From assembly GCA_023818895.1 (NCBI GenBank), contig JAMWCX010000001.1, forward strand, positions 509,789 through 541,788: 32,000 nucleotides of DNA, in the 5' to 3' direction. Of this stretch, positions 1-32,000 are shown piece by piece. A program made the position numbers and the translations under genes. How positions within the stretch are numbered: the stretch's first letter is position 1; the number at the start of each line of letters is the position of its first letter. The stretch is from Candidatus Omnitrophota bacterium (GTDB lineage Bacteria > Omnitrophota > Gorgyraeia > 2-01-FULL-45-10). Below the pieces are notes generated by a model. That model saw only the letters and a program-made list of their open reading frames with translations. It was not told the DNA's origin and searched no databases.

Positions 1-1066
1 CACCCATCGATAGACCTAAAAGCACCGATTCGTAAAATTTGTCTTTTATCTTTTTAAGGCTCTTGCCCACCCCCACAAAATAGGCGGCCATCAAATATAT
101 AAAACCCACAAGTCCCACAAGACCTGTGTCAGCGGCCATCTGAAGGTAGCAGTTATGAGCATACGCGCCTTTCTTGCCTTTCCACTCATCGTTACGAAGC
201 CTCATGAACTCCTGGAAGAAGCTGTTAAGGCCGTTTCCTATTACAGGATGGACCTTGAATATTTCCCATCCCGTACCCCACATGAAAAATCTATCACTCA
301 CGCTGGATATCCCGAATATATAATTGGCCATCTCCATTCTAAGAAAAAACGGCATGACGAGCATCACGACTAATACCGCTATTAACCAGAACCGCTTCTT
401 AGCGAGCGCTATATATATACACGAGACAGCAAACCCCACCCAAGCGCCGCGCGCCTTGGTAAGGAACAAAAGATAGAAAAGGGCGAGCGATACAGACGCC
501 ACCACCCACCTTATCCTCAGTCCTTTAAGATCAAATATAGTAACGCAGGCTATGGGCATAATCACAAGTAATATCCATGCCGCTAGATCGTTAGGAAATG
601 GAAAGCAGGCGGTAGGAAATCCCCGGAAAAAGCCGGCTCCGTCATTAGGCGCCCTGTATTTGTATACCGGATATTGATGCAAAAAATCGGGTATCGGTCC
701 ATAGAGCTGAATGAACCCGTCGGCCAGAATAACTATTGTCGAAAGAAATGCGATAACAAAAAGATCCTTAAGCTTGGCCTCCGTGTCGATGCTCTCGACT
801 ATAACATAGTAAAAAGCTATATACTTCAGGACCTTCGAGAAAAGGGCTTTTAGGCTAAGGCCGAAATATGCCGTAACGAAGAAAGACGGAATAATCGTTG
901 CAACAAAGATAAGAAACGGTAGTTCTAACCCTGTTTTTGGAAGACTGATATCCTTATTTATTATTCTCCTCGCGAGAAAGAGGACTATGCCAACGGAAAT
1001 AGCTATTTCAGATATGGATTTCGAAAAAGGCGCGGCAAAAACAACGGCAAAGACGCACCACTTCAT
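1..1066 (-). CDS. O-antigen ligase/polymerase family membrane protein (Wzy_C domain), partial; C-terminus lies beyond the window start
   Basis: Open minus-strand frame from ATG at 1066-1064 to the window edge. It is absent from the ORF track because no stop lies in the window. My translation MKWCVFAVVFAAPFSKS... is polytopic and contains GAYAHNCYLQMAADTGLVGLVGF, the AHNxYLQ...GxxG signature typical of Wzy_C / WaaL-like proteins. It begins 31 nt downstream of the previous gene's stop. Confidence 0.75.
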   Translation of the reverse strand, partial: MKWCVFAVVFAAPFSKSISEIAISVGIVLFLARRIINKDISLPKTGLELPFLIFVATIIPSFFVTAYFGLSLKALFSKVLKYIAFYYVIVESIDTEAKLKDLFVIAFLSTIVILADGFIQLYGPIPDFLHQYPVYKYRAPNDGAGFFRGFPTACFPFPNDLAAWILLVIMPIACVTIFDLKGLRIRWVVASVSLALFYLLFLTKARGAWVGFAVSCIYIALAKKRFWLIAVLVVMLVMPFFLRMEMANYIFGISSVSDRFFMWGTGWEIFKVHPVIGNGLNSFFQEFMRLRNDEWKGKKGAYAHNCYLQMAADTGLVGLVGFIYLMAAYFVGVGKSLKKIKDKFYESVLLGLSMG

Positions 1067-1097
1067 CGCGTAGGAAAATATTGTATTAAATTTATCT

Positions 1098-2135
1098 TCA
1101 ACCGGCTTCCTTAACACTTTTAATCCTTCCGAACCTTCCTGTGTCGACCATGGCAAGCCTTACGCCGAGAGCGAAAAGCGACATTATGACTATCCCTATA
1201 ACCACAAAAGCCGACTTTAACGAAAGTCTCTGAATCAATAAGGCGCTAACACCCAGGCAGATGCATATGCCGTATACGACCAGCACCGCTCGCTTCTTTT
1301 TAAAACCCAAAAGCGCAAGCCTGTGCGACGAATGGTCCCTGCCGCCCTGAAATATAGAACGCCCCTCTTTTATACGCATAATAGTTACGAGTGTGGTGTC
1401 AAATATCGGATAGGCAAGTATTATGACAGGCATGGCAAGGGACGTCGTCAAAAAGCGAGTGCTCCAGCTGCCGAGAATAGCGGTGGAAGCAAGAAGAAAT
1501 CCAAGGACAAGACTTCCTGAATCACCCATAAAGATCTTCGCCTCCGGGAAATTATGCTTAAGAAATCCTAAAGATGATCCGGCAATCGCAAAGGAGACAA
1601 CAGCTATGCTTATTTGGCTGCCGCTCCACATCACTATCCCGAAAAAGACAGCCGCGATCGTCGCTATGCCTGCGGAGAGGCCGTTCATATTATCGAGAAG
1701 GTTAAACGAGTTAGTTATGCCGACTATCCATAAATATGTCAATATCGTGCTAAGATAATAATTTTGCAAAAAGCCTATCCGAACGCCAGATTTTATTACA
1801 ACCATCGCTGCAAGAAATTGGGCAAGAAGCTTAACCTCCGGCATCATTCCCATCCTGTCATCGACCAGCCCAACCACAAGAAGAATGGAAGCGCCTATAA
1901 TTATGCTCAAAAGCCGCGGATCCTGGCCCAAATTTACGGTCGTGAAGAGGCCGGCCGTAAACGCTATGTAAATGCCAACACCCCCAAGAAGTGGAGTCGG
2001 GTGAGCATGGACCTTATTAGACTTAGGATGATCGAGATAGCCTGTTCTGAAAGCGATCATTCTCACAAGCGGGGTTATCAGATACGATATGACCGTTGTT
2101 ATCACAAATATCTCTACTATGTCTGACCAGAGCAT
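1098..2135 (-). CDS. Polyprenyl-phosphate N-acetylhexosamine-1-phosphate transferase (MraY/WecA family), likely initiating enzyme
   Basis: 345-aa polytopic protein with the family's conserved cytoplasmic-loop motifs: LVDDR (DD), NSFNLLDNMNGLSAG, FMGDSGS and HSSHRL. ATG start at 2135. Confidence 0.9.
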   Translation of the reverse strand: MLWSDIVEIFVITTVISYLITPLVRMIAFRTGYLDHPKSNKVHAHPTPLLGGVGIYIAFTAGLFTTVNLGQDPRLLSIIIGASILLVVGLVDDRMGMMPEVKLLAQFLAAMVVIKSGVRIGFLQNYYLSTILTYLWIVGITNSFNLLDNMNGLSAGIATIAAVFFGIVMWSGSQISIAVVSFAIAGSSLGFLKHNFPEAKIFMGDSGSLVLGFLLASTAILGSWSTRFLTTSLAMPVIILAYPIFDTTLVTIMRIKEGRSIFQGGRDHSSHRLALLGFKKKRAVLVVYGICICLGVSALLIQRLSLKSAFVVIGIVIMSLFALGVRLAMVDTGRFGRIKSVKEAG

Positions 2136-2143
2136 ATTTATAC

Positions 2144-3112
2144 CTATCTTTCAAAATACTTGATAATGCTCTTCAGCGTCTCATCAAGACCCATTTTAGG
2201 GCTAAAACCTATAAACTCTTTTATCTTTGTGATATCCGGCTCTCTGTGCCGCATGTCCTCAAAACCTTTTTCATACGCCTTCTCGTAAGGAATATGTATT
2301 ATAGGCGAGCGTGAATTCGTAAGTTTCTTCACCTTCTCAGCAAGCTTTCGTATCGATATAGGCTTTGGGTTTCCTATGTTGAATATCTCACCTACGGCGG
2401 CATCTTTTTTAGCAAGCTCAATGACCGCCCTCACGACATCTGATACATGGCAGAAGCTTCTGGTCTGCTTTCCGTCACCATATATGGTTATAGGCTGATT
2501 CAAAAGCGCGTGCTTGACAAAGCGCGGCACCACCATGCCATACATCCCGCTCTGCCGCGGCCCAACAGTATTGAAGAACCTAACTATTACTACTGGCAGC
2601 TTCTTCTCTCTCCAATAGGCAAGCGCGAGAAACTCATCCATTGCCTTGGCGCAGGAATAGCCCCAGCGTGATATGGTAGTTGACCCAAGCACCCTATCAT
2701 CGTCTTCCTTGAATTTACGCTTGCCGGGTCTGTCCTTACCGTATATTTCCGAAGTCGAAGCGATTATTACCTTCTTTTTACCAAGCTCATTGGCAAGCTG
2801 CAACACTATCTCCGTGCCTTTAACATTGGTCTCAAGCGACTCCAGAGGGTTATCTATAATATACTTGACGCCGACCGCCGCCGCCATGTGATAGACTATG
2901 TCGCACTTCTTCACAAGTCGTCTCATGACAGTTTCGTTCATTATGGTGTCGATATGAAATGAAAATCTGGGATTAGGCTTCAAATGCGCAATATTGTCCA
3001 TGCTTCCGGTCGAAAGATTATCTATTACTACCACCTCCTCGCCCCTCTTAAGAAGCTCCTCCGCAAGATGTGACCCTATAAAGCCGGCACCGCCTGTTAC
3101 GAGATTTCTCAC
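2144..3112 (-). CDS. NAD-dependent extended SDR epimerase/dehydratase, UXS/ArnA-C-terminal-like (UDP-sugar 4-oxidase/decarboxylase or epimerase)
   Basis: VTGGAGFIGSHL Rossmann motif, STSEIYG, YSCAK (YxxxK), RFFNTVGPRQ. The ORF track starts at a TTG (3130). I prefer the in-frame GTG at 3112, which has AAGGAG (3124-3119) 6 nt upstream and gives MRNLVTGGAGF. Confidence 0.85.
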   Translation of the reverse strand: MRNLVTGGAGFIGSHLAEELLKRGEEVVVIDNLSTGSMDNIAHLKPNPRFSFHIDTIMNETVMRRLVKKCDIVYHMAAAVGVKYIIDNPLESLETNVKGTEIVLQLANELGKKKVIIASTSEIYGKDRPGKRKFKEDDDRVLGSTTISRWGYSCAKAMDEFLALAYWREKKLPVVIVRFFNTVGPRQSGMYGMVVPRFVKHALLNQPITIYGDGKQTRSFCHVSDVVRAVIELAKKDAAVGEIFNIGNPKPISIRKLAEKVKKLTNSRSPIIHIPYEKAYEKGFEDMRHREPDITKIKEFIGFSPKMGLDETLKSIIKYFER

Positions 3113-3126
3113 AATACTCTCCTTTT

Positions 3127-4317
3127 TCAATTGTTAAGCAGTGAACTTTGCTTTAAATAATTAAATATCGCCTCGGCCGATATCCTATGTCCTTTCAGCG
3201 AAGGATGACAATCATCCAATGCCACATCACTAAAAGGCCTGCCCTGAAAGGCCTCTTTAAGGTCCAGAACATAGAAGCCATGTTTAGCGAAAAGATCTTT
3301 AAGCGTGGCGTGCACCTCGGTAAATAAATATCGCCCGCCCTCTGGATAATAATCAGTTTCTTTCTCGAAAGCCGGAAATATCACAAACAAGATTTTAAAG
3401 TTATTCTTTCTGGCCGTCTCTTCCAAATCTCTCAAAATAATATTATCCATGACCTCGAGATACCTGCCTTTATGGCTATTTATGTATATCTCATACCACT
3501 GCGACCCTGCAGGGCAATAAAGTTTTTTGTCTACATCAGCGTTAAGCGATTTGGAATATGCCTCTCTGGCCGCTTCGGGCGCCGCGGCGGACGCTTTCCT
3601 GATAGTCTCTGACTCCTTCATCGCGTTAAGATAATTACGCAGGCGGTTCGCCTTATCCGCTATATAGGAATATAATACGGATCTGCGCAAAAGCCTCCTA
3701 AGCCACGACGGCAGCTTAACAAGGCTGGTATCTGATTTACCCAGCCGCACGCCATGGGCATATTCATATGAATATACGGAGTCTCTTGCGTCATTTAAGC
3801 AATACGTAAATATTACAATGTCGGGGCTATACTTCACCCCTTTTTTCTTCAGAATGCTAAGCTCTGTGTAGGTGTTATATCCGGGCGCGGCTATCCCTAT
3901 AACCTCAAACTTTTTGTCCGTCGACTCTCCTTTCTCATAACCATTAAGCATGTTTTCGAGAACGTTATAGAACACATCTTCATTCTCTCTAATACCGTAT
4001 CCAAAAGTGATTGAATCTCCAAGAACAAGGATCCTCTTAACGCCCGGCGCCTTCTTTACAGCGTATTCCTTATCCCTAAAACCGTCGCTGTTTGTGACAA
4101 TGTGGTATTCCTTATCCCTATAATCAAGGTTGGGCTTCAGTTCATACGTAAGGTCCGGATCGCTGCGCTCGCGCATAAATTCGTACGTTATCACTCCGAG
4201 GTTGTCCATTTTTATGATCTGGCGCGCCCATAATATTCTCACAATGAGCTCTGATAGAAAAAAGGTAAACACAAGGCCTATGACCATGGCCAAAATTATG
4301 CCTTTAACTCTTCCCAT
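3127..4317 (-). CDS. Membrane-anchored SGNH/GDSL-family hydrolase (putative glycan O-acyl esterase/transferase)
   Basis: N-terminal hydrophobic helix (GIILAMVIGLVFTFFLSELIV). SGNH blocks are present: VLGDSITFGYG (block I), APGYNT (II), CLNDA (III), DDCHPSLKGH (V, DxxH). Confidence 0.75.
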   Translation of the reverse strand: MGRVKGIILAMVIGLVFTFFLSELIVRILWARQIIKMDNLGVITYEFMRERSDPDLTYELKPNLDYRDKEYHIVTNSDGFRDKEYAVKKAPGVKRILVLGDSITFGYGIRENEDVFYNVLENMLNGYEKGESTDKKFEVIGIAAPGYNTYTELSILKKKGVKYSPDIVIFTYCLNDARDSVYSYEYAHGVRLGKSDTSLVKLPSWLRRLLRRSVLYSYIADKANRLRNYLNAMKESETIRKASAAAPEAAREAYSKSLNADVDKKLYCPAGSQWYEIYINSHKGRYLEVMDNIILRDLEETARKNNFKILFVIFPAFEKETDYYPEGGRYLFTEVHATLKDLFAKHGFYVLDLKEAFQGRPFSDVALDDCHPSLKGHRISAEAIFNYLKQSSLLNN

Positions 4318-6073
4318 ATAATACTATTCTAAAAATATGGGTAATCCCATAGGCTATCACTATTGAAAGAAATGGTGTCATTGGCGCCGCGTATCTTGTG
4401 CTCCGCGAAAGAAAAAATACGCCATGAAATATGCAATAATAAATTATCGGCAGGCTGACCAGAAATTTAAGGCCGGCATCTGCCTTACAAACAGCAAACA
4501 GTGCAAAACTTGCTATGAGCAAAATAATATAGTAAAACATCATCACAGAACCATAATCATTGGGTATTCTATATGGATTAAACATGTACACAGGATCAAA
4601 AAATCCAAATTTCGGCCATAGAAAAAAATTTCTTATTCTTAGAGGAATGAGCTTTGAGACAGCAACGGTAACTTCGATAGGTTTTCCTATTATGCTTCGG
4701 ATGGAACCCTTAATATCTTTAAACGGATCTATGCCAAGCCTTATAAGTTCTTTATTAGACGGATCATTATCTTCTCCCCACCTGCTGGCAAGCGACCAAG
4801 AATCCCCACCGGATCGGTATACTAAATAGAATCTACCGGTATTCAAGTAGTTCTTTACGGTTATCGGAAGTATGAGCATAGCCATACAGGCTATCATAAT
4901 CAAAAAGTCGCGAAAATGAAACAACGTTCGATTATGGTCATAATCCCTGCCCCATTTCATTATCCAAAAAAACAAGAACACCACTAAAAGAACTATTAGC
5001 TCCCGTATTACAACCGCAAGGCCGAGGAAAATGCCGCCTAGAGCTATCCAAGATGATGATTTTTTTTCGGAAACAGCAGTCCTGTATTTGGCTAGAAATA
5101 AAACTGCAAATGTAAGGAATGGTATATAAAGCGCCTCCGTGTTCAAGGTTGTCGTAAGATGTATGAGAGGCTGGTCTATTGCAAGTATTATCCCCGCCAG
5201 AAACGATATTGGTCTGTTATTAAATAGCATCCGGGTTATATAGTAGACAGCCACCACCATAAGTGATGCCAACATAGACTGCAGACAGCCTATAGCATAA
5301 AAGCTATGGCCAAATATCTTATAAGTAATCGAGAGAAATACTGAGTAAAACATAAGATAAATGCCTGGGGTCTCTCTTGCAAAATACGAAATATCCTTCA
5401 TCCCCTCCAGCGCCATTCTTTCATAAGCATCGCCATCATCGCTTGCATATATATAATTTGACAAACCTACTTCATGCAAAAGATGGCGCAGAAATAAAAA
5501 CCTAAGCGTGAAAGCTAGAAGGAAAATAGCGATCGGCATATAAGGTGAATTAACTGCCTTTCTTGCAAAAAGCAGGCAATCTCCTGAAAGGATGCTTACA
5601 CGAGGCCTTGAAAAGGCATATATCAAAACAAGATAAGTGGCAAGCAAAACAAATGCGGCAGGGCGGCAACCAAGATACGAATATGCATAAATGGTGTAAA
5701 AAGGCACCAGGGTCATAGGAATAAAAAACGTCTCTTCAAGAATACTTGAAGGCGACCGCTTCTGAATAATATCGACGTTGACCAAGCGCGAAGCCCATAA
5801 TACAATTAGAAAATTTAATAAGGTGATAACGGATTTAATATATAAAACATAAAACTTCGCCATTGGCACACCCTTCTGGATCACCTTCTCAAGGCCTATC
5901 AAGTGAGGGTAGACGCTTAGCATAAAACCTAAGATAACTGCCATTCTCAATACTGTAAAAATGTTTCTTTTGGCTAACCAGGCATACAGTAAGGCATACA
6001 CAAGAACAAACACCCATAAAACAAATGGCACTGTTACATAATGATGAAAAGTAAGAATATGCAATTTTATCAT
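4304..6073 (-). CDS. GT-C fold polytopic glycosyltransferase (ArnT/PMT-like, GT39/GT83-type) with extra N-terminal membrane module
   Basis: 589 aa with many predicted TM helices. The segment PIAIFLLAFTLRFLFLRHLL followed by YASDDGDAYERMA resembles the TM1 plus acidic first-loop motif of ArnT/PMT_2 enzymes, but sits about 170-210 residues in rather than near the N-terminus. Confidence 0.6.
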   Translation of the reverse strand: MIKLHILTFHHYVTVPFVLWVFVLVYALLYAWLAKRNIFTVLRMAVILGFMLSVYPHLIGLEKVIQKGVPMAKFYVLYIKSVITLLNFLIVLWASRLVNVDIIQKRSPSSILEETFFIPMTLVPFYTIYAYSYLGCRPAAFVLLATYLVLIYAFSRPRVSILSGDCLLFARKAVNSPYMPIAIFLLAFTLRFLFLRHLLHEVGLSNYIYASDDGDAYERMALEGMKDISYFARETPGIYLMFYSVFLSITYKIFGHSFYAIGCLQSMLASLMVVAVYYITRMLFNNRPISFLAGIILAIDQPLIHLTTTLNTEALYIPFLTFAVLFLAKYRTAVSEKKSSSWIALGGIFLGLAVVIRELIVLLVVFLFFWIMKWGRDYDHNRTLFHFRDFLIMIACMAMLILPITVKNYLNTGRFYLVYRSGGDSWSLASRWGEDNDPSNKELIRLGIDPFKDIKGSIRSIIGKPIEVTVAVSKLIPLRIRNFFLWPKFGFFDPVYMFNPYRIPNDYGSVMMFYYIILLIASFALFAVCKADAGLKFLVSLPIIYYCIFHGVFFLSRSTRYAAPMTPFLSIVIAYGITHIFRIVLYGKS

Positions 6074-6076
6074 TTT

Positions 6077-7066
6077 CTAAAGCTCCCCGCCTTTAATTAA
6101 AAGCTTAAAGCCGTGATATATGAAACCGGCTATGGCGGCGACTACAACAACAAAAGATAGGATTATATTAAGCAATATCACCCTAAATGTAAAAATAACC
6201 CCCTTTTCCCTAAAAACTAACTTTATGAAATCGCTATCAAGAAATAATCCTGCCGCAAGAAACACAACGGCTATCCATAAAATATGTCTGAAGAAAAATG
6301 AAGCAATAAGAAAAAGGACTGAAAGAACGTACATTATATGAATCATCCCCTGCCTGCTAGTCGTGCCATTCGTCTCGAAAGTCATCCTCTTCAAAAATAT
6401 CTCTGTCCAAAGAAAGCACCTTCGAAAATAACTGCGAACCAGTTTCTTAATTCCAGGGAAATGGTGCTTTACCTTGATTTCTCTATCAAGATATATATTA
6501 GGTACCTTTTTCATAAGTTTTATCGTAAACTCATAGTCCTCCACATCGGCGTCTTTATATTTTACATCAAACCCTCCAAGACTTAGAAAGAGGTCTTTCC
6601 TGATGATACCAACGTACGGAGTAAAAGGCGTGGCTTTATTGGATGGTATCCTTGAATACCATACCTCTTCCTGCAGGGCTTTGAACTCGGGTATAAAACC
6701 TTTATTCGCTGGCTCACCAGAATACATCCCAATCAATACTGGCATTTTATCTTTAGAGAGGCGCTCATGAATACGTTTAAGCACATCTTCATATAATATT
6801 ACATCCGAGTCAAAAAAAATCAGGATATTGCCCGATGCTTTTTGCGCTCCGTAATTACGAGCATAGGCGGCTCCTCTATTCTTTTTAAGCGAGAAGACCT
6901 TACAATCATATCGTGAAGCAATGCCTAGGGTCCCATCGGAGGAATTATCATCAACCACAATCACTTCGAAGTTAGCAAACCTCTGCTTTTGTATAGAATC
7001 AAGAAGTCCTGCCAAGGTCTTTGCAGAATTATATGTAGGGATGACTATCGAATATTCTACACTCAT
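6077..7066 (-). CDS. Family 2 glycosyltransferase with C-terminal transmembrane helices
   Basis: YSIVIPTYNSAKTL, VVDDNSSDGT, FFDSDV (DxD). About 4 hydrophobic helices at the C-terminus. The ORF-track start (TTG at 7117) lies inside the upstream gene and directly abuts a GGAGGA with zero spacing. I prefer ATG at 7066 (MSVEYSIVIPTYN), 22 nt after the upstream stop. Confidence 0.85.
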   Translation of the reverse strand: MSVEYSIVIPTYNSAKTLAGLLDSIQKQRFANFEVIVVDDNSSDGTLGIASRYDCKVFSLKKNRGAAYARNYGAQKASGNILIFFDSDVILYEDVLKRIHERLSKDKMPVLIGMYSGEPANKGFIPEFKALQEEVWYSRIPSNKATPFTPYVGIIRKDLFLSLGGFDVKYKDADVEDYEFTIKLMKKVPNIYLDREIKVKHHFPGIKKLVRSYFRRCFLWTEIFLKRMTFETNGTTSRQGMIHIMYVLSVLFLIASFFFRHILWIAVVFLAAGLFLDSDFIKLVFREKGVIFTFRVILLNIILSFVVVVAAIAGFIYHGFKLLIKGGEL

Positions 7067-7088
7067 AGCAAATTTATTCCATATTATT

Positions 7089-7895
7089 TTATACCGATTT
7101 CTTGGCCTGAAATACAATCCTCCAACAATATTTATTTAAACCAGGAAACATTTTTAAAAAAAACGAATCAACCTTGCAAAATGATGCATCAAAAAACTTA
7201 AATAAGCCGTAGACAGGAAAGTAGACTTTGAGAAGGTATATAAAAAACCCTGTAAGATAAAAAGTCTTATACTTAATTATATTGAATGACTTTTTGAATT
7301 CATCTAAATACCCTAGACTGAAATAATGAGTAAACTCTTTCCACTCTGAAGGCGCCATATACTTTCTGTATAATTTTGCGATAGGATGCAGATCTAGCGC
7401 CTCCGAAAAAACAATCGTACCATCTTTTTTGAGAATACGCAGAGCCTCTTTTATAAAAAGACTAAAATCGCCTCCGAGGAACATAAGAACGTCCTGGCCA
7501 TATATAATATCAAATGATTCTGCGGGGAACTCAGTTCTCTCCCCATTGCGGACATACAAAGATACACGATCCTCTAATCCCTCATCTTTTATAATACTTT
7601 TGGCGAACTCAATCCTCTTGTCTGATATATCTATGCCTGTAACGATAGCGCCGTTCCTGGCAAGCCAAATAAGGTGCGCACCGGTTCCGCATCCTATATC
7701 GAGAACCTTCTTACCGATTAAAGACCCCATACATTCATGAGAATAGCGAACGCTTGAGTCCTCATACCATTTGATAGCGCTGGCCACGCGCCTCTTAGTG
7801 CTCTTTTCATCTCCTTTCTTTATGTTAAAAGGGTCGAGCACAAAATCGAAATAGCATTTCATTTTTTTATATTTTTGATTACTCAGGTTTGCCAT
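7089..7895 (-). CDS. Class I SAM-dependent methyltransferase
   Basis: Motif I VLDIGCGTGA, then acidic GIDIS and the post-I/II pattern DIIYGQDVLMFL...LKKDGTIVF. ATG at 7895 immediately follows the upstream TAA (7896-7898). Confidence 0.85.
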   Translation of the reverse strand: MANLSNQKYKKMKCYFDFVLDPFNIKKGDEKSTKRRVASAIKWYEDSSVRYSHECMGSLIGKKVLDIGCGTGAHLIWLARNGAIVTGIDISDKRIEFAKSIIKDEGLEDRVSLYVRNGERTEFPAESFDIIYGQDVLMFLGGDFSLFIKEALRILKKDGTIVFSEALDLHPIAKLYRKYMAPSEWKEFTHYFSLGYLDEFKKSFNIIKYKTFYLTGFFIYLLKVYFPVYGLFKFFDASFCKVDSFFLKMFPGLNKYCWRIVFQAKKSV

Positions 7896-8771
7896 TTATG
7901 GCTGCCTCTTTGTTCCTACGAATACCAGATAAGGGCTAAAGATGCTCGTTTCGGCTCCTTTATCCTTTAACAATACGCGGAAGATGACGTTCAAAGCCTT
8001 CTGCATGCCATTACAAAACATCAGGACGAATTTCATCAGAAAATCCTGTCGCGGGCTAAACCTATCGCCGCAATTAAAAGTGCCGTAATAGCCGCAATAA
8101 AGAACATTCCAGCGCCTTTCGTCAAATATCTTTATGAAATTCTCTTTTTTCATTATGTTAAAATTAACTTCGCTGAGCAGTTCCTTACTAAAAAGAGAAA
8201 GCCCGAGATAATTGATGCCTCGAAAATTTGGTATTATGGCAAAAAGTATGCCGCCCGGCCTTAAAAGATCCTTATGCTTTTCAACAACGTAGCCGGCGTC
8301 CGAATCCCCAAAATCCTCTATAAATCCCCTTGAGATGATAACATTAAAGTAATCTTTATACTCTTTCTGAAACCTATCAGAAAAGAAATCATCATGTATT
8401 ACATTATCTGGATTTATTCCGTATCTTTTAAACACACTTTTGTTTATCTCGACACCTCTCGCGGAGCATTCAACGCCATATGGAATACAGCCGAATGTCT
8501 TATATAAACGGACAAGGTGATAACCCGGCGCGCTGCCTATCTCAAGCACCTTGAAGCTGCCTTTAGGCATGAATTTTTTATAAATAACATTCCACAGTAT
8601 ATAATCATGATAATTCTCGAACGCATATCGCCAAGGACCAACCATAGACGCTGCCCATTGGGCAGAGCCTCGCAAAAAATCATATTCCACAAGCCTGGCG
8701 CTATACTCTCTTTGCTTGAAGCCCCAGTATTTTTCCCAGTATTTTTCTGTGCTTAGAACTTCTCTCGTCAT
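7896..8771 (-). CDS. Class I SAM-dependent methyltransferase-like protein
   Basis: VLEIGSAPGYHLV (motif I-like GxxxG), YGVECS, FNVIISRGFIEDF, LRPGGILFAIIPN. The start overlaps the upstream stop as ATGA (8768-8771). Confidence 0.7.
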   Translation of the reverse strand: MTREVLSTEKYWEKYWGFKQREYSARLVEYDFLRGSAQWAASMVGPWRYAFENYHDYILWNVIYKKFMPKGSFKVLEIGSAPGYHLVRLYKTFGCIPYGVECSARGVEINKSVFKRYGINPDNVIHDDFFSDRFQKEYKDYFNVIISRGFIEDFGDSDAGYVVEKHKDLLRPGGILFAIIPNFRGINYLGLSLFSKELLSEVNFNIMKKENFIKIFDERRWNVLYCGYYGTFNCGDRFSPRQDFLMKFVLMFCNGMQKALNVIFRVLLKDKGAETSIFSPYLVFVGTKRQP

Positions 8772-9532
8772 CCTTTAAATTTCCCAGATACTTCTTCTTT
8801 TCGCTTCAATAGATAAATTTTGAACTGGATAAGGTCAACAAGATAGCCAATGACGGTGTCAATTATACGTACCGAGCTCTTTTTGTCGCCTCTCCTTTCA
8901 AAAACGCATGGAATTTCTTTTACTTTGAGACCGCTATATAAACAGTACATCATGATCTCGGTATCCCAAAACCACCCGTCATAACGCGAGATATTTATGA
9001 GGGGCAAGACCTTGTCCCTTTTAAAAAACTTGTATCCGGATTCGGAATCCTTAAGACCCTCGTGAAGAAGGGCTCGGGATATAAACCTATAGCCGTGACT
9101 CAAAATATGCCTAAGCATAAAAAGGGGGCTCAATGTCACCTTGTAGTACCTGAATGCTGTGGCGACATCATAGCCATCGTTGACTATCGTGCTAACCATG
9201 TATGGGATGTGGCGTGGATGAACGTCAAGATCCACATCAATGTAGCCAACCACATCTCCTTCTGATATCTTTATCCCATCCCTAACCGATTTACCTCTGC
9301 CCTCATTCTTTAAGTGGACTATCTTTTTGATGCGCTTTATATCTTTATACTTGTCCTCTATCTTGTTTATTACCGAAAGCGTATCGTCAGTCCCGCAATC
9401 GTATACAAATATAATCTCATAGTTCAGCCTTGTCATATCAAGTATCTTGAATATCTCCTTTACGCTCTCTTCAAGATACTCGGCATCATTATAACAGGCG
9501 AGTATAAGGCTTAAGTCTATCTTCTCCGGCAT
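8768..9532 (-). CDS. Family 2 glycosyltransferase, DPM1/polyprenol-phosphate-sugar synthase-like (soluble type)
   Basis: LSLILACYNDAEYL, YDCGTDDT, YIDVDLDVHP (DxD), SGYKFF, WFWDTEI. These are typical of dolichyl/undecaprenyl-phosphate glycosyltransferase-like GT2 enzymes. No C-terminal TM helices seen. Confidence 0.8.
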   Translation of the reverse strand: MPEKIDLSLILACYNDAEYLEESVKEIFKILDMTRLNYEIIFVYDCGTDDTLSVINKIEDKYKDIKRIKKIVHLKNEGRGKSVRDGIKISEGDVVGYIDVDLDVHPRHIPYMVSTIVNDGYDVATAFRYYKVTLSPLFMLRHILSHGYRFISRALLHEGLKDSESGYKFFKRDKVLPLINISRYDGWFWDTEIMMYCLYSGLKVKEIPCVFERRGDKKSSVRIIDTVIGYLVDLIQFKIYLLKRKEEVSGKFKG

Positions 9533-10671
9533 ACGGCTTCCTTTCCAAAAAGACTTTTCGCGGCGCGAATCACTTTATCCGTATCGCTGTCCGACATCAA
9601 CGGATGTACCGGAAACCTAACAAGCCGCGCCGCGATATCTTCCGTCACAGGCAAGTCTTCTTTCCTGTATCCCAGATGCTTTGTCGCGAATGGCGAACTA
9701 TGAAGGGGCACATAATGGTGCGTGCACTCTACCTGGGCTTTTTTCATATCTTCTATAAAATCCTTGCGCGAGATACCCTTGTCCAGCAAAGCCCAAAATA
9801 TATGGCCGTTGCCTGTCGATCTTTTATCCGGCTGAGGTATCTTAATATATCCTTCTTTCGCTATATCCTCGAAGGCGTCCGCATATCTTGAACATATAAC
9901 GCGACGACGTTCTGTTATAAAATCGATCTTTTTAAGTTGTCCCAGGAGTACGGCGGCAAGAACATCCGATATCACGAAACTCGAACCAACATCTATCCAT
10001 GTATACTTATCGATCTTGCCTTCGAGAAAAAGGAACCGGTTTGTCCCCTTTTCCCTTCCTATCTGCACAGCTTCACATAGAGATCTTTTATTTACAACCA
10101 GCGCCCCGCCCTCACCACATGTTATGTTCTTCGTGCTGTGGAAACTCAAACAGCCAAGATCCCCGAAGGTGCCAAGCGGCCTACCGTTGAACATAGCTCC
10201 TATCGCTTGTGCGGCATCTTCAATGACATGTATATTCTTACGCGAGGCCTCCCTTATCAAACGCTCCATGTCGCACGACAGTCCTCCATAATGTACTGGT
10301 ATAATAGCGCGAGTCTTCTTTGTAACGCGTCTCATAGCATCGTCGATATCGATATTAAGCGTGCGATCTTCTATCTCACAGAAGACAGGACGGGCGCCCT
10401 GCCTTAAAATAGCGTTGGCCGTAGAGACAAACGTAAAGCTTGGACATATAACCTCATCGCCCCGCCCTATCTCGAGAGCCATCAAAGAGAGCTCGAGCGC
10501 GTGAGTGCCGGAGGTCACAAGATACGCAAAAGCTCCTCCCAAGACCCGGCTCAAAACAGCCTCCGCCTCTTTGCAAATAACACCTTCGCCCTGTATTTTT
10601 TTATTCGCGATAGCTGCGGCTGCCGCTGCCTCTTCTTCTTTGCCGATAAATGGGACCGAATAATGTATCAT
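9517..10671 (-). CDS. PLP-dependent sugar aminotransferase, DegT/DnrJ/EryC1 family, WecE-type (dTDP-4-keto-6-deoxyhexose transaminase-like)
   Basis: Matches E. coli WecE as I recall it over long stretches: GDEVICPSFTFVSTANA, IIPVHYGG, VIEDAAQA, SFHSTKNITCGEGGALV (PLP lysine), REKGTNRFLFLEGKIDKYTWIDVGSSFVISD. The start overlaps the upstream stop as ATGA (10668-10671). Confidence 0.9.
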   Translation of the reverse strand: MIHYSVPFIGKEEEAAAAAAIANKKIQGEGVICKEAEAVLSRVLGGAFAYLVTSGTHALELSLMALEIGRGDEVICPSFTFVSTANAILRQGARPVFCEIEDRTLNIDIDDAMRRVTKKTRAIIPVHYGGLSCDMERLIREASRKNIHVIEDAAQAIGAMFNGRPLGTFGDLGCLSFHSTKNITCGEGGALVVNKRSLCEAVQIGREKGTNRFLFLEGKIDKYTWIDVGSSFVISDVLAAVLLGQLKKIDFITERRRVICSRYADAFEDIAKEGYIKIPQPDKRSTGNGHIFWALLDKGISRKDFIEDMKKAQVECTHHYVPLHSSPFATKHLGYRKEDLPVTEDIAARLVRFPVHPLMSDSDTDKVIRAAKSLFGKEAVCRRR

Positions 10672-12089
10672 GATTTGGTTTTGTCCTTTTTAAACATGCA
10701 ATAAAACGCGAAAAATGCGCCGTTTAACGCCAGTTTTAACTGTTGTAGGGATCTAATTCTTCTGGCATGCGTAAGTATCTTGGACGGTCTCAGGTAAAAT
10801 TCCCTGAAAGCCCTCTTCTGCCAGTAAATCATCCTATCCGGCTCAAGCGCCGGCAATCTGTGCACTGGTTCTGTATAGACGCCGTAATTGTCATAGTCAG
10901 TATTAAAGATAAGATTGTCGCGCAAAAGCTCCGCGTAGACATCGCTACCCGGATATGGCTTTAGTATAAGAAACTTGGCAAAATCCGGATCCAGTTCTTT
11001 CGTAAAAGTTATGGTGTCTTTGATTGTCTCCTCTGTCTCGCCGGGCAACCCAAAAATAAGAAATGCCCATGTCTCGAAACCGAGCTCTTTTGAAAGTTTG
11101 AAAGCCTTTCGGGTGACGTCAAGCGGGATGTTCTTTTTTATCCTTTTCAGTATAGCGTCGTTTCCGGATTCAACGCCGTAGCCGACCGTCTTTATTCCTA
11201 TATTCTTAAGAGCAACTAATATCTCGCGGTCGACACAATCGGCCCGCAGGCCATTCATGAATTGAAAATGCACGCCAAGATCGCGCTTTTTTACCTCATC
11301 GCAAAATTCGAGAGCGCGTTTTTTATTAAGAGTGAATATGTCATCCGCTATATGTATCTCCCTTATGCCATGCCCATTTACCAGTCCTTCTATCTCGGCG
11401 ATTATGTTCGCGACACTTCTCATACGAAACGTCTTTGAAAATATATGCTTAGTACAGCAGAAGGTACAGCTTCCCGGGCATCCTCTGGAAGTGATTATAG
11501 TCATCGCCGGTAGTCTTTCAGCGTCCGGAGGCATATACGCATCCGGTCTTTTCAGAAGGCTCCTATCCGGAAAAGGTATGGAATCGAGATCATCGATAAA
11601 AGGCCTTCTTTCTGTGGCAACCGACTTGCCGTCTTTCTTGAAATAGATACCTTTGACGCTATGGAGGCTGGGCTTTTCTTTACTAAGTTCTTCGCATAAT
11701 TGCCTTATCGTCTCTTCTCCTTCGCCAACAACCACGATATCTATATTTTCTTCGCATATCGCCTCCTGGGGCGCTATGGTAGCATGAATGCCCCCCAGAA
11801 TAACGGGAACTTCTTTTTTTAACGATTTGGAAATCTTGGCCCATCTGAGGGCATCCTTGAATGTTGGGGTAACGCTGGATATTCCCACAGTATCAGGATC
11901 AAATTCCGTGAAGAGTGTTTTAAATTTCTGCTCATCGAGCCCCTCCGTATCGATATCAGCGAAACGAACCCTGTGCCCGTCTTTTTCCAGGACTGTGCCT
12001 ATGTAAAGAACGCCGAGCGGCGGATAGGCAGGCGCCATCTTTCTACCGTAGACTTTTTCCTGAGATGGATTAATGAGAAGTATCTTCAT
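10668..12089 (-). CDS. Cobalamin (B12)-binding-domain radical SAM enzyme (class B), paralog A
   Basis: MKILLINP..., VGISSVTP, ILGGIHAT, VVVGEGE (B12-binding domain pattern), IPFPDR, TSRGCPGSCTFC (CxxxCxxC at 11457-11480), GVESGN, FGLPGET, YPGS. The track ORF extends to 12227 but those 46 codons lie inside the upstream gene. ATG at 12089 forms an ATGA overlap with the upstream stop. Confidence 0.9.
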   Translation of the reverse strand: MKILLINPSQEKVYGRKMAPAYPPLGVLYIGTVLEKDGHRVRFADIDTEGLDEQKFKTLFTEFDPDTVGISSVTPTFKDALRWAKISKSLKKEVPVILGGIHATIAPQEAICEENIDIVVVGEGEETIRQLCEELSKEKPSLHSVKGIYFKKDGKSVATERRPFIDDLDSIPFPDRSLLKRPDAYMPPDAERLPAMTIITSRGCPGSCTFCCTKHIFSKTFRMRSVANIIAEIEGLVNGHGIREIHIADDIFTLNKKRALEFCDEVKKRDLGVHFQFMNGLRADCVDREILVALKNIGIKTVGYGVESGNDAILKRIKKNIPLDVTRKAFKLSKELGFETWAFLIFGLPGETEETIKDTITFTKELDPDFAKFLILKPYPGSDVYAELLRDNLIFNTDYDNYGVYTEPVHRLPALEPDRMIYWQKRAFREFYLRPSKILTHARRIRSLQQLKLALNGAFFAFYCMFKKDKTKS

Positions 12090-13339
12090 GATTCTAAAAT
12101 AACTTCGGGTGCTTTTTTGCGTTTGTATTTTGCTTCGAGATCGTCCCTTATCTGAACTATCTGCTCTGAAGTCAGGCCAGACGTCGAGACAAGCGAACGG
12201 TATTCCCCTGGCCTTCCTTTGAACCAAGCATGTTCGTAATCATCCTTAAAATCAATGTCAAAACTTTCTTTATCCTTATAAATCAGAGAACCGGGATAAG
12301 GCGTATAGATAGTAACATCTATGTCATCGAGATCCGCCTCTTCAAGAAAAGCCGTTGTCTCATTAATGGACTGTCTATTCTCGCCCGGCAACCCTATTAT
12401 GAAGAAGCCTTTGACGCGTATCCCAAAATCATGGCACAATTTTATCGCGTCCATGTTCTTTTTTACGGACTCTCCCTTATTAACTATATCGAGTATGCGC
12501 TGGGAGCCGGACTCTATACCCACTCCGACCTCCACACAGCCAGAATCACGCATAGCCGAGATCACTTCCCTGTCCACGGTATCGGATCTTATGAAACACC
12601 TGTATATGATATCGAGTTTTTTAAGAAGCGAGCATATCCCAAGCATCCTCTTTTTATTCACAGTTATCGTATCATCAAAAAACATGAATGCCTTGTAGCC
12701 GTATCTTTTTTTGAGGTCGCTTATCTCATCATAAACGTTCTGTGGGCTGCGCATTCTAAGGGTCTTACCCCAGGCATTGTTCGCGCAGAATTTACAGCCG
12801 AAAGGACAGCCGCGCGAAGTGATAAGCGTAGTGGTCAGCTCGTCATCAAGATAATATTTGTAACTTTTTATATCTATGAGCTCGCGGTCAGGAAATGGGA
12901 TCGCATCGATATCCTTCAGGTATTCGTATCTTAAAATTCTGGCCGTTGACATACCGGCTTCTTTTGCGCGCACGATATCCAGAAACGCCTTCTCTCCCTC
13001 TCCTACAACAACGATATCCGATGGATCGTGGACATCTTCAGGTCTGCCTGATACGTGAGGGCCACCGAATACGTATAAAGCGTTAGCTGTATTATTACGC
13101 TTTTTGAGTTCTGCCGCCACTCTGTCCGCGGTGGGAAATTGCGGTGTATTTGAATAGATGCCTACTATGTCGGCGTCGATTCTTTCCGGCAGAGGCCTTT
13201 CATCATTCATATCTATTAGAGATATATCCTTATAACCGTTATTCTTTAGGTAAGCGCTTAAATAAAGAAGCCCCAACGAAGGAAAGACTTTCTCGCTTAT
13301 CAAAAACTGGGAATTTGGATTTACCAGGAGTATCTTCAT
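12086..13339 (-). CDS. Cobalamin (B12)-binding-domain radical SAM enzyme (class B), paralog B
   Basis: MKILLVNP..., VGIYSNTP, FGGPHVS, VVVGEGE, IPFPDR, TSRGCPFGCKFC, GIESGS, IGLPGEN, YPGS. Clear paralog of the genes on both sides. Confidence 0.9.
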   Translation of the reverse strand: MKILLVNPNSQFLISEKVFPSLGLLYLSAYLKNNGYKDISLIDMNDERPLPERIDADIVGIYSNTPQFPTADRVAAELKKRNNTANALYVFGGPHVSGRPEDVHDPSDIVVVGEGEKAFLDIVRAKEAGMSTARILRYEYLKDIDAIPFPDRELIDIKSYKYYLDDELTTTLITSRGCPFGCKFCANNAWGKTLRMRSPQNVYDEISDLKKRYGYKAFMFFDDTITVNKKRMLGICSLLKKLDIIYRCFIRSDTVDREVISAMRDSGCVEVGVGIESGSQRILDIVNKGESVKKNMDAIKLCHDFGIRVKGFFIIGLPGENRQSINETTAFLEEADLDDIDVTIYTPYPGSLIYKDKESFDIDFKDDYEHAWFKGRPGEYRSLVSTSGLTSEQIVQIRDDLEAKYKRKKAPEVILES

Positions 13340-13349
13340 AACCCAACCA

Positions 13350-14798
13350 CTAAGTTTCCATTTTAAAATAAACTGAATTCGCTACCAGCGAAAGGGCCTT
13401 CTTCGAATTGCCCATAGCGATATTAAAAGCTATCTTTGCGGCGACGGAAGGATTCGTTATGCCAAAATAAAGCATGTCAAATAAAAATACAGGGTTGAAT
13501 AGGTAGTTTTTTACTATATTCAGATTTGTGAATTTGCGCACATACCTCTCAAGTTCCTTTATATCAATTTCCGAAAAAGGAACGGGAGTAGCATCCTGAT
13601 GCCAGTAACGCTCTTCAGAATCCAGAACCCCCTTATTCTTTGCTTCCTCGTAGAGATCGGTACCGGGGAAAGGGGTGGTGAAATAAGCCGCATAAAAATC
13701 GGGACGAATACGCCTAAGAAGTTTTTTGGTCATCTCCAGGTCATCCACGTCTTCGCCAGGATTTCCGACCATTATAGTCGCGACCGTACGCAGACCATAC
13801 TTTCTGCATGCCTCAAATGCTCTGATCGTATCTTCGACTTTAATACCCTTCTTGAGACGGTCCAGAACTTTCTGCGAACCGGATTCGACGCCGAAATCGA
13901 CTTGTATACAGTTTGAGTTCTTTAAGAGCTTGGCATATTCATCGTCGAAGAGGTTGACTCGTGCCTGACAATTCCAAAACATTCTCGGATATTCTTTCTT
14001 TATTCTTTTGCAGAATTCAGCGACAAAATTCCTGTTGACGGTAAAGGTATCATCCATAAGCACAAGGGTTTCTATTCTATAATTCGTCACAAGAAGCGCT
14101 ATCTCGCTAAATATATGATCCATACTTCTGTAACGAACCCTTTTACCGAACATCTTATGAGCCGAGCAGAATGTACACGTAGAAGGGCATCCTCGCGAAG
14201 TCATTATCCATCCGCTTCGCGACCATCTGCCACGTATCTCGCCCCTTCTTGAGGTAAAACGTCTTCGGTCCACAAGGTGGTAAGCGGGTAAGGGCAGCTT
14301 GCTAAGATCCTCTACCGGTCCTCTCGGGCTTGTCTTTATAATCGCGCTTCCCTCTCTGTAATATACACCTAATACCGACTCAGGACTCATATTACCGCGA
14401 ATAACATCAAGAAGCTCAAGTATAGTTTCTTCCCCTTCGTATATAACCACAAAATCGGCTCCCCAACTCATAACCTCTTCAGGCATAAACGACGCATGAA
14501 CTCCACCTACTATTATCCTGCCCCGAAGGGACGACTCCCTAATCTTGCGTATCATACTTCTTACCTCGAAACGCTGGGCGGCCATGCAGGTAATTCCGAT
14601 GATGTCAGGGTCTTCATTGTGTAGATATTCGATTGTGGCATCTATTTGCTTTCCGTAATCTGCCGTCTGTGGCGCCTGAAGCTCTCTGACCTTAACCAAG
14701 CATCCTGCCGCTTCAAGAACACTTGCTATCTGCAACAGCCCGAAAGGAGGACATACAAGCTGCACGGGATTGATAAGAACGCATTTCATACCCATCAT
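13350..14798 (-). CDS. Cobalamin (B12)-binding-domain radical SAM enzyme (class B), paralog C
   Basis: MKCVLINP..., IGITCMAAQ, VGGVHAS, VIYEGEE, TSRGCPSTCTFC, GVESGS, VGNPGE, FPGT. The start is moved from 14837 to ATG at 14798, which gives an ATGA overlap with the GT4 stop (14795-14797) and has GAGGA about 9 nt upstream. Codons 14799-14837 lie inside the upstream gene. Confidence 0.9.
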   Translation of the reverse strand: MMGMKCVLINPVQLVCPPFGLLQIASVLEAAGCLVKVRELQAPQTADYGKQIDATIEYLHNEDPDIIGITCMAAQRFEVRSMIRKIRESSLRGRIIVGGVHASFMPEEVMSWGADFVVIYEGEETILELLDVIRGNMSPESVLGVYYREGSAIIKTSPRGPVEDLSKLPLPAYHLVDRRRFTSRRGEIRGRWSRSGWIMTSRGCPSTCTFCSAHKMFGKRVRYRSMDHIFSEIALLVTNYRIETLVLMDDTFTVNRNFVAEFCKRIKKEYPRMFWNCQARVNLFDDEYAKLLKNSNCIQVDFGVESGSQKVLDRLKKGIKVEDTIRAFEACRKYGLRTVATIMVGNPGEDVDDLEMTKKLLRRIRPDFYAAYFTTPFPGTDLYEEAKNKGVLDSEERYWHQDATPVPFSEIDIKELERYVRKFTNLNIVKNYLFNPVFLFDMLYFGITNPSVAAKIAFNIAMGNSKKALSLVANSVYFKMET

Positions 14799-15985
14799 GA
14801 CACCATCCTCGCAGATATCCCTTTTGCAGCAAGACACTCGTTATACAGCCTCTTGATATCCGAGACCAGTCTTTCTTTTGAGTAGATGTTTGACACAGAA
14901 ACCCTGCCACAAATTCCCATATTCCGACACAAGATCTTATCTTCCATCAGGGAGATAAGTCTTTCGGCAAAGGCAGCAAAATCACCCGACTTAACCAAAA
15001 ATCCGTTCTCCCCATCTCTAATAAGGTCCTCCACTCCGCCGACCGCGGTAGCTACTACAGGCTTGGCAGAGGCCATGGCCTCTATGATAGATACCGGCGT
15101 CCCTTCGTTGAGGGAGGTTAGTCCAACGACGTCGAGACTCTCATAGACCGAAGCCAGCTCGTCTACCCAGCCGGTAAAGATAATGTCTTGCTGGATCCCT
15201 ATCTGGGCAGCATATTCTTTGATAGAGAACTCCGACTCGCCATTACCTACCACTATAAATTTAACATTCGCATCAGGCCTCTTTTGCCGAAAATATTTAG
15301 CCGCGTCCAAAAACATCTTATGGTTCTTTATGGGAACAAGCCTTCCGACTATTCCGACAAGAAACGTTTCATCAGAGAAGCCAAGATGCTTCCTAAAAGA
15401 GCCTTTAGCGATTTCGCAATTAAGAAACCTGTCTAGTTCAAAACCAAGCGGTATAACGGCGGTTTTTGAACTTTTCACTACCCCAAGGTTCGCCACTATA
15501 TCGCCCTTGATCCTGTCGCTTACCGTAATAACCTTATCCGTAAAAAGCCCCAAGAACCTCTCGATCATAAGAAAGAGGCGCGCTTTTAATGGGCTAAAGT
15601 AGCCGTCAAATATATGTCCGTGGAAAGTATGAACCTTCACTGGAACTCTGGCTAATATAGCAGCAATTCGACCCAGCGTGCCAGCCTTTGCGGTATGGGT
15701 ATGGACAATGTCCGGCTTCTCTTTTTTTATTATCGAATAAAGTCCTATCAGCGCTTTCATATCTTTCGCAGGAGATATATCCCTTATAAGATCCTCCACG
15801 ACTATAGGATAAACTCCTTTTTCTCTAGCCAGATAAGACATGTCGCCTTCTGAGACACTTATTCTGCCGCAAACCAACACATCCTTATACGAGCCGTTCT
15901 TGTTAAGCTCGCTGGAAAGAAGCACCGTATGTATCGCCGGCCCGCCGATATTAAGCCTTGTTATTATCCTTAGGACTTTAACCAT
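14795..15985 (-). CDS. GT-B fold glycosyltransferase, family 4 (group 1)
   Basis: N-terminal RLNIGGPAIH, and C-terminal EGTPVSIIEAMASAKPVVATAVGGVEDLIRDGENGFLV containing the EX7E motif typical of GT4 retaining transferases. AAAGG lies 6-7 nt upstream of the ATG at 15985. Confidence 0.9.
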   Translation of the reverse strand: MVKVLRIITRLNIGGPAIHTVLLSSELNKNGSYKDVLVCGRISVSEGDMSYLAREKGVYPIVVEDLIRDISPAKDMKALIGLYSIIKKEKPDIVHTHTAKAGTLGRIAAILARVPVKVHTFHGHIFDGYFSPLKARLFLMIERFLGLFTDKVITVSDRIKGDIVANLGVVKSSKTAVIPLGFELDRFLNCEIAKGSFRKHLGFSDETFLVGIVGRLVPIKNHKMFLDAAKYFRQKRPDANVKFIVVGNGESEFSIKEYAAQIGIQQDIIFTGWVDELASVYESLDVVGLTSLNEGTPVSIIEAMASAKPVVATAVGGVEDLIRDGENGFLVKSGDFAAFAERLISLMEDKILCRNMGICGRVSVSNIYSKERLVSDIKRLYNECLAAKGISARMVS

Positions 15986-15986
15986 A

Positions 15987-16274
15987 TTAAACCTTTATGC
16001 TCAAAAATTTATAAATAAGGGATGATCTCCAATAGCTAGATAGTGATGATAAGGATACGCAGCTTAATATTCTCTTCCACCCGCTATATATCTCAATAAA
16101 TATTTTTCTACTATCAGACAACAAATATGCAGATTTAACCACACACGTCACATTCGATAAAACATAGCTCATGTATGCAAAAAAACAACTCTTAAAAAAG
16201 GATTTAACAAATAGTCTAACTAACCGATACAGCCAGCTTTCTCTTAACGTGTCTTCATTTAATAAAATGTTCAT
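15987..16274 (-). CDS. Hypothetical small protein (95 aa), no recognisable family
   Basis: The ORF exactly fills the space between two genes. Its ATG overlaps the upstream stop as ATGA (16271-16274) and its stop lies 1 nt before the GT4 start. It has one hydrophobic stretch (FFKSCFFAYMSYVLSNVTCVV). The S/L/K/F-rich, low-complexity composition and low G+C make coding status uncertain. Confidence 0.3.
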   Translation of the reverse strand: MNILLNEDTLRESWLYRLVRLFVKSFFKSCFFAYMSYVLSNVTCVVKSAYLLSDSRKIFIEIYSGWKRILSCVSLSSLSSYWRSSLIYKFLSIKV

Positions 16275-16768
16275 TTTTGTAATATTTTTATTATTGCCGC
16301 ATTTGCCGTAACATTATCCGTATAAAGAGCCACCACATTACCGATTTTTAAAGGGGCGCTTGAGGCAGCCAGATATGTTTCTCCCTTTCTCTTATACGCT
16401 ATCAGGCTCATCAGAATCGTAACTTCTCTAATATCTTGCTGATAAAATATCTTTTCGCCGTCTTTTGAGACATAAGTAATTGCCGGCACAGGCTCTACGC
16501 TTATCACTTTCTCTATAATACCTACTGGCGTTTTTTCGATATCTAATATCTTATCCCCTTCCCGAACAAGACCTGCCGTATATTCAGGCAACTGCGCCAC
16601 GCCGATACAACGTACGTTGAAAGTTTCAAGCTGGACCCAGGAAGGGTCTTTGGACAACCTCACCCATTGGATAGCAAGAATGGCAGCGCATGCCAGCGTC
16701 GTAATTACGAAAAGATCGAAAATATTCACCTTACCAAATAATCTCCCTTCCTTGTCTATTATTACCAT
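16271..16768 (-). CDS. DUF4330-like protein with N-terminal membrane anchor
   Basis: N-terminus MVIIDKEGRLFGKVNIFDLFVITTLACAAILAI matches my memory of the DUF4330 N-terminal signature (IDxKGRLFGKxNIxDL followed by a TM helix). Length is about 165 aa. An alternative upstream ATG at 16792 would add 8 residues. Confidence 0.5.
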   Translation of the reverse strand: MVIIDKEGRLFGKVNIFDLFVITTLACAAILAIQWVRLSKDPSWVQLETFNVRCIGVAQLPEYTAGLVREGDKILDIEKTPVGIIEKVISVEPVPAITYVSKDGEKIFYQQDIREVTILMSLIAYKRKGETYLAASSAPLKIGNVVALYTDNVTANAAIIKILQK

Positions 16769-16793
16769 ATCCTCACCCTTATCTGTTATCATT

Positions 16794-18641
16794 TTATAAA
16801 AAATACTTAAATTTGTAATAGACTATTGCCGCGTACTCATGGAGTATGCCTTTTATTTGCTCAAGCTTAACAGTATGACCCTTTGAATAGTAGGCGCTCT
16901 GTTCAACAGGAACAAAATAAAACTTCACATCTGATAGGTATCTATCGCAAAGCAATTTGACCCTCAGCATGTGGTAAGGAGAGCTTACCAGAATAATGCT
17001 TTTCCACCCACTCGACCGTGCCATAGCGGCCAGGCTTTTTATCATGTCGTAAGTATTAGAAGGTGAGTCATCCACCATGACATCTCTCTCGCTGACGCCG
17101 ATCGACACCGAAAGCGCCTTCATAACATGAGCCTCTCTCATTATATATTTGTAGCCGCTTATATAAATAATGCGCCCAGCCAGACCTTCCTTGTATAGCT
17201 TTACCGCGGTATATACCCTCTCCTCGTATCCCTGGCCCGCTTTGCCAGATTCACCTGTTCCAGCCCCGAGAACTACTATCGCATCGGATATCTCCGGCTC
17301 GCTTTTGACCGCAAGAGGGCTGGCTACCCACCATATAAGCGGTGTATGGAAAAGAGCGAAATACAGATATGCAATTGCAACACACGCGATGGCAAATCGC
17401 TTTCCGGTACGCCTGTAGATATTGGCCAGATTGGACCGCCACGATACTTCCTTGATCCTCCTCTTCTCTTCAAGAATTGATTCGATAAGAGATGACATTT
17501 CCTCCAGCTTTGAAGCCCACGAATTCTTCTTAGCAGCCTCAATAGCGCGGGCCGTTTCATTTGGATCGCGCGGGGAGCTAAGCGCGGTTTTCAACTCGTC
17601 GCAAAACCCCTGCGCGCTAGATGATACGCTCACGATATTACCATTTTCCCTGTTAAACTTCACTACCTCAGGTAGATTCGTAGAAACAACCCTCTTCCCT
17701 ACCGACAAATACTCGTTAAGCTTAGTGGGATACACGTTCCTCGTATACTCAGTGATCCTGTACGGTATGAGCGCAACATCGAATTCCTTGACATACATCG
17801 GCAATTCTTCGGTGGGCTTATATCCGAGAAAAGTTATATTGGGATGTTTTTTTAGTTTTTCCACATCCGTCTGTATCGGACCACAGAATACAAAAGATAC
17901 GTCGCTCAGGGCGTCAGCAACCATCTCGACGAGTTCTAGATCTATCCATTTATGTATACCTCCTATGTATCCGGCGATCGGCCTTTTTATATTGACCATG
18001 TCTGCCGGAACAGGGACCATTTGGTTGAAGGCTTTCTGGAAGTTCTCTATGCTTACGCCAAACGGAAAGTAGTGGACCCTGTCGTTATATTGCCTACAAT
18101 ATCGCGCCAGTTCATCGCTTGTCACGAATACGATATCGGACCTTTTGATCAGGCGTTCTTCGCTTTTCCTTATCTTCTCCGCACCCTTAGAGCTCGCCTT
18201 GAAGGAATCTATGCAATAGTATATAAGCGCCTTGGGCTCGATCTTTTCTATTATATCGAGACTGAGAGCTGTCGGCAGGAAGGTCCAGACTATCGGCTCG
18301 GAGAATCCGACCGATTTGAGCCACCTGAACAGGACCGACGAGATAAGCTTCTTGTTAATAAACCTGGCTATCCTCAAGTATGGGAACGGCAGAACGATCG
18401 GTGAGTAAACGTAAAGACCGTCTTCTATTTTTCGGATGCCGCGCACTCCCTTTCTCCAATTAGCTATTCGCTTTCGTATCCTTCCGAAATCGCTAACCCT
18501 GGGAGCTCGAACACCGGTATTCTCTATAAAAAGTACCCTGTTACCATTCCTGGCAAGGCGCGTCATTATTTCTTGATGGCCTTGCCAGATAAAGTCCCAG
18601 TCTATGCTTGAGATGCATATAATATCTTCGTTTTTGAGCAC
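16794..18641 (-). CDS. Fusion protein: N-terminal GT-B glycosyltransferase (TuaH-like GT4), one TM segment, C-terminal DUF218 (YdcF/SanA/ElyC-like) domain
   Basis: The N-terminus IICISSIDWDFIWQGHQEIMTRLARNGNRVLFIE is typical of TuaH-like GT-B enzymes. A hydrophobic segment spans residues about 415-441 (FAIACVAIAYLYFALFHTPLIWWVA). The C-terminus DAIVVLGAGTG...RIIYISG...EAHVM...PSNTYDM...ILVSSPYHMLRV follows the DUF218 consensus. The start is GTG at 18641, with GGGGG 4 nt upstream. Confidence 0.8.
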   Translation of the reverse strand: MLKNEDIICISSIDWDFIWQGHQEIMTRLARNGNRVLFIENTGVRAPRVSDFGRIRKRIANWRKGVRGIRKIEDGLYVYSPIVLPFPYLRIARFINKKLISSVLFRWLKSVGFSEPIVWTFLPTALSLDIIEKIEPKALIYYCIDSFKASSKGAEKIRKSEERLIKRSDIVFVTSDELARYCRQYNDRVHYFPFGVSIENFQKAFNQMVPVPADMVNIKRPIAGYIGGIHKWIDLELVEMVADALSDVSFVFCGPIQTDVEKLKKHPNITFLGYKPTEELPMYVKEFDVALIPYRITEYTRNVYPTKLNEYLSVGKRVVSTNLPEVVKFNRENGNIVSVSSSAQGFCDELKTALSSPRDPNETARAIEAAKKNSWASKLEEMSSLIESILEEKRRIKEVSWRSNLANIYRRTGKRFAIACVAIAYLYFALFHTPLIWWVASPLAVKSEPEISDAIVVLGAGTGESGKAGQGYEERVYTAVKLYKEGLAGRIIYISGYKYIMREAHVMKALSVSIGVSERDVMVDDSPSNTYDMIKSLAAMARSSGWKSIILVSSPYHMLRVKLLCDRYLSDVKFYFVPVEQSAYYSKGHTVKLEQIKGILHEYAAIVYYKFKYFL

Positions 18642-18665
18642 ACTACCCCCTATGCAAAGGATAAT

Positions 18666-18694
18666 ATTATAACATTATATTTATATTATATCCA
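18666..18694 (-). promoter_or_regulatory. Putative sigma70-type promoter with extended -10, in the only sizeable intergenic gap
   Basis: Read on the minus strand: TGGATA (-35; 18694-18689), a 17-nt spacer, then TGTTATAAT, i.e. an extended TG (18674-18673) plus a consensus TATAAT (-10; 18671-18666). It lies about 25 nt upstream of the GTG start at 18641. The call rests on motifs only. Confidence 0.35.
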
Positions 18695-18723
18695 GAGATT
18701 TGTCGATAAAAGGAGGTAGGATT

Positions 18724-19617
18724 TTATCGCTTTAACAGAGCGGCTTTGAATCCAGCAAGATTCCCTAATGCCCTGTAGATATAACGTTTATCAAAACCGA
18801 ACAAACCTTTTAGTATATTATTCAGCAATAAGCCAAAAAGAGCCCAAAGGCATAATGCCGGTGACAAAGGCGGATTCTTCCTCACAAAATAAAGTCTGTT
18901 TAACACTTCCATCTTACCGAGCGGAGCGCTGAAAGATATTTCTTCTAGCGAGTTCATGTGCCTTACCTTCGCGTCTGCAACAAGGTATATCCGATACTTT
19001 CGCCCCACACGATAACCGAAATCTACCTCTTCATAACGGGCATAGCCACTAAACCATTCATCAAACATGAACTCATTGAATATCGAGGATCTCCAAGTCA
19101 TAGCGCATCCGACAACCCATTCGACCTGTGATGTCTCATCAATCGGCGGTATCCTGCTCTGAAAACCCGACTTCAGGATCCTGCCAGGTTTATCCGCATT
19201 GACCATGAAAATCTTCTGCAATACCGTAGGACGTCCTTCTGAGACATTAGTGATATTGAATCCAGCTCCGCCCACATCGGGCGCCGCCCCTTCCCAGAAC
19301 TTCATCATATTCTTAAGACATCCATCATCAAGAATGACATCATCATCGAAAAAAGCGATAATGGACACATCTTTAAATATGCGCCTGATGCCGACATTTC
19401 GCTGGACGGTCAGCGATGCCGGCAATTGTCTCATATACTCGATTTTCATGCCAGGAAAATCCCTTACTAGCCGTTCTACCGGCAAGACACCTCCGTCAAC
19501 AACGATAATCCGCGCCGGTTTATAGTCCTGGTCCTTAATGGAAGCAAGTATATTTGCCAGTCCTTCCACCCTATCTTTGGTAGGAATAATTATTCCGAGA
19601 CTAGTCCCTGAGCTCAT
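18724..19617 (-). CDS. Family 2 glycosyltransferase
   Basis: LGIIIPTKDRVEGL, RIIVVDGG, FFDDDV (DxD), and a C-terminal amphipathic/hydrophobic tail. This is typical non-processive GT2 architecture. Confidence 0.85.
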   Translation of the reverse strand: MSSGTSLGIIIPTKDRVEGLANILASIKDQDYKPARIIVVDGGVLPVERLVRDFPGMKIEYMRQLPASLTVQRNVGIRRIFKDVSIIAFFDDDVILDDGCLKNMMKFWEGAAPDVGGAGFNITNVSEGRPTVLQKIFMVNADKPGRILKSGFQSRIPPIDETSQVEWVVGCAMTWRSSIFNEFMFDEWFSGYARYEEVDFGYRVGRKYRIYLVADAKVRHMNSLEEISFSAPLGKMEVLNRLYFVRKNPPLSPALCLWALFGLLLNNILKGLFGFDKRYIYRALGNLAGFKAALLKR

Positions 19618-19621
19618 ATTC

Positions 19622-20725
19622 TCACCTTCCTAACACCGCAGAGATCTTCGCCATGGCATCCTTGGCGATCAGAGAAGGGACGTGTCTTATGTTGAAAAGA
19701 TATCCACAGGAGCATCCCGGACATCTTTTATAGAACATGTTCTTCTTTGCCTTCTTGTATATAGCCGATTTTTTTATTTCGCCAAAACGCGTTGCCATGA
19801 GATTGCCGAATATACCCATTGAAAGGCAACCGCCATAAACGCTGCCATATGGATCGACGTATATCCTGTCCTGAGAAACCACGCACGGTATATTCTTCTG
19901 CAATGGGTCCCTGAAATACTTCGATATGTAGTCGAGGGCCGGATAATTCAGGATAAGCGAACCCGGCTTGCGCGCCAATTCCCGCCTCGCATATTCAAGG
20001 ACATCCCCCAGGCCTTTAAAACCGGCCTCGTCTTCTATCCAGAAATTCTCCCTGTTTTCTTTAAGATTAAATATCGCTGAAGTCTTGTCGAGAAGGCATA
20101 TTGTGACCGGAAGCCCCATTGAATCAGCAAGCTCTTTAACCTCTCTGAACTTATTAATGTTGTCCCGCATTAGCGTAAAATTTATATAGGCGTCTATGCC
20201 GTGCCGCGCCCTGGCTTTCGCGACGGCCTTCGCCGCGTCGGCCAATTTCTGAAACGAACCGGCAACCCCCCTTATATTATCGTAATCCTGCCCGACAGCA
20301 TCCATAGATAGTGCCATGGATCTCAGGCCGGCCTCCATTAACTCGTCGAGGAGTCTATTTGTCAGGAGGATACCGTTTGTTGTCATCCCGACTGTCATCC
20401 CTTTTTCATTTGCGTAATCAACAAGCTTTACGAGATCCGCGCGCAGCAGCGGCTCGCCGCCGGTAAAATGAATATTTCTAAAACCGTTGCGTCGCAGATC
20501 GTCGATTATCCTTTTCCATTCTTCCGTCGACAATTCCCGCCGCGCCTTCTCCCTCCACTGCCCGCACATAACGCAGCGCAGGTTGCAGCGGTTAGTTAGC
20601 ATTATGTTGCAGGAGGTCGGCGAGATCTCGAATTTGCGATACATAACGGGAATGGCACAGAGGACACCCGTCTTCGCTATGTTAGGTAGGTAATTAAATA
20701 TCAATTTACGCAGCCTTTTATGCAT
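19622..20725 (-). CDS. Radical SAM enzyme with C-terminal SPASM/twitch-like cysteine cluster
   Basis: LTNRCNLRCVMC (CxxxCxxC), HFTGGEPLL. C-terminal CVVSQDRIYVDPYGSVYGGC (C-x12-G-x5-C) and CPGCSCG. No B12-binding domain. Confidence 0.85.
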   Translation of the reverse strand: MHKRLRKLIFNYLPNIAKTGVLCAIPVMYRKFEISPTSCNIMLTNRCNLRCVMCGQWREKARRELSTEEWKRIIDDLRRNGFRNIHFTGGEPLLRADLVKLVDYANEKGMTVGMTTNGILLTNRLLDELMEAGLRSMALSMDAVGQDYDNIRGVAGSFQKLADAAKAVAKARARHGIDAYINFTLMRDNINKFREVKELADSMGLPVTICLLDKTSAIFNLKENRENFWIEDEAGFKGLGDVLEYARRELARKPGSLILNYPALDYISKYFRDPLQKNIPCVVSQDRIYVDPYGSVYGGCLSMGIFGNLMATRFGEIKKSAIYKKAKKNMFYKRCPGCSCGYLFNIRHVPSLIAKDAMAKISAVLGR

Positions 20726-20728
20726 AAG

Positions 20729-22603
20729 CTAATATAAAACCTCATAGATAACAAATTTCTCGTTCGGATGTCTCTGGTAGCGCCTGCCGGCACTGTTGAA
20801 TGCTTTAATCAGACACGTTTTTCTTCCCGGCAAAAGTTTCTCAAGAGACGATATCCCCCCTTTTTCTTCAACTTCCTCTTTGAAATAGATGTACCGCGGA
20901 GAATGGCTTTCTACTAACCGCCGCATTTCATTCGCCTTGTCTAATCCATTCCAATTAAGTACTTTTATATTCTTCTGCTCAGGTGGAATATAAACACGAC
21001 TATGATGTTCTGCGATAACACTTGCTTCTTTAGGAATAGTATCACGCCACCATTTTGCAAGCTCAAAAACAACATCTTCATTTTGATAAAAGCGATAAAG
21101 ACGGGCTTGCGCTAGCAATGAACCGTTAATTGCGATATCGCCCAAAAGCACCATAATACAGAAGGCCAGTAATCCGTTCTTTAATAACAAGGGAAAGGGT
21201 GAATATTTATTAAATAAAAGAACACCTTGTACTGCAAGTATTGAAGCTGCCGCAAAAAACGGAAGAACATTATGCTGTTCAAACCGGCCTTGAAACATAA
21301 GATTAGCAAACAATGGCGACGCAAATATTAAAAGTGTTGCCCTTTTGCAAAAGTTTTTTTTATCAGCAACGAAACTCTTGCGCCAATACACCAGTTCTAC
21401 ACAAATGTAAAATAGACCGAGAAACAATATTGCGGGATCAAAGACCAATATCTTATCCGCCAGTTTTTCAAAAAAGTACCCCAACCACCCCTTCGCTGCT
21501 ATGCCGGCTATGGCATGATCTCTCTGTATGGCTATAGGTCCAAATTGACCATAGATGTTTATCAGGTGCCGCGGATTAACGATCCACTTTAATCCGAATA
21601 TTGCCACGAAACCGGCAAATAACCCGACGGAAAACAGTCCGTAGGAATTGATCTCGTTGATCCGGTCAAATATTTTTTTGATGCGCCCATGCAAGCGGCC
21701 TGTCATTGCATACAGAGCCGCCGATATAACTATCAAGATAGCGCCGATTATGATTAGATATATAATGGCAGGAATTTGTACTATACTTCCCCACAATCCG
21801 TATTGCGCATACCAAGTCAAGCCGGTAGATTTTCTGGTATAAAATATGAGAACTAGGAGAGGGAAGAAGGCGATGATAAGCCCGCATATCCCTGGCAGGA
21901 CCCATGACATTTTACCAACACGCTCTATTATCATATTGTGCCCCTTGCCGCATCGTTTCGAAAGATATAGCCCGACGATAACGACCGGCACCAAAAATAG
22001 ACCTGCAAATTTTACGATGAAGGCAAGAGCTGCCATCGCCGAGGCAACTACGATATTTTTAAGCGAAGGCGAATCTATAAGACGGAGAGTATAGTCAAGA
22101 CCAATCATCATGAAAAGAAGAACGAGCCCCTCGGGCTTGAGGCTATTTGATAGGTAGTCAAAGGCTGGTCTTGTCGCCAGAAGAGCAACCGGCAATACCT
22201 GCTGCCAACCAGAACCGAAATGACGCTCAATAAGTCGCCATAGCGCAATGAGTGACAATACCCACGCTACCAGATGGATGAACCGCAGAATCAATACGAA
22301 GTGGCCCGGTGCAAGATCGATAAATTTCGAAAGAATGCTACGACCGAATGCTGCCAGATAAACCATCTCGAGCCCATAATCGAAATCCCACTGGAAGCTG
22401 TCACGCTTAATGCCGCTATAATAATACCATATCTCATCCATCAGTCCGCCTTCATCGGCATTGAAATACACGATCATATTCGGATCTTGTATATTCTGCC
22501 CGATTGTCGGCATTACCAATATAAGACTTCCTATGCAGAGTATAATAAGTACCGCATAGTTTGGCAGGGATAGTAGGCCGCCGTTCCTAATTTCTATATT
22601 CAT
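20729..22603 (-). CDS. Polytopic membrane protein, GT-C-like glycosyltransferase (ArnT/PMT_2-like) with C-terminal soluble domain
   Basis: 624 aa. TM1 (YAVLIILCIGSLILV) is followed by an acidic loop FNADEGGLMDEIWYYY, then more than 10 hydrophobic helices and a hydrophilic C-terminal domain of about 130 aa. The family call rests on architecture plus the acidic first-loop motif only. Confidence 0.55.
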   Translation of the reverse strand: MNIEIRNGGLLSLPNYAVLIILCIGSLILVMPTIGQNIQDPNMIVYFNADEGGLMDEIWYYYSGIKRDSFQWDFDYGLEMVYLAAFGRSILSKFIDLAPGHFVLILRFIHLVAWVLSLIALWRLIERHFGSGWQQVLPVALLATRPAFDYLSNSLKPEGLVLLFMMIGLDYTLRLIDSPSLKNIVVASAMAALAFIVKFAGLFLVPVVIVGLYLSKRCGKGHNMIIERVGKMSWVLPGICGLIIAFFPLLVLIFYTRKSTGLTWYAQYGLWGSIVQIPAIIYLIIIGAILIVISAALYAMTGRLHGRIKKIFDRINEINSYGLFSVGLFAGFVAIFGLKWIVNPRHLINIYGQFGPIAIQRDHAIAGIAAKGWLGYFFEKLADKILVFDPAILFLGLFYICVELVYWRKSFVADKKNFCKRATLLIFASPLFANLMFQGRFEQHNVLPFFAAASILAVQGVLLFNKYSPFPLLLKNGLLAFCIMVLLGDIAINGSLLAQARLYRFYQNEDVVFELAKWWRDTIPKEASVIAEHHSRVYIPPEQKNIKVLNWNGLDKANEMRRLVESHSPRYIYFKEEVEEKGGISSLEKLLPGRKTCLIKAFNSAGRRYQRHPNEKFVIYEVLY

Positions 22604-24126
22604 ACCCGTATTTCATTAGCGCGCTTTTCTTTGATATTGAAAATGCTGTTGAAAAGGGCTTTTGCCGATATAAAAGCGATTCTCCATATAACAAGGCATA
22701 AGAAAGCCGCGAGTGAAAAGAGGATATCGGGCTTTACATACCATCTCTTGGGGAGAGATAAGACTCCACCACCTGATAGCGGTGATTTAAATAGAGTTTT
22801 ATATAGGATTTTAGGCCGAAGGTAAAACGCTATGTTTGCAAATATCGTGTCAAATATAAGATCCACCCCTCTCGTACCCTCCGGAACATAAGGAAGATCG
22901 TCGCCTTGGAGGTAATACTGATTGCAACAGTTCGTCCAGTTCTCATGAATATGAAGACTGTTCTCTTCTTTCGCTATTCGGTAAAGCTTTGTTCCGGGAT
23001 ATGGGATAGCTATATTGAACCTTGCTCCATCGAGCGGCAAATCGCACATCAGCTTAAGCGTATCGTACCGCTCTTTACGTGTTTCAGTCGGAAGACCGAA
23101 AATAAGAGACGCGTCCGTCAATATGCCCATCTCATGGCACATTTTTATCGCCTTGATGTTGTCTTCTACAAGTTCTTTTTTATCAATAACCTTCATCAGT
23201 CGCTCTGACCCCGTTTCAACACCAAATGCCATCGATATGAAATTACAGGCTTTCAGTCTCTCAAGCATCTCATATGTTACCTCCTTGCCCCGCGTTGTAC
23301 CTATAAAAGCAACCTTCTTATGATAGCCGCTGGCAATAATCCCATCGATAAGCTCGTATAGCCTTTTCTTGTTGATAGTAAGACTATCATCTATAAACCA
23401 TATTTTCTTCTGCCCATAAAAATCAACGAGCGTTTTAATATCATTCACCACCCTATTTACGGAGAAAAATCTGTAGGCGTTACCGGATATTGCGCGCTGC
23501 GAGCAAAAGATGCAGTCAAAAGGGCAACCCCGCGAACTTATGATGGTGCCGAAATCAGCATATCGGTCGAGGTGTCCCTCAAACAAGTCATACGGAAATG
23601 GCGGTATATCATCCAGGTCTTCCAGGAGCTCACGATCGGGATTATGAAATACATCGGAACCCTTTTTGTAGGATATCCCTTTTATACCGCTGTAATCTCT
23701 ATCTTGTTTAATGCAGTCGTATACCTCACTGAGCGTCACTTCGCCTTCTTTCCTGACAACTATGTCAGCCTGGGACTTTCTGAGCATATCTTCCGGCAAG
23801 ACCGTTGCATGAACACCACCCAGAACAATTGTAGCTTTGGGGTCTATCGCTTTGATCTCTTCGGTAAGCCTTATTACCCTTTTCGTCGTCGCCGTGAGAT
23901 TAGGGATGCCTACTATCTTAGGATGACCGAGTTTACCAAGTTCATCTTCGAGTATCTGCCAAGAGGCCTCCTTAATCTGCTCGTCCAAGATCCTGATAGA
24001 AGCACCATTCTTGGCGCGCAAATAACCAGAGAGGAAGCCTATGGATGTAGGGAAGCATGCATAGGTGAATTTTTTGACGATCTTCGGCTGAGAAATCTTG
24101 TCCAGAACTGGATTTATGAATAACAT
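22600..24126 (-). CDS. Cobalamin (B12)-binding-domain radical SAM enzyme (class B), paralog D, with C-terminal hydrophobic helix
   Basis: MLFINP..., VGIPNLTATT, LGGVHAT, VVRKEGE, IPPFPYD, SSRGCPFDCIFC, GVETGS, FGLPTET, YPGT. C-terminal FSLAAFLCLVIWRIAFISAKALF (22651-22719). The stop overlaps the next gene's start as ATGA (22600-22603). Confidence 0.9.
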   Translation of the reverse strand: MLFINPVLDKISQPKIVKKFTYACFPTSIGFLSGYLRAKNGASIRILDEQIKEASWQILEDELGKLGHPKIVGIPNLTATTKRVIRLTEEIKAIDPKATIVLGGVHATVLPEDMLRKSQADIVVRKEGEVTLSEVYDCIKQDRDYSGIKGISYKKGSDVFHNPDRELLEDLDDIPPFPYDLFEGHLDRYADFGTIISSRGCPFDCIFCSQRAISGNAYRFFSVNRVVNDIKTLVDFYGQKKIWFIDDSLTINKKRLYELIDGIIASGYHKKVAFIGTTRGKEVTYEMLERLKACNFISMAFGVETGSERLMKVIDKKELVEDNIKAIKMCHEMGILTDASLIFGLPTETRKERYDTLKLMCDLPLDGARFNIAIPYPGTKLYRIAKEENSLHIHENWTNCCNQYYLQGDDLPYVPEGTRGVDLIFDTIFANIAFYLRPKILYKTLFKSPLSGGGVLSLPKRWYVKPDILFSLAAFLCLVIWRIAFISAKALFNSIFNIKEKRANEIRV

Positions 24127-24150
24127 TTTTCTCTCATTAAATTCTTATAT

Positions 24151-24906
24151 CTAGGTTTTTCTTGCCACGGCGAGTAAAGAACTTCCGATAAAAGGATGCG
24201 ATATAACAGTGTTTTCGAATCTCATAATAGCTAAAAATATGTCGTTGACAAATGGAAATACCGGCTGAAAACCGCATTTTATCGTTCGGGCATTTCCCTT
24301 ACAAAACAGCATTATGTACTTGCGCGCCAGAAGAAACGGAACTAGGGACGCTCCCCAGTAAACAGCTCTTTCAAGTTTAAAGCCAGCAAGCTCAAGCTCC
24401 TTCCTTAAACCCGCTATGGTGTAACGCTTTATATGCCCCGCAACTCTATCATAGCGGCTATACATGAAATTAAAGGCGGGAAGGTTTATAATAACTTTTC
24501 CTCCGCTCTTCATGTGAAAATTCACTGATTTGAGAAAGGAGACAGGATCCTTTATATGCTCCAAAACGTCCAATAAAAGCACTGTTTGGAAATATTCGCG
24601 AAATTCCGCGTTTCTCTGATGGATATTATAGAAGTAAAGATTCCCTCTCCCCTTTGGCATATTTTCTAGAGCGTGCTTATTAAGATCGCAGGCCGCAACG
24701 GAACAATTATAGTATTCTTCAATCTGGCTTCTGGCCACACCATTACCGGAACCTATATCCAGTGTATTCCCCCACCCATACCTTGAAGGAATGATTTTTT
24801 TAATAACATTAAAGCGCCACTTCATCCAGAAATGGTCTATGGTGGCATATTCATACCATTCGTCTGCCATAGAATATTCGGAAGGAGGACTGAGATAATT
24901 TATCAT
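24151..24906 (-). CDS. Class I SAM-dependent methyltransferase
   Basis: TLDIGSGNGV (motif I), ACDLN, VLLLDVLEHIKDP, MKSGGKVIINLP. This is the typical Methyltransf_11/23-like pattern common in O-antigen loci. Confidence 0.85.
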   Translation of the reverse strand: MINYLSPPSEYSMADEWYEYATIDHFWMKWRFNVIKKIIPSRYGWGNTLDIGSGNGVARSQIEEYYNCSVAACDLNKHALENMPKGRGNLYFYNIHQRNAEFREYFQTVLLLDVLEHIKDPVSFLKSVNFHMKSGGKVIINLPAFNFMYSRYDRVAGHIKRYTIAGLRKELELAGFKLERAVYWGASLVPFLLARKYIMLFCKGNARTIKCGFQPVFPFVNDIFLAIMRFENTVISHPFIGSSLLAVARKT

Positions 24907-24923
24907 ATCGCCTCGTCGTAATT

Positions 24924-25787
24924 TTAAACTGCCTTATAATTCACTAGCGAAATACCGGAAGTAGCTATAGCGTCTTTCACAAGCGGGCTGAGAAGAGATG
25001 CATGTTCCCGTTCCCAGTCACATGGCCACCCGGCCAGCTTCTTCAAATGCCCGTATTTTTTCTTTATTACCTTATTATCGACACCCGGATGCACATTGAT
25101 CTCCGTTATGCCGGGCTTTATTTTTTCAATAACTCTTATTAAGTATTCCGGCCCGATCTTACCGCTTTTAAAAAATCCAACAAGAAAATCAGGGGTCCTG
25201 AATCCTGATTTTCTGAACGGGCAAGAGGCCATGACAAAAACCGAAAAGGCAACCTTTTTAAGATCCTCAAAGCTGAAATCAAACCACGGTATGTTCAGCC
25301 CTCTTATCCTGGTTATACCGAATTTGTTCAGCACCGGCTTTATGGCCTTAAATACTGGCCGGAGGGCATGTATATGCTGATGGCTATCTACGTGTGTTGG
25401 CAATATGCCACTTTCCACAACCCTTGTCAGCTGTTCTTCGCACTCTATAGCTATATGCTCCATGTCAATCAGTCCCGCGCATATTTTTGAAAATAATTCC
25501 ATATGGCTTCTGAATAACATGCCGTCTTTGCCCACTATCGTTTTTATCTTTTTTGGATCTGCCAGCGGCCGTTCTCCGACAAGTGTAAGATGAATACCCA
25601 CACCAAGCCCCCTGTTTCTTGCGGCAATCTTTACAGCGTGGTCAAAACTATCACCGCAAGCTACAAGAGAGGCATTTGTAATAACACCCTTGCAGTATCC
25701 TATCTCGATGGATTCGTTTATAGATTCATGCAAGCCAAAATCATCAGCTGATATTATAAATCTTTTTTTTCGCTCTTCTTGCGGCAT
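24924..25787 (-). CDS. YdjC/ChbG-family carbohydrate deacetylase (NaxD/LgmC/HpnK-like)
   Basis: FIISADDFGLHESINESI (the DDFG catalytic region of the YdjC family), GVGIHLTL, HVDSHQHIH (metal-binding His cluster). About 287 aa, typical for the family. Confidence 0.85.
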   Translation of the reverse strand: MPQEERKKRFIISADDFGLHESINESIEIGYCKGVITNASLVACGDSFDHAVKIAARNRGLGVGIHLTLVGERPLADPKKIKTIVGKDGMLFRSHMELFSKICAGLIDMEHIAIECEEQLTRVVESGILPTHVDSHQHIHALRPVFKAIKPVLNKFGITRIRGLNIPWFDFSFEDLKKVAFSVFVMASCPFRKSGFRTPDFLVGFFKSGKIGPEYLIRVIEKIKPGITEINVHPGVDNKVIKKKYGHLKKLAGWPCDWEREHASLLSPLVKDAIATSGISLVNYKAV

Positions 25788-25789
25788 AC

Positions 25790-26752
25790 CTATATATTTT
25801 CTTTCGCCGAATCTTCTTTTACTATAAATATGGGGCGCTTTTTTGTCTGCTCATAAATTCGTCCGACGTATTCCCCCAGTACTCCTACGGCCATAAGTTG
25901 GACGCTGCCCAAAAAACAGACTGCCATTATAAGATCTGTCCATCCGGGCGGCATCGGTATGCGCACTATTCTCAGAATTTTCAGGATCCATATGCCAATA
26001 ACTATCATAAGGTAGAGCGAGGAAAAGAAAAATATTATAAGCGAGAAGAGCATTATAAGGTGGAGCGGATACCTGCCGAATGAGAATATGCCGTCGAGCG
26101 CCAGATGATATAGACTCCTGTAAGAAAATTTCGGCTTTCCGGCATGTCGCTTTTCTACATTGTACGGTATCCCCTCCTGTCTGAAGCCGAGCCACCTTAC
26201 CTGACCTCTAAGGAACTTATGGCACTCCGGCATATCTAGGATAAGTTTCAATATTTTTTTGTCGATCAGCCTGAAATCGGACTGGCCGAACTCAAGAGAA
26301 AGCCCTGAGATCTTCGATATGAACCAGTACGAAGCCCTTACTATAAAACCCTTTATCGGGTCGATGTTTGCATCCTGTTTAGTGGTATAAACCACGTCCA
26401 CCCCCTCACGCCAGCGCTTCACCATCTCCGGGATCAGCGAAGGCGGATGCTGCAGGTCGGCATCCATCGTTATTATGGCGTCACCTTCTGCCTTACCCAG
26501 CCCGGCAAAAAGCGCGACCTGGTGGCCGAAGTTCCGCGAAAAAGAGAGATACCGAACATTGGGATCTGCTGCGCGAACCTTTTTTACGACGTCGAGAGAT
26601 CCATCCGAACTGCCATCGTCAACAAAGATCATTTCGTAGTCAAGATTAGCCTGATGACATACCTCGCGGACTTGGTTATAAAGCTCTTCTATATTATCTT
26701 TTTCGTTAAATACCGGAAATACTATAGAAATTCTTGTTTTTTTCTCTGTCAT
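25790..26752 (-). CDS. Polyprenyl-phosphate glycosyltransferase, GT2 (ArnC/GtrB/FlmF2-like) with two C-terminal TM helices
   Basis: ISIVFPVFNEKDNIEEL, FVDDGSSDGS, TMDADLQHPP. Two C-terminal helices end in GEYVGRIYEQTKKRPIFIV, the characteristic ArnC/GtrB tail. The track start (26872) overlaps the upstream gene. I prefer ATG at 26752 (MTEKKTRISIVFPVFNE), with AAAGG upstream. ATG at 26782 is an alternative. Confidence 0.9.
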   Translation of the reverse strand: MTEKKTRISIVFPVFNEKDNIEELYNQVREVCHQANLDYEMIFVDDGSSDGSLDVVKKVRAADPNVRYLSFSRNFGHQVALFAGLGKAEGDAIITMDADLQHPPSLIPEMVKRWREGVDVVYTTKQDANIDPIKGFIVRASYWFISKISGLSLEFGQSDFRLIDKKILKLILDMPECHKFLRGQVRWLGFRQEGIPYNVEKRHAGKPKFSYRSLYHLALDGIFSFGRYPLHLIMLFSLIIFFFSSLYLMIVIGIWILKILRIVRIPMPPGWTDLIMAVCFLGSVQLMAVGVLGEYVGRIYEQTKKRPIFIVKEDSAKENI

Positions 26753-26795
26753 ATATAATGAGCCTTTCGGTTTAGATAACATTACAAAAACGAGT

Positions 26796-28208
26796 TTACG
26801 ATTCTGAAAATAGCCGTCGATAATCAACAAGGGAGTGCGCCAACCCGAACCTTGTGCGTATTTCTGATGCATCTACCGTAACGCGGAAAGATTGCAGCAG
26901 CTCATTCGATAATTTATCATACGCAACATGCTTCACGCCGCTGATACCATCTAGGTCAACATAGGAAGAATAGTCGGGGTGTTTCAACTGCACAACCGGA
27001 CGGCCCATCAAAAGCGCCTCTTCCATCACCGTCGTGCTCATCCCGATAACAATTTTAGCACCGGCTAGGTCTGAATATAAAGGATCGCCATTTGACACGG
27101 TAATCATACCGCTAACCTTGCCGCGATCTACCCATCTCTTCAACTTTCTGTTAAGATCCGCATGTGAATGCATCCTTAATCGGAGCCGCACCGGCAAACC
27201 ACCTTTATTAACTAACTGGCGCAATGAACTTACAACGGCCTCGTTATCAAAACGCGCGAGTCCAGAAACAAACAGATAATATCCGTTATCCTGATCGACC
27301 GGTCCAGGCTCAACAGACTTCCATTCTTTATACCGGCAACTGCACCCCATCAGAAACGTGGTATTTGGAAAATACGGCGCCAAAAGATCAACAACTCTCC
27401 TCTCAAATGCATAAAAAACATCGGGTAACATCAGACCCTGTGCTATCTCTTCCGGATAGGGAAAATACCATCGCTTATCACTGGAAACGGACGCGTGCTG
27501 AATGGTGTATGTCCTTATCTTGCGCTTAGATGCAAAACGCCAGACAACTCTCGCATAAGAATGCATCTCGTGGATACACCCGATCTTTTTTATGGGATAC
27601 TGTTCGGTAATCTCGGATAATATGCGCTCGAGATAAAGATTCCTAAGCCATTGCATGCTGAAAACCCAGGAGCACCATTCGAGTAAAATCAATATTTTAC
27701 TGTAAAGTTTTCCGGGTATTTTAAAAAATGCTTCAACGCCGCAGCACATCATAATACCCATTATCCTCAGGGCGCAGAATGCTGATATCGGCACAAACGG
27801 CTTAGCATTAGCACCACAGTGTTGAACTGGGCCGATAACAAGTAAGGCGTCATCATCAGCGGTATCCACATACTTTGTTTTATAGCTGCATTTTCCTGAA
27901 GGATATCCGCATTCAGAGGTGATTATCAATATGCTGTCCTTTATCTTCCCGTACAATCCATACCCCAATCTTGGCGGATGAAATACTCGTAAAAATCCTT
28001 TTAGCATACCTGCTCCTGATAAAAGCAGCAGCTGTAATAATAATTTGAAAGGATGCCGCTGCCTATAGCTACGGTGCCACAGATTGGACGCATCGGGACT
28101 CCTAGTACTTACACTGGATGAAAATACCAACGACACAACGTCTCTAGGCACCAAAGTGGCCACAGTAGCAACAAATCTAGCAGCCAATTGCTCAATATCA
28201 ACTTTCAT
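26796..28208 (-). CDS. Hypothetical 470-aa protein; the C-terminal region weakly resembles the nucleotide-sugar-binding half of GT-B enzymes
   Basis: Long uninterrupted ORF, co-directional and tightly packed. Only AKIVIGMSTTVMEEALLMGRPVVQL looks familiar (GxST...EA...G.PVV, as in GT-B / capsule-synthesis proteins). The N-terminal two thirds match nothing I recognise. Confidence 0.55.
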   Translation of the reverse strand: MKVDIEQLAARFVATVATLVPRDVVSLVFSSSVSTRSPDASNLWHRSYRQRHPFKLLLQLLLLSGAGMLKGFLRVFHPPRLGYGLYGKIKDSILIITSECGYPSGKCSYKTKYVDTADDDALLVIGPVQHCGANAKPFVPISAFCALRIMGIMMCCGVEAFFKIPGKLYSKILILLEWCSWVFSMQWLRNLYLERILSEITEQYPIKKIGCIHEMHSYARVVWRFASKRKIRTYTIQHASVSSDKRWYFPYPEEIAQGLMLPDVFYAFERRVVDLLAPYFPNTTFLMGCSCRYKEWKSVEPGPVDQDNGYYLFVSGLARFDNEAVVSSLRQLVNKGGLPVRLRLRMHSHADLNRKLKRWVDRGKVSGMITVSNGDPLYSDLAGAKIVIGMSTTVMEEALLMGRPVVQLKHPDYSSYVDLDGISGVKHVAYDKLSNELLQSFRVTVDASEIRTRFGLAHSLVDYRRLFSES

Positions 28209-28234
28209 TTACTATATTCCACGAGCCAGAGCTA

Positions 28235-29167
28235 CTACTCTACGATTTCCTGGTAGGTGGTAGAAACCCGTTTGACTCGTTCTGTAATGTCGAATTTCGA
28301 ATTATATATCATGACATTCGATTTATCCATATTCCTCTGGTCGCATTTTTCACAAATCAGTCCGCTGCTCTCAAAATCTCCGGTAGTATGGCAATGAACT
28401 ATCTTTTTATAAATAGGCGAATCAAATATCTCCCTCAAGGTCTGACTCTTTAGGTCCCCTAGCGTAAGCTTGCCATTAAAATCAAAACAACACATATTAA
28501 CGGTTCCGTCTACCTGTATTTGAAGCGGCCCCTTGAATGGCCTACCGCATGTAGGCACTAATTTATCTTGCACCTTTCTGTATTCTTTACCATATACCCA
28601 ATTATGCGGTCTCCATACCTCTATTAGATCTGCTTTATCTTTCCAGTATTCAATCCATTGTTTTTCATCATCTTCATTAACGCCTTTTTCTACATTGTAA
28701 GTTAATAATATCTTTGTATTCCTGCGTGCCCGGCATATCTCTGTTAAGGTATTCTTAATATTATTAAACGCATAAGGATCCTCTATGCCGTGGATCTTAT
28801 TATAAACAGTAGGGGAATTTCCGTAGAAGCTTACCCTTATAGATATAACACCGAGATCGTTAAATTGTCGAAACTTTTCCATAGTCAATAATGAAGCGTT
28901 GGTCAAAATAAGGGCTTTCATGCCTCTTTTAGTGGCATACTCTATTTTTTGAATCAGCGTAGGATCTAGCATTGGCTCGCCAAATCCCGAAAAGGTGCAA
29001 GCACTATACTGATCTGTCTCGTTAGTTATCCTATCCAACAAGAATTTAAAAGTCTCGAGACTCATTAACTCCAGGCGTCGCATAAGAGCCCTACGGCAGC
29101 ATATGGTGCAATTGTAATTACAATTAGTGGTAACCTCAAACCTTATTTCGCTGTTTTTTGGTATCAT
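28235..29167 (-). CDS. Radical SAM enzyme with SPASM/twitch-type auxiliary cluster domain
   Basis: EVTTNCNYNCTIC (CxxxCxxC), FSGFGEPML. C-terminal CGRPFKGPLQIQVDGTVNMCC (C-x13-G-x4-C) and CEKC. GGGGTGA lies 8 nt upstream of the ATG. Confidence 0.85.
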   Translation of the reverse strand: MIPKNSEIRFEVTTNCNYNCTICCRRALMRRLELMSLETFKFLLDRITNETDQYSACTFSGFGEPMLDPTLIQKIEYATKRGMKALILTNASLLTMEKFRQFNDLGVISIRVSFYGNSPTVYNKIHGIEDPYAFNNIKNTLTEICRARRNTKILLTYNVEKGVNEDDEKQWIEYWKDKADLIEVWRPHNWVYGKEYRKVQDKLVPTCGRPFKGPLQIQVDGTVNMCCFDFNGKLTLGDLKSQTLREIFDSPIYKKIVHCHTTGDFESSGLICEKCDQRNMDKSNVMIYNSKFDITERVKRVSTTYQEIVE

Positions 29168-29183
29168 TGTCTATTCACCCCAT

Positions 29184-30689
29184 TTAATGCGATTTAAACA
29201 CTTTATGCAATAAGGCAAAAAGCCAGTCTCTCCACCTCCCGCTCTTTTCACAGAGTCTCACCAGAGGATAAAGAACCTTGGGACTCTTACGATATAGGCT
29301 GAACGTCTTTGCCAGACCAACAATCTCAGATGGCGACAGCTGAGGCATGTTCAAGCAGGTCTTTGTATAATCATAATTCTCACAATCATTTTTCATGAAC
29401 CCTGCCTTAACCGCCATATCTCTTATAGAAGTACCTTCCCACGGTTGAAGTATCATAACACTTGAGTTCTGTGCCCTCGCCTTTCTGTTAAGCTCGATTG
29501 TCTGAAAAACATCTTCTCTAGTTTCAAAAGGTATACCCAACATATTCAAAGTACTCGTCCTTATACCGTGCTTATTTAGGATAGATATTCCTTCTATTAT
29601 CTGATCATTTGTCATATTTCTATTTAAAATTTCCCTGCGTATACGTTCATTTCCCGACTCAATTCCAGCAGATACGTTAACACAACCCATCTCTTTTAGA
29701 AGCCGCGCCTTACGATCTGTCACTGTATCTAATCGTGCGGTAATAAGAAAAGGCAGGCCTATTCTCTTATAGCTTTCGGCAAACTGCTCCAACTCATCCT
29801 CTGTATATAGGAAAAACTCCTCATCCCAGAACTTCAACATCTCCAAATTATATCTTTCTTTGAGAGTTGCTATCTCATCTATCGCGCGAGGTATAGTCTT
29901 TTTGCGGAAATAGCGCCCCTTTCCTTTGTATAGCTGCTGCAATCGTTCATTAATACAATAGGAGCATCTATGGGGGCAGCCTCGCGAGAGCTCCAGATGG
30001 CCGTATCGATATACTTTACCGCAAAACGGTTTGAAAAAATGTCGCTTATCATAAAGGCTCCAATCCGGGAACGGAAGCGTATCAAGGTCTTCAAGCGGCC
30101 CGATTTCGTTCTTAACGACTCCGGAAGATGTCTTTACCCAAAGATTAGGAATTCTGTCATATGGCCTTCCTTCCTCAAGGCTAACACATAAATTACGGAA
30201 TGGCGTCTCCCCCTCGCCGATGCAAACAATATCAATATTTTTGTTATCGATAAACTTTTCAGGATTCATAGTCACGCATTTGCCGCCAACAGCCACTACA
30301 CTATCCTTATCCGAAATGCTGTTTATAATCTCAATTGCAAGCGGATAGTTATAGGCGGTCGGAATGGTAACTGCAATAAGCCGGGGATTATATTGCTTCA
30401 CTTTAGTATTGAAATCGCGGAGATAATCACGCGATTCCCTAATAACTCCAAATTTTTTCATATCAACTGGGAGAAATTCTCCAACCTTCTCGTTCTTTTT
30501 TCGGTCTTCATACTCAGTGGTCTTATAATAAGTCGTGTCGAATATATCGACTGGGAATTTTTCATTACGAGCTACCGCGATAAGCGATGAAAGTCCAATT
30601 GGGAGGAAGCCCTCAATTCCAGACATTGGATTCACAAATAGTATTTTTGTGGCACGATTTTCAGTTTTTCCCAGTGTAACTTGTCTCAT
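29184..30689 (-). CDS. Cobalamin (B12)-binding-domain radical SAM enzyme (class B), paralog E
   Basis: KILFVNPMSG, IAVTIPTAYN, VGGKCVT, VCIGEGE, LPFPDWS, LSRGCPHRCSYC, GIESGN, LGIPFET. More diverged than paralogs A-D. Confidence 0.88.
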   Translation of the reverse strand: MRQVTLGKTENRATKILFVNPMSGIEGFLPIGLSSLIAVARNEKFPVDIFDTTYYKTTEYEDRKKNEKVGEFLPVDMKKFGVIRESRDYLRDFNTKVKQYNPRLIAVTIPTAYNYPLAIEIINSISDKDSVVAVGGKCVTMNPEKFIDNKNIDIVCIGEGETPFRNLCVSLEEGRPYDRIPNLWVKTSSGVVKNEIGPLEDLDTLPFPDWSLYDKRHFFKPFCGKVYRYGHLELSRGCPHRCSYCINERLQQLYKGKGRYFRKKTIPRAIDEIATLKERYNLEMLKFWDEEFFLYTEDELEQFAESYKRIGLPFLITARLDTVTDRKARLLKEMGCVNVSAGIESGNERIRREILNRNMTNDQIIEGISILNKHGIRTSTLNMLGIPFETREDVFQTIELNRKARAQNSSVMILQPWEGTSIRDMAVKAGFMKNDCENYDYTKTCLNMPQLSPSEIVGLAKTFSLYRKSPKVLYPLVRLCEKSGRWRDWLFALLHKVFKSH

Positions 30690-30730
30690 AATTCGCTTAT
30701 ACTCCCATGCAATAGCGGACTCCTAGATAT

Positions 30731-31693
30731 CTATTTCTGACAAAGCACAGTCACCCGATGGCGAAAAGGTCCTTCAAACCTATGAAAAAATGGCGGTCTT
30801 AAAGAGAGATAGTAACGATAAAATGCGCATTCTTCATCAACGAGGTGCACATCATTTCTATTCCATGGGTATTTTTCAAATTCGATAACTTCACCCCCTG
30901 GAAGTTCTTTTTTTACCCTATTTAAACAATAAAAAAGCGCCCCATCTACCACGTGCGATCGCATATATGCAAAATAACGCATTATAGTTTTGTAATCCAT
31001 TTCTTGCATTGAGGCTATGTTAACTATCAGTCCGAATCTTATATCATTCAACGCCTCAATATTTTCCGATGGACAATAAACAAAATCATATCTCCCCGTT
31101 GAGCAGGTAGCGTTTTCGGGACTAAACACTAAATGATGTCTCGCCTGCCTAAAAATACGCTGTAGATAGATTGCTTGAAAAAGCAGGACTTTTCCAATAT
31201 CAACAAGAACAATAGTCGATCGGGGATAGAGCACCTTAATCATAGCCGAGAGAAAACCATATCCATCACCTATCATAAGTACGGCAATGGAATCTCTCTT
31301 ATCTGCATTAAAATGTTTTAGGATAACATTAAGAGAACAGAGCTGCCTGAAAGATTCATATGAAAGATAGCTATCGACCGCTTTCAACAAGTCACTCGAA
31401 AGCTTCATAAGGTTTTTGATTGCAAAGCGATCGGGTAGGGTTATCAAATATGAGTTGTTGCAAATCATATGGACAATCTTATTAAAGATATGAGTGTTGT
31501 CCATAAGTCCAAAGCCACTACCTCTGAGTACCCGCACATTACCATTATAGTCTATGCTAACTCTTATCCTGGAGCTGTGGTATTTCCAATGAGAAGAAAC
31601 GAAACGCTTGTCCGTATCTTCTCTGCCGTAATACCTATTAAATATTTCGCTAATGATTTTCGGTTCCGGTAATTTATATATATTAAGCTTCAC
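30731..31693 (-). CDS. Putative sugar O-methyltransferase-like protein (atypical Rossmann methyltransferase)
   Basis: SSHWKYHSS near the N-terminus, [15 protein letters not shown] (GxGxG-like motif I), VDIGKVL, IASMQEM. This resembles the family usually annotated as putative sugar O-methyltransferase, a call from memory only. The GTG start at 31693 overlaps the upstream stop (GTGA). Confidence 0.5.
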
Positions 31694-32000
31694 TCTATCG
31701 TCTTTCTGGAAAAGTCTTTCATATTAGTTTGCATTTCATACAAATGTTTATAGAGGCCCTGTTTCTTCACAAGATCTTTATGCGCACCACTTTCAACCAG
31801 AACACCTTTATCAAGCACAATAATATTATCAGCCTCCATAATCGTTGACAGACGATGCGTAATCGCAACCACAGTTCTGTTCTTTGTCAGACGGTCTATC
31901 GCGCCTTTTATTAAACGCTCCGTTTCCGTATCAAGAGAGCTGGTTGCTTCATCAAGTATAAGGATATCCGGATCGCTGATGATCGCGCGTGCAATAGATA
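31690..32000 (-). CDS. ABC transporter ATP-binding domain, C-terminal part (MsbA/PglK-type exporter); N-terminus lies beyond the window end
   Basis: The frame stays open to the window edge. My translation is [90 protein letters not shown], showing Walker B, D-loop and H-loop of type I ABC exporters. The internal GTG start in the track (31872) is an artefact of window truncation. Confidence 0.9.

Follow-up and report, generated by a model that had tools for sequence, protein, structure and literature searches.

Class-B-type radical SAM paralogs in an Omnitrophota surface-sugar operon: candidate modular tailoring enzymes

Introduction

In an uncultivated Omnitrophota bacterium, three consecutive genes of an operon for surface sugars encode radical SAM enzymes with B12-binding domains. 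What do these enzymes act on, and do they act together? A preliminary description of the locus proposed that all three work successively on one amino-deoxy sugar. Our analysis of the surrounding 32-kb stretch of DNA (the window) and of related loci supports this interpretation in part: a role in glycan tailoring is very likely, but the three enzymes are probably independent modules rather than a trio.

Operon organization

ORF and Pfam annotation of the window defines a 27-gene array, all on the minus strand (as are all features below), which extends from an ABC ATPase to a WecA gene and an O-antigen-ligase-family gene. None of the 26 junctions exceeds 82 nt, and 4-nt overlaps account for seven of them; tight coupling is a property of the whole operon and is not special to the trio. 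A backbone block consists of a GT2 (18724–19617), a GT1+DUF218 (16794–18641) and a DUF4330 gene (16271–16792), assigned by Pfam, followed by an ORF of 95 aa (15987–16274) and a GT4 glycosyltransferase (14795–15985; PF13439 and PF00534) that ends the conserved block. Variable radical SAM cassettes come next, here rSAM-A (13350–14798), rSAM-B (12086–13339) and rSAM-C (10668–12089), followed by a DegT/WecE-type sugar 4-aminotransferase (9517–10671; PF01041, 322 bits; NF008687, 420.9 bits versus a cut-off of 375). The trio was thus correctly placed between a GT4 and a WecE-type aminotransferase.

The next gene encodes a GT2 of 254 aa (GT2_254; 8768–9532), a candidate polyprenyl-phosphate glycosyltransferase of the DPMS/GtrB/ArnC type, whose top PDB match is the Pyrococcus Dol-P-Man synthase (5mlz; E 8.6e-15, residues 5–230), followed by GtrB and ArnC. 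Beyond it are two class I SAM methyltransferases (7896–8771 and 7089–7895; Pfam methyltransferase domains), a GT2 of 346 aa (6077–7117; PF00535) with two C-terminal TM helices in its Kyte-Doolittle profile, and an ArnT-like GT-C of the PMT_2 family (4304–6073; PF13231, 45.4 bits versus 26.1) with about 12 TM helices (twelve TM-like segments). Pfam and NCBIfam assign the remaining genes as a GDSL/SGNH esterase (3127–4317), an extended SDR 4-keto-sugar-forming dehydratase/epimerase (2144–3130), a WecA-like initiating phosphotransferase (1098–2135) and a partial Wzy_C O-antigen-ligase-family gene (2–1066).

The window contains radical SAM genes beyond the trio: Pfam identifies five class B paralogs, the trio included, along with two SPASM genes (28235–29167 and 19622–20725). 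The two class B genes that had been missed are rSAM-D (22600–24126; PF02310 and PF04055), with a C-terminal TM helix (residues 462–490), and rSAM-E (29184–30689). rSAM-D overlaps a PMT_2 GT-C gene (20729–22603) by 4 nt and lies downstream of a GtrB/ArnC-like GT2 (GT2_360, 25790–26872; E 2.5e-71 against GtrB, full length), a YdjC deacetylase (24924–25787) with HpnK as its top NCBIfam match (148 bits), and a methyltransferase (24151–24906; Pfam). The region 20729–26872 holds a second module, with GT2, YdjC, methyltransferase, rSAM-D and PMT_2 GT-C in a row. With a NanM-like gene (30731–31693), the class I methyltransferase genes placed in the operon number four. No flippase was identified within the window, nor are lipid-synthesis or hopanoid genes present in it.

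Sequence features of rSAM-A, rSAM-B and rSAM-C

All three proteins (482, 417 and 473 aa, respectively) are full-length and share the architecture expected of class-B-type paralogs: a B12-binding domain (PF02310; 83.6, 54.1 and 83.3 bits, gathering cut-off 32.1), a radical SAM domain (PF04055; 96, 107.3 and 86.7 bits, gathering cut-off 29.5) and an intact CxxxCxxC motif. Most of the motifs listed previously were recovered. MK(I/C)(L/V)L(I/V)NP, GG(V/P/I)H, TSRGCPxxCxFC, G(V/I)ESG and G(N/L)PGE are common to the three, and IPFPDR is confined to rSAM-B and rSAM-C, as had been noted; V(V/I)xGEGE, however, is replaced by VVIYEGEE in rSAM-A.

The cysteine triad is retained on alignment. In rSAM-A, the cluster reads CPSTCTFC (residues 204–211), and 14 orthologues show no variation at C204, C208 and C211 or at four further cysteines, C71, C277, C297 and C331. 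Likewise, C178, C182 and C185 do not vary across 23 orthologues of rSAM-B, nor do C204, C208 and C211 across those of rSAM-C, where C212 is nearly invariant. The SAM motifs, like the domains and the triad, are intact and invariant inside each orthogroup. The same holds for the N-terminal GGxH and GEGE-type motifs, which argues for a functional cofactor domain. None of the three has a TM helix in Kyte-Doolittle profiles, and the C-terminal tail of rSAM-C is basic and aromatic.

The unbroken chain of ATGA overlaps described from GT4 to aminotransferase holds at 12086–12089 (B/C) and 10668–10671 (C/DegT), but rSAM-A and rSAM-B are separated by a 10-nt spacer with no overlap. The start of rSAM-A is ambiguous (ATGATGGGTATGAAA) and may lie one or three codons downstream; the NCBI product has 479 aa, and orthologues start with MxxKC. 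The GT4/A overlap is therefore either ATGA or TGATG, depending on the start chosen.

Pairwise identity among the three is 27–34%, and sequence clustering assigns them to three different clusters, each a separate orthogroup. We read them as anciently diverged class-B-type radical SAM enzymes that probably form no obligate trio.

Family placement and structural comparison

The three proteins score below the cut-off of every characterised NCBIfam family (BchE, HpnJ, MgmA, PhpK, AprD4 and others); against the BchE, HpnJ, HpnR, MgmA, PhpK, BzaD, TsrM and HemN-type models they fall 2- to 6-fold short. The premise that they belong to no family with an established non-glycan role thus stands. The top NCBIfam scores of the trio are to BchE and HpnJ, both non-methylases, and ApyD is also among the best matches.

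AF2 models of rSAM-B (pLDDT 89.2) and rSAM-C (pLDDT 92.6) were compared to solved structures by Foldseek. The closest for both is AprD4 (6fd2), the radical SAM 1,2-diol dehydratase of apramycin biosynthesis, with E 2e-23, TM 0.80/0.74 and rmsd 3.6 for rSAM-B, and E 9e-28 and TM 0.75/0.78 for rSAM-C, for which TsrM, MgmA, CysS and TokK follow. The rSAM-B profile (E 3e-34) and rSAM-C as a single sequence likewise match AprD4 best at the sequence level. MgmA (9ccb), a glutamine C-methyltransferase (QCMT) of MCR, is the best profile-to-sequence match for rSAM-A and rSAM-C, part of the cobalamin domain included, and is similarly compact; however, its substrate is a protein, and TIGR04014 scores are 125–149 bits versus a cut-off of 360. 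Through the N-terminal domain, the profiles of rSAM-C and rSAM-A align with genuine cobalamin enzymes, namely MgmA (from positions 84 and 92, respectively), OxsB (from 32 and 46), CysS and TokK; that of rSAM-A alone also aligns with TsrM, from position 2.

AprD4 acts on an amino sugar (PMC5461906) and does not need cobalamin (PMC5461906, PMC12931638). Since AprD4 and ArsL belong to the same similarity network and yet bind no cobalamin (PMC12931638), cobalamin binding is not readable from the sequence. One or more of the three enzymes, rSAM-B being the likeliest, could employ cobalamin-independent, AprD4-like chemistry: hydrogen-atom abstraction at a vicinal diol or amino alcohol of a sugar, followed by 1,2-dehydration that yields a keto-deoxy sugar, or by a related epimerization, oxidation or HpnJ-like ring contraction. 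An SDR would then reduce the ketone, or the neighboring DegT protein would transaminate it, an anaerobic route to deoxy-amino sugars. The fold and sequence matches to an enzyme of similar size (about 450 aa, two domains) and with an amino-sugar substrate speak for this alternative, as do the top NCBIfam scores being to non-methylases, the 4-nt C/DegT overlap and the presence of an SDR in the operon. Moreover, the CPR and DPANN hosts of rSAM-C orthologues generally do not produce cobalamin. We nevertheless consider it rather unlikely. Identity to AprD4 is only about 22%, and scores to its family model (NF033070) are 102–107 bits versus a cut-off of 500, about one fifth. Alignment of the rSAM-A and rSAM-C profiles with AprD4 is limited to the radical SAM core, and the AprD4 N-terminal domain has no sequence-level alignment, whereas cobalamin-binding domains do align; the invariant N-terminal motifs point in the same direction. 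The high TM score also derives partly from equal length and the lack of extra domains, and AprD4 serves a secondary-metabolite pathway, not cell-surface glycan assembly.

Distribution and modularity

The rSAM-A orthogroup is narrow and mostly from Omnitrophota, while that of rSAM-C is widespread, with at least 120 clusters at ≥46% identity in Omnitrophota, CPR bacteria, Woesearchaeota and others. The full A-B-C set occurs in only one close relative (L088, ∼70–80% identical), where the complete GT4-A-B-C-DegT block, whose conservation the preliminary description had proposed to check, is kept. Elsewhere, A and B occur without C (L094), A alone (L089, L090) or B alone (L091, L092, L093), and C lacks both A and B in 24 of its 25 orthologue loci. 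The backbone order GT2, GT1/DUF218, DUF4330, small ORF and GT4 is the same in L088 and L091; L089 and L094 keep GT1/DUF218, DUF4330 and GT4 but not the GT2 upstream, and gene calling placed no small ORF between their DUF4330 and GT4 genes. What follows the backbone GT4 in these relatives is A-B-C, A, B or A-B, and a PMT_2 gene stands directly after A-B (L094) or B (L091).

That the three enzymes act successively on one and the same amino-deoxy sugar, with iterative C-methylation as an example, is not supported because of their low identity, their different clusters and their independent occurrence. Their contiguity and coupling, the complete block in L088 and the joint presence of A and B in L094 would fit such a unit, and iterative class B methylases do exist (TokK and CysS, by their PDB entry titles); but the coupling is operon-wide, and iteration in the known cases is the work of a single enzyme, not of three paralogs. 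We regard a single functional unit as improbable.

Conserved glycan context

As expected, these radical SAM genes are linked to glycan genes beyond the window as well; the linkage shows strong conservation across Omnitrophota, CPR bacteria and DPANN archaea. Glycan-type genes are present in 62 of 86 non-redundant loci, with neighbors annotated using the window proteins as probes, a search of limited sensitivity. An Omnitrophota locus (L002) has four B12-radical SAM genes interspersed with GT2 and methyltransferase genes, and a Woesearchaeota locus (L006) has three, plus two other radical SAM genes, beside STT3/AglB, a GT2, a WecA-like gene and a flippase. Compared to the local background, immediate neighbors of B12-radical SAM genes are enriched in GT2 (odds ratio 2.2, p 4e-5), methyltransferases (3.0, p 1.6e-4) and GT-C (3.7, p 0.0065); DegT shows no enrichment in this position. 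Of the 25 rSAM-C orthologues, 18 have a GT2 within 4 kb (directly adjacent in 8), and only 5 have a DegT gene in that range. rSAM-C thus co-travels with a DPMS/GtrB-like glycosyltransferase, and with a DegT aminotransferase or membrane GT-C in a minority of loci.

That the operon is merely shared and the substrates are lipids (a lipid A acyl chain, the polyprenol carrier or membrane lipids), proteins or peptides is very unlikely: many class B enzymes do modify lipids, such as HpnP, HpnR and the GDGT enzymes (PMC13459092), or RiPPs (compare the ApyD match), and for seven rSAM-C orthologues (L004, L022, L025, L026, L027, L028, L068) the probe search within 4 kb found neither a glycosyltransferase nor an aminotransferase, epimerase or WecA-type gene (L025 has a PMT_2 GT-C in this range), but gaps of −4, −4 and 10 nt leave no space for a precursor-peptide gene, the window lacks genes for lipid synthesis, and the link to GT2, GT-C and methyltransferase genes is kept in different phyla and domains. 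Even at the apparently non-glycan locus L004 (Desulfovibrionaceae), a gene for a 681-aa protein with at least 7 TM helices starts 5 nt after the rSAM-C orthologue.

Functional implications

Our best overall explanation, a tentative one, is that rSAM-A, rSAM-B and rSAM-C are modular tailoring enzymes for surface-glycan sugars, encoded in an LPS/O-antigen-like operon. The window would join two separable modules. The first would comprise rSAM-A and rSAM-B, with Omnitrophota-restricted orthogroups, located after the conserved GT4 and, in relatives, directly before a PMT_2 GT-C. The second would comprise rSAM-C with the DPMS/GtrB-like glycosyltransferase, in an Arn-like layout. The SDR may generate an NDP-4-keto sugar that DegT aminates, and the small GT2 would charge polyprenyl phosphate with the product. 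At the cytoplasmic face, where SAM and low-potential reductant are available, the radical SAM enzyme would use hydrogen-atom abstraction to alter an unactivated carbon of the carrier-linked sugar. The leading candidate for this chemistry, although short of an even chance, is methylcobalamin-dependent C-methylation to branched sugars, with AprD4-like dehydration as the alternative; GenD1, GenK and MoeK5 are precedents as cobalamin radical SAM sugar C-methylases (PMC8992657). Class I methyltransferases would supply N- or O-methyl groups, and once the donor has been flipped, the GT-C would attach the tailored sugar to the glycan on the periplasmic side. The presence of class I methyltransferase genes in the operon, the lack of an identified flippase, AprD4 as the best fold, the absence of DegT enrichment and the fact that sequence does not reveal cobalamin binding were counted against this explanation.

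Three-component systems offer a precedent for modifying a sugar on polyprenyl phosphate ahead of GT-C transfer (PMC11127046), and a polyprenyl-phosphate-linked substrate is conceivable here, though somewhat short of probable. As the three enzymes lack TM helices, a soluble nucleotide sugar is just as plausible a substrate. Arn and related systems of three-component periplasmic glycosylation (ArnB-ArnC-ArnD-ArnT; GtrA/B/V; polyprenyl-phosphoribose systems) resemble the locus in the DegT-family aminotransferase, the small charging GT2, lipid-linked sugar tailoring and the PMT_2/ArnT-like GT-C; they differ from it in the flippase component, which was not found in the window. We know of no member of these systems that includes a radical SAM enzyme. 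The related loci point to interchangeable radical SAM modules for sugar tailoring, perhaps on carrier-linked sugars, which to our knowledge are new for cell-surface glycans.

By description, the gentamicin enzymes GenK and GenD1 and the moenomycin enzyme MoeK5 are similar class B enzymes that methylate unactivated sugar carbons (PMC8992657); however, they belong to actinomycete antibiotic pathways, with no known tie to polyprenyl-phosphate glycosyltransferase and GT-C systems. In the HpnI-HpnK-HpnJ system of the hopanoid cyclitol-ether side chain, a lipid-linked amino sugar is processed by a GT2, a YdjC-type deacetylase and a class B radical SAM enzyme. The substrate of MoeK5 is likewise lipid-linked, a lipid-phosphoglycerate-linked saccharide. 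HpnJ chemistry is known from genetics only (PMC13459092). Scores here are well below the cut-offs (150–199 versus 577.6 for HpnJ; 148 versus 232.6 for HpnK), and the window module ends in a GT-C, with hopanoid genes absent. The row of GtrB-like GT2, HpnK-like YdjC, methyltransferase and rSAM-D nevertheless parallels the Hpn system, and HpnJ is among the top NCBIfam matches for all five paralogs.

Organization of the gene cluster

The window, which derives from a Candidatus Omnitrophica/Omnitrophota MAG, is a single co-directional array of at least 27 genes on the minus strand. The C-terminal end of an ABC ATPase precedes the array, which closes with a WecA-like phosphotransferase and a gene of the Wzy_C (O-antigen ligase) family. 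The array also carries four GT2s, two PMT_2 GT-C enzymes, as well as GT4 and GT1 enzymes, four methyltransferases that could be placed, an HpnK-like YdjC deacetylase, an SGNH esterase and an extended SDR.

The three class-B-type radical SAM genes reported at 10668–14798 in the preliminary description are confirmed by their ORFs and Pfam gathering scores. They comprise A (13350–14798), B (12086–13339) and C (10668–12089), all on the minus strand. Proteins A, B and C score 83.6, 54.1 and 83.3 bits against the B12-binding domain (PF02310; gathering threshold 32.1), and 96, 107 and 87 bits against the radical SAM domain (PF04055; threshold 29.5). The proposed flanking genes are also correct: Pfam places a GT4 upstream of A, and the aminotransferase DegT (9517–10671) that follows C passes the WecE-type model NF008687 over its full length (420.9 bits; cut-off 375), with 357 bits against TIGR02379, under the cut-off of 434.85. 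The radical SAM count was incomplete, as the window encodes two further class-B-type enzymes, D (22600–24126, minus strand) and E (29184–30689, minus strand), and two radical SAM/SPASM genes (19622–20725 and 28235–29167, both minus strand).

The three genes were described as chained by ATGA overlaps. Such overlaps join B to C and C to DegT, while A and B are 10 nt apart, and the junction between the GT4 and A is either ATGA or TGATG, depending on the choice among three adjacent ATG starts. Tight coupling is not a hallmark of the trio, since none of the 26 junctions of the array exceeds 82 nt and seven of them are 4-nt overlaps.

Two ORFs on the minus strand have no Pfam match. The first, of 95 residues (15987–16274), lies between the DUF4330 and GT4 genes, and an ORF is kept at this position in two of the related loci, L088 (93 aa) and L091 (136 aa). 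The second, of 470 residues (26796–28208), has a weak match to TIGR04326, which models a surface carbohydrate biosynthesis protein of the Leptospira type. With the coordinates given, the ORF shares 77 nt with the downstream GT2 (25790–26872), whose start is thus probably misplaced.

Family assignment

The CxxxCxxC cysteine triad is retained in all five class-B-type proteins and is invariant within the A, B and C orthogroups, as are the GGxH, (G)EGE-type and GxESG motifs within each of them. The sequence motifs listed earlier are present, except that A has VVIYEGEE in place of V(V/I)xGEGE. Pairwise identities among the five proteins are 24–34% (27–34% among A, B and C; 24–32% between these and D or E), indicating that they are old paralogs rather than recent duplicates. 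A recent tandem duplication of A, B and C was rejected on the basis of these identities and of their membership in different clusters.

None of the five proteins reaches the cut-off of any curated NCBIfam class B model. The best matches are to BchE, HpnJ and ApyD, with 150–231 bits for A–D and 85–112 bits for E (cut-offs 481–750). Proteins A, B and C score 173.2, 152.7 and 231.4 bits against BchE (TIGR02026; cut-off 481), 149.6, 169.7 and 199.3 bits against HpnJ (TIGR03471; cut-off 577.6), 101.9, 107.3 and 106.5 bits against AprD4 (NF033070; cut-off 500), and 125–149 bits against the MgmA model (cut-off 360). With scores so far under the cut-offs, none is placed in BchE, in a HemN/tetrapyrrole family or in another characterized class B family. 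The neighborhood of A–C consists wholly of glycan genes, with no tetrapyrrole context of the kind expected for BchE, and no shc or hpn genes were found in the window by Pfam annotation. The JGI labels "anaerobic Mg-protoporphyrin cyclase" (BchE) and "YgiQ" were rejected as best-hit artefacts. A role as RiPP maturases was also rejected, given the gaps of −4, −4 and 10 nt and the lack of a small ORF beside the trio. A–C are new, uncharacterized orthogroups of a known superfamily.

Additional conserved cysteines are seen in these families. In the C family a fourth cysteine, within CTFCC, is nearly invariant. The orthologue alignment of the A family contains four invariant cysteines besides the triad (C71, C277, C297 and C331), which may belong to an auxiliary metal site. 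C268 of B is invariant, and its position is equivalent to that of C297 in A.

Structural similarity and reaction chemistry

AlphaFold2 models of B (pLDDT 89.2) and C (pLDDT 92.6), both of which have an N-terminal β-α domain, were searched against the PDB. The closest solved fold for both is AprD4, despite their scores being under the NF033070 cut-off. The C model aligns with AprD4 with TM-scores of 0.75/0.78, followed by TsrM, MgmA, CysS, TokK and OxsB; the B model aligns with TM-scores of 0.80/0.74 (rmsd 3.6 Å), followed by MgmA and TsrM, then MiaB and CysS, TokK and OxsB. In profile comparisons, MgmA, OxsB, CysS and TokK match the N-terminal domains of A and C through their cobalamin domains, and TsrM does so for A alone, while AprD4 aligns to both profiles over the radical SAM core only. 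The best sequence match of B is the AprD4 core.

Class B enzymes bind cobalamin in a base-off form without a conserved sequence ligand, and AprD4 and ArsL contain the same type of domain yet bind no cobalamin (PMC12931638). Since base-off binding leaves no conserved ligand to look for in the sequence, A–C are only putatively cobalamin-dependent.

Among class B reactions, C-methylation is the most frequent, and the methylases GenK, GenD1, MoeK5, Fom3, TokK and CysS transfer the methyl group to an unactivated carbon, forming one SAH and one 5'-dA per turnover. Sugar C-methylation has precedents in GenK, GenD1 and MoeK5 (PMC8992657). We tentatively favor this chemistry for A–C, at slightly less than even confidence; TokK and CysS are distant matches (E-values of 1e-13 to 1e-18). 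The main rival, possible but less likely, is an AprD4-like dehydration or some other non-methylating radical reaction. The substrate of AprD4, a radical SAM diol dehydratase that works without cobalamin, is the amino sugar paromamine (PMC5461906; PMC12931638), and the keto product of an equivalent reaction could feed the adjacent DegT aminotransferase. The closeness of the B and C folds to AprD4 is consistent with this alternative, and the N-terminal alignments of A and C to cobalamin domains are consistent with C-methylation.

Genomic context in other organisms

The comparison covered 80 GTDB-genome loci, 57 metagenome loci and 13 loci obtained via exact look-up, with neighboring genes annotated using the window proteins as probes. 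The C orthogroup is the largest, with at least 120 clusters at 46% identity or more, and its hosts include Omnitrophota, Aminicenantes, Patescibacteria, Planctomycetia and Woesearchaeota, among others. The B orthogroup has ∼70 clusters (57–73% identity), the named ones being mostly from Omnitrophota, and the A orthogroup is small (∼14 clusters at 47% identity or more), also mostly from Omnitrophota.

The GT4 lies behind a GT1/DUF218–DUF4330 backbone in the window and in L088, L089, L091 and L094; in L090 a flippase is upstream of the GT4 instead. The genes that follow the GT4 vary. The window and L088, a 70–80% identical relative, share the order A-B-C-DegT-GT2-MT-MT-GT2-PMT_2. L094 has A-B-PMT_2; L089 has A-GT2-rSAM-SDR-GT2-B12rSAM-PMT_2; L090 has A, a 12-TM PMT_2-like gene, then GT2-GT2-PMT; and L091 has B-PMT_2-MT-MT-UbiA-GT2-SDR-WecA-Wzy_C-GT9. 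The arrangement of a GT4, three radical SAM genes and a WecE-type aminotransferase is thus not generally conserved: among the 80 GTDB and 57 metagenome loci, the complete block occurs in only one close relative, L088 (the same contig as L095). A and B are absent from 24 of the 25 C-orthologue loci. Across all 25, a GT2 is found within 4 kb in 18 and directly adjacent in 8, and a DegT within 4 kb in 5. A and B follow the backbone GT4 and, in relatives, are followed by a GT-C. We interpret the trio as two modules brought together, A-B and C-DegT-GT2. These distributions argue against the proposal that A, B and C act successively on one sugar, which we regard as improbable, even with the intact order shared by the window and L088.

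The neighbors of B12-rSAM genes (those encoding B12-binding/radical SAM enzymes) were tested for enrichment by comparing immediate neighbors with the local background of the same loci, a conservative control. GT2s (odds ratio 2.2, p = 4e-5), methyltransferases (odds ratio 3.0, p = 1.6e-4) and GT-Cs (odds ratio 3.7, p = 0.0065) are enriched. DegT shows no enrichment in this local-background test, and was rejected as a general partner of B12-rSAM genes; the association holds for a subset of C orthologues only. In Woesearchaeota, the locus of the C orthologue includes two more B12-rSAM genes and another two radical SAM genes, next to STT3/AglB, a GT2, a flippase and a WecA-like gene.

The sole apparently non-glycan context is that of a Desulfovibrionaceae MAG (L004), with no recognizable glycosyltransferase near the C orthologue. 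The next gene, 5 nt away, encodes an unannotated 681-aa protein (11418–13463) containing at least 7 TM helices, and a class I/II aminotransferase gene comes after it. We consider a non-sugar substrate for A–C very unlikely.

Predicted polyprenyl-phosphate and GT-C routes

In the three-component paradigm, a sugar is placed on polyprenyl phosphate, tailored, flipped and transferred by a GT-C (PMC11127046). Two GT2s of the window resemble enzymes of this kind. The GT2 that adjoins DegT (8768–9532, minus strand) is closest to Pyrococcus Dol-P-Man synthase (DPMS; PDB 5mlz), GtrB and ArnC. The second (25790–26872, minus strand) is a GtrB/ArnC homologue that matches GtrB over its full length (E = 2.5e-71) and has two C-terminal TM helices. 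Judged from these similarities, the window contains a GT2 predicted to charge polyprenyl phosphate, as in Arn-like systems. The GT-C is also present, as two PF13231 PMT_2 proteins (45.4 and 35.2 bits; gathering threshold 26.1) with 9–12 TM segments; a PDB sequence search with a PMT_2 protein gave no match. No flippase of the GtrA, ArnE/F or MATE-type families was found in the window by Pfam, and a partial ABC ATPase is located at its right edge. DUF2304 and Polysacc_synt genes occur in related loci.

Based on the GtrB/ArnC/DPMS-like GT2s and the two PMT_2 GT-Cs, the window appears to hold two Arn-like or "three-component" routes, each with an embedded class B radical SAM gene. The upstream route (20729–26872, minus strand) has the order GtrB/ArnC-like GT2, HpnK-like YdjC deacetylase, methyltransferase, D and PMT_2 GT-C. 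A C-terminal TM helix is predicted in D (residues 462–490), whose gene overlaps that of the GT-C by 4 nt. The layout of this module resembles HpnI/HpnK/HpnJ and the logic of Arn. An HpnJ-type ring contraction by D is thought less likely, as a phospho-linked carbocycle would be no glycosyl donor for the downstream GT-C. The downstream route has the order C, DegT, GT2 (8768–9532), two methyltransferases, GT2, GT-C, esterase and SDR. The C-terminal tail of C is basic and aromatic.

Possible role in surface glycan biosynthesis

The dependence of radical SAM enzymes on SAM and a cytoplasmic reductant confines their action to the stage that precedes flipping of the sugar. Substrates available at this stage would be NDP-sugars, polyprenyl-phosphate sugars or polyprenyl-diphosphate oligosaccharides. 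We infer that a carrier-linked monosaccharide is favored, because of the repeated adjacency to polyprenyl-phosphate glycosyltransferases and GT-Cs, the membrane anchor of D and the basic, aromatic tail of C, and the precedent of HpnI/K/J, in which a class B enzyme acts on lipid-linked glucosamine (PMC13459092).

These observations lead to a broader proposal that we advance only speculatively. Class-B-type radical SAM enzymes might be a fourth component of polyprenyl-phosphate-sugar/GT-C systems, acting before the flip on the lipid-linked monosaccharide by radical C-methylation, deoxygenation or rearrangement, and yielding combinatorial, carbon-modified surface sugars without counterpart in the O-antigen, capsule or N-glycan pathways characterized so far. 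If so, uncultivated anaerobes among the Omnitrophota, CPR bacteria and DPANN archaea, the last including their N-glycans, would possess a large repertoire of such sugars. A limited literature search found no characterized cell-surface glycan pathway using a cobalamin-type radical SAM enzyme and no description of recurrent class B embedding in polyprenyl-phosphate-sugar/GT-C surface-glycan pathways; searches for radical SAM with O-antigen, polysaccharide biosynthesis or AglB/N-glycans, with limited access, gave nothing relevant.

The linkage to polyprenyl-phosphate glycosyltransferases and GT-Cs spans bacteria and archaea. If carrier-linked sugars are modified, the surface coats of Omnitrophota, CPR and DPANN would contain new sugar chemistry. 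Members of these lineages are mostly regarded as episymbionts or predators, so their surface chemistry likely matters for host contact. For enzymology, the loci would supply a defined group of class B radical SAM enzymes whose substrate class can be predicted, and the DegT/GT2/C set is small enough for reconstitution in E. coli.

Variation of the radical SAM cassettes

Enzymes of this type are many and highly diversified across the compared loci, with 226 B12-rSAM ORFs forming 97 clusters at 42% identity or more, and five are found within the one operon of the window. L088 contains an extra B12-rSAM gene (4647–6032; 461 aa, E-like), located between a GT2 (GT2_297) and GT1/DUF218, that is absent from the window; this is presence/absence variation of radical SAM cassettes between close relatives. 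A 790-aa Omnitrophota protein (P0225) has a class I methyltransferase domain fused to a B12-binding/radical SAM enzyme, which fits the enrichment of methyltransferase genes beside B12-rSAM genes. Radical SAM/SPASM-like genes are again found close to B12-rSAM genes in L006, L092 and Nitrospinota loci. In L092 (6460–21230), a primase-helicase of DnaG/DnaB type and a PDDEXK nuclease are directly followed by a B orthologue (61% identity), a radical SAM/SPASM gene and a series of GT1, GT2 and DegT genes. This region may be a mobile element or phage with a glycan-modifying cassette.

Follow-up and report, generated by a model that had tools for sequence, protein, structure and literature searches.

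Radical SAM enzymes in variable decoration modules of a surface-glycan locus: a probable role in sugar tailoring in a Candidatus Omnitrophota MAG

Why should seven of the 29 genes of a single surface-glycan locus encode radical SAM (rSAM) enzymes? The question was raised by an earlier note on a 32-kb stretch of DNA from a Candidatus Omnitrophota MAG (the window, i.e., the whole stretch that was analysed), which had counted five B12-domain and two SPASM/twitch-type rSAM genes, and all seven were recovered at their positions on the minus strand. The genes of the locus (28 open reading frames and the 3′ end of an ABC exporter) all lie on that strand and are tightly packed, with intergenic gaps of no more than 82 nt throughout and with 11 overlapping junctions when the longest reading frame is taken for each gene, or 10 with the revised start of a GT2 gene (see below). 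The explanation that we favor, and which taken as a whole, lipid-linked tailoring included, appears somewhat more probable than its alternatives together, is that a conserved backbone has received insertions of strain-variable decoration modules, with the seven rSAMs being the sugar-tailoring enzymes of these modules.

The conserved backbone consists of WecA, a GT4 transferase, a GT1–DUF218 fusion, a DUF4330 protein, a Wzy_C ligase-like gene and the ABC exporter. The gene run ends with the O-antigen ligase/polymerase-like membrane protein (1..1066; Pfam Wzy_C 70.2 bits, with weak NCBIfam matches to PEP_O_lig_1 and RfaL), whose 3′ end is outside the window, and is preceded by the initiating enzyme, a WecA/MraY-family polyprenyl-phosphate HexNAc-1-phosphate transferase (1098..2135; Pfam Glycos_transf_4 119.5 bits; NCBIfam ECA_wecA 120.6 bits, under the cut-off; the NCBI naming points the same way). 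In the middle are the GT4 (GT-B) transferase (14795..15985; Pfam Glycos_transf_1 136 bits; 59% identical to its counterpart in L008, a related Omnitrophota locus), the DUF4330 protein (16271..16792; 63.7 bits) and the GT1(GT-B)–DUF218 fusion (16794..18641; DUF218 80.4 bits, Glyco_trans_1_4 43 bits). Between GT4 and DUF4330 is a 95-aa reading frame (15987..16274) for which Pfam and NCBIfam searches were blank; an unmatched frame of 93–136 aa occupies the same place in L008 and in the sister locus L094. At the right end, translation gave the 3′ end of a fused ABC_membrane and ABC_tran exporter (31690..32000), which is complete in L003 (ABC_tran 119.3 bits, ABC_membrane 63.5 bits).

Five of the rSAM proteins matched both B12-binding (PF02310) and Radical_SAM (PF04055) above the gathering score: 10668..12089 (Radical_SAM 86.3 bits), 12086..13339, 13350..14798 (95.9 bits), 22600..24126 and 29184..30689 (91.3 bits), with B12-binding scores, in that order, of 83.0, 54.1, 83.5, 52.7 and 38.5 bits, where the cut-off is 32.1. 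Each carries one CxxxCxxC motif, that of the first being CPGSCTFC, and for this protein an ATG start at 12089 was favored over a TTG at 12227. The paralogs share only 24–34% identity and so do not stem from a recent tandem amplification; the most divergent is 29184..30689, with 24–28% identity to the other four. The two remaining enzymes are 28235..29167 (Radical_SAM 47.8 bits, SPASM 39.9 bits; weak PDB sequence matches to BtrN, BlsE and DesII) and 19622..20725 (Radical_SAM 104.5 bits; 55% identical in L008; PDB sequence neighbours SkfB, PqqE and BlsE). In the latter, SPASM was sub-threshold (19.9 bits, cut-off 21.5), which together with C-terminal cysteines at 281, 300, 335, 338 and 340 marks it as twitch-like. 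NCBIfam cut-offs were reached by none of the seven.

The rSAM genes were described as interleaved on one strand with glycosyltransferases, four methyltransferases, a deacetylase and an aminotransferase, and profile matches bear this out: their neighbours include WecA, Wzy_C, GT2, GT4 and GT-C transferases. The methyltransferase-like genes are 7089..7895 (Methyltransf_11 76.2 bits), 7896..8771 (Methyltransf_23 33.9 bits), 24151..24906 (Methyltransf_23 50.1 bits), all three of class I, and 30731..31693, a NanM-like putative sugar O-methyltransferase (NCBIfam TIGR04371 70.9 bits, cut-off 44). The deacetylase is of the YdjC family and HpnK/NaxD-like (24924..25787; Pfam YdjC 180.3 bits, NCBIfam HpnK 148.4 bits below a cut-off of 232.6, and YdjC-family matches in the PDB), and the aminotransferase is a WecE-type nucleotide-4-keto-6-deoxyhexose 4-aminotransferase (9517..10671; Pfam DegT_DnrJ_EryC1 322.5 bits), which scored 420.9 bits against NCBIfam PRK11706, the dTDP-4-amino-4,6-dideoxygalactose transaminase (cut-off 375). 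It had been proposed from an apparent lack of the usual deoxysugar toolkit that radical chemistry takes the place of polar chemistry in much of the sugar tailoring here. The lack is partial: profile searches of the window gave zero matches to RmlC (dTDP_sugar_isom), hexapeptide acyltransferase and formyltransferase families, and RmlD_sub_bind only as a weak secondary match on an extended SDR of the nucleotide-sugar dehydratase/epimerase/decarboxylase type (2144..3130; Pfam GDP_Man_Dehyd and Epimerase; NCBIfam LegB 173, RmlB 159 and UDP-xylose synthase 156 bits, none of which reaches its cut-off). With this SDR, the aminotransferase, YdjC and four class-I methyltransferases all present, replacement is not supported; the radical enzymes add to polar chemistry.

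How unusual this density is can be judged from related loci, found by anchoring on the GT1–DUF218 gene and not on any rSAM, and annotated through their resemblance to proteins of the window and a rough count based on hydropathy rather than with curated models. The anchor is highly conserved: its confirmed relatives in metagenomes number 513, of which the best 80 show 46–65% identity. Among those 80, rSAM-like genes averaged 0.6 per 10 kb (0–6 per locus), against 3.5 per 10 kb in the window; the 13 related loci that span 18 kb or more had 0, 0, 0, 0, 0, 1, 1, 1, 2, 2, 3, 3 and 6. If rSAM genes are taken to make up 3% of the genome, an assumed and not a measured share, seven among 29 genes greatly exceeds the chance expectation (binomial P = 1.9e-5); even at 7%, the average measured in the relatives, P is 3e-3. 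The density is therefore high, yet not unique: the window is at the top of the range, but L094 has nearly the same layout and equally dense arrays occur in other lineages (e.g., L031 and L084), so that the earlier note overstated how anomalous the locus is. Literature searches found no characterised O-antigen system that accounts for such an arrangement.

Simple versions of the locus, with the order GT1–DUF218, DUF4330, SDR, GT4, WecA, WzyC, contain no rSAM, which makes the rSAM genes part of variable accessory modules. Two of the three rSAM-bearing segments are low in GC (0.39–0.40 vs. 0.44–0.455 elsewhere), among them the segment holding 29184..30689; the accessory segment 4304–9532 has a GC of 0.391 vs. 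~0.45. That the rSAM genes functionally belong to the glycan locus is supported by the shared strand, overlapping frames, synteny within the Omnitrophota (L008, L094), association across phyla and gene fusions. The Omnitrophota loci L008 and L009 keep the same gene order with proteins 45–73% identical, and in L094 the same three B12-rSAMs again stand in tandem, ahead of aminotransferase, GT2 and two methyltransferases, with the L094 ortholog of accessory 10668..12089 scoring 843 bits; the third of the three, 13350..14798, is likewise accessory. The second, 12086..13339, is the one kept at the same position in other Omnitrophota (69% identical, after GT4, in L008), and of its ~70 homolog clusters (57–73% identity) all those with a taxon name are Omnitrophota.

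The best-resolved module (26752 to 20729) has the order GtrB-type polyprenyl-phosphate sugar synthase, YdjC, methyltransferase, B12-rSAM and GT-C. The synthase is a GT2 (25790..26752) with full-length homology to GtrB (PDB 5EKP, E 2.5e-71) and ArnC (8VXH, E 1.7e-40), NCBIfam scores of 269.8 (PgfS) and 153 bits (ArnC) and C-terminal TM helices predicted in its orthologs; its start is probably Met41 at 26752, not 26872. A methyltransferase at the position of 24151..24906 is also found in L007, L008, L010 and L094. The GT-C (20729..22603; PMT_2-like, 35.2 bits vs. a cut-off of 26.1; NCBI name ‘glycosyltransferase family 39’) overlaps the upstream rSAM by 4 nt, and its orthologs come after the rSAM in L008, L010, L012 and L094. 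The rSAM itself, 22600..24126 (AF2 pLDDT 88, class-B rSAM fold), has full-length orthologs in several phyla, at up to 73% identity and about 35–56% in other phyla, on contigs labelled Omnitrophota, Elusimicrobiota, Nitrospirota, Nitrosomonadaceae, Nitrospina, Parcubacteria and Rhodospirillaceae. A GT-C-like membrane protein (at least 450 aa and at least seven predicted TM helices) was within two genes of 14 of 18 orthologs, compared with 19 of 141 other B12-rSAMs; proteins of this kind make up 5.7% of all ORFs. Ten of these neighbours were tested, and six matched PMT_2, two matched DUF2079 and two gave no match. A GtrB-like GT2 is usually directly upstream, YdjC or DegT aminotransferases are present in 12 of the 18 loci, and the association of GtrB-like GT2, B12-rSAM and GT-C repeats across phyla. 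At the C-terminus, members of the family share a conserved hydrophobic helix (KD19 = 2.5 at residue 468 of the window protein) that comes after an SGGGVxSLPKRWY motif, usually contains a central K/R-R pair and is absent from the other four B12-rSAMs of the window. Some family members are fused to a DUF2334/polysaccharide-deacetylase-like domain (P0123, P0291, L017), a class-I methyltransferase (P0293, P0311, P0329, P0396) or a flippase-like LPG_synthase_TM domain (P0327). The fusion partners mirror the adjoining genes.

The most likely reading of this module is that a lipid-linked amino sugar is tailored by rSAM enzymes before its periplasmic transfer. The GT2 (25790) would load HexNAc onto polyprenyl phosphate and YdjC (24924) would free the amine; the modified donor would then be flipped, and GT-C 20729..22603 would attach the sugar to a periplasmic acceptor, for which the WecA-primed glycan, lipid A-core or protein are candidates. 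No GtrA/ArnEF-type flippase was recognisable in the window. Tailoring of a lipid-linked sugar has precedents: the YdjC-family NaxD deacetylates undecaprenyl-P-GalNAc (PMC11279074), three-component GT-C systems make use of auxiliary epimerases (PMC11127046), and the HpnI, HpnK, HpnJ sequence combines GT2, YdjC deacetylase and rSAM (PMC13459092). Swappable decoration modules of this kind suggest a radical chemistry, as yet unstudied, that acts on sugar donors bound to the membrane.

A second GT-C, which is PMT_2/ArnT-like (4304..6073; PMT_2 45.4, PMT 34.7 bits), seems to be supplied likewise by a second module (14798 to 4304). This module contains three B12-rSAMs, the WecE-type aminotransferase, two methyltransferases and a short dolichol/polyprenyl-phosphate sugar synthase-like GT2 (8768..9532), whose top PDB sequence match is the Pyrococcus Dol-P-Man synthase 5MLZ (E 8.6e-15, residues 5–230), followed by GtrB and ArnC. 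Both SPASM/twitch rSAMs are in comparable GT2 or GT-C neighbourhoods. Alternatively, B12-rSAMs other than 22600 may act on soluble nucleotide sugars, since only one of the five has the hydrophobic helix; furthermore, in Brocadiales a distant homolog of 12086 is surrounded by enzymes of nucleotide-sugar metabolism (GFO_IDH_MocA, formyltransferase, DegT), and there is no GT-C in its vicinity. Other genes of the locus are GT2 transferases at 6077..7117 (Glycos_transf_2 108 bits) and 18724..19617 (46.5 bits; 53% identical in L008), a GDSL/SGNH hydrolase or acyl-transfer protein (3127..4317; Lipase_GDSL_2 52.3 bits) and a 470-aa protein with no Pfam match (26796..28208), modelled by AF2 at pLDDT 91.4 with a divergent GT-B-like fold (Foldseek aligned it with GT-B transferases and 2-epimerases, TM 0.3–0.4); in L093, an rSAM of the SPASM type and of the size of 28235..29167 is two genes upstream of the homolog of this 470-aa protein.

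As to the reaction, C-methylation is our leading but tentative guess, with deoxygenation, oxidation or epimerisation conjectured behind it. Methylases (MgmA/QCMT, TsrM, TokK, CysS), the ring-contracting OxsB and the diol dehydratase AprD4 matched about equally in sequence and fold, AprD4 having the highest TM-score, and no sequence or fold comparison separated methylases from the other chemistries. A methylated or rearranged sugar product is plausible. The domain match suggests that the B12-type rSAMs may depend on cobalamin; no cobalamin riboswitch was found in the window. A Pfam B12-binding match is no proof of cobalamin binding, and AprD4 has a B12-binding-type domain yet is not known to use cobalamin. 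An association with anaerobes, also put forward in the earlier note, fits the host but not the wider family, as homologs of rSAM 22600 (about 36–48% identity) are found on contigs labelled Nitrosomonadaceae, Nitrospina, Nitrospiraceae and Rhodospirillaceae.

The 29 genes of the window all lie on the minus strand, as 28 complete or nearly complete open reading frames (ORFs) and the 3′ end of an ABC exporter gene; no gap between them exceeds 82 nt, and with every gene taken at its longest ORF, 11 junctions overlap. Read 5′ to 3′ on that strand, with families assigned by Pfam and NCBIfam, the order begins with this exporter (ABC_membrane and ABC_tran) and a NanM-like sugar O-methyltransferase, followed by a radical SAM (rSAM) protein with a B12-binding domain (B12-rSAM, 29184-30689), a SPASM rSAM (28235-29167), a 470-aa protein without a family assignment (26796-28208), a GtrB/ArnC-like GT2 (25790-26752), a YdjC deacetylase (24924-25787, 180.3 bits), a methyltransferase, a further B12-rSAM (22600-24126), a GT-C (20729-22603) and a twitch-like rSAM (19622-20725). 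It continues with a GT2, a GT1-DUF218 fusion gene (16794-18641), a DUF4330 protein, a 95-aa ORF without a family (15987-16274), a GT4, three adjacent B12-rSAMs (13350-14798, 12086-13339 and 10668-12089), a WecE-type aminotransferase, a short GT2, two methyltransferases, another GT2 and a second GT-C (4304-6073), and it ends with a GDSL/SGNH protein, an SDR, WecA (Glycos_transf_4, 119.5 bits) and a Wzy_C ligase-like protein (70.2 bits). Both GT-C assignments are Pfam ones (PMT_2 35.2 bits for 20729-22603; PMT_2 45.4 and PMT 34.7 bits for 4304-6073). With an initiating phosphoglycosyltransferase, GT2, GT4 and GT1 genes, Wzy_C and an ABC exporter, this is the gene content of an O-antigen or surface-glycan locus, and no Wzx was found among the window ORFs. 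No RNA family reached the Rfam gathering threshold in the window, which is hence without a cobalamin riboswitch; no tRNA genes were found, and promoter and terminator scans gave background levels only. The GC content is 0.391 for 4304-9532 and 0.398 for 28235-31693, as against 0.44-0.455 elsewhere in the window. Since these segments coincide with accessory genes (the GT-C at 4304, GT2s and methyltransferases in the one; the SPASM rSAM, the fifth B12-rSAM and the NanM-like methyltransferase in the other), their composition suggests that they are horizontally exchanged cassettes.

The seven rSAM genes that the earlier note had listed are all real by their Pfam domain matches and motifs, and they lie where that note had placed them. 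The five B12-rSAMs each carry one CxxxCxxC motif, a radical SAM domain (PF04055, 80-107 bits) and, N-terminally, a Rossmann-type B12-binding domain (PF02310; 83.0, 54.1, 83.5, 52.7 and 38.5 bits against a cut-off of 32.1), with both domains above the Pfam gathering scores; for two of them the better starts are ATG 12089, rather than a longer TTG ORF at 12227, and ATG 14798, rather than a GTG ORF at 14837. On these domains the five are members of the class-B rSAM superfamily, with cobalamin use a prediction. The protein at 28235-29167 has a bona fide SPASM domain (PF13186, 39.9 bits against 21.5), whereas that at 19622-20725 is called twitch-like or partial because its SPASM match is sub-threshold (19.9 bits against 21.5) and it has five C-terminal cysteines. 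Pairwise identities among the five B12-rSAM paralogs are only 24-34%, which marks them at the sequence level as old, distinct lineages and not as a recent amplification. A recent tandem duplication of the adjacent 13350, 12086 and 10668 was considered and ruled out, these being 27-34% identical and each having a separate ortholog in the sister locus L094.

None of the seven proteins reaches the cut-off of any named NCBIfam family. The five B12-rSAMs score 112-199 bits against the hopanoid enzyme HpnJ (TIGR03471, equivalog cut-off 577.6) and 85-231 bits against BchE, the anaerobic Mg-protoporphyrin cyclase (TIGR02026, cut-off 481.35), so that both lie far off; where JGI homologs are labelled "BchE", this is a generic transfer of annotation. 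No hopanoid context genes (shc, hpnH, hpnI) were found in the window. MgmA, TsrM, TokK, CysS and OxsB can all be aligned to the AF2 model of 22600, whose highest TM-scores in Foldseek are to AprD4 (TMq 0.68-0.69, TMt 0.76), a close structural neighbour that we take to be cobalamin-free although its domain is similar. Because methylases (MgmA/QCMT 9CCB, TsrM, TokK, CysS), the ring-contracting OxsB and the sugar 1,2-diol dehydratase AprD4 are all sequence or fold neighbours, with similar scores in the PDB sequence search and in Foldseek, a functional call on the rSAMs was withheld. C-methylation is tentatively ranked first, with deoxygenation, oxidation and epimerisation as live alternatives; most characterised class-B enzymes are methylases (PMC12931638).

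The earlier note had also described the rSAM content as a locus-level anomaly. Seven rSAM genes among 29 are indeed improbable by chance (P = 1.9e-5 at an assumed rSAM share of 3% of genes, 3e-3 at 7%, the share among ORFs of the relatives of the locus), and the window stands at the upper end of the counts, but the pattern itself is recurrent. Two surveys led to this view. The first was anchored on a non-rSAM gene, GT1-DUF218, and covered the best 80 of 513 confirmed metagenome-contig relatives (46-65% identical), which were annotated by similarity to window proteins and a crude hydropathy count, with Pfam spot checks. These 80 loci hold 51 rSAM-like genes in 847 kb and 733 ORFs, i.e., 0.60 per 10 kb or 7% of ORFs, with at least one in 29 of the 80; the 13 loci of at least 18 kb contain 0, 0, 0, 0, 0, 1, 1, 1, 2, 2, 3, 3 and 6, compared with 7 in 20 kb of the window. 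Six is the count of L094, whose anchor is the closest (65% identity) and whose layout is nearly identical to that of the window, with the same three tandem B12-rSAMs followed by the aminotransferase, GT2 and two methyltransferases, and with one additional B12-rSAM that precedes the anchor. The rSAM-free versions of the locus consist of GT1-DUF218, DUF4330, SDR, GT4, WecA and WzyC. Together with L094 and the range of counts from 0 to 6, they point to a conserved backbone and to variable inserts as the carriers of the rSAM genes; of the three segments with rSAM genes in the window, two are lower in GC than the rest. The second survey, anchored on the rSAM itself among GTDB species representatives, yielded comparably dense loci: an Omnitrophota locus (L031) where a stretch of 16 genes holds five B12-rSAMs, one SPASM-type rSAM and two Peptidase_U32 genes beside DUF2079 and PMT_2 membrane proteins, a Bathyarchaeota locus (L084) with seven B12-rSAMs among 13 genes and a Planctomycetota locus (L083) with five. 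Here and below, taxon labels of related contigs and loci are those of the MAG records.

The strikingly conserved GT1-DUF218 fusion (16794-18641) forms, with DUF4330 and the GT4, the invariant core of the locus. The slot between DUF4330 and the GT4, which holds the 95-aa ORF here, is occupied by unmatched ORFs in the Omnitrophota relative L008 (136 aa) and in L094 (93 aa).

The best-resolved part of the window is the module that runs from the GT2 at 26752 to the GT-C at 20729. The GT2 can be aligned along its entire length to GtrB, a polyisoprenyl-phosphate glycosyltransferase (5EKP, E 2.5e-71, residues 42-353), and also to ArnC (E 1.7e-40). Its longest ORF (25790-26872) overlaps the upstream gene by 77 nt, but homology begins at residue 42 and Met41 (26752) opens a typical GT2 N-terminus (MTEKKTRISIVFPVFNE), so that the true gene is probably 25790-26752, of 320 aa like the L008 ortholog, and the overlap then disappears. 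The YdjC deacetylase (24924-25787) is located between an ArnC-like GT2 and an ArnT-like GT-C, the latter (20729-22603) having no detectable sequence relative in the PDB. No small flippase family of the GtrA, ArnE/F or SMR type was matched by Pfam in any window ORF; the donor flippase may be encoded elsewhere, or the ABC exporter may serve as a substitute. In the Elusimicrobiota loci L020 (8867-9985) and L021 (8839-10000), two tandem genes of ~183 aa with 2-4 predicted transmembrane segments (TM) lie directly upstream of the 22600 ortholog; the one protein checked matches no Pfam family, and no counterpart of the two exists in the window. These could be an ArnE/F-like donor flippase pair.

What sets rSAM 22600 (22600-24126) apart is the consistency of its surroundings. 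It has more than 900 homologs at E <1e-20, the full-length matches listed being 42%-73% identical. In a profile search of 1.84 billion cluster representatives, in which the superfamily totals 85,764 representatives at 50% identity, ~40 clusters (50% identity) from at least six bacterial phyla match the full profile, C-terminus included, at 400 bits or more. The contigs of its orthologs are labelled Omnitrophota, Elusimicrobiota, Nitrospirota (Nitrospiraceae, Thermodesulfovibrio), Nitrosomonadaceae, Nitrospina, Parcubacteria and Rhodospirillaceae; the carriers of the cassette include L016, a Nitrospiraceae genome, and L023, which bears the label Nitrospina sp. 32_T5. Very consistently, a GtrB-like GT2 lies directly upstream and a protein of 480-620 aa with 7-10 predicted TM directly downstream, or, in three loci (L015, L016 and L018), adjoining the rSAM on the opposite strand. 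Such a membrane protein is found at most two genes away from 14 of the 18 orthologs of 22600 and from 19 of the 141 other B12-rSAMs in the same loci, and makes up 5.7% of all ORFs; ten of these neighbours were checked, giving six PMT_2, two DUF2079 and two without a match. An Elusimicrobia locus (L007) has the five module genes of the window in another order, namely rSAM, PMT_2, methyltransferase, YdjC and GT2. Loci of the family that lack YdjC have DegT aminotransferases, with one or the other present in 12 of 18, and an amino sugar is the common denominator.

The family also carries a feature of its own at the C-terminus, where a conserved SGGGVxSLPKRWY motif is followed by a hydrophobic helix, usually with a central K/R-R pair. 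For the protein of the window the KD19 value of this helix is 2.5, and most orthologs lie at 1.1-2.25. The segment forms a single long terminal helix (residues 466-507) in the AF2 model of 22600 (pLDDT 88.3), and no comparable hydrophobic helix was found in the other four B12-rSAMs, the YdjC protein or the methyltransferase of the window. Domain fusions within the family mirror the neighbouring genes of the window: a C-terminal DUF2334/polysaccharide-deacetylase-like domain (P0123, P0291 and in L017), a class-I methyltransferase at either the N- or the C-terminus (P0293, P0329, P0311, P0396) and, in P0327, a C-terminal LPG_synthase_TM domain, named in Pfam for the TM region of lysyl-phosphatidylglycerol synthase. 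That the deacetylase comes from two unrelated folds, as a YdjC neighbour or as a CE4-like fusion, speaks for a coupling of deacetylation to the radical step.

Several homologs depart from this architecture. In P0314 (650 aa) an intein (Intein_splicing, 46.5 bits) separates the B12-binding domain from the radical SAM domain, and eight proteins of 1,800-2,700 aa (P0312, P0315, P0323, P0335, P0336, P0359, P0370 and P0403) contain two to six B12-rSAM-like stretches each, which fits the report of giant Omnitrophota proteins that include radical SAM and glycosyltransferase modules (bioRxiv 10.64898/2026.06.07.730766). In three marine loci labelled Rhodospirillaceae (L004-L006, 11667-14177), the 22600 ortholog is followed by a membrane protein of 818-836 aa instead of a PMT_2-type GT-C, with an MFS-like N-terminus and a spermine/spermidine-synthase domain.

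The most far-reaching reading, to which we give somewhat less than an even chance, is that the 22600-type proteins are a widespread and so far uncharacterised family of membrane-associated, cobalamin-type rSAMs that act on polyprenyl-phosphate amino sugars between a GtrB-type synthase and a GT-C. In the mechanism proposed for the window, which we consider somewhat more likely than not, the GT2 at 25790 would make a polyprenyl-phosphate-linked HexNAc, from which YdjC would remove the acetyl group, much as NaxD, of the YdjC family, deacetylates undecaprenyl-phosphate-GalNAc (PMC11279074). The lipid-linked amino sugar would then be modified by the methyltransferase and the rSAM at the cytoplasmic membrane face, the donor would be flipped, and the GT-C would pass the modified sugar to a periplasmic acceptor. 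The proposed order is drawn from enzyme classes, gene order, conservation, the fusions and the presence of the hydrophobic helix. It has its models in three-component glycosylation, in which auxiliary enzymes diversify the donor (PMC11127046), and in the HpnI, HpnK, HpnJ sequence of hopanoid biosynthesis (PMC13459092). An HpnJ-style ring contraction by 22600 was considered for the YdjC and rSAM pairing and down-weighted, as the HpnJ score is far below cut-off; on chemical grounds it would also be unlikely, since a carbocycle provides no glycosyl-phosphate donor for the GT-C.

A different and rather unlikely, though serious, reading is that the rSAMs work in the cytoplasm and tailor soluble, nucleotide-activated sugars that have yet to be transferred to lipid, the adjacency of GtrB-like synthase and GT-C reflecting only a shared pathway. 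DesII and the classical deoxysugar enzymes act on such sugars, and soluble substrates are used by all the sugar-acting rSAMs that we know of (GenK, AprD4, BtrN, DesII). The typical position of the 22600-family gene, between a lipid-phosphate sugar synthase and a GT-C, speaks against it, as do the conserved helix and the member fused to a flippase-like TM domain, whereas four of the five B12-rSAMs of the window lack a membrane-anchoring helix. Enzymes are likewise found on either side: the operon includes a WecE-type aminotransferase and an SDR, both nucleotide-sugar enzymes, and a Brocadiales homolog of 12086 lies between GFO_IDH_MocA, formyltransferase and DegT genes, but NaxD-type YdjC enzymes use an undecaprenyl-phosphate-linked sugar.

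It is improbable that the rSAMs modify something other than a sugar, either a polyprenyl or membrane lipid (by methylation or cross-linking, in hopanoid-, ladderane- or tetraether-like chemistry) or a ribosomal peptide (RiPP). Such chemistry is well known for B12-rSAMs (PMC12931638, PMC13459092), and the top NCBIfam matches include HpnJ, HpnR, the ladderane lipid rSAM, Tes, and ApyD and rSAM_ocin_1 from RiPP pathways, but all of them are superfamily-level matches far below cut-off (85-231 bits against 280-775). Both the RiPP and the lipid readings were rejected on gene context, as the window, with its short gaps, has no squalene/hopene, lipid-synthesis, precursor-peptide, protease or leader-recognition genes, and it is carbohydrate enzymes that recur as conserved neighbours and as fusion partners. 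That abundant rSAM genes merely happen to lie here, functionally unlinked to the glycan genes, is scarcely credible in spite of the size of the superfamily and of dense B12-rSAM arrays without recognised glycan genes (L084 and L083), for the density is improbable by chance, reading frames overlap, and synteny kept across genomes and phyla, with fusions that tie the rSAM to deacetylase-like, methyltransferase and flippase-like domains, argues strongly against it.

Each part of the module has relatives among known systems. As in the three-component systems (GtrB/GtrA/Gtr* of Shigella and Salmonella; pentofuranose systems, Kelly et al. 2024, PMC11127046), a GT2 polyprenyl-phosphate synthase and a GT-C occur in an O-antigen-type locus, auxiliary enzymes would diversify the lipid-linked donor, and the modules are strain-variable in the manner of seroconversion cassettes. 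Unlike those systems, the window has no recognisable GtrA-type flippase, and its auxiliaries are YdjC, a class-I methyltransferase and a B12-rSAM instead of SDR or DprE epimerases; in the literature searched, no rSAM is described in a three-component glycosylation system. The lipid A hexosamine and Ara4N pathways (Francisella FlmF2-NaxD-FlmK and Bordetella LgmABC, as we take these genes to be named, and ArnA-B-C-D-T) share the ArnC-like GT2, the Und-P-sugar deacetylase and the ArnT/PMT_2-like GT-C, but in the window a methyltransferase and an rSAM stand between deacetylation and transfer. The enzyme-class logic of hopanoid HpnI (GT2), HpnK (YdjC) and HpnJ (B12-rSAM) is identical, with GlcNAc placed onto the lipid, deacetylated by YdjC and followed by rSAM action on the lipid-linked glucosamine (PMC13459092). 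HpnK and HpnJ are among the best NCBIfam matches, yet they remain far below cut-off (148 against 233 and 112-199 against 578); the GT2 is GtrB/ArnC-like, with GtrB, ArnC and PgfS but not HpnI among its matches, hopanoid genes are absent and a GT-C follows. Finally, the rSAMs of aminoglycoside and deoxysugar pathways (GenK, GenD1, Fms7, AprD4, BtrN, DesII) carry out C-methylation, deoxygenation, oxidation and deamination of amino sugars with or without cobalamin, and among solved structures BtrN, BlsE and DesII come closest to the SPASM-type proteins of the window. These enzymes act on soluble intermediates of secondary metabolism, in contrast to an envelope glycan with a lipid-phosphate donor and a GT-C, and identity is only 15-18%.

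The O-antigen-type locus, GtrB/GT-C periplasmic glycosylation, NaxD/Arn-type donor tailoring and the class-B and SPASM rSAMs are therefore all of known kinds. As far as the literature searched shows, no earlier description exists of rSAMs as conserved parts of a GtrB/GT-C module, or of several such modules stacked in one surface-glycan locus. Searches combining rSAM or B12 with O-antigen, undecaprenyl, GT-C, polyprenyl phosphate or polysaccharide gene clusters returned nothing relevant, and none of the words sugar, glycan and polysaccharide occurs in a 2026 review on B12-rSAM enzymes.

Glycosylation by a GtrB-type synthase and a GT-C is a general route of diversification for O-antigens, teichoic acids, lipid A and glycoproteins, and to our knowledge the known diversification of the lipid-linked donor is polar (deacetylation, deformylation, epimerisation). 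If the far-reaching reading is true, a radical step, e.g., C-alkylation or deoxygenation at an unactivated sugar carbon, is added to periplasmic glycosylation, and the Omnitrophota lineage stacks such modules, building surface glycans with heavy alkylation that have so far gone undescribed. A conserved rSAM step would be a class of reaction new to envelope biogenesis, would assign a function within the very large and mostly unassigned B12-rSAM superfamily, and would predict new sugar structures in little-known phyla such as Omnitrophota, Elusimicrobiota and Nitrospirota; the cassette of GtrB-like GT2, rSAM and GT-C is compact enough for testing by heterologous expression. The variation from 0 to 6 rSAM genes among otherwise syntenic loci suggests that the modules drive surface antigenic diversity, which may matter for phage and predator-prey interactions of the ultra-small, possibly host-attached Omnitrophota.

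The region of the three adjacent B12-rSAMs (14798 to 4304) looks like a second, Arn-type donor-tailoring module, on less evidence than the first, and its rSAMs may use nucleotide sugars. The rSAM at 12086-13339 is the one conserved at its position in other Omnitrophota; in L008 it is 69% identical, with a PMT-type GT-C directly after it, and its ~70 homolog clusters at 57-73% identity are Omnitrophota wherever a taxon is named. Two further B12-rSAMs flank it in the window and in L094, and downstream follow the WecE-type aminotransferase, a short GT2 whose best solved relative (5MLZ, E 8.6e-15) is a dolichol-phosphate mannose synthase, a pair of methyltransferases, another GT2 and the second GT-C (4304-6073). 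Its further likenesses to the Arn pathway are an ArnB-like DegT aminotransferase and an SDR like the C-terminal part of ArnA. More distant homologs of 12086 occur in Brocadiales, among GFO_IDH_MocA, rSAM, formyltransferase, GT, DegT and methyltransferase genes, and in another Omnitrophota genome among rSAM, GT and two methyltransferase genes. The claim of the earlier note that the polar deoxysugar toolkit is absent was overstated in this respect, as the aminotransferase matches the NCBIfam dTDP-4-amino-4,6-dideoxygalactose transaminase (420.9 bits, cut-off 375) and the SDR is an extended one of the 4,6-dehydratase/decarboxylase/epimerase type; it holds for RmlC, hexapeptide acyltransferases and formyltransferases, which have no match among the window ORFs, and RmlD_sub_bind appears merely as a weak secondary match on the SDR.

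The remaining rSAMs recur in settings of their own. Relatives of 19622 (19622-20725) are found beside short GT2s and PMT_2-type proteins in five loci (L008, L020, L021, L031 and L034). The SPASM rSAM at 28235-29167 precedes the 470-aa protein (26796-28208), and a homolog of this protein in an otherwise classical Nitrospirae O-antigen locus (L093, with Wzx and RmlA- and RmlC-like genes) has, two genes upstream, a SPASM rSAM equal in size to that of the window. The 470-aa protein matches no Pfam family and in NCBIfam reaches only 19 bits, to the LIC13510 surface-carbohydrate family; its AF2 model (pLDDT 91.4) weakly resembles GT-B glycosyltransferases and UDP-GlcNAc 2-epimerases (TM 0.3-0.4). 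Its homologs (36-49% identity) are labelled Nitrospirae, Omnitrophota and Brocadia and in L092 and L007 lie near CMP-sugar-type cytidylyltransferases, and it may represent an undescribed transferase family. In the dense Omnitrophota locus L031 (MAG JBAXLM010000007.1, 4823-19160), the five B12-rSAMs are interleaved with the two Peptidase_U32 genes and followed by DUF2079, PMT_2 and the SPASM-type rSAM. U32 proteins include O2-independent hydroxylases, and by analogy this pairing may serve the anaerobic hydroxylation and alkylation of a glycan or lipid.

Follow-up and report, generated by a model that had tools for sequence, protein, structure and literature searches.

Putative carrier-level sugar-tailoring and transfer module in a glycan cluster of a Candidatus Omnitrophota bacterium

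Introduction

What could be made by a compact block of genes that encode a GT2 glycosyltransferase, a YdjC-family deacetylase, a class I methyltransferase, a B12-binding radical SAM enzyme and a polytopic GT-C-like protein? Such a block is present in the 32-kb stretch of Candidatus Omnitrophota DNA analysed here (contig JAMWCX010000001.1, positions 509,789 to 541,788; hereafter the window). A preliminary description, made from sequence alone, noticed its resemblance to lipid A hexosamine systems and to hopanoid side-chain synthesis, and proposed that the block makes a lipid-linked hexosamine, which is remodelled by a membrane-tethered radical SAM enzyme and a methyltransferase before its periplasmic transfer by the GT-C protein. 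Results of our analysis indicate that the five genes probably form a module that tailors a sugar on its lipid carrier and then transfers it; none of the steps has biochemical support.

Organization of the locus

The five genes, designated here A to E, occupy positions 20729-26752 of the minus strand. Their families and coordinates, as given in the preliminary description, held when compared with domain matches (E-values far beyond chance) and ORFs, and so did the 2-nt gap between the GT2 and YdjC genes and the ATGA coupling of the GT-C gene. The genes are tightly packed in an operon-like manner, with gaps of 2 nt between A and B, 17 nt between B and C, and 24 nt between C and D, while D and E share an ATGA overlap, read directly from the sequence, which indicates translational coupling.

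The whole window is a single minus-strand glycan cluster, with 5 B12 radical SAM genes, 2 genes of SPASM-type radical SAM enzymes, at least 3 methyltransferase genes and 2 GT-C genes. Some gene co-location is expected in such clusters, because the window contains four B12 radical SAM genes other than D and several methyltransferase genes. Among the genes of the window there is no flippase gene of GtrA, ArnE/F or LPG_synthase_TM type, GtrA_DPMS_TM and EmrE-like proteins are absent as well, and the packing near the module is too dense for a small unlisted ORF. A linked flippase is missing also from many known Pren-P-sugar systems. Neither SHC, HpnH and HpnG genes nor an ArnA/ArnB pair adjoining the module were found in the window.

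Gene F (19622-20725, minus strand), which starts 3 nt downstream of gene E, encodes a 367 aa enzyme of the radical SAM/SPASM type (PF04055, E 8.9e-30; SPASM matched weakly). It is syntenic in locus L086 and follows D immediately in locus L087. Its product may be accessory to the five-gene module, but membership in the module is not established. The next gene, G (18724-19617, minus strand), encodes a second GT2, of 297 aa (PF00535, E 5.2e-12), and the F-G pair is conserved in identical order in L001 and L086.

Products of the five genes

Gene A (25790-26752, minus strand) encodes a 320 aa polyprenyl-phosphate GT2 of the GtrB/ArnC/DPMS type, as shown by its domain (PF00535, E 2.7e-31; 109 bits vs. 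cut-off of 23.3) and by full-length similarity; the substrate is inferred. Residues 7-313 align with residues 27-328 of GtrB sll0501 (5ekp; 243 bits), the best PDB match, and with residues 9-312 of the ArnC structures 9bhc/8vxh in a full-length match (141 bits). The start codon was assigned to the ATG at 26752 ('MTEKK'), because extending the ORF to 26872 would make it run into the upstream gene. The protein carries the DxD motif string MDADLQHPP (DADLQHPP), the string GEYVGRIYEQTKKRP and a C-terminal TM hairpin, with three hydrophobic segments at residues 222-289. Its best NCBIfam match, PgfS, scored 270 bits and the ArnC model 153 bits, both under the respective equivalog cut-offs (500 and 529), and therefore the sugar specificity is undetermined. 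Assignment as a processive synthase was rejected, as the matches to PgaC and NodC (32-58 bits) are limited to the N-terminal ~100-115 residues of the domain (residues ~40-154 of the ORF). Assignment as HpnI (TIGR03472) was rejected at 19.4 bits vs. cut-off of 310, and phmmer with two HpnI sequences gave no match to the gene A product at E<=1.

The 287 aa product of gene B (24924-25787, minus strand) is a YdjC-family carbohydrate deacetylase (PF04794, E 8.9e-53; 180 bits vs. cut-off of 29.7) with no signal peptide and no TM segment. Its catalytic Asp/His motifs, DDFG (residues 15-18), GIHLTL (64-69) and HVDSHQHIH (132-140), are intact, align with those of PDB 2i5i and 7vi8, and are kept in the orthologs encoded in L086, L090 and L002. 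The activity and substrate of this protein are inferred. HpnK is its best NCBIfam match, but the score (TIGR03473, 148.4 bits vs. cut-off of 232.6) excludes assignment as HpnK; Mycetohabitans HpnK matches it with 76 bits. The following gene, C (24151-24906, minus strand), encodes a class I SAM-dependent methyltransferase of 251 aa (Methyltransf_23, E 3.3e-13), which matches also Methyltransf_11 and Methyltransf_12.

Gene D (22600-24126, minus strand) encodes a 508 aa protein that is a class B radical SAM enzyme by its domain order, motifs and fold (PF02310, E 4.8e-14, 52.7 bits; PF04055, E 2.7e-22, 80.2 bits), while cobalamin binding is inferred. The cysteines of its CxxxCxxC [4Fe-4S]/SAM cluster motif (C201, C205 and C208 in 'GCPFDCIFC', 23503-23526, minus strand) are invariant in 35 members of the D family, as are the GG (103-104) and EGE (127-129) motifs, which correspond to those described for the cobalamin domain (PMC9204698). 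The AF2 model of D (pLDDT 90.7) has its best fold matches in TsrM, QCMT, TokK, OxsB and CysS (Foldseek E 1e-24 to 1e-20) and AprD4, and the best solved relatives by sequence are QCMT (62 bits), OxsB (59) and TokK (52). As the fold is about as close to methylases as to OxsB and to the dehydratase AprD4, and the top NCBIfam models, ApyD (methylase, 175 bits), BchE (cyclase, 171) and HpnJ (ring contractase, 167), are nearly tied, neither model scores nor fold matches resolve the chemistry of D, which can only be inferred.

In NJ analysis the D family is monophyletic (bootstrap 98/100), and D founds a distinct family of class B radical SAM enzymes. Its assignment as HpnJ was rejected (TIGR03471, 166.7 bits vs. 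cut-off of 577.6), and a clade of D with HpnJ had no support (NJ bootstrap 0/100). Identity of the two is about 28% and is confined to residues 68-391; in a small reference set D is the best match of HpnJ (91 bits). The C-terminal part of D contains a helix (residues 466-496; 22639-22731, minus strand; AF2 model) preceded by the motif S-GGGV-SLPK-WY, and both are conserved family-wide. With a mean of 5.4 K+R per 32 aa and a hydrophobic moment of 0.50, the helix is both basic and amphipathic, and in the D family protein P0182 it is followed by a SAM-dependent methyltransferase domain. It is predicted that the helix is an in-plane amphipathic anchor rather than a membrane-spanning segment, and this seems likely.

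Gene E (20729-22603, minus strand) encodes a GT-C glycosyltransferase of 624 aa, as shown by its fold and by an acidic residue in loop 1, while its substrate and acceptor are inferred. It matches the PMT_2 domain (E 1.8e-08; 35.2 bits vs. cut-off of 26.1). The protein has about 10 predicted TM segments and a soluble, beta-rich C-terminal domain, and the leading Foldseek matches of its AF2 model (pLDDT 90.3, pTM 0.90), those with a probability of at least 0.87, are without exception GT-C enzymes: ALG12, ALG9, DPY19, STT3, PglB, ArnT and Pmt4. ArnT is only the 11th of the fold matches (E 1.8e-3), and E has no specific resemblance to it. In the first extracytoplasmic loop, D50-E51 ('YFNADEGG'; 22451-22456, minus strand) opens the loop helix 49-63 that follows TM1 (13-34) in the model; across 42 homologs D50 does not vary and the conservation of E51 is at least 90%. 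By analogy to the position of the catalytic Asp in GT-Cs generally, this pair may constitute the catalytic acids of E.

Neighbourhoods of the D family genes

The comparison sample comprised only 13 D family neighbourhoods, which are not phylogenetically independent; GT-C and GT2 genes were counted in the 12 non-redundant loci with DNA. In all 12 loci, a GT-C-like, polytopic membrane protein with 6 or more predicted TM segments is encoded no more than 2.4 kb from D. In most of them it represents PMT_2, YfhO or DUF2079 by Pfam (the YfhO type partners D in L087 and L104), and in four it is unannotated. A GtrB-like GT2 gene is present within 10 kb in 9/12 of these loci, as compared to 2/48 control loci anchored on distant B12 radical SAM paralogs (Fisher p 7e-7); in L097 it lies 5.5 kb away. 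Three D family loci contain only genes of short GT2s (237-254 aa), without the C-terminal TM hairpin. A class I methyltransferase gene is found no more than 5 kb from D, often abutting it, in 12 of the 13 loci.

The order of genes may vary: in locus L002 of an Elusimicrobia MAG the same five families are arranged as D - GT-C - MT - YdjC - GT2. A deacetylase is encoded in 7/13 loci, and the remaining six have no recognisable one. Its slot is occupied by YdjC in four loci (the window, L086, L090 and L002) and by an unrelated CE4/DUF2334 enzyme in another subclade of D, where the relevant gene lies between those of GT2 and D (L098) or is fused to the D C-terminus (L088, protein P0116, and L006). 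Further fusions are of the MT-D (P0166, P0196), D-MT (P0182) and D-CE4 (P0164, P0294) type; the methyltransferase domains fused to D belong to a different subfamily than gene C. Putative flippase functions can be found in some related loci: a GtrA domain is encoded in L097 and L098, and LPG_synthase_TM (HpnL-like) genes adjoin D in L087, L098 and L092, as one adjoins hpnIJK in Burkholderiales plasmids. The recurrence across phyla and the fusions are shown. The conserved core consists of GT2, methyltransferase, D and GT-C, with the deacetylase as an optional accessory.

These data bear on most of the remaining claims of the preliminary description. Of the outcomes that it named as adverse, loss of the catalytic Asp/His residues of YdjC did not occur, the GT2 sides with GtrB/ArnC and not with processive synthases or HpnI, the GT2-YdjC-radical SAM association recurs (all five families in L002, reordered), and D belongs to its own family (98/100) and does not group with HpnJ (0/100). 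The C-terminal hydrophobic helix that it placed at 22651-22719 held in part: the helix of residues 466-496 covers this span, and it is probably in-plane and amphipathic. The deacetylase as a pathway member has to be qualified, as it is optional. The resemblance to Hpn proteins holds as logic only, with all three models under cut-off, and in the case of the Flm/Lgm-type logic the protein families held, while E is not specifically ArnT-like. The central inference is supported by comparative evidence, not by biochemistry, because of the reordered recurrence, the displacement of YdjC by CE4, the methyltransferase-radical SAM and radical SAM-deacetylase fusions, and the GT2 enrichment.

Proposed pathway and alternative explanations

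In the proposed pathway, A would move HexNAc from a nucleotide sugar onto polyprenyl (undecaprenyl) phosphate at the cytoplasmic face of the membrane, and B would strip the N-acetyl group to yield Pren-P-HexN. D, which its C-terminal amphipathic helix would keep at the membrane surface, and C would then modify the carrier-bound aminosugar, still at the cytoplasmic face, D most likely by radical C-methylation of an unactivated sugar carbon and C by N- or O-methylation. The modified lipid-linked sugar would be flipped across the membrane, and E would hand it to a periplasmic acceptor, by inference most likely the glycan made by the rest of the 32-kb cluster, with lipid A or a protein being less likely. 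While the protein families, folds, motifs, packing, recurrence and fusions are shown, all substrates, the order of deacetylation and modification, the reactions catalysed by D and C, and the identity of the acceptor are inferred. On balance we favour, by a narrow margin, the action of D and C on a polyprenyl-phosphate-linked sugar destined for the GT-C enzyme. Provided that this is so, it is slightly more likely than not that D is a C-methylase.

It is possible that the pathway is the same and that D catalyses a different reaction, i.e., radical dehydration/deoxygenation, epimerisation or a ring contraction like those of HpnJ and OxsB, with C as the sole methyl source. Such a reading may be regarded as a variant nested within the general scheme and not as an exclusive alternative. 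It is favoured by AprD4 (6fd2), which tops the TM-scores to the D model (0.69/0.77), by BchE and HpnJ being two of the three best NCBIfam models, and by the partial redundancy of a second methylase beside an obligatory class I methyltransferase, sometimes fused to D. AprD4 is known to work beside a free sugar amine, on the GlcN ring of paromamine, and the order of a deacetylase and then a B12 radical SAM enzyme parallels HpnK followed by HpnJ. On the other hand, the cobalamin-domain GG/EGE motifs are kept, and annotated family members are mostly methylases (PMC9204698); a phosphate-linked, ring-contracted carbocycle would be a poor GT-C donor, a conserved AprD3-like reductase partner was not seen, and D and HpnJ do not group (0/100).

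A co-location of genes without a shared substrate, with D and C acting on a nucleotide sugar, a growing polymer or the acceptor, and with adjacency reflecting only dense packing, appears unlikely. The window is indeed one glycan cluster rich in B12 radical SAM enzymes, SPASM-type enzymes, methyltransferases and GT-Cs, and in several loci D either lies kilobases from the GtrB-like GT2 gene (5.5 kb in L097) or is accompanied by a short GT2 alone. However, in many loci from different phyla D is translationally coupled to, or the immediate neighbour of, a GT-C-like protein whose family varies, D-deacetylase fusions occur, GtrB-like GT2s are enriched relative to the paralog controls (9/12 vs. 2/48), and the conserved membrane-anchoring helix is hard to reconcile with a soluble nucleotide-sugar substrate. 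Least likely, and very doubtful, is a pathway for membrane-lipid head groups, of the hopanoid type (HpnI-HpnK-HpnJ) or another, in which the GT2 would attach the sugar directly to a membrane lipid, YdjC would remove the acetyl group and D would produce an aminocyclitol by ring contraction. For it speak HpnK as the best NCBIfam match of B, HpnJ among the top three for D, D as the best match of HpnJ in the small reference set (91 bits), and the HpnL-like genes near D in L087, L098 and L092. Against it, HpnI, HpnK and HpnJ models are all far under cut-off (19/310, 148/233 and 167/578), A does not match HpnI and matches GtrB and ArnC over the full length, the D+HpnJ clade is unsupported (0/100), the window is devoid of SHC, HpnH and HpnG, and the protein translationally coupled to D is a GT-C, which depends on a polyprenyl-phosphate donor. 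A published survey of genomes detected no HpnI or HpnJ domain where SHC and HpnH were not encoded as well (PMC12324291).

Comparison with known systems

Tailoring of a lipid-carried aminosugar by radical and methyl chemistry, as predicted for the five-gene module, recurs across phyla, and in the literature searched we found no published description of such a step, in line with the preliminary description, which knew of no such combination. In Francisella (FlmF2-NaxD-FlmK) and Bordetella (LgmA-LgmC-LgmB), a GT2 makes Und-P-HexNAc, a YdjC-type enzyme deacetylates it and a GT-C transfers the hexosamine. The logic is shared and all three protein families are present in the Omnitrophota block, but a radical SAM enzyme and a methyltransferase are both absent from the Flm/Lgm systems. 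These systems modify lipid A, whereas the acceptor of the present module is undetermined and the cluster resembles an O-antigen or exopolysaccharide locus. In the ArnC-ArnD-ArnE/F-ArnT pathway, which adds Ara4N to lipid A, a GT2 similarly loads an N-acylated aminosugar onto Und-P, a CE4-type deacylase frees the amine of the carrier-bound sugar, and transfer is by a GT-C; those D modules that have a CE4/DUF2334 enzyme (L098, L088, L006) follow this ArnD-type solution. The Arn pathway lacks the radical SAM and methyltransferase steps of the module, and neither ArnE/F nor an adjoining ArnA/ArnB pair accompanies the latter in the window.

The HpnI-HpnK-HpnJ(-HpnL) system has a like order of GT2, YdjC and a B12 radical SAM enzyme whose substrate is the glucosamine left after deacetylation, and shares with some D loci a nearby LPG_synthase_TM gene. 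However, its GT2 belongs to a different subfamily than A, and its carrier is a hopanoid, while that of the present module is predicted to be polyprenyl phosphate and a GT-C follows. With GtrA/GtrB/GtrV, GacI/GacL, CsbB/YfhO and PgfS/PgfM the module has in common the two-enzyme core of a Pren-P-sugar GT2 and a GT-C; they pass on the sugar as it was loaded, whereas the D module conserves two to three tailoring enzymes, predicted to act between loading and transfer.

Parallels to the proposed chemistry come from antibiotics. GenD1 and GenK of gentamicin and MoeK5 of moenomycin biosynthesis are listed as single C-methylases (PMC9204698). In gentamicin, the garosamine ring is the target of both GenD1, a class B radical SAM enzyme, and the class I N-methyltransferase GenN, and the presumed substrate of MoeK5 is a lipid-phosphate-linked sugar. 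A specific sequence relationship of these enzymes to D has not been shown, but they likewise represent class B radical SAM enzymes acting on an (amino)sugar carbon. They serve antibiotic pathways, whereas the D module would serve envelope glycan decoration coupled to a GT-C glycosyltransferase.

Results

The whole window is occupied by a surface-glycan cluster encoded on one strand (minus), and GCA_023818765.1 carries the same genes. All five ORFs claimed in the preliminary description proved to be present where it had placed them. They are, all on the minus strand, the GT2 gene A (25790-26752; PF00535, E 2.7e-31), the YdjC deacetylase gene B (24924-25787; PF04794, 180 bits), the class I methyltransferase gene C (24151-24906; Methyltransf_23), the radical SAM gene D (22600-24126; B12-binding domain, CxxxCxxC motif and a long C-terminal helix), and the GT-C gene E (20729-22603; PMT_2). 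For gene A, the ATG at 26752 is the preferred start, as a longer ORF would run into the upstream gene. The intergenic gaps A-B, B-C, and C-D are 2, 17, and 24 nt, while D and E share an ATGA overlap, which was read directly from the sequence. The Rfam and tRNA scans of the whole window gave no match.

Two observations that would have refuted the preliminary description were not made. Its GT2 was not to group with processive synthases, and indeed A aligns end to end with solved polyprenyl-phosphate (Pren-P) glycosyltransferases, GtrB at 243 bits and ArnC at 141, whereas the match of the processive GT2 synthases to A ends after the domain's first ~100-115 residues. Its YdjC protein was not to lack the catalytic Asp and His residues, and the alignment of B to PDB 2i5i and 7vi8 indicates that DDFG, the His of GIHLTL, and HVDSHQHIH are all retained. 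An exact-sequence look-up for B returned no record; D has a 100%-identical counterpart in a MAG labelled "Candidatus Omnitrophica bacterium" at NCBI. The PDB sequence search with C returned uncharacterised methyltransferases, and phosphoethanolamine N-methyltransferase or UbiG only weakly, so that the choice between N- and O-methylation is left undecided. The same kind of search with E gave no match. Confident fold matches of the AF2 model of E (pLDDT 90.3, pTM 0.90) are all GT-C enzymes (ALG12, ALG9, DPY19, STT3, PglB, ArnT, and Pmt4), with the first non-GT-C chain appearing only at rank 22 of the list (probability 0.14). Residue D50 of E, in the first extracytoplasmic loop, shows no variation across 42 homologs.

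Several other features of the window were recorded. A 470-aa protein without a Pfam domain, encoded directly upstream of A (26796-28208, minus), resembles TIGR04326 (LIC13510-type surface carbohydrate biosynthesis protein) only faintly; a 496-aa Pfam-less gene is at the corresponding position of the Omnitrophota-like contig L086 (4072-5562), and there is a weak match in the Elusimicrobia locus L002. Downstream of E lies a pair of genes (18724-20725, minus), F for a SPASM-type radical SAM enzyme and G for a GT2, that is syntenic in loci L001 and L086 (13361-15373), and similar pairs of a short GT2 and a SPASM-type radical SAM are located near D-like genes in L008, L009, and L014. L086 also conserves two adjacent genes, one for a DUF4330 protein and one (16794-18641, minus) for a 615-aa protein that joins a TuaH-like GT1 domain, one TM helix, and DUF218. 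A possible second carrier-level decoration module (4304-14837, minus) comprises genes for a 589-aa GT-C (PMT_2/PMT), a 346-aa GT2 with C-terminal TM helices, a short 254-aa GT2, two class I methyltransferases, and a DegT aminotransferase, as well as three tandem B12-binding radical SAM genes. The mechanically called ORF 10668..12227 has a 142-nt overlap with the upstream radical SAM ORF (12086-12227); its true start is probably the ATG at 12089 ('MKILLINP'), which abolishes the overlap. The ~1.1 kb (1-1097) downstream of the last gene, that of a WecA-type transferase, contains no ORF of more than 72 aa on either strand, has a positive AT skew (+0.16), and matches neither Rfam nor tRNA models.

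With D as the query, one search returned 918 proteins at E<=1e-20; the best 120 are all ~500 aa long and share 42% identity or more with D. An exhaustive search among 50%-identity representatives yielded 5,997 B12-binding radical SAM relatives at E<=1e-30, of which about 25-30 cover D over its full length. The C-terminal signature of the D family is W.N..Q.Y...PY.P, followed by S-GG.V.S.P..WY and then by the helix. In a neighbour-joining tree of 65 B12-binding radical SAM sequences, 98 of 100 bootstraps recover the family as monophyletic, while its groupings with HpnJ and with BchE received 0/100 each; the tree is distance-based, rough, and limited in its sampling. Members occur in Omnitrophota, Elusimicrobia, Alphaproteobacteria (a Rhodospirillaceae MAG), and other unclassified metagenomic lineages. 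Among the proteins retrieved, P0200, P0210, P0235, and P0243 are of ~2,000-2,300 residues and contain four separate D-like B12 radical SAM stretches each, and one relative, P0185, carries an intein.

The gene neighbourhoods of D were compared in 13 non-redundant D-family loci (D identity 44-100%), with membrane-protein and GT2 counts taken from 12 of them; the control loci were anchored on distant paralogs of D (30-44% identity), which made up most of the matches in a profile search with the full-length D alignment. A search of metagenome contigs with the C-terminal family motif gave eight loci, with useful flanks in two. A GtrB-like GT2 is encoded within 10 kb of D in 9/12 loci vs. 2/48 controls (Fisher p 7e-7, the loci not being independent), and the three other D-family loci have only short GT2s of 237-254 aa. 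A class I methyltransferase gene lies within ~5 kb of D, frequently abutting it, in all but one of the 13 loci. A polytopic membrane protein with at least six predicted TM segments is encoded within 2.4 kb of D in 12/12 loci, often overlapping D or a few nt away from it. By Pfam these neighbours are PMT_2, YfhO, or DUF2079 proteins, and in four loci they are unannotated. Pairwise phmmer comparisons among them revealed no similarity save that between E and its L086 ortholog, and hence their GT-C label rests on Pfam in some cases and only on TM topology in others. In L002, where D is 56% identical, all five families are present in the order D, GT-C, methyltransferase, YdjC, GT2, which differs from that in the window and is evidence against simple inherited synteny. 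The comparative genomics of the 13 neighbourhoods thus supports a conserved core of GT2, methyltransferase, D, and GT-C.

The recurrence of the GT2-YdjC-radical SAM association, on which the initial reading also depended, held: besides the window and L002, YdjC accompanies D in L086 and L090, both Omnitrophota-like contigs. The place of YdjC in the block held only in part. A recognisable deacetylase is encoded near D in 7/13 loci (four YdjC, three CE4/DUF2334), and since the remaining six lack one, we regard the deacetylase as accessory, optional, and replaceable, outside the core. In a separate D subclade, an unrelated CE4/DUF2334-type deacetylase is found in place of YdjC, either free-standing, exactly between GT2 and D (L098), or fused to the D C-terminus (L006, and P0116 of 866 aa in L088). 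Such non-homologous displacement in one slot indicates that deacetylation is likely part of the pathway in the lineages bearing YdjC or CE4/DUF2334. The presence of three unrelated deacetylase families was considered and rejected, as the L098 CE4 and the L088 fused DUF2334 are homologous (E 3e-45), leaving two types.

Fusions of D-family proteins include methyltransferase-D (P0166 and P0196), D-methyltransferase (P0182), and D-CE4 (P0116, P0164, and P0294). The methyltransferase domains in these fusions are not orthologs of gene C, which suggests that a companion methylation, rather than one particular methyltransferase protein, may be what is required.

Genes of LPG_synthase_TM (HpnL-like) proteins adjoin D-family genes in L087 (15616-16599), L098 (13977-14885), and L092 (3086-3586), as well as hpnI/hpnJ on the Burkholderiales plasmids L100 (8488-9540) and L101 (7015-8076), the latter also with hpnK. 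A more distant B12-binding radical SAM protein, P0204 (33% identical), is fused to an LPG_synthase_TM membrane domain. The HpnL-like proteins beside D and beside hpnI/hpnJ might alike serve as flippases for lipid head groups that bear an amine; the window encodes no such protein.

The C-terminal hydrophobic helix of D noticed earlier is real, but its nature had to be corrected. Family-wide, it is basic (on average 5.4 K+R vs. 0.7 D+E per 32 residues) and amphipathic (hydrophobic moment 0.50), and its mean hydrophobicity is 0.25. In the fusion proteins, either a SAM-dependent methyltransferase domain or a CE4 domain comes after it, and the free-standing CE4 homolog of L098 has neither a predicted TM segment nor an obvious signal peptide. 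A true transmembrane segment was therefore rejected for the family as a whole. From the character of the helix and the domains that follow it we infer that it is likely an in-plane interfacial anchor holding a cytoplasmic enzyme at the membrane surface, where a Pren-P-linked sugar would also sit.

Discussion

Neither sequence nor fold reveals the chemistry of D. Its NCBIfam scores are near-equal (ApyD 175 bits, BchE 171, HpnJ 167) and all far under the cut-offs, its sequence matches the solved enzymes QCMT (62 bits), OxsB (59), TokK (52), and AprD4 (50), and its AF2 model (pLDDT 90.7) is fitted about equally by TsrM, QCMT, TokK, OxsB, CysS, and AprD4. Candidate reactions of D other than methylation are an epimerisation, a rearrangement of the HpnJ/OxsB type, and, beside the free amine, a dehydration like that of AprD4. 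We chose C-methylation because the cobalamin-binding domain of D retains GG and EGE, invariant motifs described in PMC9204698, and because most annotated members of its enzyme class appear to be methylases (PMC9204698). The assignment of D as a C-methylase is an inference that we favour by a narrow margin, and it is conditional on the scheme proposed below.

In this scheme, the one that we infer to be most likely, A would load HexNAc onto polyprenyl phosphate, B would free the amine of the carrier-bound sugar, and D together with the methyltransferase C would tailor the resulting aminosugar. The product would be flipped across the membrane and transferred by E to a periplasmic acceptor, probably the glycan assembled by the products of the other cluster genes: a WecA-type initiating transferase, glycosyltransferases of families GT1, GT2, and GT4, DegT, and a dehydratase. 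No flippase gene was found in the window; GtrA-domain or LPG_synthase_TM genes are present in some D-related loci. The remodelled lipid-linked hexosamine proposed in the preliminary description is supported by the comparative genomics of 13 neighbourhoods, without biochemical demonstration.

A bolder reading is that the D family constitutes a widespread and hitherto unrecognised group of cobalamin radical SAM enzymes acting on Pren-P-linked (amino)sugars, that radical tailoring takes place on the carrier at the membrane surface, with obligatory pairing with a class I methyltransferase and often with a deacetylase, and that the new sugar structures are installed on the envelope by GT-C enzymes. 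Taken jointly, these claims seem to us slightly better supported than not. They offer a concrete, genetically defined hypothesis for a large cobalamin radical SAM family without assigned function, and E. coli can be used to produce the substrate that this hypothesis predicts. If they are true, Pren-P-sugar decoration would gain a new kind of chemistry, in the form of a conserved carrier-level step by a radical SAM enzyme and a methyltransferase. The carrier-linked sugars would then be a substrate class new to B12 radical SAM enzymes, and their tailoring an additional level at which bacterial surface glycans diversify. An uncharacterised modified aminosugar is predicted on the cell surface in Omnitrophota and Elusimicrobia, two uncultured lineages whose envelopes have received little study.

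Phage resistance, antibiotic resistance, and immune evasion are all influenced by the systems that decorate envelope glycans and lipid A from Pren-P-sugar donors (Gtr, Arn, Flm/NaxD, Gac, CsbB/YfhO). To our knowledge, in none of these systems does the carried sugar undergo more than de-acylation, and in the literature searched, which left subscription journals largely uncovered, we found no description of a system in which a Pren-P-sugar GT2 and a GT-C are combined with a conserved tailoring step by a B12 radical SAM enzyme and a methyltransferase. The skeleton of GT2, deacetylase, and GT-C is that of Francisella FlmF2-NaxD-FlmK and Bordetella LgmABC, and the window module shares it. ArnC-ArnD-ArnT is likewise a GT2, deacetylase, and GT-C skeleton, shared by the CE4 variants of the D module.

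The resemblance to HpnI-HpnK-HpnJ suggested by the preliminary description is one of logic and not of membership. All three Hpn models score under their cut-offs on the window proteins (HpnI 19 of 310 bits, HpnK 148 of 233, HpnJ 167 of 578), and HpnI sequences from Burkholderiales plasmids gave no match to A. HpnJ aligns to D over the shared core only (residues ~72-393, 91 bits); together with the sub-threshold score and the lack of bootstrap support (0/100), this led us to reject D as an HpnJ ortholog. In a published survey, HpnI and HpnJ domains were found only in genomes also carrying SHC and HpnH (PMC12324291); no hopanoid genes are present in the window. As an analogy, the parallel with the action of HpnK and then HpnJ may provide a comparison system for the still uncharacterised HpnJ reaction.
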